A stretch of 64,000 nt of DNA from a virus (IMGVR_UViG_3300027811_000003:1-64000), one strand, 5' to 3'. Counted from the stretch's first letter, positions 1 to 64,000 are shown. Notes: generated by a model from the letters alone, not told the origin. Numbers and translations are program-made.

Positions 1-92
1 GCTTGGGGCTGGGGCTGGGGCTGGGGCTTGGGCTGGGACTAGGGCTTGGGCTGGGGCTTGGGCTTGGGCTGGGACTAGGGCTTGGGCTTGGG
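1..92 (+). repeat. Degenerate hexamer tandem repeat (GCTTGG/GCTGGG/ACTAGG)n, G-quadruplex-capable
   Basis: Runs of GGG(G) separated by 2-4 nt, directly visible. Confidence 0.85.
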
Positions 93-103
93 CAAGAGCA
101 TGA
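2..103 (+). CDS. MILF/WA-repeat family microprotein, 5'-truncated by window edge (...GAGAGAWAGTRAWAGAWAWAGTRAWAWARA*)
   Basis: Frame 2 open; TGA 101-103 overlaps the ATG of the next family member. Confidence 0.65.
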   Translation, partial: LGAGAGAGAWAGTRAWAGAWAWAGTRAWAWARA

Positions 104-258
104 TATTGTTCAACATTCCAAGGGCCAGAATTCGAATTTGGGGCCGAGCTGTGACTTGGTCTTGGGCCCGGTCTTGGGCGAGGGTATCGACATGGGGCTT
201 TACTTGGGCAAGAACGATGTCAAGGACGACCTCAAGCTTCGGTGAAATTGGGTGGTGA
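100..258 (+). CDS. MILF-family microprotein (MILFNIPRARIRIWGRAVTWSWARSWAR..., 52 aa)
   Basis: Manual translation; ATGA overlap; W/A/R-rich. Confidence 0.65.
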   Translation: MILFNIPRARIRIWGRAVTWSWARSWARVSTWGFTWARTMSRTTSSFGEIGW

Positions 259-693
259 GGGGTCGCCGAGGCCTCAAAAGTGGCCAAAAAGGGCACCCGA
301 GGGAGAAAAAATCACGGGTCGCAGCATATTGTAACGATTAAGGAAAAGGGCATTTCAAGGGTCATTTCAAGGGCTCGATAGGAGGCCTGGAAATCCTCCA
401 CGCACCTGTCCCCATCACGAGATTTCATATCCCGCGCGCGAGAGCGTTCTTTTCAGCAGACCCTTGGTGCGAGATCTAGAATCAAGTGTGTGTGTGTATG
501 CGATAGCGACGCGTTTGCTGATGCACGCTTTGACGACCTGGGGAGATGTGTGTGTTCACGCTTGCCTTTTGTGGACGTGTGTCCGTTAAGCTCTCAGCCA
601 TAGTCACTTGTGTTTATAGCTTTGACAGACGAGTTTAGTCCTTTTCTTTTCTTGCTTACGAGGACGTTGGAGTCGATCGTCGATAACTAAAAG

Positions 694-722
694 TTTACAT
701 CGAAGATGAATGAGTGTATAAT
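694..722 (+). promoter_or_regulatory. Sigma70-like promoter TTTACA-17-TATAAT
   Basis: Spacer similar to promoters at 3564 and 5405; GGAGG RBS before 752. Confidence 0.75.
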
Positions 723-751
723 CATCTCACAATGGAGTTTGGAGGAATGAA

Positions 752-967
752 ATGAACAGAGTGATCAAGATTCGAGATTACCACGGAACTGCCGCTGCCG
801 AGATGAAGAAGATCGGGTACGAGCATGACCAAGTGCTTGACTGTTCTCTGTTGTATGACGTCATCGATCGATGTGTTGAGGCTGGGTTCAACGTCGTCTT
901 GTGGACCCGGGATCCGTGCGCGATCACTGTCGGCTTGACGACGCGCAACAGCTTCTCGAGTCGATGA
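752..967 (+). CDS. Hypothetical protein
   Basis: Promoter and RBS upstream; stop overlaps MILF start at 964. Confidence 0.7.
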   Translation: MNRVIKIRDYHGTAAAEMKKIGYEHDQVLDCSLLYDVIDRCVEAGFNVVLWTRDPCAITVGLTTRNSFSSR

Positions 968-1188
968 TCATGTTCAACTGTCAAAAGAATAGGGCTGGGG
1001 CTGGGACTTGGGCTTATTCTCAGGCTCGGGCTCGGCCTGCAGCTTGTGCTAGGGCTTGGGCTTGTGCTTGGGCTGGGACTTGGGCTTGGATCACTGCTCG
1101 CGCCTGGTCTGACGCAATCTGGACTTGGTCTTCGGCTAGGGCTTGGGCTTGGGCTAGGACTAGAACATACGTTAGGACAAGACGATGA
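964..1188 (+). CDS. MILF-family microprotein (MIMFNCQKNRAGAGTWAY...AWAWARTRTYVRTRR, 74 aa)
   Basis: ATG 964 inside track ORF 901..1188; ATGA overlaps at both ends. Confidence 0.7.
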   Translation: MIMFNCQKNRAGAGTWAYSQARARPAACARAWACAWAGTWAWITARAWSDAIWTWSSARAWAWARTRTYVRTRR

Positions 1189-1337
1189 TCCTTTTCAATC
1201 ACATGAGTGTTAACGCTTATCCTTGGGCAGGCACTAAAGCTTCTTCATTCACTTCAGCCAACGCTGCTGCTAGGTCTTGGGTTTGGTCTTGGTTCAGGGT
1301 TTGGTCTTTTGCTTGGGCAAGAGCAAGACAGCGATGA
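1185..1337 (+). CDS. MILF-family microprotein (MILFNHMSVNAYPWAG...WSFAWARARQR, 50 aa)
   Basis: Manual translation; ATGA overlaps. Confidence 0.7.
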   Translation: MILFNHMSVNAYPWAGTKASSFTSANAAARSWVWSWFRVWSFAWARARQR

Positions 1338-1468
1338 TCATGTTCGATTGCCAGAAGAACAGGACTACGGTTAGAATTTGGACTGGGGCGGGTCCTCGAG
1401 CTTGGTCTCGTGGAAGTACTAGATCCTGGGCTCGTGCTTGGGCTTGGGTTATGACGTGGACAAGATGA
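1334..1468 (+). CDS. MILF-family microprotein (MIMFDCQKNRTTVRIW...AWAWVMTWTR, 44 aa)
   Basis: Manual translation; ATGA overlaps. Confidence 0.7.
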   Translation: MIMFDCQKNRTTVRIWTGAGPRAWSRGSTRSWARAWAWVMTWTR

Positions 1469-1553
1469 TAACAATTCTTTTCTCTTCCCCGATTATTAGA
1501 ATCAGAGCTTTGTTCAAAAGCAAGTGTCAAGATGACAAGAAAGGTTAGCTTAC

Positions 1554-1772
1554 ATGACGAATGCTAAGACTAAGAAGTGTAACATCTGTAAACGTGAGAA
1601 GAATTTGAACGACTTTGCAGTTTGCAACGCGTTCAAAGATGGTCACAGACACGTGTGCAGACTTTGTGTGTGGATGAAGAAGAAAGGAACTCTCACAAAC
1701 TTCGTTGCAACGAGTTCTAGAGTCGGCCAACTGTATGCTCAGATGAAGGTCAACGAGACGAAGGACTGGTGA
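1554..1772 (+). CDS. Small Zn-finger protein (CxxC...CxxC) like N-terminal domains of phage HNH/Endo VII proteins
   Basis: KKCNICKREK...DGHRHVCRLC. Confidence 0.55.
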   Translation: MTNAKTKKCNICKREKNLNDFAVCNAFKDGHRHVCRLCVWMKKKGTLTNFVATSSRVGQLYAQMKVNETKDW

Positions 1773-1773
1773 G

Positions 1774-1801
1774 TTGACAATCAGACATTCTGTGTTATGA
1801 T
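1774..1801 (+). promoter_or_regulatory. Sigma70-like promoter TTGACA-16-TATGAT
   Basis: Consensus -35 upstream of 1826. Confidence 0.55.
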
Positions 1802-1825
1802 GTCTCTGCAAACAAAGTAGACTCC

Positions 1826-2308
1826 ATGAAACAATTGCTTTTCGCAGCATTACTCGCGTCTACTGGGTGTGGCCGTGTCATTCCAGCCCAGACATGGGAA
1901 ATCGTTGGATGTTCAGACTCAGACGTTGCCAGTATACACCGCTCAGCATATTCCTGGAACGAGGCAATCGCGTCAAGAGGTTTGAGCACGACAGCTACTT
2001 TGACATTCGGTGAATCATACCAGAAAGTTGTGTGCGTGTACTCAGACTCAGAACAAGTGGCCAAACAAATGGCAGCGCGTAACTTCGCTGGATGGACTGT
2101 CAATCAATATGTCTATGCTCTGCGAACTCCGACACATCCAATCTCAAATCATCAATTTCAAGCTATTGTTGTGCACGAATTCGGTCACGTGATCGGACTC
2201 GACCATTCGACAGACACCAAAGCAGTAATGTGGCCGAACAACGATTCTTCGAGTCCGATCGAACCAACGTCTACTGATGTCGATGCTTTGGAATCGATCG
2301 TTAACTAA
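1826..2308 (+). CDS. Matrixin-like (metzincin) metalloprotease, probable lipoprotein
   Basis: HEFGHVIGLDH plus Met-turn (AVMWP); signal peptide ending STGC. Confidence 0.85.
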   Translation: MKQLLFAALLASTGCGRVIPAQTWEIVGCSDSDVASIHRSAYSWNEAIASRGLSTTATLTFGESYQKVVCVYSDSEQVAKQMAARNFAGWTVNQYVYALRTPTHPISNHQFQAIVVHEFGHVIGLDHSTDTKAVMWPNNDSSSPIEPTSTDVDALESIVN

Positions 2309-2459
2309 AACACACTACGTTTTTGCTTTTGCTTGGGTTTGGGCGATCCCTAGAAGCTGCGGAGGAGGTTTCGCTAGGACTCGTAGCTCTCACTCGCATG
2401 TTCGATGCAGAGCTTGGGCGAAGAATTGGTTTTATGAAGGGGCTTATTCTCGGGAGTGA
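2277..2459 (+). pseudogene. Headless WA-type ORF (FAFAWVWAIPR...RAWAKNW) lacking the MILF start
   Basis: Family-like composition; lies just before array 2468-2829. Confidence 0.3.
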
Positions 2460-2467
2460 GCAAGACG

Positions 2468-2635
2468 ATGATCCTTTTCAACACGCCAAAGACTTTGAAT
2501 TCTGCTCGGGCTTCTGCTCGTGCTTGGACTGGAGTCGGGTCTTGGATTTGGATTAGAGCTAGAACTTGGATTGGAACAGGATCTTGGGCTTGGGCTTGTG
2601 CAAGGACCAGAGTCCGATTTGAGGAAGAACGATGA
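2468..2635 (+). CDS. MILF-family microprotein (MILFNTPKTLNSARASARAW...SWAWACARTR, 55 aa)
   Basis: Manual translation. Confidence 0.7.
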   Translation: MILFNTPKTLNSARASARAWTGVGSWIWIRARTWIGTGSWAWACARTRVRFEEER

Positions 2636-2829
2636 TCATGTTTGACGCATCGAAGTCTTGGGTGAAAACAAAAGCAAATGTTTGGGCCATGACTCGTGTA
2701 GGAGCCCCGACATGGACTTACGCGTCTACTTGGAGTCACGCGAAGACTTATGCTGAAGCTAGAGACGTTGTCGTGATCGTGCGTAAATCTTCAGCTAAGT
2801 TTTGGGCTAGAGCGAGGACGTGGATCTGA
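2632..2829 (+). CDS. MILF-family microprotein (MIMFDASKSW...FWARARTWI, 65 aa)
   Basis: Track ORF; ATGA overlap. Confidence 0.7.
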   Translation: MIMFDASKSWVKTKANVWAMTRVGAPTWTYASTWSHAKTYAEARDVVVIVRKSSAKFWARARTWI

Positions 2830-3077
2830 TTGCTATCATGTTCGATATAACGACGAATGTCGCGTGAACGTCTTGGGTGTGCCGTCACATTGAATTCATG
2901 GGGTGGTATGTTTCCTTGGTCCAATCATTTCAGTTCATCTCAGACCCAACGGAGGCCCTTCCGTCCATGGATCCACCATGGATCAATGGTGAACATTCAC
3001 TTTCACCTTCAGATTTGTCGTTTTATAATCTATCCATGAACGCGAAAGATAGAATTCTTTTCAACGCCTGCAACGTC

Positions 3078-3170
3078 ATAATCATGTTCAACCGACCGAA
3101 TGTTAATTTTGCTTGGGCTCAGGCTCAGGCTTGGGCTAGGGCTGGGGCTTGGGCTTGGGCAAGACGATGA
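3078..3170 (+). CDS. MILF-family unit with first ATG changed to ATA (IIMFNRPNVNFAWAQAQAWARAGAWAWARR)
   Basis: C-terminal part of track ORF 2877..3170; alternative ATG at 3084. Confidence 0.5.
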   Translation: MIMFNRPNVNFAWAQAQAWARAGAWAWARR

Positions 3171-3295
3171 TCATGTTCAGCTGTCAAAAGAATAGGGCTT
3201 GGGCTTGGGCTGGGGCTTGGGCTCGTGCTGGGGCTTGGGCTGGGGCTAGGGCTGGGACTTGGGCTAGGGCTAGGGCTTGGGCTAGCGTAATATAA
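3167..3295 (+). CDS. MILF-family microprotein, near-pure repeat form (MIMFSCQKNRAWAWAGAWARAGAWAGARAGTWARARAWASVI)
   Basis: Manual translation; (GCT NGG)n body. Confidence 0.7.
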   Translation: MIMFSCQKNRAWAWAGAWARAGAWAGARAGTWARARAWASVI

Positions 3296-3316
3296 ACACG
3301 TTCAGATGGTGCTGAG

Positions 3317-3535
3317 GTGTGTTTTATGCCGAGATATTATCTGACTAGATTGACTTCTGCCGCGAAAGACGGTGAAACGATGACGCGTCATTGCTGTTCT
3401 GCGTCAGATTCGTGTTCTGACGCCGTCGCTGTCGGATGGGCGAAACAAATCTTGCTTAACGATCCTTCTGCGAAGAACCCCGTCTTGTCGAAAGTCGTCG
3501 ACGAAGCAAAGTCAGTAGAGATAAAGCTTGACTAA
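3317..3535 (+). CDS. Hypothetical protein
   Basis: ORF with GAGG upstream. Confidence 0.5.
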   Translation: MCFMPRYYLTRLTSAAKDGETMTRHCCSASDSCSDAVAVGWAKQILLNDPSAKNPVLSKVVDEAKSVEIKLD

Positions 3536-3563
3536 ACACTTGAAACTTATTTCACTCACACAG

Positions 3564-3592
3564 TTTACTTCGAAGTTGAAATAGGTTATAAT
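3564..3592 (+). promoter_or_regulatory. Sigma70-like promoter TTTACT-17-TATAAT
   Basis: Same architecture as 694 and 5405. Confidence 0.75.
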
Positions 3593-3669
3593 CCTCTCAT
3601 AATCAAAAAGGGGAATGGTTCCTCCAAGTTGTAGAAGTCAAACGGCAGTCAAGAAAGCAGAGCAATTAC

Positions 3670-4296
3670 ATGAGCAACAACAACAGCAATTCCGATCGCG
3701 TCTTCTTCACCATCACCGACGAGAACGTCGCCGAGCCTTCGCCCGAGTTCAACCAACCCGCGACGGTGGAGGTTCCCAAGACCGTCGTCGTCAAGCAGGA
3801 GTGGATGACTCGCGAAGACGTCCTTGGGCTCATCTCGAGCAAGGGTCTTCAGATCCTCCAGCAGTCCGGCTACTTCAAGGTCGAGGCGAGCAAGGGCAAT
3901 CGTGTCTACGTCCCTGTCACCAAGACGGTTCGCAAGGTGTTCCTCAGCGGATTCGAGGTCTCGATGTCTCTCGCCGAGATGCCGAAGAACGGAGCGTTCG
4001 GGTCTGTCAAGCAGCAGATGAAGGTCGAGGGAACGAAGGTCCAGCAGCTCGAGCGTCTCGGACAGATCCTCGACATCCTCATCGCGCAGGATCCCAAGAC
4101 CGTGAAGCCCTCGATGAAGGCGAAGAAGGTCGAGAACGTCGAGAAGACCGATGTCACGACGACGGTCAAGGTCGACGACAACGCCGAGAAGGCGGCGGTT
4201 CGGGCAGCTCGCCTCGAGCTCATCAAGAAGGTCGCCGCCGAGAAGGGCGTCGGGATCTCCACGAAGACCATCAACGAGCTCGAGAACGTCGGGTAA
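3670..4296 (+). CDS. Hypothetical protein with strongly G/C-ending codons (probably highly expressed)
   Basis: 208 aa; codons nearly all GTC/AAG/GAG/CTC type; own promoter. Confidence 0.8.
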   Translation: MSNNNSNSDRVFFTITDENVAEPSPEFNQPATVEVPKTVVVKQEWMTREDVLGLISSKGLQILQQSGYFKVEASKGNRVYVPVTKTVRKVFLSGFEVSMSLAEMPKNGAFGSVKQQMKVEGTKVQQLERLGQILDILIAQDPKTVKPSMKAKKVENVEKTDVTTTVKVDDNAEKAAVRAARLELIKKVAAEKGVGISTKTINELENVG

Positions 4297-4308
4297 GACG
4301 AGCAGGTC

Positions 4309-4353
4309 GGGATCGAACGGAATGCACGAGGGTTCGAGTCCCTCACGATCTCA
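4309..4353 (+). ncRNA. tRNA-like minihelix (acceptor stem plus T-arm, no D or anticodon arm)
   Basis: GGGATCG...GAGGG-TTCGAGT-CCCTC-A-CGATCTC-A. Confidence 0.45.
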
Positions 4354-4373
4354 TAACGACGAAGAGGAGTGAC

Positions 4374-4580
4374 ATGATGAAGACAACCGACGAAATCAAG
4401 AGGGACAACAAAGAGCTCAAGGACGCGATTCGACAGCTGCTTTGCACGTTCAACGCTCCGATCGTGATGATGCGATTCAAGTCTCCTCACTTCAAGGAAA
4501 GCATCGACTTTTCGACAGAGATTCTCAATCGAATCTGCGAAGAAGACGGCGAAGTCGGAGACATTTACTCTTCACGTTGA
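4374..4580 (+). CDS. Hypothetical protein (MMKTTDEIK...)
   Basis: GAGGAG RBS before ATG; 3' part of track ORF 3615..4580. Confidence 0.65.
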   Translation: MMKTTDEIKRDNKELKDAIRQLLCTFNAPIVMMRFKSPHFKESIDFSTEILNRICEEDGEVGDIYSSR

Positions 4581-4590
4581 AAGGAAACAA

Positions 4591-5055
4591 ATGCGAGTCA
4601 TCATCCTTCGAGGAATTTCAGGCAGCGGCAAGTCGACGTTCGCCAGGAGCATCGTCTCAAACGAAAATTCAGCCGCCGTGTTCAGCTCTGACGAGTTCTT
4701 CGAGGGCGACGACGGCGTCTACAAGTTCGATCCAACGAAGCTTCAAAACGCTCACGACTGGTGTCTGCGAAGCTTCGTTCAAGCATGCATCGATCGCATT
4801 TACGACGTGCTCGTCGTCGACAACACGAACACGACAGCGATCGAGATCGCTCCTTACTTCGCGATCGCCAAGGCTTTCGGTTGCGTCGTGGAGATCGTCA
4901 CATTGAAGTGCTCGATCGACGCCGCGCACCAGCGAAACAAGCACAACGTTCCTTGGAAAACAGTCGGCAAGCAGTTCGAGCGTCTCACGTCAGAAGAGCG
5001 AAAGTTTCCCGCTTGGTGGAAGTCTTGCTCGAATTCAGTGAACACGACTACGTGA
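4591..5055 (+). CDS. P-loop kinase (AAA_33 / polynucleotide-kinase-like)
   Basis: LRGISGSGKST Walker A; VVDNTN; RNKHNVP. Confidence 0.85.
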   Translation: MRVIILRGISGSGKSTFARSIVSNENSAAVFSSDEFFEGDDGVYKFDPTKLQNAHDWCLRSFVQACIDRIYDVLVVDNTNTTAIEIAPYFAIAKAFGCVVEIVTLKCSIDAAHQRNKHNVPWKTVGKQFERLTSEERKFPAWWKSCSNSVNTTT

Positions 5056-5233
5056 AGGATCGATCATGACTCTAGTAGAAGCTCTCGCAGAAATCAGCAC
5101 ACCGTTTGAAATCATCCACTGGATCGGGACTCGGACTATTGTTCAAGCCATTCGTGAATGCCCAAAGGCTGAGTGGCGTCGTTGGATCAAGAACGCTGAC
5201 ATCAAGAAGCACTGCATGTCTGTCGACTGATTC

Positions 5234-5392
5234 ATGATTCTTTTCAAATGCACCAGCAGCAGGTACTGTTCTCGCTCTAGAGCATGGGCTGTTGCTGGAA
5301 ATTTTGTCTGTTCTTATTGCATGCCAGGAGGTTTAGTCCAAGCTTGGGCCGAAGCAAGATGCGAATGCAGCGTCGACATGCGTTTCAACTGA
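5234..5392 (+). CDS. MILF-family microprotein, Cys-rich (MILFKCTSSRYCSRSRAWAV...AWAEARCEC, 52 aa)
   Basis: Manual translation. Confidence 0.6.
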   Translation: MILFKCTSSRYCSRSRAWAVAGNFVCSYCMPGGLVQAWAEARCECSVDMRFN

Positions 5393-5404
5393 TTGATTTC
5401 GCAG

Positions 5405-5433
5405 TTTACTTCCAAGATGAAATGGTGTATAAT
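5405..5433 (+). promoter_or_regulatory. Sigma70-like promoter TTTACT-17-TATAAT
   Basis: Conserved with 694 and 3564. Confidence 0.75.
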
Positions 5434-5459
5434 CATTTCATAATCGAGGAAGGAACGAA

Positions 5460-6050
5460 ATGAGAAAGCAAGTTCTTGCAACGGCTTTGGCTTTGACGGG
5501 TTGCTTCGACAGTTCAGGCTACACGACGTGTGCAGACCCTGTCTTCGGTCAAGTGTTCGTCGAAGACCCATCGACTTCATGCTTGAATGTGAACGTATCG
5601 ACGAAGCTGGTTCGTGATCTGATGATAGATTCTGGAATGTGGACGTCGTTCGACGCTGACGCGAAGGGAATCGAGCTCAAAGTGTGGAGCGACGTCGGAA
5701 GCGCGAAAGATCCAAACAACCTCGGCATGACTCACACTCTCTTTCCGACGAATTACACGTGGGTCGAGGAGGGCGTTGACATGATCTCTACTGTCCACGA
5801 GATGTTCCACGTGCAAGACGCGTTTCAGCTTTACTACCCGAACGTCGAGCACTGTCACGACAAGTGGGACGTCAATGGACGATTCGCGTTGTCACAGTTG
5901 TACGTCTTCACTCTCACGGGCCACGTCAGGTGTAACATCGAGTCGCCGACTACGACAAAAATGCCAAAGTTGATCGAGGAATCGCTTCGAACACACGATT
6001 GGGGACAAGTGATCGATGGATGGCGTGTTGACATGAAGACGTGTCAATGA
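5460..6050 (+). CDS. Lipoprotein with HExxH zinc-peptidase motif; paralogue of 14368..14892
   Basis: LALTGC lipobox; HEMFH...HDKWD. Confidence 0.7.
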   Translation: MRKQVLATALALTGCFDSSGYTTCADPVFGQVFVEDPSTSCLNVNVSTKLVRDLMIDSGMWTSFDADAKGIELKVWSDVGSAKDPNNLGMTHTLFPTNYTWVEEGVDMISTVHEMFHVQDAFQLYYPNVEHCHDKWDVNGRFALSQLYVFTLTGHVRCNIESPTTTKMPKLIEESLRTHDWGQVIDGWRVDMKTCQ

Positions 6051-6105
6051 AAAATTCATTTTCCGTTTAATCGATGTACAATCTTTTCATCAACAAAGGA
6101 ACAAA

Positions 6106-6303
6106 ATGAAACACGTCCACAAAGCGAAGAAAGAGTTGTCGTTTTCATTGATCGAAGTCTGTGACTGCGGACAATTTCGATACGACGTGGATGGCAGCTT
6201 CGAGCTCAGCAAATGGCAGCTTGATTACGGCAGGAATTACAATGACAAGCGACGGTGTCCTTTCAAGATGTGGTTGAAACAACGCAACGACTGGAGAAGC
6301 TGA
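6106..6303 (+). CDS. Hypothetical protein
   Basis: AAGGA RBS. Confidence 0.6.
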   Translation: MKHVHKAKKELSFSLIEVCDCGQFRYDVDGSFELSKWQLDYGRNYNDKRRCPFKMWLKQRNDWRS

Positions 6304-6304
6304 A

Positions 6305-6541
6305 ATGATTCGAGAGCAAAAGTTGTACGGTGGCAAGGTGATGACGTTCGTGAAGACCGCTGGAGACTCGATCCGTAGAGTGGAGGCGATCTGTCTCGAT
6401 GAATCCGCTGGGACGCACGAGTTCATGATCAAGGACTGGGACAAGTTGATGCCAGTTCACCCGTCATCTGTAATTAGGAAGCCCGTTTCTTTCAGCAATG
6501 ACTTTGACGAATACGACATGCACGACGATTTTTACGACTGA
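6305..6541 (+). CDS. Hypothetical protein
   Basis: GGAG RBS; last + strand gene before terminator. Confidence 0.6.
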   Translation: MIREQKLYGGKVMTFVKTAGDSIRRVEAICLDESAGTHEFMIKDWDKLMPVHPSSVIRKPVSFSNDFDEYDMHDDFYD

Positions 6542-6567
6542 CATCGGCATAAAACGAAAGCAAATCG

Positions 6568-6600
6568 CCTCCCTCTGAACTTCGGTTTGGAGGGAGGTTT
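6568..6600. terminator. Intrinsic terminator hairpin at convergence of + and - blocks
   Basis: CCTCCCTCTGAAC-TTCG-GTTTGGAGGGAGG then TTT. Confidence 0.8.
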
Positions 6601-6613
6601 CGTCGTTTCGCTT

Positions 6614-6787
6614 TCACCCCCAGCACGTCGCGCAAGCCCAAGCGACTGCTCTCGGCCAGGTCATGTCTTTCGCGACTAGCACGTGAGCTTTAGCGACACG
6701 ACCGTAGCTGCAGTTGTACGCGATTGCGTAGAAGCTGTCGCCGTCGTCGAATTGATTTGGAAGCTTTGCGACGTTGAACAAGATCAT
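6614..6787 (-). CDS. MILF-family microprotein (MILFNVAKLP...WPRAVAWACATCWG)
   Basis: Internal ATG of track ORF 6614..6913; ATGA overlap with upstream ORF 6784..6951. Confidence 0.65.
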   Translation of the reverse strand: MILFNVAKLPNQFDDGDSFYAIAYNCSYGRVAKAHVLVAKDMTWPRAVAWACATCWG

Positions 6788-7000
6788 TTCTTTTCTTTCG
6801 GACAGCAAAGCCAATCGTGAAACCAATTTCCGTTTCTCTTGACGCCGTAACACTGGTCTTCTAGATCTTTGCCGTGAAGCAACCACCGTTCGTGACGAGA
6901 GTGCCAGAGCCAACGGATGACACGGAAAATTTTGGCCATATAATCTAACATCCTGGTTCCTTTCGTTTCACCACGACCCTGCTGCGACTCTTAGATGCAA

Positions 7001-7174
7001 TCAATCTATGATGTATACGCTAGCATGAGGTGCAAACCACACACGCGAATGCGTCCACTCGCACACACGACAACCCATCACCAACTTGTACAGATCGAGA
7101 GGATGCACTAACATTTCAGAACGCGTTCCACATCGAGTCCTCGTCCAAGAAGCTTTCGTGTTGAACAGGATCAT
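7001..7174 (-). CDS. MILF-family microprotein (MILFNTKASWTRTR...)
   Basis: Last of a 7-member ATGA-chained array 7001-8095. Confidence 0.65.
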   Translation of the reverse strand: MILFNTKASWTRTRCGTRSEMLVHPLDLYKLVMGCRVCEWTHSRVWFAPHASVYIID

Positions 7175-7332
7175 TTTGCCCTCGTCCACGTTCGAGCCTT
7201 AGCGTTAGTCCAAACGCCAATCTGTGCCCAAGCGCAAGCGTGAGCGTTAGCCCAAACCCAAGCCAAAGACCCAGCCCAAGCGATTGCAGTGCTCGTCCCG
7301 ACTCTACTAAACGTGCAAACGAACATGGTCAT
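7171..7332 (-). CDS. MILF-family microprotein (MTMFVCTFSR...AWVWANAHACAWAQ...WTRAK)
   Basis: Manual translation; ATGA overlaps. Confidence 0.7.
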   Translation of the reverse strand: MTMFVCTFSRVGTSTAIAWAGSLAWVWANAHACAWAQIGVWTNAKARTWTRAK

Positions 7333-7484
7333 TTTGACCGAGCCCCAGTTCTAGATCCAGTTTTGCTTTTCGCCCAAGCCCAAGCCACAATCTGAGATCC
7401 AAAACTCTTGTAGTAAGACGCAGTCCAAGATCTCACCAAAGGCCAAGCCCATATTCTATTCTTTTGACAGGTGAAGAGGATCAT
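7329..7484 (-). CDS. MILF-family microprotein (MILFTCQKNRIWAW...AWAWAKSK...)
   Basis: CQKNR head subtype; ATGA overlaps. Confidence 0.7.
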   Translation of the reverse strand: MILFTCQKNRIWAWPLVRSWTASYYKSFGSQIVAWAWAKSKTGSRTGARSK

Positions 7485-7627
7485 ATTCTTGCCTTCGTCC
7501 AAGCAAAAGCAAAAGACCAAGTCATCTCACGAGCCCGAAGGCCAGTTCTAACTTCGTTGTGAGCTACAGCACAAGCCGTAACTCGAGCATGTGCAATTCT
7601 TGGGCGTTGACATTTGAAAAGGATCAT
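7481..7627 (-). CDS. MILF-family microprotein (MILFKCQRPR...WSFAFAWTKARI)
   Basis: Manual translation; 147 nt. Confidence 0.7.
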   Translation of the reverse strand: MILFKCQRPRIAHARVTACAVAHNEVRTGLRAREMTWSFAFAWTKARI

Positions 7628-7770
7628 CGTCTCGCCTTAGCCCAATCCCATTCTTTGGCTTCAGCCACAGTCCTAGCCCAAGCGTAATCGTAAACACGAA
7701 TGCGAGCCCAAGCACGAACAACATTTCGTTTGAGGTTCAAAGACTTCGACGGACATTTGAACAGGATCAT
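7624..7770 (-). CDS. MILF-family microprotein (MILFKCPSK...RAWAR...WDWAKARR)
   Basis: 147 nt; ATGA overlaps. Confidence 0.7.
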   Translation of the reverse strand: MILFKCPSKSLNLKRNVVRAWARIRVYDYAWARTVAEAKEWDWAKARR

Positions 7771-7913
7771 TTTTCTCTGTACCAAGCACGAGATTTGCGC
7801 CAAGCACAATTCCAGGCCATAGTCCTAGCCAAGGCTCCCGTTAAATGTCTGACTTGAGTCAGAGTCCTAGCTCGAAAATAAATTCTAAAATTTGAACATT
7901 TGAACAGTATCAT
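7767..7913 (-). CDS. MILF-family microprotein (MILFKCSNFR...AWNCAWRKSRAWYREK)
   Basis: Manual translation; 147 nt. Confidence 0.7.
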   Translation of the reverse strand: MILFKCSNFRIYFRARTLTQVRHLTGALARTMAWNCAWRKSRAWYREK

Positions 7914-8095
7914 TTTGACAGAATTGCCTGAAAACTTCTGGCACGAGAACGAGCATCAGTCACAGCCCAAGACCTAGCGCAAGACCATCCTCCCGACATG
8001 TCAAGCGGCTCGATCGGCCAAGTCAACGGAGCGCTCGGCCAAGTCAAAACACGTACGTTTGACGGCGTTCTGCTCAGACGAACGAAGAGAATCAC
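7910..8095 (-). CDS. MILF-family microprotein (GTG start; MILFVRLSR...ARSWAV...)
   Basis: Track ORF. Confidence 0.65.
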   Translation of the reverse strand: MILFVRLSRTPSNVRVLTWPSAPLTWPIEPLDMSGGWSCARSWAVTDARSRARSFQAILSK

Positions 8096-8169
8096 TGAAA
8101 ATTCCTAACCATGGTGACCATCATCCTTGTGATTTTCGTTCACCACACACCCAACGGGGAGACTGAGAT
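8091..8169. repeat. 79-bp diverged direct repeat, copy 1 (copy 2 at 9109-9187)
   Basis: ATCACTGAAAATTCCTA.CCATGGT.ACCATCATCCT...GACTGAGAT in both. Confidence 0.8.
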
Positions 8170-8614
8170 AATACTCAAGCACCGCCTTGGCTCTCTCTTT
8201 TAACCTGATCCTCCACTCGCTGTCGCCCCATCCGTCGATTATACCACCGAAGTTGCTGGAATAATAGCCAACGCACAAGCTTTTGTAAGCTTTCTTTCCC
8301 TTGAACTTCGTCACGTATCTCTCGTCACCATTAGTAACGAACACGTCTGTCACATCTGGAACAAAATCAACTAGTTGTGTGGCAGTCAAATCCCACACTT
8401 CGTCGTCTAGACGAACCCAACAGTGTGCCACGTCGTAGCTATCTTCTTCGGTGAAGTCGCCTTCTTCGTAGCAATCAACCTTGTCGATCATCTGAGCGAA
8501 CACCATCGACACGTCACCGCAAGCTCCTTCCAAGTCTTCGTCTGAAGCGTTTCCAGCGTCTCCTAAGACGACAAGTTGTTCAGCTGCACGTCTAACGGCT
8601 TTGGCGACGACCAT
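8105..8614 (-). CDS. Putative transglutaminase-like (Cys-His-Asp) protease
   Basis: GACGDVS...AHCWV...WDLTATQ; similar to 36548..36967. Confidence 0.55.
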   Translation of the reverse strand: MVVAKAVRRAAEQLVVLGDAGNASDEDLEGACGDVSMVFAQMIDKVDCYEEGDFTEEDSYDVAHCWVRLDDEVWDLTATQLVDFVPDVTDVFVTNGDERYVTKFKGKKAYKSLCVGYYSSNFGGIIDGWGDSEWRIRLKERAKAVLEYYLSLPVGCVVNENHKDDGHHG

Positions 8615-8647
8615 GATTTCTTGTCTATTCGTGATGTATCTCCTTGT

Positions 8648-8818
8648 CTAAACGTTGTAATTTCTGATCTTGGTCCAGACGTTAGCTCGATCCCAAGATC
8701 TATTTCTATAGCTGAACCAAGCTCTAGCTTTGATCCACGCACTGATCAGAGTTCCAGACTTGGCCCAGGTCCTAGCACTCATGCAGCCTTTTGCTACGTG
8801 ACTAAACAAGATCGTCAT
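8648..8818 (-). CDS. MILF-family microprotein (MTILFSHVAK...ARAWFSY...)
   Basis: Manual translation. Confidence 0.65.
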   Translation of the reverse strand: MTILFSHVAKGCMSARTWAKSGTLISAWIKARAWFSYRNRSWDRANVWTKIRNYNV

Positions 8819-8988
8819 CTCGCTCTAAACCAAGCCCAAGCCATAGACCAAGTTATAGTTCTAGTAAAAGTTTCGACTTTCGTCCAAGACCCGTACACGA
8901 CTTGATGAGAAGTTTTAGCTTGAACCATGAACCGTGGCCACTGTGGAATCAACGGCCACGACTTTGTTTGTTTAAAAACAATCGTCAT
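8815..8988 (-). CDS. MILF-family microprotein (MTIVFKQTKSW...WSMAWAWFRAR)
   Basis: Manual translation; ATGA overlaps. Confidence 0.65.
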   Translation of the reverse strand: MTIVFKQTKSWPLIPQWPRFMVQAKTSHQVVYGSWTKVETFTRTITWSMAWAWFRAR

Positions 8989-9113
8989 GTTCTAGCCCGA
9001 GCTCCAGAACAAAACCAAACGCTTGTCATAGCTCTAGCTTTAGCTCTCGTCCCTACCCAAGCTCGCGCCCAAGGATTAATAGTCCTATTCTTTTGACAGT
9101 TGAACAAGATCAC
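8985..9113 (-). CDS. MILF-family microprotein (GTG start; MILFNCQKNRTINPWARAW...)
   Basis: CQKNR head subtype. Confidence 0.7.
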   Translation of the reverse strand: MILFNCQKNRTINPWARAWVGTRAKARAMTSVWFCSGARART

Positions 9114-9187
9114 TGAAAATTCCTAGCCATGGTAACCATCATCCTGGCATTTTTCGCTTGGCCACGACCCAACCGTGTGACTGAGAT
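9109..9187. repeat. 79-bp diverged direct repeat, copy 2
   Basis: Colinear with 8091-8169. Confidence 0.8.
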
Positions 9188-9391
9188 GTCACTTTTTACA
9201 CACCTTGTGGACGATCCAATTCATAAATCCGTGGACCAACGGAGTCAAGAACACAATGATCGTAAACGAGATGATGAACACGATGATTTTCATTGTTTGC
9301 TCCTGTTTTGTTCAACGCTGTGCTTCGTCCAACAACGAAACGTCAGGAACGCAATTGCGTTCCTGACGCCTCGAAGTTGTTCCACATCAAA

Positions 9392-9991
9392 TCACTTCTC
9401 TGCAGTCAGGATCCCAGTGATGCCGTGCAGAAAGACCTGAACGTCGCAGACCTTGAAGTGGTCAGAACCCTCGGAGTTTCCAGAGAGAACCGCCGCGAAT
9501 TGATGGTTCTCGATGTTGTTGACCATCGCAGCTTTCGTGACCTTGAGCGTGAACGAACCGATGTTATCGAGAATCCCACGGAACTCGTGAGTGACGGTGC
9601 AGATGTGCACGACAGTTCCAGGCTTCATCCATCCGTTGGAAGCGTCGATGCACTTGCACTCAGGGATCTCACCGACAACGTTGTGACACACGGTGTAGAC
9701 GCAACCACCGATCGGCACGAAAGCCCACTCACCGCCCGGCTCCTCGAGCACGCCCTTCACCTCGCCAGAGGCAAAATACTTGCTCGCCTTGTGGTTCACG
9801 TTCTCGTTGTCAGCCGTCCAGACGATGGTCGGCTTGTGAACGATGAAGTGGTCGACGCACACTGCGACGAGAAGTCCTCGGAAAGCCCGAGTGGCCGTGT
9901 AGAACGAATACACGTACCCAGGCTTGAACTCGTTCGTCTCGACCGCCAGGTCTGCTGCGACAGCACGTCTCTGATCAAGTTGCTTCGACAT
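9392..9991 (-). CDS. Hypothetical protein with two internal repeats (KPG..Y/H...T.T..FRG.L)
   Basis: Promoter 10021-10042 and AAAGGAG RBS; internal duplication visible. Confidence 0.75.
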   Translation of the reverse strand: MSKQLDQRRAVAADLAVETNEFKPGYVYSFYTATRAFRGLLVAVCVDHFIVHKPTIVWTADNENVNHKASKYFASGEVKGVLEEPGGEWAFVPIGGCVYTVCHNVVGEIPECKCIDASNGWMKPGTVVHICTVTHEFRGILDNIGSFTLKVTKAAMVNNIENHQFAAVLSGNSEGSDHFKVCDVQVFLHGITGILTAEK

Positions 9992-10020
9992 TTTTGCTGC
10001 TCCTTTGTTGAGGTGAAATC

Positions 10021-10042
10021 ATTGTACAACAGAATTACTGAA
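10021..10042 (-). promoter_or_regulatory. Phage promoter motif TTCAGYAATTTCGTWGTAYAAT (representative copy)
   Basis: Related copies at 11011, 11962, 13170, 13409, 13920, 16416, 21955, 22366, 24816, 26782, 29516, 31264, 32502, 36297. Confidence 0.75.
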
Positions 10043-10050
10043 ATGAAATT

Positions 10051-10990
10051 TTAGATGCCCAACCAAATGCGTTGCTCGTCTGCGTAGTCGTAGAGACGAT
10101 ACAGGATGTGATTGACTTCTTGTTCATCGTACTCGTCACCGTTGAATCGACGAAGATCGTCGATGATCGAAGTTGTATAGAACAACGATTTCCGTTGTTC
10201 GAGGATGTCAGCGATCTTTCCAGGCTTCTCTTCGTCTGGGATGTCATCGTCGTTAAGGACTACCTTGATGTCAACCGTCGGTCCCCACTTATTCATGTTC
10301 ATCTCCTAGTGTTGAATCGAACCGCTAGCTAAGCTTTCTCTGAATCCACCACGAACTTCGAACAACGTGAACGTGTTGCACATCTTCTGATCACAAGCCC
10401 AACGAGTGGCACGCTCGAGAGCGAGTCCAGGGAATACTGTCGTTGACATGCGAGTCGCATCGACGTCAAACATGTCAACTTCGATCGTCCACGTTTTTTC
10501 GATGTGTATCATGGCTTGACAGTCCTCAAAGAGTTCAATTCTTCACGAAGCATTTTGACGAGTCCACGCATGCTGCGTCCGTCTAATTCGTGTCGTTCGA
10601 CTAGCTTCACGTGTTGTTCACGCTCACGAATCAAGATGCTCCTGAGCTTCAGAATCTCTTCACGAGCATCTTCGATAGTGTTTGGAAGAGGCGAGTCAAA
10701 TGCTTCTGGAGCGATTTTTGACATGATCAGTCAACGTGATTAAGGTCAGAGAGCTTGCACCAAACTTCAGAGTTAAAACTAGCCGTCCCGCCGAACAGCC
10801 ACTCCTTTGATTCGCTAGAGTAAAAACAGTTGATGCTGCAAATCGTCGTTCCGTTGCTTGAAACAAAGCGACATTCTGAGTTGCATCCCTTGACTATCAG
10901 TGTCGTCTTCAAGCCAAGCAACGCGTCGATCCTGCCTTGCAATTCGAGCATACCAACATCGATTTTTTCTTCAATTTTCTTGTCATCCAT
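10051..10990 (-). other. Four adjacent small hypothetical genes (10727..10990, 10509..10724, 10306..10512, 10051..10302)
   Basis: Abutting ORFs downstream of promoter 11011-11032. Confidence 0.65.
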
Positions 10991-11032
10991 GTAGATGTCC
11001 TTGTGAAATCATTGTACAACGAAATTACTGAA

Positions 11033-11194
11033 CTATCTCCAATCAGCCTTAGCTGAAGCAAAAGTGCTAGCCAAAATGCGACGTGTAACTTTAGCGTGAG
11101 CAGTGGCACGATTCCATTTCATATGACCAACGAACGTATGAGCTCTAGCCCAAGGCCAGATGAGAAATCTGTTAGTAGTCAAATGAAATAACAT
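11033..11194 (-). CDS. MILF-family microprotein (MLFHLTTNRFLIWPWARAH...)
   Basis: Manual translation; starts 3 nt after tRNA 3' end. Confidence 0.55.
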   Translation of the reverse strand: MLFHLTTNRFLIWPWARAHTFVGHMKWNRATAHAKVTRRILASTFASAKADWR

Positions 11195-11197
11195 GAT

Positions 11198-11270
11198 TGG
11201 GCTCCCTCGGAGTCGAACCGAGATCTAGGCGCTTATGAGGCGCTGGCTTTAACCTTTAAGCTAGAAGCCC
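11198..11270 (-). tRNA. tRNA with CAT anticodon (Ile2 or elongator Met)
   Basis: GGGCTTC/GGAGCCC acceptor, CTCATAA loop, GTTCGACTC T-loop; G1-C72 pair so not initiator. Confidence 0.85.
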
Positions 11271-11277
11271 CAACTAC

Positions 11278-13893
11278 CTACTTCACCCACAGCTGGTATT
11301 CGCCCCTCTCAAAGAAGATGCGCGGATTTGGCTCATTATCATCCACGAACGCATCTTTGACCCAGATGCCGCTGTTCCATATGGACGTCACCCGATACAT
11401 CTTCCCTACTTTGGCCTTACCGGCCCAGCCGCAATAAATCACCAAATCACCCCACCTAGTATCACTCATACTTCCCTTTCAGAAGAACCAGAGAATGAGA
11501 ATGCAGACTGCTGCCCCTGCATCAACTCTCCTGGGGACATCCGCCACATACGCTTTGACATATTTTCGTTCATATCATTATCGCTTCTAACGTCCTTGAC
11601 ACGCAGGACAATAAGGCTTGCCACGCATCGTTTGAGTGGGACGACCGCAACACATCTTGAGAAAGAAAGTGACAGGCACTCGATCTTTCCCGCTCGAGAT
11701 GTAACATCCTTCTCGAGCAACGAATTCTTGTTTGACAATCCTGTCGTCGTAAACGTTCATCATGTCAATTCATCCTCAAACTTGAGATGCGTTTGAACGT
11801 TTCCTCGACAATGAGACTAGGCATCGAAACGTCTTTACCTTTGCACATGGGAGGATACCCAAGACGTTGATGTGGAAACAGAGGAAGAGAATTCAATTTC
11901 TTTGTCACGAACTCGATCAACTCGTCTTCGGTCATTTTCGATTTCCTTGGTTGATAGAGAGATTGTACAACGAAATTGCTGAAAGTGTCACCACGGATCA
12001 AATCTAACACGAGCGTTTCTCAAAGAATGTCTCAACGTCCATGCTCCAACTTGATAAGCTCCAGACATACCGGTGAAAAAATGAATTCGTCTGTGAGCCA
12101 CAAGATGGCCGATAAACAAGATCACTTGTTTATCTCTTTTATGGACGACAATAGAATTCTAGACCTGACTTCACATATCTCGTCAAGCTCTCTTGTTCTT
12201 TGAACTCAACGCGAGCTTTCTCTAACGTGTCAGGAGAGATCCCGCCGTGGTCCTCAGACGAGGAGTACATCGCGAACAAGCTTTCGTATCTCGACTTGCA
12301 AAAAGAGAGCTTACATTCTTGCTCGGCGAGGTGCTCCTCCAAGATCTCTTTGACAGACATGTTCGCCTCGACTTCGATTCAATCTTCAGTGTGATACTTG
12401 CATAGACTGTACATGAGAATCTTGCCCACGTACCTTGTGTTGTCTGCAGCATCAAGTTCTTTCTCAAACTTGTAGACCAAACTCGTCGTATCGTCGATTC
12501 CCTCGATATTCTTGACAGAAGAAGCAAGCGCACCGACGCCAGATTTACGAAGTCGAAACAACCTGATCCCTAGAATAGACTTGAATTCAGTGTCACGAGT
12601 CGTCAACATCCAAACGTTTTTAAACATGTTCACACACCTCTTGATGCGCAACTTGTTGTTTTAGAGATCGTACAACGACGCATCTCGTGCATCTTCAGAT
12701 CGTTCCAAGGCAGGACCACCGACCTGATTTCCTTTGCTGTCGATCACGATGATCAATCCACCGCAAACTTGGTACTTCTCATCAACGACGTCCTGAGCTT
12801 CTTGTTTCGAGTTACACACAGCGAGCACGCTTAGACTAGTGAACGTGGTCGTAACGTTGTACATGGTGTCCGGATTGGCGCCGACGACGATGAGCTTATC
12901 TTTCATGTCAAAGCTCGACGTTTGAACGCTTGCGACTGTCGCCCCAAAGCTCCCAAGGCTTCATGTTCGCGTCGCGCTTCGTTGCCTCCATCTCGTCGTG
13001 AAAACGCTGCGTCACGACGTCCCATTCGATGCCAGTCATCTCGACCGCGTTCTTCATGAGGCGATCCTTCTCGGCTGGGCTGAGCGACTTTGGAACGTAG
13101 ACGAACTTCGCAGGAACCGGAACGAACTTCTTGCTCTTCATTTTGCTGCTCCTTTGTTGTTGTGAAATCATTATACAACGAAATTACTGAAATGAAAAGT
13201 GTGAGGCATAGTCCACCTCACGAGTAAGCTCCATTCTGCTAATCTAATTACGCGGTTAAGACAGCTCGAACAAAAGCTACCAACGAATGGGATCAGCATA
13301 TCGCTCTTTTCTTTGGTTCTTGTTCTTAGACGACGGCTCGTCAGCCAAAACTTCCGTGTTGTTCTTGGTAGTTCACAACACAAGAAACATTTTGTTGCCG
13401 TTGAGTATATCGTACAACGAAATTATTCTACAAGAGTCCAACTGTCGTTGATCATCTGGTACATCTTGTCAACGCCGATGTCTTCGTGATACGTGTACTT
13501 GTACGAAGCCTCAGAATACGCGTGATACCACGCAGATTTAACGTCCTCGGCTTCGAAGAAGATAGCACGTCTATCGATGCCGTCGCGAATGATCGCCATG
13601 AATTTAGACATGATTTCTCACGGTTAAACGTATTTGCCGATCTCGTTCAACACGATGTTCAACACTCGATTTCTATCGTGCACCAACATGTGCTTTACTT
13701 CGTTCAAGAGCACGAGCTCTTCGACGTCGACGTTCTTCGAATGAACGACGCGATTGTGGATGTTTTCCAGCATATCCAGCATCACGTGTTCCACCGTGTC
13801 TTCGACACAGCACTTTCCGAGATCTGACGCCATCCCAGCGAACGCCTTCGAAGCTTCACGACGAATGACCTTCTCGATTTCTTGGGGCACCAT
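11278..13893 (-). other. Block of small hypothetical genes (e.g. 13624..13893, 13423..13611, 12908..13141, 12661..12906, 12379..12651, 12139..12360, 11765..11935, 11278..11469)
   Basis: Abutting ORFs with promoter-motif copies and AAAGGA RBS. Confidence 0.6.
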
Positions 13894-13944
13894 GTTTGCT
13901 GTCCTTTGTTTATAAGGAGATAATACAACGAAAAATCAAAAAGT

Positions 13945-14067
13945 TCATTTGTCAAGAATGAAATAATTCCAGCTCAAAGGAATGCCTTTTCTACGGATTC
14001 CGTGACTGTGAAACGCAGTGACGAAGGCATACGTTCCGCTAAGTCTGTTGATTGTGAACAAGATCAT
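13945..14067 (-). CDS. MILF-family microprotein (MILFTINRLSG..., 40 aa)
   Basis: Manual translation; ATGA overlap. Confidence 0.6.
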   Translation of the reverse strand: MILFTINRLSGTYAFVTAFHSHGIRRKGIPLSWNYFILDK

Positions 14068-14228
14068 AGAGAATGTACTTTAACGTATGCTCGTGCACCG
14101 TTGACGTAGCCTCTAGAAAAAGCTCTTGCAATTGCCCAAGCGGGTTTCCAAAGTCTTGGATAAAACATCCGTTTCGCACGATTTGAAAAGTCTGTCGCCA
14201 TCGTTCCTTGAACTTTAAACAAGATCAT
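14064..14228 (-). CDS. MILF-family microprotein (MILFKVQG...PAWAIARAF...)
   Basis: Internal ATG of track ORF 14064..14297. Confidence 0.65.
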   Translation of the reverse strand: MILFKVQGTMATDFSNRAKRMFYPRLWKPAWAIARAFSRGYVNGARAYVKVHSL

Positions 14229-14371
14229 CTGCTGAACGTCGACCTCGCGTGCAAGACACCCGTTCCAGTCCACGCCCAGGCATGATGCACGAACCACATT
14301 GCGTCATGCGTTATGACACGTGGTCGACGTGAAATCACAAGCAACACTTTAGGAGCACAAAATAAGATCAT
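14225..14371 (-). CDS. MILF-family microprotein (MILFCAPK...HAWAWTG...)
   Basis: ATG overlaps TGA of lipoprotein 14368..14892. Confidence 0.65.
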   Translation of the reverse strand: MILFCAPKVLLVISRRPRVITHDAMWFVHHAWAWTGTGVLHARSTFSR

Positions 14372-14892
14372 TGCTTTGCCACGATTTCGAGCCACTCGTC
14401 GATCTTAGCGTTAGCTTTCTTGAGCTCGTCAACGTGCTTTGGCAACATGTAAAAGCCGTGGCCCGTGGCGACGGCGCCCTGAGACGTCCACACCCAAAAC
14501 GCTATCAATCCCCAGTATCCGTGTGTGTCCCAATTCTCGTGATTGGCGTTCAAACGAAGAGCTGCTGCGTCTACTTGATGCAGATATTCGTGGACGGCAG
14601 ACGCACAAGACGGAGACAGCTCGATGAATCCAACGCTAGAACATCCAGCCACCCACAACCCGTTGCAATCGAAGATGTTGTCTTTGCTTACGAACACGTC
14701 TACGTTCGGCGGTTCTAATCCGACAATCTTCATCATGTCACGTGCACTTGTTATCTTGTTCGACGTCTCGACGCAGTCGATGATAGCAATGTCTTCGATG
14801 AAGATTCCATTGTCGCAGTCGTTGAAGTCGTTCTTGCTCGGACCACAAGCGAATGCAACGAACGAAAACGACGCGACGAGAAGTCGTTTCAC
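14368..14892 (-). CDS. Lipoprotein with HExxH zinc-peptidase motif
   Basis: VAFAC lipobox; HEYLH...HENWD; paralogue of 5460..6050. Confidence 0.7.
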   Translation of the reverse strand: MKRLLVASFSFVAFACGPSKNDFNDCDNGIFIEDIAIIDCVETSNKITSARDMMKIVGLEPPNVDVFVSKDNIFDCNGLWVAGCSSVGFIELSPSCASAVHEYLHQVDAAALRLNANHENWDTHGYWGLIAFWVWTSQGAVATGHGFYMLPKHVDELKKANAKIDEWLEIVAKQ

Positions 14893-15203
14893 TTCTGCTC
14901 CTCGAAACTATTGCACTTGAACCACTTGACCTTCGAGCTAGGAAAATCGAACTTCGACATCCTCACGAGCTGTCCCACTTCGAACGTTCCTTGTACGTTG
15001 TCGAGAGATAGGACAGACGTTTTGTTACGTGCGTCGTCAAACCTGAGCCAAACGTCTCCTGACGCCGTGTCAGTGCTAACGTGCTTGGCGTTGTGCGACG
15101 CTGGAAACGTTACACTTAGATCTCCGAACGAACATTTGCCACTGTGCTGAACTGAGATCGAGCTGCAAGAAGCAATCAAAAACGCCATAATCAATTTCTT
15201 CAT
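14889..15203 (-). CDS. Putative lipoprotein
   Basis: MKKLIMAFLIASC; promoter TTTACT-17-TATGAT at 15210-15238. Confidence 0.65.
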   Translation of the reverse strand: MKKLIMAFLIASCSSISVQHSGKCSFGDLSVTFPASHNAKHVSTDTASGDVWLRFDDARNKTSVLSLDNVQGTFEVGQLVRMSKFDFPSSKVKWFKCNSFEEQK

Positions 15204-15248
15204 TTGCGCATCATAACACTGAACATCGACGAAGTAAACATTATGCTT

Positions 15249-16409
15249 TCAGCCGGTATGAAACGACGAGTAAATCACTCCTCGCTTGATTCCAGAAGCT
15301 GCACGTCCGATGAGCTTCGCTTTCACGTAAGACGGGTCACGCGCCCAAGTTTTTCCGTTGACCCAATTTTCAGAGGGCCAACCGTAAAGCGAAGGCGTGA
15401 TGTTTTTCGCGTCGTCTTCAGACTCTGCGGCGACGACGCAATCTGAGTACGTGTCGTAACCACGTCTATCGTCTTGACTCAAGTGGTATAAATTCACTTG
15501 TTCACGTCCCCAAGCACACGCCGAACAAGTGACACACCTTGTCTGCGACGATCCAGATCTGTTGACCGAACGGCGCGCACCACATCAAGAAGTTGTTGAT
15601 TGACTTTTTCACATTCGCCTCATGAATTCGAGAATGTCTGCGTACGCTGCGAGTTCGAAGTCACTCATCACGTTTTCGACCGGGTCTGAAGAGCGAGCAG
15701 GAACACGAGCCATCTGCGAAACTCTATCTTGAACGTATTCGATCGTTCGTTTGACGTCTGTCAAAAACGAACCGTCAGCTTTCCGCACGCTCAAGATTCT
15801 GACGACTTCGTACAGACGCGAGTACTTCGCAGATTTCTCGAAGATCGACACACCGTTGGCACGCAGTTCAAAAGATATTTTTTGTGTGTCAAGACTCGCA
15901 ATTTTGTCTTGCCAAAGCACAATGCTTGTTTTCAACGCGTAAATCTCTGACTCGAGATCCTTGATCAAGTCTTCTTGAGTCGTCATGATCGTTCCGAACG
16001 AACTTCCGGACCCTCAGTCACTGAATTCGTGACGCAAGTCGGCTTGTCAACAAGGACGATGATATCCTCCCACGGCTCAGCGCACTCAACGATCTTTCCA
16101 AATCCATTTGCAGCCTCGTAAATGCACCATTCTTTGGACATCGCGACAATCGTTCCCAAAGCGACTTCTCCGCAAACGTTCATTCCGATCAATGGTTTTA
16201 CTTTCATGTTCATTTTCCTTTCAAGGTTCATCGTGAGACACGACTTTGAGGTCGCAAATGTAGACATCGTGGACGAGCACTCCATCAGACCCGATCAACG
16301 TCACGAGGTGCGGAGCAGACGCGAGTTCAGCACTCACCTCCCAAACTCCGTCCTTCGGGAATTCAGCGAAAACTACCTTCGATCCAACTTCTAGCTTTAT
16401 TGTTGTCAT
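15249..16409 (-). other. Small hypothetical genes (16221..16409, 15983..~16213, 15609..15986, 15249..15497)
   Basis: Abutting ORFs after promoter 16416-16437. Confidence 0.6.
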
Positions 16410-16433
16410 GTAGTCATTATACTACGAAATTAC

Positions 16434-16598
16434 TTAATGTTGTTCAATTTCGTCTACGTACACGTCGAACCAAGCTCTAGCCCAAGCGCATCCGCGCAAT
16501 CTCGTGTGTACTACACGTGATAAAATGACGCACGCTGGATGAAACGGCTTTCCAGAATACAATCCGTACGGAGGAACAGGCGATTTGAACAGGATCAT
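16434..16598 (-). CDS. MILF-family microprotein (MILFKSPVPP...CAWARAWFD...)
   Basis: Manual translation; end of 6-member array 16434-17362. Confidence 0.65.
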   Translation of the reverse strand: MILFKSPVPPYGLYSGKPFHPACVILSRVVHTRLRGCAWARAWFDVYVDEIEQH

Positions 16599-16723
16599 GT
16601 CGATTTGACTCTGACTCTAGTTTTTGTTCTAGCTTTTACCCACGCCCATCTTGCTGCCGTCCAAGCTCTAGCCATAGATTTTGCCGTGTGTCTAGCTCTG
16701 AACGTGACGAAGAACAGGATCAT
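16595..16723 (-). CDS. MILF-family microprotein (MILFFVTFRAR...ARAWTAARWAWVKAR...)
   Basis: Manual translation. Confidence 0.7.
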   Translation of the reverse strand: MILFFVTFRARHTAKSMARAWTAARWAWVKARTKTRVRVKST

Positions 16724-16903
16724 TCAGAGAGTTTCATCGCTCATCCCTCGACATGTTTTTGACCAAGCTCTCGCCTTAGCTACGTGACCCGTGATTTTAG
16801 ATCCGAAGCCAACCCAAATCCAAACGTCTGACCAATGACGAGTGCGAGCCACGACACTGAATCCTATCCTGAACCTGATGTACGGAGTCGTGAACAGTGT
16901 CAT
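16724..16903 (-). CDS. MILF-family microprotein (MTLFTTPY...KARAWSK...)
   Basis: Internal ATG of track ORF 16724..16924. Confidence 0.65.
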   Translation of the reverse strand: MTLFTTPYIRFRIGFSVVARTRHWSDVWIWVGFGSKITGHVAKARAWSKTCRGMSDETL

Positions 16904-17052
16904 CTTGTCCTTGCTATGTACCAAGCTTTGACGATTGAAAATTCTCTGGCTTTAGGCTCTGTTACGATCCAATTCCAATTGCTTGACCAAGCGTAAAAAC
17001 AAGCAGCGTTAATAATTCTCGACCTGTTATACAACGTCATGAACAGTATCAT
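16900..17052 (-). CDS. MILF-family microprotein (MILFMTLYNR...WNWIVTEPKAREFS...)
   Basis: Tandem paralogue of 17049..17204. Confidence 0.7.
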   Translation of the reverse strand: MILFMTLYNRSRIINAACFYAWSSNWNWIVTEPKAREFSIVKAWYIARTR

Positions 17053-17204
17053 CTCGTCCTTGTCTCGAACCAAGATTTGACGTATGAAAAATCTCTGGCT
17101 TTCGACTCAGTTCCGATCCAATTCCAGACTGTAGACCAAACGTGAAAACGAGCAGTGCCAGTTCTAAACTTCAATCTGTTGTACAACATCGTGAACAGGA
17201 TCAT
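17049..17204 (-). CDS. MILF-family microprotein (MILFTMLYNR...WNWIGTESKARDFS...)
   Basis: Tandem paralogue of 16900..17052. Confidence 0.7.
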   Translation of the reverse strand: MILFTMLYNRLKFRTGTARFHVWSTVWNWIGTESKARDFSYVKSWFETRTR

Positions 17205-17362
17205 CTCATCCAAGCTTCGATTTTAGTCTTGGCTCTCGACCACGGCCATCTTCCCGTTGCCCAATTTTTAGCCATGGAAAATCCACGAGGCCACAAATTC
17301 TTCCAAACTTCTGCTCTTTGACGAGTCAACGTCGAGACATACTTGCACTGAAACAGGATCAT
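17201..17362 (-). CDS. MILF-family microprotein (MILFQCKY...WPWSRAK...)
   Basis: ATG overlaps TGA of 17359..17595. Confidence 0.7.
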   Translation of the reverse strand: MILFQCKYVSTLTRQRAEVWKNLWPRGFSMAKNWATGRWPWSRAKTKIEAWMR

Positions 17363-17595
17363 TTTCTTTTCTTTCGCTTCGCGCCAGTCACGCAGAATCC
17401 GTTGGACTTCAAGAACTCGTTAGCTGCGACGTCGAGCTCCCTGTCGATCCTGTCCTTGATTCGCTGCAGGCAAGCGATGTTCTTCTTGTCCTGCTTCACG
17501 AACGGGATCGGAGCGTAGTACCCGTAATCTAGAAGCTCGTCGAAGACTGCCTTGCGACGCTCTTCAAGCTTGTCCAAGTCGTTTGGTTCGTTCAT
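17359..17595 (-). CDS. Hypothetical protein
   Basis: TATAAT upstream; phage-typical codons. Confidence 0.6.
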   Translation of the reverse strand: MNEPNDLDKLEERRKAVFDELLDYGYYAPIPFVKQDKKNIACLQRIKDRIDRELDVAANEFLKSNGFCVTGAKRKKRK

Positions 17596-17714
17596 TTGAG
17601 AGAATTATACACCAGGTGGAGTGGATAGTACACATACCCTCTCGGTCCCACGGATGGGCTGCAGCGTCACTGAATTTGTTTGGATGGTTAACCATATGGC
17701 CGTGATTTGTTCGC

Positions 17715-17864
17715 TCACCGTTCTAATATGAGCATGCTAGACGAGTAGTGAACAGACATCCATCGAGACGTAGTCCACACATTGGCGACTACAAAGCCAC
17801 ACCATCTCGGTATGAAGTACGCTTCACACCGGCCGATCTGAGTTGATTGGTTAAACAGGATCAT
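17715..17864 (-). CDS. MILF-family microprotein (MILFNQSTQ...)
   Basis: Manual translation; array 17715-18344. Confidence 0.6.
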   Translation of the reverse strand: MILFNQSTQIGRCEAYFIPRWCGFVVANVWTTSRWMSVHYSSSMLILER

Positions 17865-18064
17865 GTCATTCGCTCGCTGAGACGTCTAACACGTCTGATC
17901 GGAGGTGCCCAGTCGTTTGCAGTTCTTATCGACGCGCCGCTCCTCGCGTCAGGATAGCAAGTGGCGACGCACCAAGCGTTAGCGAATCTTCTGATCACGC
18001 CGCAGCGAGGAACGAAGAACATGAATGGAGAATTTCTGGGTCGATACGAATGGAAAAGGATCAC
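17861..18064 (-). CDS. MILF-family microprotein (GTG start; MILFHSYRP...ANAWCV...)
   Basis: GTGA overlap inside track ORF 17861..18109. Confidence 0.6.
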   Translation of the reverse strand: MILFHSYRPRNSPFMFFVPRCGVIRRFANAWCVATCYPDARSGASIRTANDWAPPIRRVRRLSERMT

Positions 18065-18201
18065 TGATGAACTCGGGACAAGACTGAACCGACTCCTGAC
18101 CACGCCCAAGCGTTACGAAGGAGCCATGAGTTTTCTCTGACTTGAGAGACTCTTGACATGCAAAACAACAATCTGATGCTGGAACACTTAAACAAGATCA
18201 T
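18061..18201 (-). CDS. MILF-family microprotein (MILFKCSS...NAWAWSG...)
   Basis: Manual translation. Confidence 0.65.
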   Translation of the reverse strand: MILFKCSSIRLLFCMSRVSQVRENSWLLRNAWAWSGVGSVLSRVHQ

Positions 18202-18344
18202 TGCATTTCTCTCGCGTTTGCCCAAACCCTAGCCGAAGACCAAGTCCAGATTGCGTCAGACCAGGCGCGAGCAGTGATCCAAGCCCAAGCCCCCGTCCGA
18301 GCTCTAGCGTTAGCGCAGGCGTAACGTTGACTGAACAAGATCAT
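18198..18344 (-). CDS. MILF-family microprotein (MILFSQRY...AWAWITARAWSDAIWTWSSAR...)
   Basis: Shares 63 identical nt with 964..1188; ATG overlaps TGA of 18341..18613. Confidence 0.7.
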   Translation of the reverse strand: MILFSQRYACANARARTGAWAWITARAWSDAIWTWSSARVWANAREMQ

Positions 18345-18840
18345 GTTTTTTCAACGAGCAACTTGTCAAGCATGACTGCGCAGACTGGACACGTCGGCGG
18401 CTGCACGTCTCTGATCCAAGCACTGCCGCGATGGTTGTCGATCATGACTATAGCTTCTTTTCCCAAGATCGATCTGACGTCTTCTACTCTGCACCAGTCG
18501 TCTCCCTTGACTCTCCTCTGACGGCAAGCAGTTTGCCCTGGCTCGCTTTCATAGTCAGCCTTGTCAGGAAAAGCTTTCAAGAACTCGACTGCTCGTTGGG
18601 TCAGATGGGTCATCTCAGTTTCTCAATTCTTTCTTGCATTTTTCTAGCCCATTCCAAAATTGATTCAGCAGTGATGACAGTTTCTAAGCTGAACGATTCT
18701 TTTGGCTTGACACCTGCTAAACACATGGCGACTGGATAAACTAAACGATCTTTAGACTCTCTCAAAGATTCTTCAAATTTGCTAAACATTTCCGGTCTTT
18801 GACTCAAGAATGCTAGCACACTAGATTCGTAACCGTTCAC
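18341..18840 (-). other. Two hypothetical genes (18610..18840, 18341..18613) downstream of the radical SAM gene
   Basis: Abutting ORFs. Confidence 0.6.
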
Positions 18841-18844
18841 AGTT

Positions 18845-19732
18845 TCACCTCATGCACAGAGCGCCCTCTTTGATCCAAGAATACGCGACTAATCCATCCT
18901 GAAACACCACGAGCTGTCTGACGAAGTCCAAGCTTGGATCATGCTTCGTCACGTAGTCAGTCAACCTCAAGATGGCTCCGTTGTAGTCGTACACTCCGCC
19001 GCCCCAAGCGTGACCGTGACAGAGCTTGGCGTTTCTCTTCAACCACATCTTTATCCCGAAAAGACCGAGCCTGGAAGGCGTGAATTCGTTCCGCGATCCA
19101 GATGGATTTCCCACTGGCCAACTGGTGATGTTGTCGATTTCGAACGTGTATATGAGTCGCCTGATTGCAACATCGTAAGCTTTTGAGCAGTCGACTTCTC
19201 CTTTCCTCAGAAGCAACGTCGCTCGCACTCCGAGCCCATGTCGACGCACGTTTTCGACGATGACACTGAAATTAGGGTAGTCATACAAACCGTAAGCCTC
19301 AGCTTGTCTGTACCTGTCTGTCGAATGAATTGAAACGGCGACGTTCGTCAGACCGAGAATCTTCCAAAGCGGAAGATACGTGTCACAGAAGTCTTTGTCT
19401 CCAAGCAAGATTCCGTTCGTGAACAAGTTCACGTTAGGGAAGTGCGCTCCTTGATCAGCGCACTTGCTGTAAACTTCCAATGCACGAGTGACAGCGTCTG
19501 GATCTACTGTCGGCTCGCCTGCGCCGGTCAACGACAACGACCAACCACCGTAACGCGCAGACAGCTTGATCGCCGACTCAAGATTCTTGTGAAAGTTGTC
19601 CAACTTGCCTAGGTCGTCTGTCTTGGGAGCCTGAGGTCGCAGGTACTTGCCCGCGCAAAACGAACAGTTCGCGTTGCACTTGCCGTTTCCGACAAGGGCT
19701 GAAACACTGTAAATCTTTTCTATGCACGCCAT
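18845..19732 (-). CDS. Radical SAM protein
   Basis: CNANCSFC (CxxxCxxC), TGAGEPT, FTNG; no C-terminal SPASM cysteines. Confidence 0.9.
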   Translation of the reverse strand: MACIEKIYSVSALVGNGKCNANCSFCAGKYLRPQAPKTDDLGKLDNFHKNLESAIKLSARYGGWSLSLTGAGEPTVDPDAVTRALEVYSKCADQGAHFPNVNLFTNGILLGDKDFCDTYLPLWKILGLTNVAVSIHSTDRYRQAEAYGLYDYPNFSVIVENVRRHGLGVRATLLLRKGEVDCSKAYDVAIRRLIYTFEIDNITSWPVGNPSGSRNEFTPSRLGLFGIKMWLKRNAKLCHGHAWGGGVYDYNGAILRLTDYVTKHDPSLDFVRQLVVFQDGLVAYSWIKEGALCMR

Positions 19733-19744
19733 GTTTTCTCCTGT

Positions 19745-19858
19745 TCACTCGAAAGGCAAGAAATACGCTTTAGATCCAGAATATCTGTGCACTATGTGCC
19801 AAGCTCTAGCGAGAACGTAGAAGTGGTGAGTTCGTGAAGACGTATTGAACAAGATCAT
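19745..19858 (-). CDS. MILF-family microprotein (MILFNTSSRTHHFYVLARAWHIVHRYSGSKAYFLPFE)
   Basis: Fills the gap between protease stop (ATGA overlap) and radical SAM RBS. Confidence 0.65.
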   Translation of the reverse strand: MILFNTSSRTHHFYVLARAWHIVHRYSGSKAYFLPFE

Positions 19859-21948
19859 TTCTTCATTTCTCCCAACGTCTTGGCGTCGATAGTCTTCTTC
19901 TCGACGAGCAAGTCCCTCAGCGTGGCGACGAGAGCTTTGTTCTCGCTCAAGATCTCTTGCGCACGTTTCTTCTGAGTCGCCAAAATCACCCTCACCTCGT
20001 CCTCAATCTTCATCTTCAAGTTCTCAGACAGAGGGTCGACGACTTTGTTGTCCTGGTCGAATCCCTTCGAGCGCCGTGAGCCGATCAGATCGCTGCCGAA
20101 CCCGCAGTCCTCGATCAGCGCCCTAGCGATCGACGTCGCTTGGTCTATGTCTCCGACGCTTCCAGTCGACAGGTCTCCGAAGAACAGCATCTCAGCTTCA
20201 CGTCCTCCGTACAGCGCGCACACTCGATCTAACAGCTGCTTCTGAGTCGTCACGTACTTGTGCGCGTCGTCCTTGTACTGCACGTAGCCCAAAGCGTTAG
20301 CGATGTCACTCTTGATCGAGATCCTCTCGATCACGGGAGCGTCAGGACAGAACATCGCGACGACTGCGTGACCTGCTTCGTGAGTCGCGATCACGTGTTC
20401 TTCTTTCGGACTCAAAGTCGCCCGCTCCTTGCGACCCTTCATCGCCTTCTCGACGTCTTCGATCGTGGTCTCGTTTGCACGCTTCTCGCGGATCCTCATG
20501 CGAGCGAGCGTCCTGCACAATGCCTGGAGATGGTCACCAGAATAGTGAGTGTTCGTTTCCTCGACGATCCCAGCAGTTTCCTTGACTGCGAACTCCATCG
20601 CGTCTTTGCTCATCTTCAATCCCATCTTCTCGTCGTAGATAGAGAAGATCGCTTTGCGATCGTCGGCGTTCGGATACGGGATCTCGATGTGAAACTCGAA
20701 CCGGCCAGGACGAAGCAACGCAGGGTCGAGCGACTCGACAAAGTTCGTTGTTCCGACGATGAACACGAGTTCGTCCTTCCTGAACCCGTCCATCTCAGTC
20801 AGCAGTTGGTTGACCATCGAGTGCTCGACGCCTGAGCCTTGGTACATTCCTCGGGCTTGCGCGAATGAATCGAGCTCGTCGAAGATGATGACAGCCGGTG
20901 CCGCCTGTCGAGCTTGAGCAAACACTCGACGAAGATTCTCCTCGCTCTCACCGACCCACTTTGACTTGAGCTCAGGACCAGACACGACAGTGACTGCCGC
21001 TCCGAGCGCCGTCGCCATTGCCTTCGCGATGTACGTCTTGCCAGTCCCAGGAGGACCCCAGAAGATCATGCCACGAGGGATCAAGCTCTCGACCTCCTTG
21101 ATCTGAGCTTCAGACGCAGCTGCGTCCTTCACCGTCAATAGATCGAGGATCTCTTCCTTGAGCTGCTTCTTGACCTTGTCGTACCCTCCGATGTCCTTGT
21201 CGAGATCGACGTTCGGCAGAGTGACAGAACCGACGAGAGTCGCCTGTCGAAGCTGCTTGTACACTGGCTTGTTGTCAGTCGGATAGTCTTCACCCTTCAA
21301 CGAAGACAGGAGACGCCGCAGACGAACAGCTTGGATACCTGAGACGTGTTTGTACAGCTCGTAGGGATCGAAGACGACTCCTCGAGACAGCTTGCGACTC
21401 TCACGCTGAGTGACGATGGACGCGAGTCGCTCTCGTGCGACTCCCAAGAACGCTTGGTGTCGTGGAAACAAGTTCGAAATGACGCAAGGGAGAGGGAACG
21501 AAGGATCCTTGAACCCGAGAAATATGAGACCAGGATTCTCGTACAGAAGAGTGATGACCTCACGAGCCTCAGACGTGAGACCTCCGTTCGACGTCGTGAG
21601 CAGGTCGAGGTGAGGAAGCACGACGATCTGGTCGTCGACCACTCCGCGAACGCACTCACGCAGGTAGTGGACGATCGTTCCCACGAGACCAGCTCCCATC
21701 GGAGGCTCTGTCATTCCTTGGATCGTGCGACCGTCCAAGTACACAAACTTCTTGCCGTTCTTCTTGAGTCGATCACGAACGCACTTGTAGATGAAAGGCG
21801 TGAGTTCCTTCTCAGACTCGATCAGGACTGGCAAACAACTGTTCAAACTATCAATGACGTTGAGCAACTCTGCAGGATATGCAGCCTCAACTGCAGCAAA
21901 TGGAGAGATTTCGTTTGGGAGAGACGCTTCAGGGATTTGGAGTGCCAT
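19855..21948 (-). CDS. Soluble FtsH-like AAA+ ATPase / M41 metallopeptidase
   Basis: GPPGTGKT, IIFDELD, LDPALLRPGRF, HEAGH, GGREAE; no transmembrane segments, ~240-aa N-terminal extra domain. Confidence 0.9.
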   Translation of the reverse strand: MALQIPEASLPNEISPFAAVEAAYPAELLNVIDSLNSCLPVLIESEKELTPFIYKCVRDRLKKNGKKFVYLDGRTIQGMTEPPMGAGLVGTIVHYLRECVRGVVDDQIVVLPHLDLLTTSNGGLTSEAREVITLLYENPGLIFLGFKDPSFPLPCVISNLFPRHQAFLGVARERLASIVTQRESRKLSRGVVFDPYELYKHVSGIQAVRLRRLLSSLKGEDYPTDNKPVYKQLRQATLVGSVTLPNVDLDKDIGGYDKVKKQLKEEILDLLTVKDAAASEAQIKEVESLIPRGMIFWGPPGTGKTYIAKAMATALGAAVTVVSGPELKSKWVGESEENLRRVFAQARQAAPAVIIFDELDSFAQARGMYQGSGVEHSMVNQLLTEMDGFRKDELVFIVGTTNFVESLDPALLRPGRFEFHIEIPYPNADDRKAIFSIYDEKMGLKMSKDAMEFAVKETAGIVEETNTHYSGDHLQALCRTLARMRIREKRANETTIEDVEKAMKGRKERATLSPKEEHVIATHEAGHAVVAMFCPDAPVIERISIKSDIANALGYVQYKDDAHKYVTTQKQLLDRVCALYGGREAEMLFFGDLSTGSVGDIDQATSIARALIEDCGFGSDLIGSRRSKGFDQDNKVVDPLSENLKMKIEDEVRVILATQKKRAQEILSENKALVATLRDLLVEKKTIDAKTLGEMKK

Positions 21949-22137
21949 GAGAAGATAGTACTACGAAACTACAGAATAAAACACTTCTTAAATTCAGAAC
22001 AAATTTCGACTATCCGATGTAGGAATCGTAAGTTTCAAGATCAACGGCAATTTCTTCTGGCGAAGAATTCAAAATGAAATTTTTGTATCCGTTTGTTACT
22101 GCATTTTCGATGGCCTCGAAAACAATTTTTCTGATGT

Positions 22138-22359
22138 TCATTGTGTTCCTTTGATTATGACAAGCACTTCACGATTAGAAACGAGTTTGGCAAAGTTAGA
22201 CATCACACTCATCATTTTCTTTGGAATGTCGTAGTGAGGATATCGTCCTCCGTGAAACCAACAGCGATTTATTCCAATGTCTTTTGCCATCAAATGCAAA
22301 TTTTCCGTTGAATACGGAACGCAAACTAGATGTCTAGTTATGTCGTAATAGTAAGCCAT
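22138..22359 (-). CDS. DUF4031-like small protein
   Basis: HL...LH.MA..IG..R.WF....HYD pattern. Confidence 0.55.
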   Translation of the reverse strand: MAYYYDITRHLVCVPYSTENLHLMAKDIGINRCWFHGGRYPHYDIPKKMMSVMSNFAKLVSNREVLVIIKGTQ

Positions 22360-22415
22360 GAGAAGATAGTACTACGAAATTGCTGAAATTTAAACTTCGC
22401 GGTTCGAACTAAAAG

Positions 22416-22913
22416 TCATACGTCTGCAAGTCTCTGAACGTACTCTGAAATGGCAGCGTTTGCACCCAGCTCCTCGAACTTAGAATGATCAGTGACAGGT
22501 ATCCCCACAATCTGCAACATTGTATGACATATTTCATGACAGAGTCCATCGAACGACGACCCGACCCAAATCTCATTTCCCCAACAGATGCCCCACACTT
22601 TCTCAGGCGCACCAATGATCCTAGGATGATTTGGATTTGGAATCATGACATCAGGCCAAACTAGAACGTACATGTTCGCCAACGAAAGCGCAGGAACTTT
22701 GAGATGCTTTTTAGAACATTCTAGAGCCAAGTTAAACGCTGTGATAAGACGCTTGACGTCGCCGTCGTTGCCTTTCCAAGCGTATTTGACACCGTCTTGC
22801 ATATCAAGCCAACGAACCGTTGTCGCTCGCAAAGCGACGACAAGTACGACGACAAGCGCCGCGACAATCACGACAGCCAGACCAAGCCCGATCCATTCAC
22901 CTATTTGCAACAT
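22416..22913 (-). CDS. Membrane-anchored protein with HExxH motif
   Basis: N-terminal hydrophobic helix; HEICH. Confidence 0.65.
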   Translation of the reverse strand: MLQIGEWIGLGLAVVIVAALVVVLVVALRATTVRWLDMQDGVKYAWKGNDGDVKRLITAFNLALECSKKHLKVPALSLANMYVLVWPDVMIPNPNHPRIIGAPEKVWGICWGNEIWVGSSFDGLCHEICHTMLQIVGIPVTDHSKFEELGANAAISEYVQRLADV

Positions 22914-22965
22914 TTAGTGTCTCCAAGTTTTCGATCATTGGATCTGCGTGATTCGCGAACACTCG

Positions 22966-23145
22966 TTACCAAGCTCCAGTTGCGTTCGCGTATACTAAAG
23001 CTACGTCAAAAAGCGGACCTTTATAAGAACTAGCCCAAGATTTAGCACGCTTGGTAACGCTATGATCGTTTTCAAATTCATTGCGAATCGCAGACGCTGA
23101 AGACCACGAGGTCTCACGACTCGTCAAAAGAACGAACAACGTCAC
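22966..23145 (-). CDS. MILF-family microprotein (GTG start; MTLFVLLTSR...RAKSWAS...)
   Basis: GTGA overlap with 23142..23342. Confidence 0.55.
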   Translation of the reverse strand: MTLFVLLTSRETSWSSASAIRNEFENDHSVTKRAKSWASSYKGPLFDVALVYANATGAW

Positions 23146-23342
23146 ACGTTAGCCCTTGCTTTCGCAAGCGTCGCAGATCCTTCTCTTGCTCTGTAATACG
23201 TCCACGACTTGTTACCAGTGCCCCATCTTCTATGGATGAACAAAGCTCTAGCCTTAGAAAGCATAAATCTGCCACGATAAATGCTCCCGTCAGAGTGAGA
23301 GACGATCTTCGTCATCATATTTGGAAGATGAAACAAGATCAT
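23142..23342 (-). CDS. MILF-family microprotein (MILFHLPNM...AKARANV)
   Basis: Track ORF; ATGA overlap with 23339..23809. Confidence 0.65.
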   Translation of the reverse strand: MILFHLPNMMTKIVSHSDGSIYRGRFMLSKARALFIHRRWGTGNKSWTYYRAREGSATLAKARANV

Positions 23343-23809
23343 TTAGCGTGCGAAGCCTTGACAGCTGCGATGCAACGCTCTACAAAATCAGTGTGCATTG
23401 AACTCGGAAAGTCAGTGATGAAATAAGATCCTTCAGTGCTGTCGATGATTCGCTCGATGAAAGGCTCGTAGACTTGCGTATCGTTGCAAACGATTGACTT
23501 CGACAAGGCCAGCATCGCGGCGTCGCACGAGCACTTCGCCACGACTTCTGTCATCTTGTCTTCTCTTTTCTTGTCTTTTGCAAGACGACGTTGTTCTGAC
23601 TTCTCGTGGTCTGCGACGCAACGCTCTTCTGACACAAAACCCGCCAGCTGGCAGCTTAATGACACGCTTGGATCTACTTCATGCTCACCGTTGTAACCAC
23701 GAGGAGTGTATGGAGACCGATGAGGAGGCATCTTGTACTTTCGCTCGACAGAGCATTCGTTGTACCCGCATCCTTCGCACGTCATGCTGTAAACTTGAAT
23801 GACTTTCAT
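23339..23809 (-). CDS. Hypothetical Cys-containing protein
   Basis: Start moved to ATG 23809 (ATGA overlap with small upstream membrane ORF). Confidence 0.6.
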   Translation of the reverse strand: MKVIQVYSMTCEGCGYNECSVERKYKMPPHRSPYTPRGYNGEHEVDPSVSLSCQLAGFVSEERCVADHEKSEQRRLAKDKKREDKMTEVVAKCSCDAAMLALSKSIVCNDTQVYEPFIERIIDSTEGSYFITDFPSSMHTDFVERCIAAVKASHAK

Positions 23810-23926
23810 TTCGTATCTTTCTTGTTTGTATTGCACGCCAACAGCAACGCTAGCAAAATCGTTATTCCAGTCGGAGACAACACGAACCAAACGAAAAGCA
23901 AAAGTAACATGAACGAACAAAACATG

Positions 23927-26775
23927 TCAACTCCAAGAGATCTTTGCGATCTTCGTTTCTGGAAAATACGACTTCATGAATTCTTCTGCGTTTATGACGA
24001 CACGCTCGAGTTCGACTGGAAACTTCTGCCCGACGTCGATGAAGAAGTAAACCTTGTCGTAATCAGGAAAGCGAATCACTTCAACTCGTAAAAGATTGAG
24101 ATCCATGTCGTCGCTCACCTTTCGTCGTCGAAACCCAGCATCAGTTCGACGAGAAGCATCGCAGTGGACGCCATTCCCTCGCTTGCGTATCCGAAGTCAC
24201 CGATGGGCGTCAGCACTGCTTTGTGGTCGTCAGCCTCTTTTCGATGCTTGATGTATCCCTCGGCCAAAGCGATCAATTGAAGTTTTTTCTCTTCAGTCAT
24301 CGTGTTCCTTTCAACCGCACATCAAGACGAAGCCGTCAACTACCCACTTGGCCAGCTGCGCTCCGTTGAACTTTTCGATCTTCTTGACGACAGGCACACC
24401 GATCTCGTTGAGAAAATTCGCGGCGGCGTCTTTGCTGTCTGACTTCATTACGTCGATCGCCTTCTGGCAATCGAACATCTCAACTTCATATCCAAGCGAA
24501 GTCAATTCTTGGTAAAGCTCTTCGACATCGCTAGAAGGCAGATGCTCTGTCTCCCACATGTTTTCTACTCCATCACTCTTGGGCTTCATGTAATCTTCTT
24601 CGTTGAAATCTGCTTCCATTTTCTTACTTTGAACTCCTACGACCGTTGCGACGATTTTTTCGTTCGACTTTGCGCTCTGCTCGTTTGATCTTCTTCGCTA
24701 GACGCTGTTCCTTCGAGATCGGATAGTGTCGACGTTGAGAAGGCGAAAAGTCGTTGAGCAAAGAAGAAAGAGCGACGACAGTTAAAACATTCATGTTGTT
24801 CATGTTCATTTTGAAATTGTAACACTGAAATTCTTAATGTTTAACTGCGACCTTCTCTTGTTTTTTCTGCTCTTCTTGTTTCGCCTGATTTGACGACCCG
24901 AGTCCCTCTCGTTCAACGTCGATAGTCGACGCCTCTTCCTTCGAGATCACGCCAGTCGCGAGTATCAACTCAATCAACCGCTTGTGCTCTTGCTCGTGTT
25001 CGAACGCAGTCGCGTCAGAATCGCTGTCGTACTTCACGACGATAGTCTTTTTCTTCGTATCGGGATTGATCTCCAGCTTAAGCGTCATAGTCCCCATTTA
25101 CTTTTTGCCTCGTCTCTAGCTTCGAAAAACATCTTCACCCTGATTCGAATCAACTCTTCCATGGTAATTGGACAGACAGACAAAAACGTGCAGCCATCTT
25201 TTTCGACCCACTTCATGATCTCAGGCCAAAGCTTCGATTCGTCTTCGTCAAGATACTCAGAAGTCTTGAAATATTTAGACAAGTTTGCAGCGGAGTTGTG
25301 CATGACATCGTTCATGGACATTTTGAAAGCACAAAACAAACTGCCGCAAGCGAATTCCTGAGCGCTAACACTGAAAAACACGTCGTTCATGCAGTCCTTG
25401 TGCAGCACGCTGCAGTAAGCGTGCTTGTCTTTTTTATCGAGCGGATACGTGTCGCTGAGGGCCAAGAAGTCAACGTGCATAGGTTCAAACACGAGTTCTG
25501 GTGGAATCTCAAATGCCTTTAGCACTGTAGATTTCAACAGACGTTTTACTTCTCTCTCTACTTTCTTGTCGTCGATCATGGCGTCTTGATCAAAATATAC
25601 GCGAAACGTACGTTGTTGCACGCACTTCTTTAAGCTCGCGTCTGCATGCATCATCAAAATCTGTCAAATCAAGAAGTCTTTCTTTGAATTCCTTCCATCC
25701 GTTCTTCGTGTTGAAGAGCAAAAAATTGCTGAGAAAGATGTACGGAACATCAAATCCGTCGATTTCTCCGACGATGCACGAATGCGACGAAGGTGGGACC
25801 GACCTAGCACTTTCAGGGAAAGCCTTCTTCCACTCATCACGCTTCATGACAGTCATGGCTTGATTTCTTTCTCGCCACGTTCATCGAAGATCGTAGACAA
25901 CGCTGGAAAACCCCAAGGAGTTTCGTCGTTCGCGACTGCGAACATGTTCTCGAAGTGATCTTTCGGCAAGTACTTCGCGAAGTCCCACGGTTCAGCTTCA
26001 TCAGGAATTTCTATGGCTTCAAGACAATACCACTTACCAGACTTCTTGAAAAAGTTTACGTTTACTTTCATGTCTTTGTCTTCCTCTTCCTTGGTTTCTT
26101 CTCTGGATAGTGACGCTTGACGAAGTTCTTCGTGAGTTCTCCTATTCCTTCTGTGACTGCTGCGAAGACAATGCTCGTCGCGACGTCCTTCAAAAACTCT
26201 CTAAACAAGATCTTTGCTAATATGTTCATCACAGTCGTTCCTCAGATAGAAATTGATTTTGCCGAATGATCCAACGACGCTAGATTGCAACCTGTAGTTC
26301 ATATCGTACAGATAGTCAGCTGCAACCTTTTCGTCTTCAAGGAAACGAACGTCTCCGTCTTCTACGAAGAACACAGTCGCGCTACCCCTGATAAACTTGT
26401 CACCGTGCTTGATGAGTTCATTACACCTGACAACTGCTGTCATCTGAGAAGTCATGCGATTCCTTCTATGCTCAAGAGTTTCAATCGAAGATCGTCAATC
26501 ACGTTCTTCCACAGCTTGATCTCCTTGAGCCCACGTTTAGTCAAAATGAAGCTGCCGTCGTCCAACTTCTCCAGCATCTTCCTAGCCACGAGAATCGGAA
26601 TTTCGAAGATGACAGTTTCCCTACCGAAACGTGGAGAATGCAAAACTGAGATAGACCTGCTGACGAGATCGTCGAACGTAAAGTTCCTCGAACACGACGA
26701 CAAAATGACAAATTCGCCAAACGAAGTATTGGTATTCTGTGGGTTCATTTCTTTCCTGCACGTGTATGTTTCCAT
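23927..26775 (-). other. Block of hypothetical genes (26452..26775, 26201..26455, 25853..26071, 25590..25856, 25085..~25579, 24624..24809, 24311..24619, 24115..24300, 23927..24118)
   Basis: Abutting same-strand ORFs. Confidence 0.6.
24834..25097 (-). CDS. Small protein resembling a partner domain of bacterial FtsH ternary systems
   Basis: TLKLEINPDTKKKTIVVKYDSDSDA..FEHEQEHKRLIE recalled from such loci; unverified. Confidence 0.45.
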   Translation of the reverse strand: MGTMTLKLEINPDTKKKTIVVKYDSDSDATAFEHEQEHKRLIELILATGVISKEEASTIDVEREGLGSSNQAKQEEQKKQEKVAVKH

Positions 26776-26808
26776 TTTGTCATATTACAACGAAAAAACT
26801 GAATTTAA

Positions 26809-26892
26809 TACGCCGGGAGGGACTCGAACCCACATGACCTTTCGATCGTTTGCTCTTAAGGCAAAAGCGGCTACCAGTTTCGCCACCGGCGC
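26809..26892 (-). tRNA. tRNA-Leu(TAA)
   Basis: TTTGC-CTTAAGA-GCAAA anticodon arm, long variable arm, GGTTCGAGTCC. Confidence 0.9.
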
Positions 26893-27954
26893 TCAAATCA
26901 CCTCGTATTGATGTGTGTGAAAATGCCGTGATGAGATTGCTCGTGAGCTCTCACGCCGTATTCAAACGCAAACTTGATAGGAAAAAGCATCTCATGCGCC
27001 TCTTTATTCGTGATATTACGTACGGGAGTCCCGTGAAGCATTTGAGCGCTGTCACGAATCACGATCTTGTAACGTCCTAGAGACATCTCGTCTGCTTCTA
27101 CACCAACAGTATAATTTGAGTTCATCAGTCATTTCCTCTTGAATTTGCATTCGTTGTTGTGACCTCTAGACAGTAGATCTTTGATGTCACATTTACACTT
27201 AACTTCTTTCGCTTCGACATTCAGAAGCGTCTTGACGCTGCAAAGGTCTTTGACGGGCGCAAACGCAGGAACTACCAAACACCCGTTGCTTTTGGCATCG
27301 TCATAAAGCTTGTCATGCTCGTACGTTGGCAAAGTGATCGACTCAAGGTCGATTAAATCTTTCACTGGTATGCACGAATGGAGTTGCCCGGCAAGATCGC
27401 TTATACTTTCTACTCGTGAACAAATTTGAAACGAATTGCCAGCTGCTGTTCGGAATAATCTAGGCGCTGAAATGTAATTTGAAACGAGCGTTGACTGCCA
27501 GACGACGAGCGTTCCCTTGGAAATTTTCGTTAAACTCCACGCTCGATAAAAATCCGTGTTGATTTCAAACATGTTGGTGTTATCTCTTTCTCGTCAAAAC
27601 GAATAATCGTAATACCGCTTTCGCCAACCAATCAAGAACTTCTTACCGCACGAAATCCAACCACGCTTTGTGAGCTTGGCAGTGAACTCGTCGCCGTTCG
27701 GGTCAGGAAAGAATTCATATTCTTGAGACTCGTCTGCGCCACGTGAATCTATTCGCACACTCTTGTCAGTTCGCACCTTGATCTTCTTCTTGTCTTCAGA
27801 CACCCAAGTGATCGTGCACGGCATCCTGTCAGTCCAAAGCACATACGTCGCTCCCATCCCAACTTCGGGGACTTGATCTTCGACGTTCGCCAGCACGATG
27901 TTAGTGATAGAACCGAATTTGTTTGCCATCAATCTCTCCTGTTTAATCGCTAAG

Positions 27955-28027
27955 TGGGTCCGGCGGGATTCGAACCCGCAATCTCAACGCTTAAAAGGCG
28001 TGCGGCTTACCATTGGTCTACGAACCC
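27955..28027 (-). tRNA. tRNA-Lys(TTT)
   Basis: GGGTTCG/CGGACCC acceptor, CTTTTAA loop, GGTTCGAATCC. Confidence 0.9.
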
Positions 28028-28759
28028 GTTCTGCTCCATCTTACTTCGGCGAATCAGCTTTAGCCAACTTCGTTCCGTAGTTGGCTCCACGTTTGCAATA
28101 CGTGAAGTCAGCAGCGACCCGGCCACATGAGATGAGCGGGATCATCTCTTCGAAGTCGTGAAGAAAGATGTTGTACGTTGTAGGTTCGCTGAAGATCGAG
28201 TGCGCTTCCACGTAAGCAGCCGAGCGTCCTCTGACGAACGAGAAGTCGTATAACGTGTCGCGAAACACGCGATTGTAGATCATCTCGTTTGGCACGAAAC
28301 AACCGTTGACATACGAGTCACCAGTGTTGTAATGAGGAACGTTGCCAGTGAACTGATTGATCGGTATCTTGCCATCCCACTTCGATTTCTTACTCATCCG
28401 TTTGTGATCTCCTGTCCGTCGATTGTCAAGCAGGCGTGTTCGATGTCATCAAGCAAGATGCGAGCTGCCTTCAAAGTCGTTAGCAAGTCTGGTCTGATTG
28501 CCTGATCGTTTGTTTGCGCGCCAATTGTTTGCGTCGTTCGAAGCGTCCTGCCGTACTCTCGTTTGACAGAACAGTCAGTCATAAGCACGTCATACGTTAT
28601 GTATGCAATTGGCATGCCATAAAAATCGTTTGTCACACGCACTGCGATTGGAACACGACGAATCTCTTTGGGAACGTCAAGAACTTTTGGCGTTTGCGTT
28701 GACGACAGAGGCTTGATCTTCGTGATATTTTTCTTGTTTGACATGACTTCTCCTTTTCA

Positions 28760-28833
28760 CGATCCTGAGAGGATTCGAACCTCTGGCATCCGTCTTAGAA
28801 GGGCGGCGCTCTATCCAGCTGAGCTACAGGACC
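28760..28833 (-). tRNA. tRNA-Arg(TCT)
   Basis: GGTCCTG/CAGGATC acceptor, CTTCTAA loop, GGTTCGAATCC. Confidence 0.9.
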
Positions 28834-30518
28834 AAAACCACCCCGGAAGACAATTAGAAGTCGTCTCCACTCACGACACGTTTACATGACGTCTCGCTAG
28901 GGCGGGTACAATCTTACAACACGATTCCAGTCACGATGAGTCCGTCTGACCTCAGAGTAGTAGCATTTTCTACTTTGAGGTCAGCCCACTTTCCACGGGT
29001 GTCAGTGTCGTAGTCTGTGAACAAAAGCTTGTAAAGCTGATCTGCTGTCTTGAGATCATCCGTACTCATTTCGCCAATGTTGGTGTACTTTCTGTCGATG
29101 CGAGAGAACAACTTGAATTCGTAGTCTGACATCGAAACAAAGAAGACGTCAGTGCTTTCAGGAATTTGCTGATACACGATCAAGATGTCTTTGATCACAG
29201 ACGCACCAACCCGTAGCTCACGTTCGTCTTGACGTCATCGTACTCTCCGATCGGCCAAGGCAGCGGGCACTGCCTCATTACGAGACCGACGACATCACCT
29301 TCGTGACAGTAGACTCGAGCTTCCTGTCGCTTCGACACGCGGCACTTCGACTTGTCGTCGCGGGCAGACCTATTGACGATTCCCCAGAACCACTTCTTCT
29401 GGGTCACTGGATTCGTACCTGGAACGAGAAACCGATAGTTACCACCGCCGTCGTCGTACATCTTCTTTGGACAGCTACCGTTGTTCGACATTGTTGCTCC
29501 TTTGTTTATGAAGAGATTGTAACACTGAATTGCTGACTTAAATAAACTCAACGTAGAATGGCCTGCTTTTAATTTCGCTTCCATTCTTGAAGGCTATGAA
29601 CTCGCCTTCTCCGCCGAGAAGACCAGTCAATCTTTCTGCGCTGTCGAATCCGATGACTTTCGCGTAATCACACGCAGCAAGCAGCACGCTTTTTGACTTG
29701 ATGCATCTGCAAAAATTTCCTCCGTTCGACGTGATCTTGTACATGTCTTTCACCCGCTAGAGTCGACAGCTCTCTCCATGTCTACTTCTGGAAAACGATC
29801 GTAGAAAGCGTAGAACTCTTGACCAAACCACGTGTTCTTCTCTTCCTGAGCGTAGTCCTTGACTTCTTGTAACGAGACGCCGAGCCTAACGACAACCTTT
29901 CGCTTTGACCGAGAGTAACACGATCCGCGTCCTGTCACGATCCATCCCGTGTCTGACACGAACAACTCGTCAGCAGTCTTCATCGCTGACCTCCGACGAT
30001 CTCCTCGATCTCGTCTTCAGAGTAGAGAGGAACGCGGATCCCGGGACGACCGTCGACAAACTTGACGTGCTCGGGAACGAGACTACCGATGTCAGGATCG
30101 ATCGCTGACGCAGCGAGATCCTTGAACTTCAATTCTGCCTGCTCTTGACAATCGGGATGCAAGTAACCGTGTCGCTGGTCCTTGTGCGTCCCGTTGAGAT
30201 CCTTCAGGCTCCACCCAAACATCGTGTCGATCGGACCGTGGCACTCGAGGCACTCTGGGCCTGCCCTGACGTTCTTCAGCGTGTCCTTGAATGGATTGGA
30301 GGACAAGCTCTTTCCACTTCCCTCGTACCTTCGAGAGGACTTCCGATCGTGCTTCTGATTCCTGTTGTCGTTGCTCATGTGTTGAACTCGTTTTGCTTTG
30401 ATTCGAGTGACGGGAACCGCCCGCCGCGGGTCACTTGAAGATTTCGTAGTACTTGCCGAGCGCGTAAGCTGCACAAATCACGCAGATAGAATAAAAAATC
30501 ATCTCATTAAGATTCATG

Positions 30519-30755
30519 TCATTCCTCGTAGCTTCGTGAGATCTTCAGATACGCTTCAGTGATCTCAGGGTCGTTGATCAACGCAAGCAAAGCCATGTCA
30601 GCTTGCCAGTGAGCCCACTCATGACCATGATTATCTTGATTTTCAAACGTGGCATCGAGACAATCGATGATGTTCGCCTTCGAAGACTTCTTCGGATCAA
30701 ACCACGATCTGATGTCTTGAATCTCTTCACGTTCAAGATTCATGTCATTCTCCAT
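30519..30755 (-). CDS. Hypothetical protein, tandem duplicate A
   Basis: NLEREEIQDIRSWFDPKKSSKAN and ADMALLALINDPEITEAYLKI identical to copy B. Confidence 0.75.
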   Translation of the reverse strand: MENDMNLEREEIQDIRSWFDPKKSSKANIIDCLDATFENQDNHGHEWAHWQADMALLALINDPEITEAYLKISRSYEE

Positions 30756-30987
30756 AGCTTCGCAAGATCTTCAGATACGCTTCAGTGATCTCAGGATCGT
30801 TGATCAAAGCAAGCAAAGCCATGTCCGCTCGCCAGTGATCATTCGCGCATCGCACATCCGACTGAGCCTCGAACGTTACCTCGAGGCAATCGATGACATT
30901 CGCCTTCGAAGACTTCTTCGGATCAAACCACGATCTGATGTCTTGAATCTCTTCACGTTCAAGGTTTACGTCATTCACGTCGTTCAT
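30745..30987 (-). CDS. Hypothetical protein, tandem duplicate B
   Basis: See copy A. Confidence 0.75.
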   Translation of the reverse strand: MNDVNDVNLEREEIQDIRSWFDPKKSSKANVIDCLEVTFEAQSDVRCANDHWRADMALLALINDPEITEAYLKILRSYGE

Positions 30988-33900
30988 GACTTCACTTCCT
31001 CCGGATACACGTCCTGAAGTTCAGTTACCTTCGCCTTCAAGTCGTCGAGCGCGCTCTCCACGTCGAGAAGTGACAACTCTGAAAGTTCCAGTTCAACGTC
31101 ATCGATGTCGAGATTGTTGTTTTGCATCCTCCACTCGAGGTTGCTGACGTCAAGCGCAAGTTGACTCGCAACCCATTCAGCCTTGTCAAACAGCACGCTC
31201 AACTCTTCAAGATGTTCTTTAGAAATCTTCAACGTTTTACTCCTTGTTTCCGATGATGAGATGATTGTAACACAGAACTACTGAAATGTCATCTCAAAGT
31301 GTTTCTGGAAGTTTCGAACATGTCGACAAACTTGTCCATATCGTTCTTCGACATCTCTCTGTGCTCAACGAACTTGATGAATGATTTCGCTTTCTTGTCA
31401 CGACCCATGACGACCCAATAAAATTGTGCGCCAGGCTGGATCTTGTATCTGTCTTCTTCATCTACCGCGCTGTTGTAGAGCTCAGCTTGCTCTTCAGGAA
31501 CGCCCTCTGTCGTGAGCTCGACGAGATTAGCACAAAAGTAATCGTCGTGTATCTCAGTGACTGCGCCTTCCCAAACGTACGATATCTTCATGTCACCCTA
31601 ACTCGGTGGAATAAAAATGCCGTTGACAAATTTTACAGGCGTCACTTGAACTTCAAACGAATCGTCGATATAATTTTCGCATGCCTCTAGCGCCTTCGCA
31701 GTCGCCATCTCAGGCGTCCTTGTCTTGATCACCAGATTGATGATTGTCGCCTGCAGGTCTGAGTACAGCTGTACAAAATACGTGTTCATGTTCATTGCGC
31801 CTTTTCCATCTTGCTCCAATCAGCTTCGGAGAAAAGCTTCGACGGCGCTTCAGTGTCATGCTCGTCGACTGCTATGACGCACTTAGTGTACTTCCAACCC
31901 AAGTGAGTTGTCATGACATCGATGCACGTGAACTTAACACCGTTATAAAATCTTTTGCTTGACACTAGATCGTCCATCGTCTTTGCCTCGTCTGCTTGAA
32001 CCCTCATGTATAACTAGCAAAGACAAATAGCTCGAGGTTCGTAACTTGTTAGTTGACTGAAAGCGAGTCTGCCGTCCACTTTTCCCAGTTCTCGTCCAAA
32101 TCGTGAATCGACACTGTGCCAACTTGATCCCGACGCTGAATCAGCGTCCTGGGATCAACGCCAACGAGAACTCCCTTCACAAGTTCACCGTGAGTTTCCC
32201 ACACCTGAAAATACGAGCCGCTCATGCCGGGATCTTTCGGAATGTAAACGTCCTGCTGACTTGGCACGTACTTCACTTCACGATATCGCACGTTGGTCAT
32301 CCTTTCACTACTACATCTTCTTTGAGCTTCAAATTCTTCAACACGTTGTACACTTTTTCAGCAGCGCTGTTCATCCTCTTCATGTTGCCATCTGAAAAAT
32401 TACGTCCCAAGTCTGTCGACGCGCTTATGAGATCTTCGATCATCTCGAACAAGAATTCTTCAATCTCAGAACCGTCGCTCAACGTTATCTTCATTATGGA
32501 GATTGTATTACGAAATTGCTGAACATGTCAAAAACAATCAAACATGAACATGACGACAACCAAGCAACACACCGACGCAAGCAACGCCAATATAGCAGCC
32601 ATCGCGTTTGTCATCAACGCAAGCACGAAGTGGATGAAAAAGAATGTCACGACTATCTTTAACAAGAAGTCTGTGACTGCGCTGAACTGCTCGTTCATGG
32701 TTCGTCTACTTCCTCCATGGACTTCTTGAATTCTTCTACGACGTAAAAGACGAATGCCGCTGGAATCAGAACGATGAGCGGCACGAAGAGTATGACGAGC
32801 CACCTGTACTTGCGAAGTTTGTTCATCATCGTTAAGATCCGTTCGTCAGCTTGAAAAGAAAATCGTGCCTCGGTATAGAACTAACTGAAGCGAGGTAAGT
32901 GAAGTTGTACAACCCAGCGTGCACTTTCTCGATCATACCGATCTTGACAAGCTTCTTAATGAATGCGTCTGTCTTCTGAAGAAAAAACAGTTTCTTGTAT
33001 ACCGGCGTGTTCCAACTGAACGTAGAGACGCAGTCGATGGCGTTTCTAAGCTGATACCACCTGAACAAGTTTCCACGAGATTTCGACAACTCTCTCGTGA
33101 TCAAAAACGCTTCTTCTAACTCATTCATCGCTTCACCCGTTGTTTCGAACTGCATACAGCAACGCAGTAAACGCGCAAATGCAGGCGCTAAACACCTGGA
33201 AGCCTATGCTTTTTCCGGCGTTGTTGTTCAGAATCGCTATGACTGCGTTTACGAAAATGCAGAAGATCATCACCCAAAACATTACGCTATTCATTTTTCC
33301 CTCGCTTCGTTGAGATTTTGATGTTACGAACGTAAAACATGCAATCGGTTATCATCGCTACGAACCTGTCGTTCAACACTCCGTCTGTCTTGTCAAGCAT
33401 TTCTTTCAACGTGTCTTCAAGTCTAACTACGTTCTGGTTTGTGTCAGTCGAATCGAACACGCCGATCCTCATAGCGAAACCGACGCTTCAGTGAACAAGT
33501 CAGAAAGTTCAAGAGGAATCTCGAACGAAGGAACTCTGACAATGGTAGGATTATAAAGAGTGATTGGCTTGCCGCACTTGAGCAAGCGCCACTTGTTGTA
33601 TTCTTTCTCAGCGCAGATAGCTTGCAGCTTGTAGACAGCTTTTCCGTACACGTCGCAAAGCTTGTAGCCAACGACCTCGCCTACGTGAAGATAGACGGAG
33701 CTTCCGTGTCGAACGACATACGACACGTAGTCTCCCTCAACCAACTCGTTGCCCAAAAAGTCTTTCATCGTCTGTTCCTTTCCTTGACTAATCCTTGATT
33801 CGCTTTTCTCAGCTCTTCTTTTCGTTCTATGAAGTCGAGCGCGACGTTCAACGTGCCCAACGTTTGCTTTTGACTTTCCCAGATCGTTATTTGTGTCTTA

Positions 33901-36547
33901 GACAGCTTCACCACCTCGGCACGCAAATTGTCCACGTGACCCAGAGCCTCGTCTATCACTACTTTGTTTTTGTTGTGAGCCACTACCATACCACACAAAA
34001 ACGTTACACAGAGTGTGAGCAGAGACACCACGACCCATCCCAACCACCACATCTTAGTGTACCTGGCGCCTTTGGCTAGCGTCGACACTGGCACTATCAC
34101 GTGTTCCTCAAGCTTCACCGTGTCATACCGTAGACGTTCGCGATGATCAACGGACCGAGCAAAGCCGCGAGAGGCGCAGTCACGACTGCCCAGATGCAAA
34201 CGAGTTCGACTAGCTCTGACAGAAAATCAAATTTGTTGTTCACGTGCGCTCCTCAGTTAAAGCACAGAAGCCGGACTATTCAAATAATATCCAAACCCAC
34301 CGCGTGGACCTATTCCTGGAATTCTATTCAGAAGTCGAGCATCGCACATCTTCTTGAGAAGCGACGACAATGAGTCAAGTCTAATTCCAGTTCTTTTCGA
34401 AATGAAAGTCGAAGTGCAGGTCAAGTTTTTAGCATGCACGTCGTATGCAAACATTCGCAGCACTTTGACGGTATTGTTGTTTGGTTTCATATCACTTCCT
34501 GTTCAGCTCGTTGCAGAGGTCGTCCAAGCTAGAGAACGAAATTACAGCAAACGATTCTTCAACGACTTGATTGCTTGCGTAGTTGTACAGCTCGATGCGG
34601 ACGTCAAGTCGACGAATTCCCTCGAAGTTGTAAACTCTCGAACCCCTTGCTTCGACGAGCTTGATCGTGTCCAATTCGTATTCTTTCACGAAAGCAGAAG
34701 CATCTTGAACTTTTGCTGCGAGAGTAAGTCTGTGTGTAACGTCGTCGTCGTACGTCTTGACAGTACGTGCGTTGATAAACACGATGTCCTTGCAACCGTC
34801 ATCTGGCCAGCGCAGCGCTCCTTCTAAAGTCAATTTCATGAATTTGTCCTCGTGGTCTTTGGAAACTGAATGATTTTGCACTCGTTGTCTTCACTCTTCA
34901 ATCTCTTCGCCAATCGTTCTTCGATCAGTATTACGTACGTGTTCTCTGGAACTCCGAGGACTTCGTCGTTTGTCCAGAAGAAAGACCCGTCGCTTGGAGT
35001 CCAGAAGTGGATAAGCGAGTCAAATCTAGAAGCCTCGTTCTCTCCGCACAAGGCGAGCAGCGTAGACAAGAAATTAGAAGTCATGTTGTCCAATTCGCCG
35101 TTTATCTCTTCGTAGATCGATTCACCGTCCTTAGACATCTTGGCGAAATATGATCTTGAGAGTTGAGGCATACGAATTGCTTTCCTATTGCTTGACGACG
35201 TAGTGAAAGATGGCAGCAGTGAAACAACCGAACCAAAGCCAAGTCAAAAGAAAAAGCATTTCAGAGTTCCTTAAGCAGCTCAGTCGGGTCTACGTAGTTC
35301 TCGTTTGGCGTCGTGAGACACTCGTCGTAATAAGACCTAGGAGAATTCCCGTCGGAAAAATATCCCCTAGCTTGACGCATCTCGAACTCCTGTATGTCAG
35401 TCAACTCTACTTCAAGTTCCTCGTTCACTATCTTGTTCAGCGCCGTCAGCCACTCCTTGAACGTCAGATTCATTTTCGCTTCCTTTCAGTTTGTTGATTT
35501 CGTTCAACCTGCTCCACCGTCTCGTCTTCAAGATCGACACTTTGTATTCAAGAACTCTCAACGCTGACAACGGCAACCCTTCGAACGTGTCAGCGTCGTC
35601 TAGATTCTTTGCCAACGTTCCAACTCTCAAGCAACGTCTAACGTGAGTCCATTTTCTGAAAAATGTGGCGTCTCTCTCTTCTACCCAAGATAATTTTCTA
35701 TCACCGCACTTCTTCAAGTATTGCCCGTCAGGACTCCTTATCTTGTACATCAATTGACCGTTCTTGATCGTCAAGCTTTGTCGTCCCACGAACACGGAAG
35801 ATTGTCTTCGACTTTGAACATGTAGGCCATCACTGCTTCGCTGTTCAAATTCGTGACGTATTTGATGGCTACTTCGTAATACGTTCCAAAGTCGTGCGAA
35901 TTGCTCTTGACAACGTACGACGACCCGTTCGGAGGTTCACCAAATCGCTTGACGAGCAACGCGATGAACCTTTCGCACTCGGCTCGTGCTCTCAACTCGT
36001 ATCCTTCTTCTCCAACCTGAGCACAAGGTTCGTCGCACGGAGTTGGTCCCAGCTCAAAGTATTCGATCACGCTTGCTCCTTTCGATCGTTTCGATGATCT
36101 CGTATCAAAAATCATCCCAAATACATGTGATCAAGAAAGAAAAAACCAAAAATATCGCCACACAGAGCACGCCGAAAAGCACAATCCCAGTGACATGCGG
36201 CTGCAACCAAAAGCACAATCCAATCGCAGCAAACGCAAGTACCACGACTACAAACTTCCCTTCAAACGTAAGCTCCATTTTTCTCCTCATTGTCACATTG
36301 TACAACGTAATTTCTTAATGATTTTTTTCGTTTGAACCCGTCAAACGCTCTCGCTCGTATTCTAATTCTATTTCTCGTAACAGCTTTCTGCTTTCGTCTA
36401 TCGACTCGTTCATCGCTTTCTTGGAGTCGTTCATCAAAGCGAAAGGAAAGCATATCGCGAAAAGCAAGGCGAGCAAGACGAGAGTCACGAGCGCTTTGAT
36501 CGCGACCACGAAGCTGACTAAACCGACGATGATCTCGATGAGTTCTA

Positions 36548-36967
36548 TCATTCGTTCACGTCAACGACAAGTTCTCTGTTCAAGTACTTTATCGTGTTGC
36601 TCTCGCATTCGACTGAGCAAAACGAATCTCCGTGAAACACGTCGCCGCCGCAGTCAGCACAAACACCGCTTGGAATGATTAATTCGACAGTCGCGTCGTC
36701 TAACTCTTCGTACAAGAGTTTGTGACCTTCATCGAGCATGAACTGGCTCGCAGTCGGATCAACTACGTCTCCGTCTTCAGTCACGCACCACCAATGTTGA
36801 TATCTGCCAGCAGAACAATAAACGAATCCCCTAGCACGTCGAAGTTCTGGGAAGTCGTCTACCATGTCTTCTGTCGCAGAAGAACACGTTCCTTTCACTG
36901 TGTGTCCATGCGTCCAACAGTCATGCTCGTAGCTTTCAATCCACGTAGTGTATTCTTGCTTCATCAA
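36548..36967 (-). CDS. Putative transglutaminase-like (Cys-His-Asp) protein with C-terminal Zn ribbon
   Basis: GTCSSA...QHWWC...VDPTASQF; CADC...FCSVEC. Confidence 0.55.
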   Translation of the reverse strand: MMKQEYTTWIESYEHDCWTHGHTVKGTCSSATEDMVDDFPELRRARGFVYCSAGRYQHWWCVTEDGDVVDPTASQFMLDEGHKLLYEELDDATVELIIPSGVCADCGGDVFHGDSFCSVECESNTIKYLNRELVVDVNE

Positions 36968-37013
36968 AAACCTCCTTGAAACATTTTAACACTGATATAC
37001 AAAATGAAAAAAC

Positions 37014-37051
37014 TCTGGTGGCAAGGACGCCCATTGACCCTTGCCACCAGA
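37014..37051 (-). terminator. Intrinsic terminator (13-bp stem); second hairpin at 37056-37084
   Basis: TCTGGTGGCAAGG...CCTTGCCACCAGA followed by T-run on - strand. Confidence 0.75.
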
Positions 37052-37099
37052 TAAAGTCAACGAGCATGCACTCAACTCGTTGACGTTTCCGCTACACTG

Positions 37100-37651
37100 C
37101 TAGACGACAGGCGTCTCGACAGGAGCAGGAATTTCAGCGACAGGCGTCTCAGCGACAGGAGCAGGAGTCTCAGTGACAGGAGCAGGAGTCTCGACGACAG
37201 CCTTCGGTGCGCGTTTCGGCTTCTCGACGACGGGCGTCACGACCGCGAGAACTGCGAGAGCAGCCTTGAACGCGCCTAGAATCTCGTCATCCGACTTGTC
37301 AAAGTCAATCTCGCCTCGCACTCGACCGAGGTGCTTCGCCTTCGCCTGCTCCTCGGAAATCTGCACGACTGCTGGACTGTCAAGCGTGAATCCCGCCAGA
37401 GTGACTCGACCTCCACGTCGAGCAATGCAAAGCTGCTTGTTCTTGATACCATTCGCGGCGTCAGTCGCGTTGCGAACGTGGTGGAAACCAGTCTTGTCCT
37501 CGACGAGGAAATCGCTGTTGGTAGTGACGAGCTCGAGAAGGGTCGGAAGAAGATGACTTCCCTTGACGACACGCTGTCGACGCTCGAGACTCTCCTGCTC
37601 CGCCTTCGCCACAGCCTTCGCGAAAAGTCCATCCAAAGTAGTGTTGCTCAT
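37100..37651 (-). CDS. Hypothetical protein with (ETPAPV)n low-complexity tail
   Basis: Own promoter TTTACA-17-TACAAT (37729-37757) and terminator. Confidence 0.75.
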   Translation of the reverse strand: MSNTTLDGLFAKAVAKAEQESLERRQRVVKGSHLLPTLLELVTTNSDFLVEDKTGFHHVRNATDAANGIKNKQLCIARRGGRVTLAGFTLDSPAVVQISEEQAKAKHLGRVRGEIDFDKSDDEILGAFKAALAVLAVVTPVVEKPKRAPKAVVETPAPVTETPAPVAETPVAEIPAPVETPVV

Positions 37652-38071
37652 TTCGTTCTCCGTTTCTTTCGTTTAAGTTTCCGCCATCTTGTTAAGTTTG
37701 ACGGAGGCGGCCGTCATTTTATGAAAACATTGTACAACGTCAAATAGAGAATGTAAATCACTGTTGATTTGTCGTTATGCTAGAAGCTGTGCCACGACGA
37801 CAATATCTCTTTTGAGTTACAACTGCACAAAACAACGAGCACAACCTGAAATCAACGTTGCCATTCTCTATTTTCAATAGATATGTTTTCCGGCCGTTCA
37901 TTTCACTTCCGCACGTTGGGCAATGAAACGCCAAATGACTCTTGACAAAACGCTGGCTGTCCTTGACTGCACGTTCCATTTCTTTTTCGTCCTTGTCGTC
38001 TTCTACAAGCACGCCTTCTATGATTTCATCGATGCACTCGTCGTCTGGAATAATGAGCTCGTATTCGCTAG

Positions 38072-38374
38072 TCATCTAGTCACCAAGAAAAGCAGCGTGT
38101 TGTTCACTACTGTGGCAAAATACGCAAAAACTGAAATGACCAACACGACATTCACTGTTCTATTGTTTCTCAACGCGAAGTAAACAGCAAGCGCCGTTCC
38201 GATGGAAATCTTGAACAACAAGAACGTCGTGACATCATTCTCGAGCAAATTGTTCATGATTGGATTCAATTCGACGTTCCCAGCGTTTATCGAAAGAACA
38301 GTTGAAATGGCGTCAAAGACGTTCAAGATGAAAAAAGAAACAGCTAAAGCGATTACATGTTTACGAACCATCAC
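38072..38374 (-). CDS. DUF5658-like membrane protein
   Basis: LNVFDAIST...ELNPIM; hydrophobic helices. Confidence 0.6.
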   Translation of the reverse strand: MMVRKHVIALAVSFFILNVFDAISTVLSINAGNVELNPIMNNLLENDVTTFLLFKISIGTALAVYFALRNNRTVNVVLVISVFAYFATVVNNTLLFLVTR

Positions 38375-38928
38375 TGAGTTTTCGCCAACTTTTCTATCAG
38401 GTTCAGAAACTCGTTCCAGTGCTTGACTCTGTGCGCGCATTTGCAGTTTTTGTTCCACGGCGCGTCAAACACGACTGCAGGTTTTCCAGATTGAGTCCAC
38501 TCTTGAATGTTGTGAGGACCGTCATCCAGCAGGATGTCTCCCTGCAACAGACCCTTTCTGTGTATGGCGACAAAGTTATTGAGGTCAAACCACGGCATGT
38601 TACGTCTAAGCCACTCTAGTTTGCCATTGTACACTACGCCGGCGCAGCGAGGGACAGCTGACGCTATGACGACGTCGTGTCCAGCGTCTATGAGCTTCTT
38701 CATGCCGTATATCGCGCCTTCTACTGGCGCAAGATCCCGCATCAGTTCAGGATATCTCATCATAGATCTGATGAAATCTTCCGATCCCTGTCCCAACGTA
38801 CTTTCCATCCGCCAGTCCTTGATGTCATCTCTCATCACGCTTGTGTGTTTGTCTTCGTTCCAGTATTCGAGCATGCGTTCGACGAACCTGCAAATTACTT
38901 CGTCTTGGTCGACGATTATTCTCATCAA
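38371..38928 (-). CDS. 5'(3')-deoxyribonucleotidase (HAD family)
   Basis: IVDQDEV, K..WL, LLDDGPHN, FDAPWN. Confidence 0.85.
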   Translation of the reverse strand: MMRIIVDQDEVICRFVERMLEYWNEDKHTSVMRDDIKDWRMESTLGQGSEDFIRSMMRYPELMRDLAPVEGAIYGMKKLIDAGHDVVIASAVPRCAGVVYNGKLEWLRRNMPWFDLNNFVAIHRKGLLQGDILLDDGPHNIQEWTQSGKPAVVFDAPWNKNCKCAHRVKHWNEFLNLIEKLAKTQ

Positions 38929-39528
38929 TACTCCAAATTGAATCCGTGAAGATGACCCCACGGCAGAAACACCGTCGGAAGTTCTTTACAACTTTGTATC
39001 CATTCGATGATAGGAATAATACCACGACTTTTCAAAAAGTCATTGAAGTTTTTCTTATTCGACTTTTTATATTCTTCGAGATTTTTATCGTATTCTTTCC
39101 TCAACCTCTTTAGCTCGCCTATCGTCATGTCGTCTGACGCGAGCGTAGGAATGAAGTATTCTGGCTTGTATTGCGGCTCAAGCGTGTTCTTTCGCTCTTT
39201 CACGTGTGTGATGTACTCTTCTTGAGCAGCTTCGACGATCAGAGACAACTTGTCTTGTAGCATGTCTTCACACCAATAATATTCAAACTTGTCAAATTCG
39301 TTGCAACGATCGTGTTCGATAGCGAATATCATTCTTTCTCCAAGTTCACGTCTTTCAAGTATTCTGGGAAGGCAGTCATGTCGTCATGACAATAGCTTAC
39401 GCCGATTTTGACGTTAAGAAAATCCAGTATGTCATTTGGACTTATGTTTCCTGCTACTTTGACGAGTTTGCCGTTCGCGTAAAGCGCTTTGCGATCGTAG
39501 TCATCGTTAACGACAACGAATCTGTGCT

Positions 39529-39993
39529 TCATTTACCGTCCCTCTCGTAGATCAAACCCCTGAGATAGTGAACGAGATCAAGCGCTTCCTGATACGCGTC
39601 TACGAGAAAGTCACGCCCGTTGTTCGGTTGCAGATACGTGCCGTACTTCTTGAGACCAAACTCTGCACGTTCAGAGATGTCAGTTGCAACGAGATCCTTG
39701 ACTGCGGGAAGATCGTTCTTTATCGGAGTTGGCTGAGCAAACGAATCAGTCAACTTGTCGCACTTTTCTTTATACAGGTTGCTGAACTGTCCAGACGGCG
39801 GTGGCGGCCTTTCTGTGAATTGGTAACTATCGTTGACGCCTCCCTTGCAAAGATATCCCTCTCGCAATTCATCGTGAAGTTGTTCGCTAAAACTTTTTTC
39901 ACATAACTTCTTGTCAAGATTCTCCGCGAGCTTTGCTTTTTCGCACATCTTGTCACAACCATGAGGGTCTCCAAAAAGCCAATTCCAATTCAT
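39529..39993 (-). CDS. Protein with C-terminal all-alpha NTP-pyrophosphohydrolase-like domain
   Basis: RAEFGLKKYGT.L....GRD.L.DAYQEALD...Y. Confidence 0.5.
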   Translation of the reverse strand: MNWNWLFGDPHGCDKMCEKAKLAENLDKKLCEKSFSEQLHDELREGYLCKGGVNDSYQFTERPPPPSGQFSNLYKEKCDKLTDSFAQPTPIKNDLPAVKDLVATDISERAEFGLKKYGTYLQPNNGRDFLVDAYQEALDLVHYLRGLIYERDGK

Positions 39994-40640
39994 ATTCTTG
40001 CTCCTTGCTCGTTAACTTCGTGGAAATAGACAAAGATCAACGGACACACCTTCATCAGCTCGTCCTCGATCATCGTGGCGATCTCTCTCATCTGCGGATT
40101 AGCTGCCTTTGAAGTTCTCAAGTTGATGAAGTGCACCCACTCTCTGAAGTTTGCCGTCATGACGATCTCTGTCTTGAGACACGTCGGAAGAACTGAGCGA
40201 GCGATCTGCGGAGTCACGCCAGTTAAAAGCAAATTTAAGTACGTTTGTTCTGAAATTTGACACGCTGACCTCCAACAATCAGATTGAGTGAAAGTCAATC
40301 CTGGTGGTTCTACCACAGAAATTTCATTACCGAACTTTTCTTTGTTGTACGCGCAGTATCTCGTGCTCTCTTGACTGTAGCTCGCGATTCGATGTCTGAC
40401 GATCTCGTGCGAAACTCCTCTGTCACACAAGATGTGAAACGTCGCAGACGCGTGTTCGATCACTGACATGTGATTTTTGTTGAGACAACTTTCAACGAGT
40501 CTCTCGGCAGTTCCAGGACCGATCTTGTCTTCACTCTTGTAACAAGTTCTAGCAGCGCGTTCTATCAACTTTAAAGAATCTTGTGTGACAGAAAGCAACT
40601 CTACGCTTTGTTTTACGATCTTCAAGCTTCGTCCTTCCAC
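39990..40640 (-). CDS. thyX: Flavin-dependent thymidylate synthase
   Basis: H.SVIEH, RHRIASYSQESTRY, ARSVLP, NFREW. Confidence 0.95.
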   Translation of the reverse strand: MEGRSLKIVKQSVELLSVTQDSLKLIERAARTCYKSEDKIGPGTAERLVESCLNKNHMSVIEHASATFHILCDRGVSHEIVRHRIASYSQESTRYCAYNKEKFGNEISVVEPPGLTFTQSDCWRSACQISEQTYLNLLLTGVTPQIARSVLPTCLKTEIVMTANFREWVHFINLRTSKAANPQMREIATMIEDELMKVCPLIFVYFHEVNEQGARI

Positions 40641-41927
40641 TCGAGATCCACGTTCTTATCGGCTTCACGACGAGCCTTCTCTGCTTCGACGATGCTCTTG
40701 ATCTTCTCTGCTCTCTCGTGCATGTCTAGCTTCTTGGAAAACTGGCTGAACGACGGCTTCTTTCCAAGAAGCTTGCCATTCACTAGCTGCCCAGTCCTCT
40801 TCGCCAAGTTCCACTCTTCAGTGAACGTCTCGAAATGCTTTCGACGTTGCTGTCTTCTCATCTTTCTCTCGATCGAACTCATTGCTTTCCTTTCTCTTTT
40901 TCCTGCATGTCATACAGTTCTTTCGCTATGTCGTCCCTCTCCCTGTGAGACAGCATGTACTTGTCACGCATCTCTCGCGGGATGACGTTCAAATCTTTCC
41001 AATCCTTGATGATCTTCAATGCACTCGGGTCAGCTCTCAAGAACGCTTCCATACACGCTGTGAAAAATTCCTGGAAATTCATTCCAACGTCGTCTAGCAA
41101 CTTCCTGAACACGACTCTGTCGTTGATGTGAAGCCGGACAGACATCTGACTCCAGAGACCGTGTTGCTCAGAAAGATCCTTCAACTTTTTAATGCCTTTA
41201 CGCATCATACAGTATCAGTTCCGCAAGTCATAAGCGACCTCCTGTTTGCAGCTAGATCGATTTCTAGCGGCATTCTTTTTGTGTCATGACATCAATTGTA
41301 GTTGTAACCCACGAAATTGTTTCCAGTGCTGTCGCAGTTAGTCGCGACGGGAGTGCCATACGACACGATCAACGAACCTGACGAAGGATACGTGTACGTC
41401 GAAGTAAACGTGTACGGATAAACGACGTAGCTCAAATCAGCACCGCAAGTGCACATCGGAGGTGTGATGTACAACCACGAACCTCGGGCAGCGAGAGCGA
41501 TTTGACACTGTTCAGAGTGAGGGTAATCACGATACTCATGCGGGCTTCGCCAATCGAAACGGCGCAGCTCGTCAGTCAAAAGTCCTGGAGTCTTCTTTTC
41601 CTGCACGATTGATTCCTTGAGCTTTTTCTCGTATGAAGCGAGTTCCTCGGCAGTTCCTTCGATCTCTTCTTTCGTTCCATCTGGTTTCGTTATAACTTTC
41701 TTCATTCTGTTCTCCTCACTTCTTTTTGAATTTGCACCCTGTCGTATGACCGTTAGACATCAGATCGCGTATGTCACACGTGCAACTGTTGTCTTCAATC
41801 TCAAAGACGACCAAATGCTCGTCGCACAAATCGACGTCGACATTGTACATCGTCTGAGACATGCTTTTCTTCTTGCCGCAGTTGACGCACTCGTAACCGT
41901 CAGAGACAGTTTTCCATTTGTGATACG

Positions 41928-42380
41928 TCATGCACAGTCTCCGTTGAAATCGTTTACGCTTCCAACATATCTATGGATGTCGATCCCGACTTTTTTCAAC
42001 AGTTCAAAACCTTCTGTCTTTCTGTAGTCGTTGAAATACACGACCTGCGAGATGTCTGCTTGTATGATCCGTTTAGCGCACACGAAACAAGGACAAGTCG
42101 TCGTGTAAAGCTTCTTCACTGACGGATCGTTGTAGTTAAGCTTGATGACAGCGTTCTCTTCAGCGTGAAGACAACAGCATTGTCCAGGGTTTATTTCTCC
42201 GTTGGGAGTTTCGCAGATGTTCTTTCCTCCCTTGTAATTTCCGTTGTATCCCATCGACAACACTCTGCAGTTGTCGTCAGACACGATCACGCAGCCTACG
42301 CTAGCCCTTTGACAAGTGCTTCGTTTCGAGAGATGGACGGCGAACGTCATCCAAATCTCGTCCCACTCAGGTCTATCCAT
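41928..42380 (-). CDS. dCMP deaminase
   Basis: RSTC, GYNG, HAEENA, PCFVC. Confidence 0.92.
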   Translation of the reverse strand: MDRPEWDEIWMTFAVHLSKRSTCQRASVGCVIVSDDNCRVLSMGYNGNYKGGKNICETPNGEINPGQCCCLHAEENAVIKLNYNDPSVKKLYTTTCPCFVCAKRIIQADISQVVYFNDYRKTEGFELLKKVGIDIHRYVGSVNDFNGDCA

Positions 42381-42382
42381 CG

Positions 42383-42706
42383 TCAGGCGATCTCGACATT
42401 CGTGTTGTCGATCACGAAGCAAGTGGCGACGAGCTCACCGCGACTCAACGACATGTTAGATCCTCCAGTGACGATAAGAGTGTGCAACTCGGCTCCCGCT
42501 GGAATGACTTCACAAGTTGACCCGTAAAAGCTTTGAACTATGACGGGAAGATTGCAAAACACGCCAAGCTTGATCGACTTCGTTCCTCTAGTGTTGATGT
42601 CGATTGGAGAGAACAGCTCGAACGGTCCGCCTTGTCTGTTTGACTTCTTGGGATTAACTCCGTCAGTATTCCTAAACGTCACCTTCGTCATCTTGAAAAC
42701 AGGCAT
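42383..42706 (-). CDS. Degenerate trimeric dUTPase-like protein
   Basis: P.K.....FEL.SP...IKLG...L.RGE.VA beta pattern without catalytic motifs; next to dCMP deaminase. Confidence 0.4.
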   Translation of the reverse strand: MPVFKMTKVTFRNTDGVNPKKSNRQGGPFELFSPIDINTRGTKSIKLGVFCNLPVIVQSFYGSTCEVIPAGAELHTLIVTGGSNMSLSRGELVATCFVIDNTNVEIA

Positions 42707-42731
42707 CTTGATTTCCTCTTTCTTTGTTTCG

Positions 42732-43856
42732 TTATTTCGCTGCTTTTTCGAGCTCGTCGACAAAAAACTTGACATCCATGAAACCAAGTTTTTCCACATT
42801 CTTTTCCCTCAGCTTCTCTTTCTCTGCTCTAGATAACTTCGACATTCTCTCAACGACGTCTATCATATCTAGACCGTCCTTAGCCACAAATTCGTCAAGA
42901 ACGTATTGACTTATTCCGTTTGCGCTCGCGAGTCCGATCGGAAGAGTGCCAAACAAAATCGCTTCCCAAGGTCTAGGAGTTATGAACCCAGATTCAAGAT
43001 ACGATCTCTTCGCGAGCAATGGAACTCCGACTGCTGTCCCGTAAGCGTCTCTGAAGCCGCTCGTCGTGATCCTGTCACAATATTTAACGTTCGGCCAACG
43101 AGCCCTGCAATCGTCGACAGTTTTCAGCCAATTACCGTAGAACTCGACCTGATAAGGAAACGCGTCTGACACAGGCTTTATCCATTCGTCAATCACGTCG
43201 TCTCTCTCGTACCTACTGCCAACATACACCAGCTTTCTGTTTGGGTCTGGAAACATCGGCGACCACTGCAGAAGGTCTGAAACAACAGTTGGTGGTTCTA
43301 TCCTAACTCTGTCTTTGTGTAAACGCCGAGGCCTCGAGGAGGTTTCGAACACAACGTCAGGTTGCCACATGATTTCATCTTGCTCTGTCAGCTTGTGGTC
43401 GAGGTCCCAAACAATGATCTTCGTTTTCGTTTGCTTGTAGTGGTTCAGCAATTCGACTTGTCTGTGCAAGTCAGGTTGATGTTTGAACGAATCGAAGTCA
43501 AGATCTCCGTTTTCTTTCACGTCACAATTTCTGCCGTTGATCGGGAACCGCCACTCGATCAAAAGCACGTCAAGCTCTGGCAACATCTGCGACGAGCCCT
43601 GAGTGTGCATGATGTTTTCGTACGCAGACAAGCGTTTCTGCTGAGAGAACGCCGAAAACGCACGCTCGTGGAATGACTTGTAAGCTGGATAATCTCTGTC
43701 CTTCTGCATCGCGAAGACCTGGTGTCCACGACGCTGAGCTTCCCAGATTATCGACCACCCGTATGTCGCGTTCCCGTCTGGAGACGACACTTCGTTGTGG
43801 TTATCGTCGAGTTTAACGTCAGCGAGAAATCCCCAAAACGAATAGCCAATCCTCAT
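42732..43856 (-). CDS. GT-B glycosyltransferase resembling T4 DNA beta-glucosyltransferase
   Basis: LVYVGSRY, EFYGNW, FITPRPWE (T4 BGT recalled as FITLRVWE). Confidence 0.7.
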   Translation of the reverse strand: MRIGYSFWGFLADVKLDDNHNEVSSPDGNATYGWSIIWEAQRRGHQVFAMQKDRDYPAYKSFHERAFSAFSQQKRLSAYENIMHTQGSSQMLPELDVLLIEWRFPINGRNCDVKENGDLDFDSFKHQPDLHRQVELLNHYKQTKTKIIVWDLDHKLTEQDEIMWQPDVVFETSSRPRRLHKDRVRIEPPTVVSDLLQWSPMFPDPNRKLVYVGSRYERDDVIDEWIKPVSDAFPYQVEFYGNWLKTVDDCRARWPNVKYCDRITTSGFRDAYGTAVGVPLLAKRSYLESGFITPRPWEAILFGTLPIGLASANGISQYVLDEFVAKDGLDMIDVVERMSKLSRAEKEKLREKNVEKLGFMDVKFFVDELEKAAK

Positions 43857-44004
43857 TTACGTGTCCATTTTGGAAATTTCGCAGGACGTTCGTTGCCAGC
43901 GCTACCCCAATACATGACACCTATTTCAGTTTCTCCTGGTTCGCCGACGACGACGTAAATCCTGAAGCCAGTGTAACAGAGCCATTTATTTATCGACCAA
44001 AGTT

Positions 44005-44592
44005 TCATTTTGTTCCTCTGTTGAATCCGCACTTGTATCTGATTGAAAAATCGAATCCAAATTCTTCAACGTCTCTCAATCCCTTCTTGATCTCTGGAAT
44101 CTCTAAGTCTAAGTCGTTTAAGAAATCGTCAGTATAGAATCGGATCGTCTTGCAGGCAGTCCAATTACAGAAATCGTGGTACGTCGTGTGGATTTCTTGC
44201 ATCTTTTCGAGTGGAACGACTTCGTCTTTGACAGAAGCGTAGCTATTTCGCATCGGGATGATGATCACCGTGCCCAAGTCGGCGAATGCTTCGTCGACGT
44301 CGCATAGCACAACTTCGTCAGTCTTCCTCTTGAAGACCTTGGAATAACAAAACTCAGATGGAAACCCACGGTCGAGGACCACGCTATATCCCGTTTGTTT
44401 CAAGAACGCGACTGAATAAGTCTGGTCGTAGCGTAGGGCGTTCACAAACGCACCAGGGACTTTCCAATTCTGGTGTTGTGTGTCCATCCTGAAGTACGGG
44501 ATCCTGTATCGACGCGACAGCTCTTTGGCGATCTGAGTCTTTCCGCACCCGTCGGGCCCTTCAAGCATGAATATTCTTTGTTTTCGTTTCAT
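44005..44592 (-). CDS. dNMP (thymidylate-type) kinase
   Basis: LEGPDGCGKT, VVLDRGFPSE; start moved to ATG 44592. Confidence 0.8.
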   Translation of the reverse strand: MKRKQRIFMLEGPDGCGKTQIAKELSRRYRIPYFRMDTQHQNWKVPGAFVNALRYDQTYSVAFLKQTGYSVVLDRGFPSEFCYSKVFKRKTDEVVLCDVDEAFADLGTVIIIPMRNSYASVKDEVVPLEKMQEIHTTYHDFCNWTACKTIRFYTDDFLNDLDLEIPEIKKGLRDVEEFGFDFSIRYKCGFNRGTK

Positions 44593-44593
44593 G

Positions 44594-45652
44594 TCACTCC
44601 TTGAACAATCCGGCCCAAACAGACATCGCAGAACCCAGCGTATGAAAATAATCGTCGTACTCGCTGAACTTAGGGTAATCAACAACGAAATCAGCGATGT
44701 GAAGCGCCAGCTGCTCGTAACACGACACGGGATCATTTCCAACGAGAACGAGCTTGTCGACGTGCTCCCACATAAATTCATTTACCTCTAGACCGTTAGC
44801 TTCCTTCTTGAGATTCGTAAACGGGTTTGACGCACGTTCGTGATGGATGTACGGAAGACCTGAGGTCACGATGAGGCCCAAGTGATCGACGATCTTCTTC
44901 ATGAAGATTCCCGACCATATGTCGCCGAACCTGTCGAACGGCAGCACTTCAAGATATTTCGTAGTCATGTTGTTGCCCAACGACTTGCCCATCATCAAGT
45001 GGTACGTCAAAACTGCGATCTCTCTAGAAAACGCCACGTTCATTCCGCACATCGGGAAATAAAATCCAGCTGGAATGACTTGAGTAGTAAACGAGAACTT
45101 CTCCTTAGCTGGATTGACAAGCTGAGTCGGGGCATCGTAGTCGAGAACGTTTGTCCACAGCCCGTGGTTAAGCACTGCTCGTCTTGCTCCGACATTGAAA
45201 TACGGAATCCCACGAGGTTTTACGTTACTGAGTGTGCTGTGCCACTTAGTCAATCCACCCTTCATGAACTTGAGATGCTCGTTCACGAAAGCCCTTCCAT
45301 CGTAAGTGATGCCTTCAGCTTCTGACGTGGGATAACAATCGTCGTCCAACGTGATCACGTACTTGTATCCCTGCTTCCAGGCTTCGTAATATCCGAACGA
45401 CCTCACTGTGTCTGAACGACGAGGAATGATCCAACTTGAGTCTCCCAGTTGAGCGTCTATCTCTTCCCACGAGAAATGACCCAGCTTACACGTCGCTCCT
45501 TGCAAGTTGAACGTTTTGCTATCGTTGTCCTCGACGACGAGCAAGTCGACGACGTCGAACAACTTGATCTTGTTCCAGCGTTCGATAAAATCATACAAGC
45601 ACTTCTCTCTGATCGACGGCACGACAAGACACACTTCATTGTTAGAACTCAT
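44594..45652 (-). CDS. Reversibly glycosylated polypeptide / UDP-arabinopyranose mutase (GT75) homologue
   Basis: LDDDCYP, RG.PY, HGLW...DYDAPTQL, FPMCGMNVAF, GLPYIHH..ASNPF.NLKKE all match plant RGP/UAM motifs. Confidence 0.85.
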   Translation of the reverse strand: MSSNNEVCLVVPSIREKCLYDFIERWNKIKLFDVVDLLVVEDNDSKTFNLQGATCKLGHFSWEEIDAQLGDSSWIIPRRSDTVRSFGYYEAWKQGYKYVITLDDDCYPTSEAEGITYDGRAFVNEHLKFMKGGLTKWHSTLSNVKPRGIPYFNVGARRAVLNHGLWTNVLDYDAPTQLVNPAKEKFSFTTQVIPAGFYFPMCGMNVAFSREIAVLTYHLMMGKSLGNNMTTKYLEVLPFDRFGDIWSGIFMKKIVDHLGLIVTSGLPYIHHERASNPFTNLKKEANGLEVNEFMWEHVDKLVLVGNDPVSCYEQLALHIADFVVDYPKFSEYDDYFHTLGSAMSVWAGLFKE

Positions 45653-45856
45653 TTATTCTCTTTCCTCCAACGATTTTTAGAACATGCTTCATCGCTTCAC
45701 GAAGTTCAAACGGACCGTCACGTCCCTCGTCGCGGTTAACAAACCACACGCCGTCCACGAAACTAATGTCAGCCACCTTGCTCTGTAAGGCTGAACCAGT
45801 GACAGAGTTGTCGTGACACGACATGTTGCCGTATCCGTCTTCGATCCAGTTAACTA

Positions 45857-46576
45857 TCATGACTTCTTCTCCCACAGTGCAGGGTGTCCGTTGTACGGTG
45901 ACTTGAGTCCTCGAAGCTTCCAATACCTCTCGAAACCGTTAGCACGCAGTATCGCGTTGAACGGACGCTTGGCGTTGTCACGTGGAACGTCTCTTCCCTC
46001 GAGAGTGTACACGTCGAAGTGACCTGGACTGACGATTCCAAAAGTGCTAGCGTCGAGATATTGCTTCGGCTTGACGACGTCGAGCAACTCTTGAATTCCC
46101 TTGAATGGATCCTTGATGTGCTCGAACGTCTCCTGAGCGAGCAACAGATCGCAGTCACGCTCGATCTTGTCGACGACCTTGACGTTCGACAAGTTCAGAC
46201 GTCTAGCCAGCTCTGACGCCGCGTCACGTTGCTTCGGAGCGATGTTGTGTGTGACGCATTCAGCGTCAGGAAACACCGTGGCAAGCAAACACGCAGACAT
46301 ACCGATCCCGCCGCAGTAGTCGAACACTCGCTTCGGTTTCAGCAACAAGTCGTGCTTGACGCAGTACTCGACGTCAGACCAGCTGCGAACTGTCCACGAG
46401 TTCAACGCGAGGTACATGTAGTCTGGATGATCGTAGAAGCTAAAGTCTGTCTGACCAGAGCCGTCCCACACTTTCTGAAACTCTTGTTCCTTGGCGACGA
46501 TCTCTTCCTTCGTCGGCACCTTTCCCAACACGATGTCAGAAGCGATCGCGTAAATGTTCTTACAACGTTTGTTCAT
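45857..46576 (-). CDS. Class I SAM-dependent methyltransferase
   Basis: VFDYCGGIG; ETFEHIKDP. Confidence 0.75.
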   Translation of the reverse strand: MNKRCKNIYAIASDIVLGKVPTKEEIVAKEQEFQKVWDGSGQTDFSFYDHPDYMYLALNSWTVRSWSDVEYCVKHDLLLKPKRVFDYCGGIGMSACLLATVFPDAECVTHNIAPKQRDAASELARRLNLSNVKVVDKIERDCDLLLAQETFEHIKDPFKGIQELLDVVKPKQYLDASTFGIVSPGHFDVYTLEGRDVPRDNAKRPFNAILRANGFERYWKLRGLKSPYNGHPALWEKKS

Positions 46577-46803
46577 ATCAAACTCCTCGTGAGTTTTGAA
46601 AAAATCAAAAATCTAGCCCACGCTAGATACGCAGCTGAACTGCCAGGTAAGATAAAAAAGTGACTGTATGCTTCTGCGCGAGCACGTTTGTCGTAACGAT
46701 TTACACCGTCATGATAACAACAGTTTATCACAGCAGCCTCATTACGACGAGTTCCTGAACGAAGTGTACAAGCTTTGAGAGTTGCAAATAATACGACATT
46801 CAT
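46573..46803 (-). CDS. Divergent MILF-family microprotein (MNVVLFATLK...YDKRARAEA...AWAR)
   Basis: Paralogue of 47025..47213. Confidence 0.55.
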   Translation of the reverse strand: MNVVLFATLKACTLRSGTRRNEAAVINCCYHDGVNRYDKRARAEAYSHFFILPGSSAAYLAWARFLIFSKLTRSLI

Positions 46804-46812
46804 TTCGTCGTT

Positions 46813-47028
46813 CTAAACATTCGCTTGTCTACGACCATCATACCACGCACCAACAGAAAAAGGTATTGAACGATTGCCAATTCTTCCTGCGTGGCAATAA
46901 GCGTGAGCCCACGGGATCCTATTAAACATCTGAATACTGCTTGCTCTTGAATGCACGTCCATCTCGTTGACGCGTGAAGCGTTTGGATACGCGATCGGTC
47001 TGCGCAAAATGTGAACGAACAGTGTCAT
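46813..47028 (-). CDS. Divergent MILF-family microprotein (MTLFVHIL...PWAHAY...)
   Basis: ATGA overlap with 47025..47213. Confidence 0.55.
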   Translation of the reverse strand: MTLFVHILRRPIAYPNASRVNEMDVHSRASSIQMFNRIPWAHAYCHAGRIGNRSIPFSVGAWYDGRRQANV

Positions 47029-47213
47029 TGTCTCACCAATACAAAATATCGTGCTGATGTAGCTGGCAACGTGTATGTGCTTTCTGCTTGTGCACGTGCT
47101 TTCTTATCGTAACAAACGACAACGTCACGATAAGAAACAACGAAGTTTTCGTGATAAACGTGACGCGTTATTGCACGAAGTGTGCAAGTTTTAAGAATTA
47201 CAAACAATATCAT
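47025..47213 (-). CDS. MILF-family microprotein (MILFVILK...YDKKARAQA...)
   Basis: ATG overlaps TGA of dnaE-C. Confidence 0.6.
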   Translation of the reverse strand: MILFVILKTCTLRAITRHVYHENFVVSYRDVVVCYDKKARAQAESTYTLPATSARYFVLVRQ

Positions 47214-48295
47214 GTTTCAACTGAGTCCAAGTCTATCATGTATCCTTGAGCTGAATTCATCGAGTGCGCGAACCCTGGCTTTCCAACTACAAACCCGCCG
47301 TCTTCATCTCCAAGCTTTCTGTTGAACGTAGCTAAGTAGACGCTCGACACCTTGGTTATCGGCTTGATCCACTTCCATATCGTCGAAAAGCACGGCGCGT
47401 CGAACGGGACGTTGTTCTTGTCTTCAAACGTCAAGAACGCCATCATCTGACCGTTTCGCTGCGGCTTCTCGAAGATCCTCTTGACGACGACTGGAATGAC
47501 ACCGACCTCCCAATCGCTCTCGACGAAGTGGTCGTGTCCCTCGAATATGTTGTCAGCTCCAACGACTGCGTCGATCTTCTTGTCGCGATCCAAGATCTCG
47601 AACGGAGAGCCGCGGAGAGAGAAACCGAACAGCTCGTTTTCAAACGCGACCTTTTCATGGAGTTGATAGTCAGGAATTCCCAACGGTGTGTTGAAGTATC
47701 TTACATAATCTTCCCAACAATGTGAACCTTCTTTTTTCCCTCTCGTCTTCTTTTTGTATTCCTTGTTGTCGTCAAGAAACGTGAACTTCACTTCAAGCTC
47801 TTTCATGTTTGAGTGCAGACAATCGAACGCTCCAGCCTTGATCAGCGGAGAGATCGCAGTCTTGCTTACGCCAGAACGAATGACGAAGTCTATGAAGTCC
47901 GTGTACGGTTGATTAGAAACGATCTTCTCGATCGCAGCGGGACCGACGCCGATCACAGAGCTGAGAGCTAACCTGATGATGTCTCCTTCTATGACATGGT
48001 TTGCCTTACTCGAGTTGACATCGACGGGAAGCAACTTGATGCCTGCGCGCTTGATGTCACCTACGTATTGTTGTAACTCTCCCGACTGACCTTTGGTTAG
48101 CACTGCGGCATACCACTCCATCGGATAGTACGTGGCTAGGTAAGCACACTGCATCGTCATGACTGAATACGCGTCTGAGTGCGAGTTAGAAGTCAAGAGA
48201 CCGTTAGACAGGAAGAATTGGTGATCAGGGTGAGCGAGCTCGACGTCGAATGTCTGATGCTTGCCGATGTTCTTAGCGTAGATTATTTTTGGCAT
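47210..48295 (-). CDS. dnaE: DNA polymerase III alpha C-terminal fragment preceded by 37-aa split-intein C half
   Basis: MPKII...FDVEL..PDHQFFLSNGLLTSN|SHSDAY...YYP.EW; PVDVNSS; KAGAFD. Confidence 0.9.
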   Translation of the reverse strand: MPKIIYAKNIGKHQTFDVELAHPDHQFFLSNGLLTSNSHSDAYSVMTMQCAYLATYYPMEWYAAVLTKGQSGELQQYVGDIKRAGIKLLPVDVNSSKANHVIEGDIIRLALSSVIGVGPAAIEKIVSNQPYTDFIDFVIRSGVSKTAISPLIKAGAFDCLHSNMKELEVKFTFLDDNKEYKKKTRGKKEGSHCWEDYVRYFNTPLGIPDYQLHEKVAFENELFGFSLRGSPFEILDRDKKIDAVVGADNIFEGHDHFVESDWEVGVIPVVVKRIFEKPQRNGQMMAFLTFEDKNNVPFDAPCFSTIWKWIKPITKVSSVYLATFNRKLGDEDGGFVVGKPGFAHSMNSAQGYMIDLDSVET

Positions 48296-48306
48296 GAAAA
48301 AGAACC

Positions 48307-48558
48307 TTAATCTGACAAGCAACATTTTTTCATCAAACGAAGTAAATCAATAATGCCAATATATTCGTCTTGATTTCCACGAACTGTATTTTTAATCTTT
48401 TTAATATTTTCCTTTGACGAAATATCTAAATCTTCAAAAAATTCGTATTCACGAATTTTGTTTGCCAGTCTTTCAAATGCGCGATTTGGATCTGCACCTT
48501 TTTCAATTTTTTCGATTGTCTCATCTATAAAAATTGCTAAAGCATCAATACTTGTCAT
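48307..48558 (-). CDS. Small AT-rich hypothetical protein between the dnaE halves
   Basis: 83-aa ORF overlapping the endonuclease stop. Confidence 0.55.
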   Translation of the reverse strand: MTSIDALAIFIDETIEKIEKGADPNRAFERLANKIREYEFFEDLDISSKENIKKIKNTVRGNQDEYIGIIDLLRLMKKCCLSD

Positions 48559-49531
48559 ATGCTTCTCCTACCTTGTAGATTCCAGGAATTTGATTTTCTA
48601 CTAAAGACTTTATTTGTTCTAAGACTCTTTGAGAGAATGAACCACCTTGACGATGATAGTAATCTTCGTAAGACACACGAACGATTGCGTATCCAGAAGC
48701 AGACAACACTTCGTTTAGTTCGTTGTCATGTACTTTAGTCTTTCCCAAATCTTGTCCTGCTCTAAATTTTCTGAAATGACACGGTCCATCGAATTCGACT
48801 ATAATCTTCTTTGTCAGTTGCAAGACGTCTATCTGTCTTCTTCTTGTCTTGTTGCTGAACAATTCGTTCTTGATTTGCTGATTGTGCTTAAATCCAGAAT
48901 CAATCTTCTTGCATTCTCTAAACAAAATCAATTGCGGCTTGCTAACAAACGTGTTATGCATCGCGACTATACACTTTTGATAAAAATCTTCAGGTTTTTC
49001 ATCTCTCCAATTCTGTAAAGCTGTAGACCTGGCTTCTTGAATGTCTTGACGTGCTGACGTTTTTATCGCAGTTTCAGATTCTTTCTTTCTACCATCTTTT
49101 GATTTGGCCCAAGCCGTGATAGTCATCTTGGACAATTCCTTTCTACGCTCTATCTCTTTTGGATTTGATAAGATGGCAGCACTGACAGATTTTCCTATGT
49201 TACTTTTCCAAGTCTCAAGCTTCCCACGTTCTATCATCCTTGGATACGCGAGTGCTCCGCTCTTTGCGTTTATGCCAGCACGCCACCTCGCATAAATTTC
49301 GCATGTCTTTCGATGAATTTTTAGATCTGGATTCGTGCCAGCGAACCCAAAGAATTCAGAGCCGCATCTGCAAACGTGTTGATTTATACAACTTTCGTAA
49401 TGCGTTCGCTCATTTCTGATAGAACATCCACACCATCTGCAAGAGACGCTACTTCTAGATCTCTTGCCATTATCTCTGAGATCGGAAGCATTTCTCCCGT
49501 CGTCGTTCTGAATTTGTGGTTCGGTGTGCAT
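48545..49531 (-). mobile_element. Free-standing Vsr/DUF559-like homing endonuclease between split-intein halves
   Basis: SKPQ...QIDVL...IIVEFDGPCHF...HD...GYAIVRV; start uncertain. Confidence 0.75.
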
Positions 49532-52212
49532 CTTACTACGCTCCCGTCGTCAAACGTAAATTCTATAAGCTCGAGTTCACCATGATCATGCAAAGCTGTC
49601 ACAGGCTCGAGGAAGATCTTACCACTGAATTCGTCGCGGGAAAATAGGAGATCACCAGGTTTGATATCTTTTATTTCTTTCCGTGCAACTATTTCATTTT
49701 CAAAAACGTTAATGGTTTCATTGGCTTGCAAACTTTTATTAAAACCGTACGACCCCCATCCGAGGAGATTTTTCCAAAGCTTGTCTGCTTTGCTTTTTTC
49801 AAGTCCATTCTCTTCACATCCGCTCAAGAATATTGCCGTAAGTCTATCACGTTCAGATTTTACGAACTCTGGCGTTTTGCTCTTGTCCTTCTTGAGGAGA
49901 ATTTTCCGTACGGCGTTCACGTCTTTCCAGCTCATTTTGCCAAGAACGTTACAAATCTTCATAAGTTGTTCCTGAAAAATAAGACAAGATCTCGTTGGTT
50001 TCAAGATCTCTTCGAGCAACGGATGATCATACGTTATGTCTTCGGGATGATGTTTGTTGTGAGCGTACAGCTTGTCAAATCCGCCCGAAAGAGGCCCTGG
50101 ACGATATATCGAACAAATCGCAGACACGTCAACAAACGTGTCAGGCTCTACTTGTTTCGCCAGTCTGCGAATTCCAGAATTCGTGAATTGAAATATCCCA
50201 GCAAAATTGCCATCGTGGAAAACATGCTTCAAAACTTTCTGATCGTTCAAATCCATGTTTTTAGAGCGAATCGTCTCTCTAAGCTCAGCAAAAGTCTTGC
50301 CAGTGTTTTTCGCGATCAGGTCCAAACAAAAGTGAATGATCTTCAAAGTCGCGATCGACAGAACGTCAATTTTACAGAATCCCATAGACGAAACGTTTTT
50401 GTTGACGATGCCCTCAGTGAACGCAGCCTGCGTGATGTATTGACCGTAAGTCGGGCTGTCCTTCTTAGTGTCCTTCACTCTGAGCAACGCAGTTTCTGCG
50501 GGAAGGTTGTCGCCAACGATAGTTCCAGCAGCGTGCCTTCCCATCTGTCTTATACGTCCGTACAGCGACGGGAAGTGCGTCATCATCTCAGGTCTGTCTG
50601 AAACGAGTTTGTTGAACGTGGGACTCACTCTCTTGATATCGTCGAGAGTGATCACGAGAGTGCTCTTGTCGTTGTCGATATAGAGAACTTTCAACTCTTT
50701 CTCTATTTTTCTGTTCAAGAGATTTATCTCGTTGTGATCGACGTCGTAGATGCGTCCAAGATCTTTCAGCAGACCCTTGACTTGAAACGTGCCGTACGTC
50801 GACAGACACGCGACGTTGTCTTCGCCGTACATCTTTCGAAGCAACTCTTTCGTCTCGTTCACGTCTTCGAAGTCTACATCGATGTCTGGAAGTTCTGAGC
50901 GATTTGGATCGAGGAATCTCTCGAACATCAGATCATATTTGATCGAGTCCAAGTCTGTTATACCGAGGCAATAGCAAGCGAGAGACCCGCAGCTCGAGCC
51001 TCGCCCTTCGCCCACGAGCATTGTCTTCTTCGCTTCTTCTATGATTCGCTGAACCATCAAGAAGTAATTCTGAAATCCCTTGTCCTTGATCACTTTGAGT
51101 TCACTGAGTAACCTCGCCTTGTACTTCTCGTCATGGGCAAGTCCAAGCTTCTTGAGTCCGTCTATCGACCTCTTCATGAGCTCCATCACTGGATCTTCGT
51201 ATGGAAGAGACGGCAGTCGTTGATGAGTGTCTGGTTCAAAATTCTCCACCAACGAATCGATCAACAACGTGTTTTCCATCGCTTCAATAGCAACCTTCGG
51301 CTCTAGCGTTCCGCCAAATTTCAAGAACGATTGCCACATCTCTTCTGGAGACTTGATGTACAGTTGTCTGACTCTGAAGTCCCAGTCAGGGCCTCGAGTG
51401 GCCAACGTGACCTTCTTTCGTAGCATGTACAAGATCTCTTGTGCTTGCCACTCCTCAGGCTTCGTGTAATGACTGTCAGTCGTCACAGTTAAAGGAATTC
51501 CCGTGACATCGTGAACTTTGACTAGCCAGTCGTTCAACACTCGTTGGTCGTCTGCTTCGTTGAGTTGCAGCTCCAAGAAGAACCTTCCCTTGCCGAAGAT
51601 CCTCTCAAAGTCTTGCGCCTGTGCGACGACGTCTTGAAACGTTCCATTCCCTGAAATCATGTCCCAAACCTTGAGAGCTATGATCCCACCCATGCACGCA
51701 GAAGTAGCGATCAGTCCCTTCGAATGCTCTGACAGCATCTTCTTGTCCATACGAGGCTTAGAATAGAAGCCGTACTTGTACGACTTGTAAACGAGTTGGT
51801 TGAGATTCGCGAGTCCTTCCAAACTAGACGCGAGAATGACCATATGACCTTTGCGATACAAGCTCTTAGCATCAGACTTCACTTTAGAGTTAGTGTCACG
51901 ATCAGCGTCGTCGTCGCTTCCTTCTCCGTCATCATCTTCGTCGTTTGTCTTGTTCTTCGCTCGCTCTTTCGCTATCCTCCACTCGTCAAGCGAATCGATG
52001 ACATAAGCCTCCACGCCGAAAATCGTCCTGACTCCGTGCTTCTTGCCAAACAGAAAAAAGTCCGCGTGACACGAATTGCCGCCGTGGTCAGTTATCGCGA
52101 TAGAACGAAGACCCTTGGCCTTCGCCGTCTTGATCATCTCTTCTGGCATAGCTAGAGAGTCTGCTATGGAAAATTGCGAATGGTTGTGCAGACTCGCGAA
52201 ATCTTTTATCAA
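49384..52212 (-). CDS. dnaE: DNA polymerase III alpha N-terminal fragment (PHP + polymerase) fused to split-intein N half (from 49734)
   Basis: LHNHSQFS, AITDHG, GRGSS, PDIDVDF, YRPGP, YGFNK|SLQANE...CTPNHKF. Confidence 0.93.
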   Translation of the reverse strand: MIKDFASLHNHSQFSIADSLAMPEEMIKTAKAKGLRSIAITDHGGNSCHADFFLFGKKHGVRTIFGVEAYVIDSLDEWRIAKERAKNKTNDEDDDGEGSDDDADRDTNSKVKSDAKSLYRKGHMVILASSLEGLANLNQLVYKSYKYGFYSKPRMDKKMLSEHSKGLIATSACMGGIIALKVWDMISGNGTFQDVVAQAQDFERIFGKGRFFLELQLNEADDQRVLNDWLVKVHDVTGIPLTVTTDSHYTKPEEWQAQEILYMLRKKVTLATRGPDWDFRVRQLYIKSPEEMWQSFLKFGGTLEPKVAIEAMENTLLIDSLVENFEPDTHQRLPSLPYEDPVMELMKRSIDGLKKLGLAHDEKYKARLLSELKVIKDKGFQNYFLMVQRIIEEAKKTMLVGEGRGSSCGSLACYCLGITDLDSIKYDLMFERFLDPNRSELPDIDVDFEDVNETKELLRKMYGEDNVACLSTYGTFQVKGLLKDLGRIYDVDHNEINLLNRKIEKELKVLYIDNDKSTLVITLDDIKRVSPTFNKLVSDRPEMMTHFPSLYGRIRQMGRHAAGTIVGDNLPAETALLRVKDTKKDSPTYGQYITQAAFTEGIVNKNVSSMGFCKIDVLSIATLKIIHFCLDLIAKNTGKTFAELRETIRSKNMDLNDQKVLKHVFHDGNFAGIFQFTNSGIRRLAKQVEPDTFVDVSAICSIYRPGPLSGGFDKLYAHNKHHPEDITYDHPLLEEILKPTRSCLIFQEQLMKICNVLGKMSWKDVNAVRKILLKKDKSKTPEFVKSERDRLTAIFLSGCEENGLEKSKADKLWKNLLGWGSYGFNKSLQANETINVFENEIVARKEIKDIKPGDLLFSRDEFSGKIFLEPVTALHDHGELELIEFTFDDGSVVRCTPNHKFRTTTGEMLPISEIMARDLEVASLADGVDVLSEMSERITKVV

Positions 52213-53114
52213 GTAGTTTTTCCGATCAATCGCAATTTGAACATCGTCGCAGTCGCGTTTCCAATAGCCTTTCGATTAGACTTCGTATCTTCAACCTCGC
52301 CAGCTCCCTCGCGTAACACATCTTCCATCATTGCATCGATGAGCTCAGGGATGTCAGACGGACTCAAATCTCTCTGCAACTTTCCCTTGAGATGATCTAC
52401 AACGTGATGAAGTCTCATCAATGTCACGAACTCGTCAGCCACAGCTTTCGCAGACGCCAGAACAAGTGCCTTGTCGCCATTCGACTCGGTGTCTTTTTTA
52501 GACTTTCGTTCGCTGAAGTCATCGCGCTTGTGCTTCGCTATGATCCTGCTTCCGTTTGGATAGTTCAACTCGATAACGGGACGAATCACGATTCCTTCTG
52601 CTGGCTTGAACGTGTAATCAGTGATATCACCGTCACGTTGAGCGTTGAGAATTCCGATCCTGGACGGTAAATCGCGTTCGCAATCGAGAGATTCCTGAGT
52701 GCATTCAACGAGGTTGAACGCGACAAAGTCCAGTCCCAGACCTTCGACCAATCTCTTCGCGTGTTCTACCTGCAGCCAGTGATCGTTTATCATGACGTCG
52801 AACGCTACGAAGCGAGCTTTCTTGCCGTAAGTCTCAGACATACCTTGCATCTTGCCGCCGTATGCTTCTCCGTAAACTGTGACCTTCGCTGGAGACTCTG
52901 GAAATGCTTCGTTGAATCGTCTAGCGAGATCTTCTTGATCGAAAACCTTGACGAACGTCTCGTATCTTTCGCCGCCAGAAAAGAACTTGATGCTCCCAGA
53001 CTCAAAACTGACGTGTGCGCTTGTTCCGTGTACTTTCTCCAACGCATAAACTCTCTTGAACAAGTCAAGAATCGAATGGTCTTTAGACAGATTTGAAATG
53101 TGCAAGTAGCCCAT
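52209..53114 (-). CDS. RNA ligase, Rnl2-like
   Basis: EKVHGT, YGEAYG, AFDV, EGIVIRP, KHK...FSE. Confidence 0.85.
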   Translation of the reverse strand: MGYLHISNLSKDHSILDLFKRVYALEKVHGTSAHVSFESGSIKFFSGGERYETFVKVFDQEDLARRFNEAFPESPAKVTVYGEAYGGKMQGMSETYGKKARFVAFDVMINDHWLQVEHAKRLVEGLGLDFVAFNLVECTQESLDCERDLPSRIGILNAQRDGDITDYTFKPAEGIVIRPVIELNYPNGSRIIAKHKRDDFSERKSKKDTESNGDKALVLASAKAVADEFVTLMRLHHVVDHLKGKLQRDLSPSDIPELIDAMMEDVLREGAGEVEDTKSNRKAIGNATATMFKLRLIGKTT

Positions 53115-53297
53115 GTTAGTCTCCTCCTTAAGACAATTTTCTGACGTACGTCGCCTTCGCCTTGTTTCCTTTTCTGTCGTAAGACTTGAAAACGTATCCC
53201 TCAGGAGACATGTTGATTACTAAAAGAGCGATGCTCGTGTACGGATCTACGTCGAATGTCAAAATTTTCTCATCAGGATTTTTCTTTTGCTTTTTGC

Positions 53298-53876
53298 TCA
53301 TGTCGTCTTTCTCTTCAACCACGCGATGAACGATCTGTTCGTCGGCTTCGGACCGTTGACTTTGTAAACGACCTTGTCGATTATAACACAACATTTCTCT
53401 AAATCATACGCGCCGTCGAAAGCAGCTCTCTCTTCTTGAACATGATATCTCATCACGTCGCCGTCGTTTAACGCGAGTTCAGATCCGTTTGGACCGCAAC
53501 GCCAACCCTCGATCATGTCAGCTATCCACGCGTTCTCGCACGCTGAAAAAACGTTCTTCAACCAAAGAGCGGGATCTTTCGCGCACATGAACACAGCGTT
53601 CGCCCAATACAGATCGAACTTCTTCTCCGTCAAAGGAACGTTATCTAGATTCCATTGATTCTTGTCGAACGACTCAATGTTCGCAGAAGGAAACATCGTC
53701 TTCAATATATCGAGTTCAACGTTAGTCGGCGAAGACGCCGCTATATTTTTTATGTCTCCTATGCTGTGTGCCCAGACAGGCAACGTCCTCATCATGACGT
53801 CAGCGTCTATTTGTCTCACGTTTTTCTCCTTTGTACCCCCGGCACGATTCGAACATGCGATTTTGATCCAATTCAC
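53298..53876 (-). CDS. Possible methyltransferase-fold protein
   Basis: KFDLYWANAVF...DP..WL resembles class I MTase core; motif I absent. Confidence 0.4.
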   Translation of the reverse strand: MNWIKIACSNRAGGTKEKNVRQIDADVMMRTLPVWAHSIGDIKNIAASSPTNVELDILKTMFPSANIESFDKNQWNLDNVPLTEKKFDLYWANAVFMCAKDPALWLKNVFSACENAWIADMIEGWRCGPNGSELALNDGDVMRYHVQEERAAFDGAYDLEKCCVIIDKVVYKVNGPKPTNRSFIAWLKRKTT

Positions 53877-54241
53877 CTCGTGTTTCGCTCAGCTCTAGAT
53901 CCAAGCTAACCGTCAGTGTTCAGGGGCAAAAACTTCAGTTATTCAATAAATCGTGCACTTAAAGAAACCATGAGAATGATCTGCGTGAACGCAACTATCT
54001 GGATGCTGGCACGCGTCAAGAGTATTATACCCCAGACACTGATGCGTCAGCGACTCTCTAACAAAGGCACACTCAGTGTGTACGCTTCCGTGCCCAAGAT
54101 TTTCAATGACCTGATAGCAACCAGTCGTGTGCTGCTTGACTTTGATGTACTGCTTGTCAAGCATCGCTCTGAGAACAGCTTCCTCTTCGCTCTCAGCTTC
54201 TACTTCTTGAAACTCTCCACGCATTTCAACGATATACTTTT

Positions 54242-54571
54242 TCATTCGTTTTCCTTCACTTGTCTGATGTGCTCTATCGGTTCTCCAAGCTTCGCTTTTC
54301 TCCAGTCTGGCCAAAGTCGAAGCTCGTTCTTTATCTGCTTCTTTCTGAGCATGTCTGCGATCTGTTCTGCCGTGTGACCGCTCCTCCAGGCGCCGTCAAG
54401 AGCGAGTATCACGACGTCGATCCACTCTTCTAAATCAAGCGTGTTTTCTTCTATTTCATCCAATTCCTTCTTAATATGAGCGATGATTCCAGCTGCGCGT
54501 TCACCTGGTCCAAACGTGCTTTCTGAAAACTTTCGCTGTCGTTCCAAGTGCTCAACGAGATCGAACGTCAT
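54242..54571 (-). CDS. DUF550-like dNTP pyrophosphohydrolase
   Basis: TFGPG...HIKKEL.E...EEWIDV..LALDGAWR...KQ.KNE.R.WPDWR. Confidence 0.8.
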   Translation of the reverse strand: MTFDLVEHLERQRKFSESTFGPGERAAGIIAHIKKELDEIEENTLDLEEWIDVVILALDGAWRSGHTAEQIADMLRKKQIKNELRLWPDWRKAKLGEPIEHIRQVKENE

Positions 54572-55758
54572 TTATAAGCTCCGTCGCTTGGAAGACATGT
54601 TCCGACGACATTACCGCGTTGCTTCACGACGTTCTTGCTCTTCAATTTCCTATTCGCAGATTTCTTGCTGTTCTTGAAACCCTTCAAATACCCGTTAGCG
54701 TACGTTACAGCTAACGAATCAAATTTATGCGCTTCAAAATTTAATCTTTTTGCTATAGACAGTCCTCTGCACCAAATTTCCCAATCACTTTTAGTTTTCA
54801 TTTCGTCACAGTCTTTGTCCTTGTATACGCGCAGAAGTCGCATTCACAACCTTCGAGGATCACACTAACATCTTGTTTAACGACTTTATTCTTTCTAGCC
54901 ATCGATCGCTTGACTGCAATCTTTCCCGCGATAAAGCCGTAAGCATACGCATAAGCGTAAGTCAGGCCGCATCCGCGCTTCATTTCTCTCGCCACGATCT
55001 TGTCAAATTCTTCGTAAAACTTTGATTTCCTTTTCACGTCTTTTCCTTTCAAAAGTCATCGTTAATGTCGTTCAACTCGCGAGCGACTTCCTGCAGCGAC
55101 TCTATTTCGTTCTTGACGCAGTTCAACGTCTTCAAAACATTCAACTTCCATCTAGTTTCATCGACAAGTTCACTCGTAAGCACGATCTCTCTGTGACAAC
55201 TGTCGTTGACGAACATTCTGCCAAACGCTCTCAAGCTTCCTGCGTTTCTATTTGTGTCAACATCTTCGAAGTAAAGCTTCGTGTCGCTAACTTCGTCGAC
55301 GATGAACAAACGAACAAACCCAATCGGATTGTTTGAGTTCATCTCGTTGAACACCATCATTTTCGTTATGTCGTTTTCGTTCATTCTGTCAGTACTCATT
55401 CAATATCGAATGATCAACTTCCATCAACGTCCACTTCAGCGCATTGATCAAAATGTCGATTTCGATCGGCGGATCAAACACGTAGCCTATTCTCTTCTCT
55501 CTCAAACGTTCGATTTCCTTCAAGATCGCTTCACGAGAACGCATTCTTTCTTTCTTCTTTCCCTGCGACTTGAACTTGCGTTCGCATGCGTCACAAGGAT
55601 TGCCATCGTTGCAACACGGCTCACGTGTTCCTTTGTACTTGTCAGCGTTAGAACAACGTTTGATCTTGACGGGTTTGCACGAATGATCTTTGCAATAGCA
55701 ATTGTCTGGACAAGGACAGACATTTGGCATCTCGTTAGCGTGTTCGCAGTACATCGCG

Positions 55759-56349
55759 CTAAGCTTCTTCATGTTCGCTTCCTTCCGTGAACAACTCCAC
55801 GTCGTTCTTGATCTCATTTCCCCAACAATCCCAGCCGGGAACGTTCTTCCTGGCGAACAGTTCCACGAACGGTCCGTGTCCGATCAGTTCAACTCTTCGT
55901 CTCATCTCCTCTGGCTTCTCTGAATGGGCACCTCGAGGAGCTTCGACGACTGATCTGACTTGAACTCTCTTGCCGAGATCATCGAGCTTGTAACCCGGCG
56001 ACCCTCTGACGCCGAACAAGCAAATCTCGTGGTCTCCTCGAATATACTGTCCGATCCCGTATCCAGTCGTCTTGCGCCACACGAGGTTGTTGACGTAACG
56101 AAAATTCCACGCTGTCATCACGTTTAGTCCTTCAGCGAGGAATCCGTTCACCACCCACAGAAACAAGCATGAATCGTCCTTTGCTATGCTCGCCACTGGA
56201 AGAGCTGTTATGTCATTGACGCTCATCAAAGAATAGTGAGCTGACGGCGAAACTGTCTTGCTCCACCCGCTCTTCCCGTTCTTTCCGCCAGACACGGGCC
56301 ATGGAGGATCCACGTAGAGTGTTCCGTACCTCTTAGTTTCAATATCCAC
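55759..56349 (-). CDS. MT-A70 family N6-adenine DNA methyltransferase
   Basis: VDPPW, LFLWV, HSEKPE, ELFAR, WGNE. Confidence 0.9.
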   Translation of the reverse strand: MDIETKRYGTLYVDPPWPVSGGKNGKSGWSKTVSPSAHYSLMSVNDITALPVASIAKDDSCLFLWVVNGFLAEGLNVMTAWNFRYVNNLVWRKTTGYGIGQYIRGDHEICLFGVRGSPGYKLDDLGKRVQVRSVVEAPRGAHSEKPEEMRRRVELIGHGPFVELFARKNVPGWDCWGNEIKNDVELFTEGSEHEEA

Positions 56350-56704
56350 TCTTCAACCTTTCGAAAACGATCTTGTTCTTCTTGCAGTATTCTTCATAAA
56401 GTTGTTCTGCATCGATTCCAGACAAGATACAAAGTTCGACGAAATACGCGAACGCATCTCCGATCTCTTCTTTGTAATGATCAATGTCAAGAGCAGTGTC
56501 GTCTGTTGACCGATGAATCTTATTTCGTAAAGTGAAGCTCGCCTCACAAAGTTCTTCTATCACGTTGAACACAGTTTCCTTCGCGAGACGTTGTCCAAAC
56601 TTTGTCTGCAAAGGAACTGGAAATTCAGGTAGCTTGTCATCTGCAACGAGCTCATTCATGAAACATTTCTGCTTGAAGAACATGTCTTCTAACTTGTCTG
56701 TCAC
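56339..56704 (-). CDS. MazG-like / dimeric dUTPase-dCTPase family pyrophosphatase
   Basis: EELCEA...KEEIGD...Y..KN....R...GY; GTGA overlap with ThyA-like gene. Confidence 0.75.
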   Translation of the reverse strand: MTDKLEDMFFKQKCFMNELVADDKLPEFPVPLQTKFGQRLAKETVFNVIEELCEASFTLRNKIHRSTDDTALDIDHYKEEIGDAFAYFVELCILSGIDAEQLYEEYCKKNKIVFERLKSGY

Positions 56705-57675
56705 TTTTTCTTCTCCTCTTTGTCTCTCTTGCTTCTGTGATCGTTGAGCTGCTTGATTATCCATTTGGCTGCCCCCTTGAAGTTCATCGATGTCGTGTGG
56801 TGAACCAAACCCTCACGGAGGCCTGATTCTATATCTAGCAAGTCTCTGATATCCCAGGCGTCGCTGAGAGGTTGCATCGTTCCCGTTGAACAATGGCCCT
56901 CAAAAGAACTATCCAATTCTTCAACGACTTTCTTAGCTGTCTTCCAATCTCGTTCGTACAGATGCATCGACCCAGCCGAATGATGATATTCGCCGAGCTT
57001 AAGATTTATCATGCCGCTTAGCTGAAGAGTCTTGAGCATCATTTCCTGTAAGAGAGTGAAACTGAAAACATCGTAAGGCAGCCCCCACCACACGTCGTTT
57101 GAACGCATAGTAACATGCAAATGAAGTTTGCTTTTTCTTATGAAGAATTGCAAAGACAAAGTGCAAGGGACGTCTTTCGATTGTCGTAACGACGCGTAAA
57201 CGACATCTTTAGGCTGATTGATTGTGATCACGGCTCTACGTGAATCGTTGTCGTCAAGAAGCGTGTTCGTCACAGCGTCCCATTGCGTGACAGGATTCGA
57301 TATTCCTTCGCTTGGATGATAAAAATTTTCAGTTAGCATCCTGTGACCGTAAGCTGAATTGAGTGTCTCTCCGTCGTCTGAGAAATCCTTCATGCGTTTG
57401 TTGTAGTACAACATCGTTTCCAAATCGTTTCTACCTGCAGCATACCACAGAAATTCTCCACAAGCGAATCCGTAGTTCACTTTGCGTACTTTAGAAGTTA
57501 CAAGTCTAGCTCGAGGATTTGACAACGTGATGTCGAAGAACAGATTCTCCTTTATTTTCATGTCACGAGGGCTGCACGTAAATTCGCTGTGCTTAAGAAG
57601 CTCACGCAACACGTCATGATACACTTCGTTCATCGTGTCGCAAACAAGATTAGTTCCCAAACATTCAAATGCCAT
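56701..57675 (-). CDS. Thymidylate synthase-like enzyme, probably dCMP-modifying (hydroxymethylase type)
   Basis: AYG.R, DSRRA, DVPCT, MRSND, GLPYD (Asp at specificity site), SMHLYE. Confidence 0.8.
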   Translation of the reverse strand: MAFECLGTNLVCDTMNEVYHDVLRELLKHSEFTCSPRDMKIKENLFFDITLSNPRARLVTSKVRKVNYGFACGEFLWYAAGRNDLETMLYYNKRMKDFSDDGETLNSAYGHRMLTENFYHPSEGISNPVTQWDAVTNTLLDDNDSRRAVITINQPKDVVYASLRQSKDVPCTLSLQFFIRKSKLHLHVTMRSNDVWWGLPYDVFSFTLLQEMMLKTLQLSGMINLKLGEYHHSAGSMHLYERDWKTAKKVVEELDSSFEGHCSTGTMQPLSDAWDIRDLLDIESGLREGLVHHTTSMNFKGAAKWIIKQLNDHRSKRDKEEKKK

Positions 57676-58582
57676 GTATGTCCTCTATCAATCTTTCTAG
57701 TATGTCTGAACTTATAGAATGACCTGCCGCTCTCTTATGCCCGCCGCCGCCGAACAGTTGCGCGAGCTTGGACACGTCGTAATCTCTTGACCTAAAGCTT
57801 ACACTTCCTTTCTCAACGTTTATCTGACATGCTACGTCCAAATCCTTTCTTCTAGCAAGAAGTCTGTTAAGCAACGGAGAAGTGTTGTTATCTGACGACA
57901 CGATGTACCCAACGCTTATTTCGCTTCCGTCTATCGTGAGTTGCTTTTCGCGCACTTTTCCGATCAAATCTTCTATTATTCGTTCTTTCCTGTCTCCGAT
58001 CATCGACACAATTTCTTTTTCGTCTACGTCGAATATGCTTTCTCTGTACACATTTCTACCGTAACGAAATCTATCTACGAAGTTGTCGCTTCCGACGAAA
58101 GCATGAAACGCAGACAAGTCATCCGACTCTGGAATTTTCTTTGTCCAGAGATCGTCATCCTGAATAATACGAGAAAGCTTGTACGAATAGTCATCTGACA
58201 ATTCGAGATAAAGCCTAAGCAATTCTGTGCCACATTTTTCTTGATCTATCAAGCACCAGCTTTCGTTTGTCAAGTGAGAAGCCGTGTTGTGATGGTCAAG
58301 AAGAACGCAGTTGCCTCTTTTTTCAAGCAACTTGTGGTCGTCGTGGTCCTTTGCAAACCCGACATCTGCAAAAATCAAAAACTTGTCATTTAAATCATGA
58401 AGATTTCTGTTTATGAACCTTCCAACTTCGCCAGCGTTTACTTCGTAGATGCTGCTTTTATCACCGCCAGCGCGCAAGAACATGATCTTCGCGCCGCTGC
58501 CGTCAAGACAATTCTTGTGAGTCACAAGCACTGCGTCTTCTATGTTTTGAAAACGAGGTAACGATTTTATTGAAGCCATCAT
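57665..58582 (-). CDS. DHH/DHHA1 phosphoesterase
   Basis: H..CLDG, LLDHH, GGGGHKRAAG. Confidence 0.85.
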   Translation of the reverse strand: MMASIKSLPRFQNIEDAVLVTHKNCLDGSGAKIMFLRAGGDKSSIYEVNAGEVGRFINRNLHDLNDKFLIFADVGFAKDHDDHKLLEKRGNCVLLDHHNTASHLTNESWCLIDQEKCGTELLRLYLELSDDYSYKLSRIIQDDDLWTKKIPESDDLSAFHAFVGSDNFVDRFRYGRNVYRESIFDVDEKEIVSMIGDRKERIIEDLIGKVREKQLTIDGSEISVGYIVSSDNNTSPLLNRLLARRKDLDVACQINVEKGSVSFRSRDYDVSKLAQLFGGGGHKRAAGHSISSDILERLIEDIHGI

Positions 58583-61299
58583 AACACAGCTTTCTGCGGA
58601 AGGTCACAAACTCCGTTCCTACAGTTGTCGTTGCTCAAAGCTCCAGCTGACTCTGAGTCTATGTGTTTCATTGCTTCCTCAAGAGACATCGGAGTTATCG
58701 GTTGTTCTTCTCTGCTGCCCTCTGGATAAACTGTCAACCCCTTGACATCTGGCAAATATTCCATGACAAGGTTTGACAGCTCACTTTCAGAAGTTCCCTG
58801 CGGAACGTTCACAGTCTTCGATATAGCGTTGTCTACGTGTCTTTGACAAACTCTCTGCATGTCGAAATGATTTCGCATTGACAACTCGTGAGCACTCTGG
58901 AAGTGCGAAACGTCTCTTCCTTCTCTCACGAATTTCTTGAACAACGGGTGGATGATAGTCTCAGACTTGAGTTCGTCTCCGACTCTGAATTTCCTTGTCC
59001 ATCCAGGACCGAACGACGGTTCGATCGCGCTGTCGACGTCGCACACTATCGACGTCGTTCCAGTGGGAGCAGTTGTCAAGATCGCGCAGTTGCGTATGCC
59101 ATGTTTTCTGATAGACGAACGAATCGACGGCTTGAGAGTCTTGACGAATCCTCCCTTCAAAAACTGATCTGCATCAAACTTTTGGAAAGGACCTTTTTCT
59201 TCTGCGAGTTTCACGCTTGCTTCGTAAGCTCTGTTCTTGACGTGTTCCATAAGTTTGTCTGTGAATTCAAGCGCTTCGTCAGACCCGTATTTCATTCCCA
59301 GCAACAGCAACAAGCTAGACAATCCCATCACGCCCATTCCTATGCGTCTCTCTCCCAAGCTCACCTCTTTGATCTCTGGCAATGGATGATTGTTGACAGT
59401 AATAATATCATCCAAAAATCTTACGGCTAAATCAACAGTTGAATCGATAAGTTTCCAATCAATGTGAAATTTGTCTCCGCTGTTCTTCACAAAACGAGGA
59501 AGCACAAGAGAACCTAAGCAACACGAAAAATATGCAGGTCCCCACACTTCTCCACAATTTTTAACACAAATTCCAGAAGACACTATCGCTTTTTCATCTT
59601 GTTTGCTAGTAACAACATGATAGTTATGATTATCGTCTACTGTTATGTTGTAAACATCTTCGTAGCAATCAAATTCTACTTTCAAAACTTTATGATTTTG
59701 AGATACTTGATTTTTGAAATTAGTCCAAGAACCAAATCTAAATTCGTTCGACAAAAAAATTGGCATTCCACATTCTTTTGCTCGTTTTGACCATAAGCTT
59801 TTCGAAATTCTGCCGTTTTCTATGAAAAGCTTTCTTCCTTCATCGAGAATTTGTTCATTTGTAAAATTTGAATATCTTGGATTGGACATTCCAGGATGAG
59901 ACGAGGATACAAATCTCCACTTGAATTTCAATTCATCTGACATTCTGTGATATGGATTTAATTTTCCTCTCATGTTCTTTGCGTGAAGTTCTCTATGCTC
60001 TTCATGCGACATTACTTTAAGATTTTCAAATCTGTCATCTGTGCAATCACAATTAACATGATGTATTGCAAATTCCTTCGCGTCAACTGGTACACTGTTA
60101 AATTCATGAATAAGACGATACTGACGTCTATTTCTTCTGAAATTTCCTTGAATCTCTCCTGAATTGCAAATTTGTCTATAGGAGTTCGAATCAAAAGAAT
60201 TAAACGGAAAAATGCTATCATTCTCTTTCAAGGACTGTAACTCACGATATTCTAAATTCCTCAAAAGAATTTTATGATCGGGAGTAGCTCTGACAACTGA
60301 GCCATCGTCAAGAGTAAGTTTCCAAACTTCTTTTTTGACACCAGTAATTCTAGGATGTCTTCCCATTTTTATTTCAACTTTTCCAGTCTCAAGATTAGTT
60401 GAGTAAACGGGAACGTCCTTACATTCATCTGAAAGTTGTTTTATCGAAACGGCGTTCCTGCCATCTGCTGTAGCTATCAGAGTATCTCCCGTGACACAGG
60501 GATTCGTGGTTATAAGAGGGTAAAGATATGAAACGTTTGACATCTTGTTAGCAAGATAGCTGTTCAAGATACCCGGTTCACCGCACTTAAGCGCGTTCAG
60601 AATCACCTTTTTCCACAAAGCTTTCGCGCTTAACGTGTTTATCGTCCTGCCGTTGAACACCAAGTTGAACTGCTCGTCTTTACGCACCTTTTCGAAGAAC
60701 GCTTCTGGATCGGTAGCGAAGTTTATCGAAACGTTGGCGTTATTGAGTTGCTTGAGATCAAGCTTCTTGTCAAGAAATTCTTCTATGTCGCCGTGGTCGT
60801 GATTCAAGCTGAACATCAGCGCAGTTCGTCTACCTCCTCCAGCTTTGATCACTTCGCCGGCAGAGTTCAATATCTCAAACAAGCTGACAGCACCCGTCGC
60901 TTTGCCACCAGAGCCATTTATGAAAGTCCCTCTAGGTCTTATCGGAGAGCCGTTCAGCCCAACTCCTCCACCAGTGCCAGCTATTACTATCATGTCGTAT
61001 GCTGTCGTTCCCCATCCTTCTCTGCTGTCGACTGTTGGAATTCCGAAACAATTTGACAACTGACCCTTTGGTCTTCCGGCTCCATACCAAATTCTGCCAG
61101 CTGGCATGAACGTGTTCGCACACAGAAAATCTTTGAATGTCTTTCTGTAAAGAGGAATGTTGTCGCCTTCTTCGGCGTAAGCGACGTGTTCTGCGAGTCT
61201 GCAACATGCGTCAAGCCACGTCTCTTTTTCGTGCAAGGTGTATCTCTTCTGAAAAATGTCAAGAGCAAAACCTGTGGGCTCGTATAACGTGCTAAACAT
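58579..61299 (-). CDS. nrdJ: Ribonucleotide reductase, probably class II, intein-containing
   Basis: PAGR, SNCF, GGGVG, TNP|...|CGE, APTGT; no C-terminal Tyr-Tyr pair; terminal CRNGVC. Confidence 0.85.
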   Translation of the reverse strand: MFSTLYEPTGFALDIFQKRYTLHEKETWLDACCRLAEHVAYAEEGDNIPLYRKTFKDFLCANTFMPAGRIWYGAGRPKGQLSNCFGIPTVDSREGWGTTAYDMIVIAGTGGGVGLNGSPIRPRGTFINGSGGKATGAVSLFEILNSAGEVIKAGGGRRTALMFSLNHDHGDIEEFLDKKLDLKQLNNANVSINFATDPEAFFEKVRKDEQFNLVFNGRTINTLSAKALWKKVILNALKCGEPGILNSYLANKMSNVSYLYPLITTNPCVTGDTLIATADGRNAVSIKQLSDECKDVPVYSTNLETGKVEIKMGRHPRITGVKKEVWKLTLDDGSVVRATPDHKILLRNLEYRELQSLKENDSIFPFNSFDSNSYRQICNSGEIQGNFRRNRRQYRLIHEFNSVPVDAKEFAIHHVNCDCTDDRFENLKVMSHEEHRELHAKNMRGKLNPYHRMSDELKFKWRFVSSSHPGMSNPRYSNFTNEQILDEGRKLFIENGRISKSLWSKRAKECGMPIFLSNEFRFGSWTNFKNQVSQNHKVLKVEFDCYEDVYNITVDDNHNYHVVTSKQDEKAIVSSGICVKNCGEVWGPAYFSCCLGSLVLPRFVKNSGDKFHIDWKLIDSTVDLAVRFLDDIITVNNHPLPEIKEVSLGERRIGMGVMGLSSLLLLLGMKYGSDEALEFTDKLMEHVKNRAYEASVKLAEEKGPFQKFDADQFLKGGFVKTLKPSIRSSIRKHGIRNCAILTTAPTGTTSIVCDVDSAIEPSFGPGWTRKFRVGDELKSETIIHPLFKKFVREGRDVSHFQSAHELSMRNHFDMQRVCQRHVDNAISKTVNVPQGTSESELSNLVMEYLPDVKGLTVYPEGSREEQPITPMSLEEAMKHIDSESAGALSNDNCRNGVCDLPQKAVL
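59557..60498 (-). mobile_element. 314-aa intein with HNH endonuclease at the RNR active-site Cys
   Basis: CVTGD...TPDH...IHHVNCDCTDDRFENL...H...H...VYNITV...VKN|C; AT-richer than flanks. Confidence 0.9.
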
Positions 61300-62683
61300 T
61301 TTGACTATCTCCGGCCTTAGAATGTGAGAAAAGAGAGTTGTATCTTTCAGCCATTACTTTCTGCCTATTCTGACTGTTGTCCATGAACAACGCGACTGGG
61401 TCATCTCCTTGTTCTAAAATCTTTACTTTGACTGTAGCTGTCTTCAGAGTGAAAGGATAAACCATGCCGTCCTGTCCCAACCTTGACTTAGCTACGAGCA
61501 TTCTGCCAGAGTTGGTTTGCTTGTCTTCAGTCTTCCTAGACACAGTCAAAATGACGTCGCACACTTGCGCTTTGCCGTAACTCTCACCTATTTGACTGAC
61601 AGTGACAATCTCTGATTCAAGACCCGACCTGTTTGTCTGGTCTGCAGTTATTACGACAATGTTGAGCTCCTGAGCAAGCGCTCTCAAGTCTTCGTACGTT
61701 CCTTCCAACTCGAATCTCTTGTCTTTGGTGGCTCCAGATCCGCGAAGCAAGTCTGCGTAATCAACCAACAAAATGTCAGGTTTGAATTCACGAGTGGCAG
61801 CTAAGCGCTGCAAATAAGCTCTGATAGTCTGAACGCTGGCTTGTTTAGTCGGCCATTCTTTGATGAACAAACGACCTTTAACCGTGTCGTTGATGACGTT
61901 TTGAACTTTGTCCTGATTGTTAGAAACTTCGTTGATCTCGACTCCAGAGTAATATGAATCGAAACGAATGCCGATCTTCCAGTCAGCCATTTCCAAAGTG
62001 ACGTAAACGACGTTGAGACCTTGTTCAAGAGCGGCCGCGCCGCAGTTGACCAAGAACATCGACTTTCCAGCTCCAGTTGGAGCGATAAACGTGCTTAAAG
62101 TTTGCCTTTCCCAGCCGCCGTTGAATGCCTTGTCAAGCACTTGCCATCCAGTAGAGATTGGATGTCTGACTGACTTCTTTCCTCTCTGAGACAAGCATTC
62201 CTTGTACTCATGTCCGAGGTCTCTAGCAACGCCTTTGTTGAGAGAGTCATTGATGATCGTTCTGATCGAATCGTAGTTTCCGCTCTCCATCTGGTCAATG
62301 GCTTTGATCAAACCTTCCTTCAGACTTTGCTTTCGTGCAAACTCTAGAAAAGTGTCTTGGATGTATCTCATGTCACCGTTTAAGTGAGTCACCTTTACTT
62401 TTTCGAGATACTCTTTTACCTGTGTTTTGACCAAGTCATCTTCGTCAGAGTTGTTCACAGTTATCGTCTCGAGAACGTCAAGCGACGGATAAGTCTTGTA
62501 TTTCTGTTTGAAATCGAAATACTTCTCAGCGACATGCTGCAAGTATCTCAGCTCGAAAAAATCGGGCTTGATGATGTCAGAAATTTGTTCTGCGAAAAGC
62601 GTGTCTTGTATAAACGCGTGACACGCCTTCTCTTGAAACGTTCTACCAAACTTTGCCAGACTCTCGACAGTTTCTTCGCTCAC
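61292..62683 (-). CDS. dnaB: DnaB-like replicative helicase
   Basis: APTGAGKS, VTLEM, VDYADLL, QTNR, KSRLG. Confidence 0.9.
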   Translation of the reverse strand: MSEETVESLAKFGRTFQEKACHAFIQDTLFAEQISDIIKPDFFELRYLQHVAEKYFDFKQKYKTYPSLDVLETITVNNSDEDDLVKTQVKEYLEKVKVTHLNGDMRYIQDTFLEFARKQSLKEGLIKAIDQMESGNYDSIRTIINDSLNKGVARDLGHEYKECLSQRGKKSVRHPISTGWQVLDKAFNGGWERQTLSTFIAPTGAGKSMFLVNCGAAALEQGLNVVYVTLEMADWKIGIRFDSYYSGVEINEVSNNQDKVQNVINDTVKGRLFIKEWPTKQASVQTIRAYLQRLAATREFKPDILLVDYADLLRGSGATKDKRFELEGTYEDLRALAQELNIVVITADQTNRSGLESEIVTVSQIGESYGKAQVCDVILTVSRKTEDKQTNSGRMLVAKSRLGQDGMVYPFTLKTATVKVKILEQGDDPVALFMDNSQNRQKVMAERYNSLFSHSKAGDSQNV

Positions 62684-63423
62684 TCTTTTTCTCCGAGTTT
62701 CTTCATGACATCAACCCACATGGAAGCAGTCCTCTTCTTAAGCTTGTTCTTGTACTTATCTGTGAAATGCTTGTTTCCCGGTATGAGGTCCAAGACGAGT
62801 TTGAAAAAATCATCAGGTGATTTGCCTATTACTTTTAAGGCCTTGTCCTTGGATACCGTTGTTAAATAATCTTCAATTTGCGTAAGGCCTTGCTGAATTA
62901 TGGCGTTTGACTCAAGAGGATCATTGAAATAATCAGCCTTCGTTGTCGAACCTGAGCGCTTCTTGTTAGTGAAATCTACAAACGCCTTTTTAGTTCCAGG
63001 AGCTCTTTCGAAGTCCATGTAGTGAACAAATTCGTGATAGAAAAGTCCGTTAGTTCTCTCCATGATCTTGGCGATGTTGCTTCCTTTTTGCAGCACTTTT
63101 CGCCATTCGTCGTCTGACATGTTCGCCGCCTTCGCAGGAACTTCGACAAACAGCACTATCTTCTTTTCTTTCTTGTTGACGTTGGTGACAAACTTCGCGT
63201 CAGATTTCGATTTTTCGTCTTCAGCTCTCCTGACAAATTCGACAGACAAATCTTTCATAGAATCATCGTCAAGCAGATCTCCGACATTCACGACGTTGCT
63301 TACTTTGCTTTTGTCTGTAACGAGAGCTTTGGTTATCTTGCCGTGAACGTCTATAGCTCTCTGCCTATATTTCGCGTCATCAGCTCCTTCGAAAAGCATA
63401 AAATATTCATCAAGTATTTTCAT
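62680..63423 (-). CDS. Hypothetical protein with HExxH motif
   Basis: HEFVH...YFNDP.E.NA. Confidence 0.6.
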   Translation of the reverse strand: MKILDEYFMLFEGADDAKYRQRAIDVHGKITKALVTDKSKVSNVVNVGDLLDDDSMKDLSVEFVRRAEDEKSKSDAKFVTNVNKKEKKIVLFVEVPAKAANMSDDEWRKVLQKGSNIAKIMERTNGLFYHEFVHYMDFERAPGTKKAFVDFTNKKRSGSTTKADYFNDPLESNAIIQQGLTQIEDYLTTVSKDKALKVIGKSPDDFFKLVLDLIPGNKHFTDKYKNKLKKRTASMWVDVMKKLGEKE

Positions 63424-63425
63424 TT

Positions 63426-64000
63426 TCAGACCTCGTAAAGCGACTCAGATCGTATCTTGTAGCACTTGAGAACAGTGAATATGTCGTCCTGCAGCTGCAA
63501 GCCGTACAGCATCAGCTTCAATTTCGCTTCAGTGAACGAAAACGTCGGACGTTGTTCTAACGTAGATATGCGAATTGTCCTAGCTGAACTAACGCTTATG
63601 CTAGGGTTTGACAGTTGCATCAATTTGATGTTCTCTAGCAGCTTGGGCCATTGGTCCAACACGCTTTTATACTTAGCTGACGAAGACGCATTGAGCTCAC
63701 AGTGGACGCGAATGTCTTCTAGCGTAGATTCTTTCTCAGACAAGAACGGAAAAAGCTTGACGACAGTCTTCAATCCAAAGCCGCCCAACCCTTTTATGTT
63801 GTCAGACGAATCTCCCATCAAAGCTTTGGCGTAAATCCAGTTGTCTGGTCTGACGTTGAGATTCGTGAGCATGTCTCTGCAATTCCAGTAACATTTCTTC
63901 GATGGAGAATAAACGAGAGTGTTCTTGTCGATCAGCTGAAGCATGTCTTTGTCAGACGACACGATTATCTTTTGAACGTCGACGTATATGTGCTTGCAGA
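63426..64000 (-). CDS. 5'-3' exonuclease / T4 RNase H-like, 5'-truncated
   Basis: IIVSSDKDMLQL, GDSSDNIKG, G.KT. Confidence 0.88.
   Translation of the reverse strand, partial: CKHIYVDVQKIIVSSDKDMLQLIDKNTLVYSPSKKCYWNCRDMLTNLNVRPDNWIYAKALMGDSSDNIKGLGGFGLKTVVKLFPFLSEKESTLEDIRVHCELNASSSAKYKSVLDQWPKLLENIKLMQLSNPSISVSSARTIRISTLEQRPTFSFTEAKLKLMLYGLQLQDDIFTVLKCYKIRSESLYEV

Follow-up and report, generated by a model that had tools for sequence, protein, structure and literature searches.

The stretch of DNA analysed here (64,000 nucleotides, hereafter the window) constitutes the first 64 kb of a 113-kb IMG/VR record; the source is an uncultured phage that has a T4-type head and a genome of roughly 200 kb. 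It raises the question of whether a long series of short open reading frames (ORFs), which begin with M-[I/T]-[L/M]-F and then diverge, encodes proteins and, if so, what such proteins might do.

Number and arrangement of the MILF units

The original prediction held that the window carries about 40 MILF-headed small ORFs rich in Trp, Ala and Arg. We identified 39 intact ORFs of 37 to 74 codons (36 with the strict head and three with the variant heads MTILF, MTIVF and MLFH) as well as two to three decayed copies, which bears this count out. We counted 49 matches to the head pattern RTGAY-HHT-NTT-Y over the 113-kb record, versus 11 ± 3 in Markov shuffles. A profile built from the units retrieved 40 ORF segments; each of them falls within 2-47,216 in the strand and frame expected, and the remaining 66 kb of the record gave no match. 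Since the profile was trained on these very units, this search represents only a specificity control.

All units lie between positions 2 and 47,213 and, as had been anticipated, every one is on the locally transcribed strand. Each predicted array was recovered, including those of seven units at 7001-8095, six at 16434-17362 and four at 17715-18344 (Table 1). However, the unit at 11988-12125 had been missed, the one at 2-103 is cut by the contig end, and the array at 46573-47213, while indeed containing three units, turned out to be Trp-poor and marginal. Exactly 147 nucleotides (nt) including the stop codon, a length that had been noted for several units, was found for five of them (7481-7627, 7624-7770, 7767-7913, 14225-14371 and 18198-18344).

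The units occupy about 5.5% of the 113-kb record (6,227 bases) and sit in the early/replication half of the phage genome, within replication-gene operons. Most of them form the 3′ ends of transcription units; promoter-like motifs, seen only between operons, directly follow five arrays, and the genes directly upstream of the arrays are all different and unrelated. Approximately 24 of the 39 units, seven of them consecutive, are chained by a 4-nt ATGA stop/start overlap. This coupling to the preceding gene or unit suggests polycistronic expression, with translation probably proceeding by termination-reinitiation. The Shine-Dalgarno-like sequences ahead of the units are weaker than those ahead of the phage's ordinary genes, and late units in an array may therefore be poorly made.

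Table 1. Positions of the MILF units in the window and their immediate surroundings
Position	Strand	Units	Context
2-258	+	incomplete unit 2-103, lacking its 5′ part at the contig end and made of pure GCT-NGG hexamers, and unit 100-258	
964-1468	+	three ATGA-joined units: 964-1188, 1185-1337, 1334-1468	first ATG overlaps stop of gene 752-967
2468-2829	+	two units: 2468-2635, 2632-2829	
3053-3295	+	two decayed heads, RILFNACN (ATG changed to AGA) and IIMFNRPN (ATG changed to ATA), with an A-W body that runs to 3170; one intact unit, 3167-3295	
5234-5392	+	single unit	promoter-like site TGTATAAT at 5426, 34 nt downstream
6614-6787	-	single unit, last gene in minus-strand block	frame open upstream to 6913
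7001-8095	-	seven ATGA-chained units: 8095-7910, 7913-7767, 7770-7624, 7627-7481, 7484-7329, 7332-7171, 7174-7001	behind gene 8105-8614
8648-9113	-	three units: 9113-8985 (GTG start, CQKNR head), 8988-8815 (MTIVF), 8818-8648 (MTILF)	
11033-11194	-	variant unit, MLFH head	just after tRNA-Met; stop abuts promoter-like motif at 11032
11988-12125	-	weak unit, GTG start, VILFIGHL	followed by promoter-like motif at 11983
13945-14371	-	three units	coupled to stop of HExxH lipoprotein gene 14368-14892
16434-17362	-	six units	behind gene 17359-17595; last stop abuts promoter-like motif at 16437
17715-18344	-	four units	behind gene 18341-18613
19745-19858	-	single 37-aa unit	ATG overlaps stop of FtsH-like gene 19855-21948
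22966-23342	-	two units	coupled to gene 23339-23920
46573-47213	-	three marginal Trp-poor units: 47213-47025, 47028-46813, 46803-46573 (MNVVLF head)	flanked by DnaE C-part and methyltransferase-like gene

Coding potential and constraint

Several features of the DNA indicate that the units are very probably a real protein-coding family. The head varies mainly at synonymous sites (Ile as ATC, ATA or ATT; Leu as CTG, CTT, CTC, TTG or TTA; Phe as TTC or TTT), and a codon-usage score ranked the MILF frame best in 34 of the 39 units. The MILF frames are open, while the other five frames over the same DNA contain 37 to 145 stops. The TGG triplet is found 150 times in frame versus 18 and 38 times in the other two frames. 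The hexamer GCTTGGGC is nearly confined to the MILF units. Arg is mostly encoded by AGA and not AGG, and the bodies are hence not plain (NGG-GCT)n DNA.

Relatives of the family were also recovered. Searching 1.84 billion proteins with a profile, together with one further search, yielded 11 homologues of 48 to 74 amino acids on five short JGI metagenome contigs, with a MILF[N/S/H][I/T]QKN head and an A/W-rich body. These homologues contain 10% Trp with exclusively even spacings (44 even, 0 odd), carry a net charge of +2 to +12 and are higher in K, I and N than the units of the window, with the Trp pattern kept. Over 33 sequences, two Trp columns are at least 90% conserved. None of the 39 members had a significant match in Pfam-A or PHROGs (best E values of 0.03 and 0.008, for one member each), in agreement with the claim that no described family is involved, and the ESM Atlas returned no usable match.

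These data bear on the idea that the arrays are repeats with no coding role, at the DNA or RNA level (for instance hexamer arrays rich in G, or sites for recombination or binding), in which the ORFs are accidental. Where the sequence is pure (GCTKGG)n, none of the six frames is interrupted by a stop, and G3N3 runs could form quadruplexes. However, diverged units that lack hexamers still keep the frame, the head and the in-frame Trp residues, and the synonymous variation, the frame-specific TGG, the ATGA chaining and the existence of relatives of other composition all argue against this idea, which we consider largely refuted and scarcely credible.

The encoded peptides are unusual in composition, with 13% Ala, 11% Arg, 1.8% Glu and 7.3% Trp (1.2% in the genome), a median pI of 11.4 and a net charge of +1 to +11. 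The bodies are of low complexity, with small residues (Ala, Ser, Thr) taking turns with large ones such as Trp and Arg: of the Trp-Trp spacings of up to 12 residues, 85 are even and 9 are odd, and small residues occupy the positions ±1 and ±3 from Trp in 57 to 70% of cases versus about 20% at ±2. In the head, positions 1 to 4 are conserved and positions 5 to 10 weakly so; its ancestral form is MILFNxQKNR. The original description of heads often continuing with xC or CQKNR was too generous, as Cys occupies position 6 in only 12 of the 39 units and full QKNR is present in about six. AlphaFold2 modelled a unit as one long helix (pLDDT of 73), a result that neither fits nor refutes an extended binder.

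The family had been called hypervariable. This holds in the sense of divergence, with a mean column identity of 15%, but the dN/dS ratios provide no support for positive selection or for the diversifying library inferred originally. Between paralogues, body dN/dS ranged from 0.18 to 1.09, mostly 0.35 to 0.7, in alignments biased towards low dN; values of about 0.5 point to weak constraint. Such values, reaching 0.35 to 1.1 in many pairs, would also be expected if the units were translated yet largely dispensable, most copies having little individual function, and if the cassette multiplied by slippage, unequal crossing-over and ectopic recombination at operon ends, as in the hyperplastic regions of T4-type phages. 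The decayed heads at 3053-3170, an 86-nt piece upstream of unit 9113 that is left over from the 3′ end of gene 8105-8614, and an 89-nt patch 92% identical between units 18198-18344 and 964-1188, which are 17 kb apart on opposite strands, fit such a history, as do the unrelated upstream genes and the weak ribosome-binding sites. Nevertheless, none of the 39 frames is broken, and the amino-acid sequence of the head has been preserved. Relatives whose base composition differs retain both the head and the Trp pattern, and the share of the record devoted to the units is a high cost for a phage. We regard dispensability as unlikely, though the strongest of the competing explanations.

A probable wider class of phage microproteins

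A query of five NGGTCT repeats matched at least 120 IMG/VR contigs. Among the matches listed, small ORFs dominated by Ser alternating with other residues (Ser-X) have short heads (MITKR..., MIKKSIYKR... or MFLIN...) and consist of 39% Ser, 13.5% Gly, 13% Arg and 12% Trp; ATGA is the start of 68 of 101 peptides, and the longest array counted by script has at least 10 units. As defined, the module has a small, conserved partner gene of about 90 to 110 amino acids directly upstream of the (Ser-Gly/Arg/Trp)n microproteins, and a partner profile matches 50 of the 120 loci among the matches listed. On one contig (L278), also among these matches, the partner gene is coupled to a (Ala-Trp/Arg/Gly)n ORF. 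The Ser-X class is without a Pfam match, and we found no published description of the module. The resemblance of the MILF units to this broader group of phage microproteins, in which small residues and Trp, Arg or Gly take turns, had escaped the earlier reading.

Judged by composition and layout, the MILF family and the Ser-X microproteins probably belong to the same class, which we infer to be defined by a short head and a body, encoded by NGG-containing hexamers, in which every small residue is paired with Trp, Arg or Gly in alternation. The MILF family would then be an alanine-type branch, amplified to about 40 copies, of a widespread and undescribed phage class. In this genome, the partner profile matched only ORF 9392-9991 on the minus strand (E value of 0.005 to 0.007), in two partial matches at amino acids 33-67 and 134-167, with an hhalign probability of 4% and a BLASTP E value of 4e-4 over 27 amino acids. 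This ORF is the sole, and a doubtful, candidate for a partner gene; no partner match was found in eleven other nearby genes, most of which lie directly upstream of arrays.

Possible functions and comparison with known systems

As the best overall explanation, to which we assign somewhat less than even confidence, we propose a coding family that forms an alanine-type branch of this class and supplies polyanion-binding peptides. Judging from composition, nucleic-acid binding is a possible but rather doubtful function. The peptides would be polycationic and aromatic, extended or disordered in shape, and would bind a polyanion (most likely RNA or the modified DNA of the phage itself), with Arg contacting the phosphates and Trp stacking. 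The constant head could serve all units as a handle for re-initiation, for a single partner or for both. The multitude of diverged copies would contribute dosage and breadth and would not constitute a precisely targeted library.

Membrane-active peptides and decoys were both among the original suggestions, and the analysis favoured neither. The Trp and Arg contents, the net charge and the length of 37 to 74 amino acids are compatible with membrane-active peptides that disturb the host membrane from inside, with a role in takeover, in the exclusion of other phages or in aiding lysis. Indolicidin and tritrpticin-type peptides, with which the MILF peptides were compared, are Trp/Arg antimicrobial peptides. 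However, the MILF peptides have neither a signal peptide nor a hydrophobic segment beyond the MILF residues, and the alternation of Ala, Ser and Thr with Trp and Arg yields no clear amphipathic helix. The units are placed with early/replication genes and not with lysis genes, and their 40 copies are hard to account for; we consider a membrane role quite improbable.

Slightly less probable still is a library of anti-defence or ejected internal proteins, with the head as a targeting tag like the capsid targeting sequence (CTS) of T4 and the variable basic bodies travelling with the DNA or inhibiting host enzymes. The protease site of the T4 CTS is (L/I)-x-E, and Glu is not frequent at head positions 1 to 14, so that the head lacks such a site. 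The phage does possess a T4-type prohead protease (Peptidase_S77; 112 bits at 101249-101851 of the record, E value of 1.5e-33 at 101348-101767), and the MILF bodies are basic, but the units lie in replication-gene operons, and the phage inhibitors known to date mostly have a folded structure and are often acidic.

The original prediction had also suggested RiPP-like precursors. On this reading the head would be a leader, with a radical SAM enzyme cross-linking the Trp-rich core and the FtsH-like protease trimming it. Trp-cross-linking radical SAM enzymes are known, and unit 19745-19858 lies between the FtsH-like gene and a radical SAM gene, with a four-unit array following. The radical SAM protein (18845-19732, 295 amino acids), however, scored only 35 bits with PF04055, has weak best matches of the viperin/MoaA type, and shows neither a SPASM cysteine cluster nor a match to a solved structure. 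Moreover, none of about 30 neighboring ORFs belongs to an RRE, YcaO, LanM or similar family, most arrays are distant from the radical SAM operon, and a head of 4 to 10 residues is far shorter than known leaders (usually at least 15 amino acids). We accordingly hold this reading to be very unlikely.

Leaders of the prochlorosin type span about 60 or more residues and are served by a dedicated maturase. The MILF family shares with prochlorosin libraries the many paralogous small genes with a conserved N-terminus and a variable remainder, but differs in its short head and in that no maturase was found. RS/RGG domains and the C9orf72 dipeptide repeats (poly-GR and poly-GA) are Arg-rich, low-complexity sequences that bind RNA and form condensates in eukaryotes. 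They too are period-2 repeats from hexanucleotide arrays that combine Arg with a small residue, whereas the MILF peptides, from a bacterial virus, are free-standing, rich in Trp and headed by a conserved motif; nothing points to homology. T4-type hyperplastic regions are arrays of small ORFan genes shuffled via PeSL cassettes. The MILF arrays resemble them in being series of very small, lineage-specific genes that lie in the early region, in a phage that carries head genes of the T4 type, and in their signs of duplication, decay and ectopic recombination. In contrast, every MILF unit comes from one family, and the units are joined by ATGA with no intergenic promoter/stem-loop between them.

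The internal proteins of T-even phages are diverse defence proteins with only the conserved CTS in common (PMC3012670). A constant N-terminal tag of about 10 residues on diverse, basic small proteins is common to both systems, as is a T4-type prohead protease, but the MILF family has 40 copies versus three, low-complexity bodies and no (L/I)-x-E cleavage site in the head.

The closest likeness is to the Ser-X module. The main small residue of the MILF family is Ala and not Ser, its bodies are far more degenerate, its head is distinct (MILFNxQKNR), its roughly 40 copies are scattered across 47 kb, each set following a different and unrelated gene, and the conserved partner gene is not clearly found. 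Nevertheless, both begin with a short conserved head, after which small residues take turns with Trp, Arg or Gly; both are strongly basic, under about 110 amino acids, ATGA-coupled, arranged in tandem arrays, built from NGG hexamers and absent from Pfam; and in both, the window included, GLGL/LVLV runs precede the heads in another reading frame.

Number, placement and coding status of the MILF units

The original prediction of many tandem small ORFs with a Met-[Ile/Thr]-[Leu/Met]-Phe head proved correct, and every array that it had named is present in the window. We counted 39 intact units of 37-74 aa (MILF units), and the head pattern occurs 49 times in the record versus 11 ± 3 times in shuffles. 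A pattern scan of the whole record for a start codon followed by [I/T], [L/M/I/V] and F returned 50 ORFs, of which the true members are confined to the transcribed strand and to positions 100-47,213. A family profile run over the record recovered 40 ORF segments, with none in the remaining 66 kb and none in the wrong frame; as it was trained on the same units, this result is a specificity control only. The family accounts for about 5.5% of the phage record, and its three units at 46.6-47.2 kb are Trp-poor. Truncated, decayed and weak members are listed in the table.

Since a pure (GCTKGG)n stretch reads open in any of the six frames, openness alone is weak proof of coding there. Six independent points drawn from the sequence favour translation of the units, and their reading as genes was upheld by stops in other frames, codon usage, in-frame TGG, ATGA chains and homologues. 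Apart from the first position of Leu, variation in the head codons is confined to third positions (ATC/ATA/ATT, CTG/CTT/CTC/TTG/TTA and TTC/TTT), with positions 1 and 2 invariant. About 24 units end precisely in the ATGA of the next unit; seven consecutive units are joined in this way at 7001-8095, so that every unit length there must be 2 mod 3. Over the approximately 1,950 codons of the units, the other five frames contain 37-145 stops, and by a codon-usage score with 42 long ORFs as its training set, the MILF frame ranked best in 34 of the 39 units. TGG occurs 150 times in frame versus 18 and 38 times out of frame. Arg is encoded mostly by AGA, the preferred Arg codon of the genome, and less by AGG, and the bodies following the heads are therefore more than plain (NGG-GCT)n. 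The GCTTGGGC hexamer is nearly restricted to the units and thus constitutes no genome-wide DNA signal, for which reason a Chi-like or other genome-wide motif was dropped as an explanation.

The arrays had also been proposed to form a diversifying peptide library. This part was not supported: body dN/dS between paralogues was 0.18-1.09, mostly 0.35-0.7 (21-44 aligned codons), which indicates weak purifying selection on the bodies.

Phage genome, operon setting and duplication

The record comprises 113,289 bp at a completeness of about 55% (CheckV), and the window is its first 64,000 bases. Encoded in the window are a split DnaE-type polymerase, ribonucleotide reductase, a DnaB-like helicase, a thymidylate-synthase-like protein and four tRNAs. 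Genes run rightward over 1-6.6 kb and leftward from 64 kb to 6.6 kb. A T4-type prohead protease and replication by a DnaE-type polymerase are an unusual pairing in one phage. Megablast of 12 kb against phages revealed no close relative among isolated phages, tblastn with DnaE gave a best identity of at most 32% and no real relative, and the FtsH-like protein as a query found no relative in IMG/VR. MILF head patterns in IMG/VR likewise gave chance matches or none; a scan for three heads in tandem returned 17 matches, all unrelated AT-rich repeats, and scans of metagenomes and genome contigs yielded six and two matches, respectively, all by chance.

Features of the phage record and of one other IMG/VR contig
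Feature	Position	Strand	Remark
MILF unit truncated by contig end	2-103		
Two decayed MILF heads	3053-3170		ATG now AGA and ATA
Weak additional MILF unit	11988-12125		Absent from the original list
Units whose last stop is followed within ~100 nt by the promoter-like motif	5234-5392, 11033-11194, 11988-12125, 16434-16598, 17715-17864		
Promoter-like motif TTCAGYAATTTCGTWGTAYWAT	10042, 11032, 11983, 13191, 16437, 21976, 22387, 26803, 31285	minus	
Promoter-like motif TGTATAAT	715, 5426	plus	
89-nt inverted repeat, first copy	1060-1148	plus	
89-nt inverted repeat, second copy	18220-18308	minus	
HExxH protein	1826-2308	plus	Lipoprotein-type signal; matrixin M10, E 9e-10
HExxH protein	5460-6050	plus	Lipoprotein-type signal; no Pfam match
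HExxH protein	14368-14892	minus	Lipoprotein-type signal; no Pfam match
HExxH protein	22416-22913	minus	N-terminal hydrophobic segment, no lipoprotein-type signal; no Pfam match
Radical SAM protein, 295 aa	18845-19732	minus	35 bits on PF04055
FtsH-like AAA+/M41 protease	19855-21948	minus	Unassigned N-terminal region of ~250 aa
DUF4031 protein, 73 aa	22138-22359	minus	E 1.5e-8; among the few small early genes matching any family
T4-type prohead protease	G000:C1:101249-101851 (whole record)		Outside the window; Peptidase_S77, E 1.5e-33
Partner-type gene (95 aa) overlapping an (Ala-Trp/Arg/Gly)n ORF (66 aa)	L278:11474-11946	plus	IMG/VR 3300049176_000105

The MILF arrays tend to sit last in transcription units, and the genes upstream of them are mutually unrelated (the FtsH-like protease, an HExxH lipoprotein, the C-terminal part of DnaE and several ORFans). 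A conserved promoter-like motif with the extended -10 sequence TGTAYAAT precedes operons, in many cases with AAGGAG and a start codon behind it, and has nine minus-strand copies of its form TTCAGYAATTTCGTWGTAYWAT in the window; it probably represents the early or middle promoters of the phage. A terminator and sigma-70 scan remained at chance level. MILF units are preceded by purine-rich stretches weaker than the AAGGAG/GGAGG sites of ordinary genes, and expression of the units therefore probably depends on coupling. Four small HExxH proteins adjoin MILF arrays; they may be exported metallopeptidases that form another family of paralogues.

The original prediction offered RiPP-like precursors as one identity of the peptides, and a radical SAM gene does lie nearby, downstream of the FtsH-like gene. 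This identity now appears improbable: the radical SAM protein carries no SPASM cysteine cluster, and no RiPP-type family was found among about 30 neighbouring ORFs. The best NCBIfam matches of this protein are the viperin and MoaA models, far under their cut-offs, so that its substrates may be nucleotides instead of peptides; no PDB relative was found.

Two units separated by 17 kb, 964-1188 (+) and 18198-18344 (-), share an 89-nt inverted repeat with 92% identity. Opposed MILF units could recombine and flip the intervening segment, which may be the origin of the plus-strand block at 1-6.6 kb. An 86-nt direct repeat with 77% identity, at 8084-8169 and 9102-9187, comprises a MILF head and the 3' end of the gene at 8105-8614. 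Its copy at 9102-9187 precedes unit 9113, lacks an intact upstream gene and is a remnant of segmental duplication. Together with the 89-nt patch, this copy shows that duplication, conversion and decay are ongoing. A rival reading takes the units for dispensable cassette froth; the arrays would then be a clear example of tiny genes multiplying and decaying at operon ends.

Peptide composition and homologues in metagenomes

The MILF units contain 13% Ala, 11% Arg, 8% Ser, 7.5% Thr and 7.3% Trp, compared with 1.2% Trp genome-wide, and their median pI is 11.4. Trp residues are spaced by 2, 4, 6, 8 or 10 positions in 83 cases and by odd distances up to 11 in nine. Small residues make up 57-70% at ±1 and ±3 from Trp and about 20% at ±2. 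The body is thus a period-2 pattern with a Trp/Arg face and a small-residue face. AF2 modelled unit 18198-18344 from a 33-row alignment as a single helix (pLDDT 73), which carries little weight for such a peptide.

A profile search across 1.84 billion proteins, together with a further search, identified 11 homologous peptides (48-74 aa). They are encoded on five short JGI contigs, one of which, 2.7 kb long, carries four. They start with MILF[N/S/H][I/T]QKN, contain 10% Trp and 15% Ala, and have a net charge of +2 to +12; all 44 of their short Trp-Trp spacings are even. Lys, Ile and Asn are commoner in them than in the window units. The peptide pattern hence withstands an altered make-up, presumably of base composition, the homologues being known as protein sequence. 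In an alignment of 33 sequences, conservation reaches at least 90% in two Trp columns, which is only moderately strong evidence because MAFFT aligns Trp readily. Another profile-search match was discarded as a spurious eukaryote-like repeat protein, and a word-index protein search with a 39-member alignment gave no match. In agreement with the claim that the units belong to no described family, none matched Pfam or PHROGs, no usable Atlas match was obtained, and no description was found in the searched literature. The finding is real, and it is novel relative to the libraries and papers searched; such genes escape gene callers and family databases.

As to function, our guess from composition and by analogy is that these basic aromatic peptides with a common head bind RNA or the modified DNA of the phage. 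Rival readings are that they are membrane-active, or that they are packaged or anti-defence proteins. The roughly 40 natural variants with one constant head lend themselves well to first studies of binding, toxicity and head swaps.

Ser-X microproteins and a possible common class

The pattern (NGGTCT)x5 occurs in at least 120 IMG/VR contigs, within small ORFs that have lineage-specific heads and contain, among the matches listed, 39% Ser, 13.5% Gly, 13% Arg and 12% Trp. Among these matches, 68 of 101 such ORFs (Ser-X microproteins, a short head followed by (Ser-Trp/Arg/Gly)n) start in ATGA, and 29 have Ile as the second residue. Their arrays reach at least 10 units by script count; a cruder listing gave as many as 14 overlapping ORFs at a single locus among the matches listed. 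One family of about 90-110 aa, for which Pfam has no entry, accounts for 35 of the 96 upstream ORFs in the matches listed (the partner gene). On contig L278, a partner-type gene overlaps an (Ala-Trp/Arg/Gly)n ORF, showing that an alanine type of the module exists. Small (Ala-X)n ORFs are also found on contigs L300, L364, L369 and L388. Matches to (NGGGCT)x5 in IMG/VR were heterogeneous, none with a MILF head. Four ORFs in tandem (32-48 aa), spaced by about 150 nt and all starting MIIF, were seen at L142:3372-3940 (+) and L143:1810-2377 (-) (IMG/VR 3300032020_000112 and _000111; about 30% GC); their bodies are hydrophobic and Leu/Ile-rich, and they may represent either a further family of tandem mini-ORFs or just repeated DNA.

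In this genome, the sole candidate given by the partner profile is the ORF at 9392-9991, upstream of the 9113-8648 array, and it is doubtful (E 0.005-0.007 in two half-domain matches; hhalign probability 4%). BLASTP against the L278 partner gave an E value of 4e-4 over only 27 aa. No homologues of the 9392-9991 protein were found for an alignment, its AF2 model was unusable (pLDDT 28), and the genome has no LSM Pfam match.

A bolder proposal, which we consider unlikely, unites MILF and Ser-X as two branches of one very large, undescribed phage effector class of extended nucleic-acid coaters with a shared head-docking partner and adaptive expansion. The peptide would be extended, with Trp and Arg on one face and small residues on the other. 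Its target, to be coated or condensed, would be either RNA or the sugar-modified DNA of the phage itself, with Arg contacting phosphates and Trp stacked against sugars and bases. The nucleic acid would thereby be shielded, or host RNA metabolism reorganised. The constant head would dock all paralogues to one common partner or machine, and the 40 copies would be an adaptation for dosage and breadth.

Upstream in-frame GLGL/LVLV runs are found alike in the Ser-X loci, in the MILF window and in P0005, one of the JGI homologues. The MILF family, with the Ser-X microproteins as its apparent sister class, fits best as a new variant, of alanine type and highly amplified, within an undescribed class of phage microproteins. 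If functional, its members would represent a novel type of phage effector based on a two-letter code of small and aromatic-cationic residues, and low-complexity dipeptide-repeat proteins would not be confined to eukaryotes.
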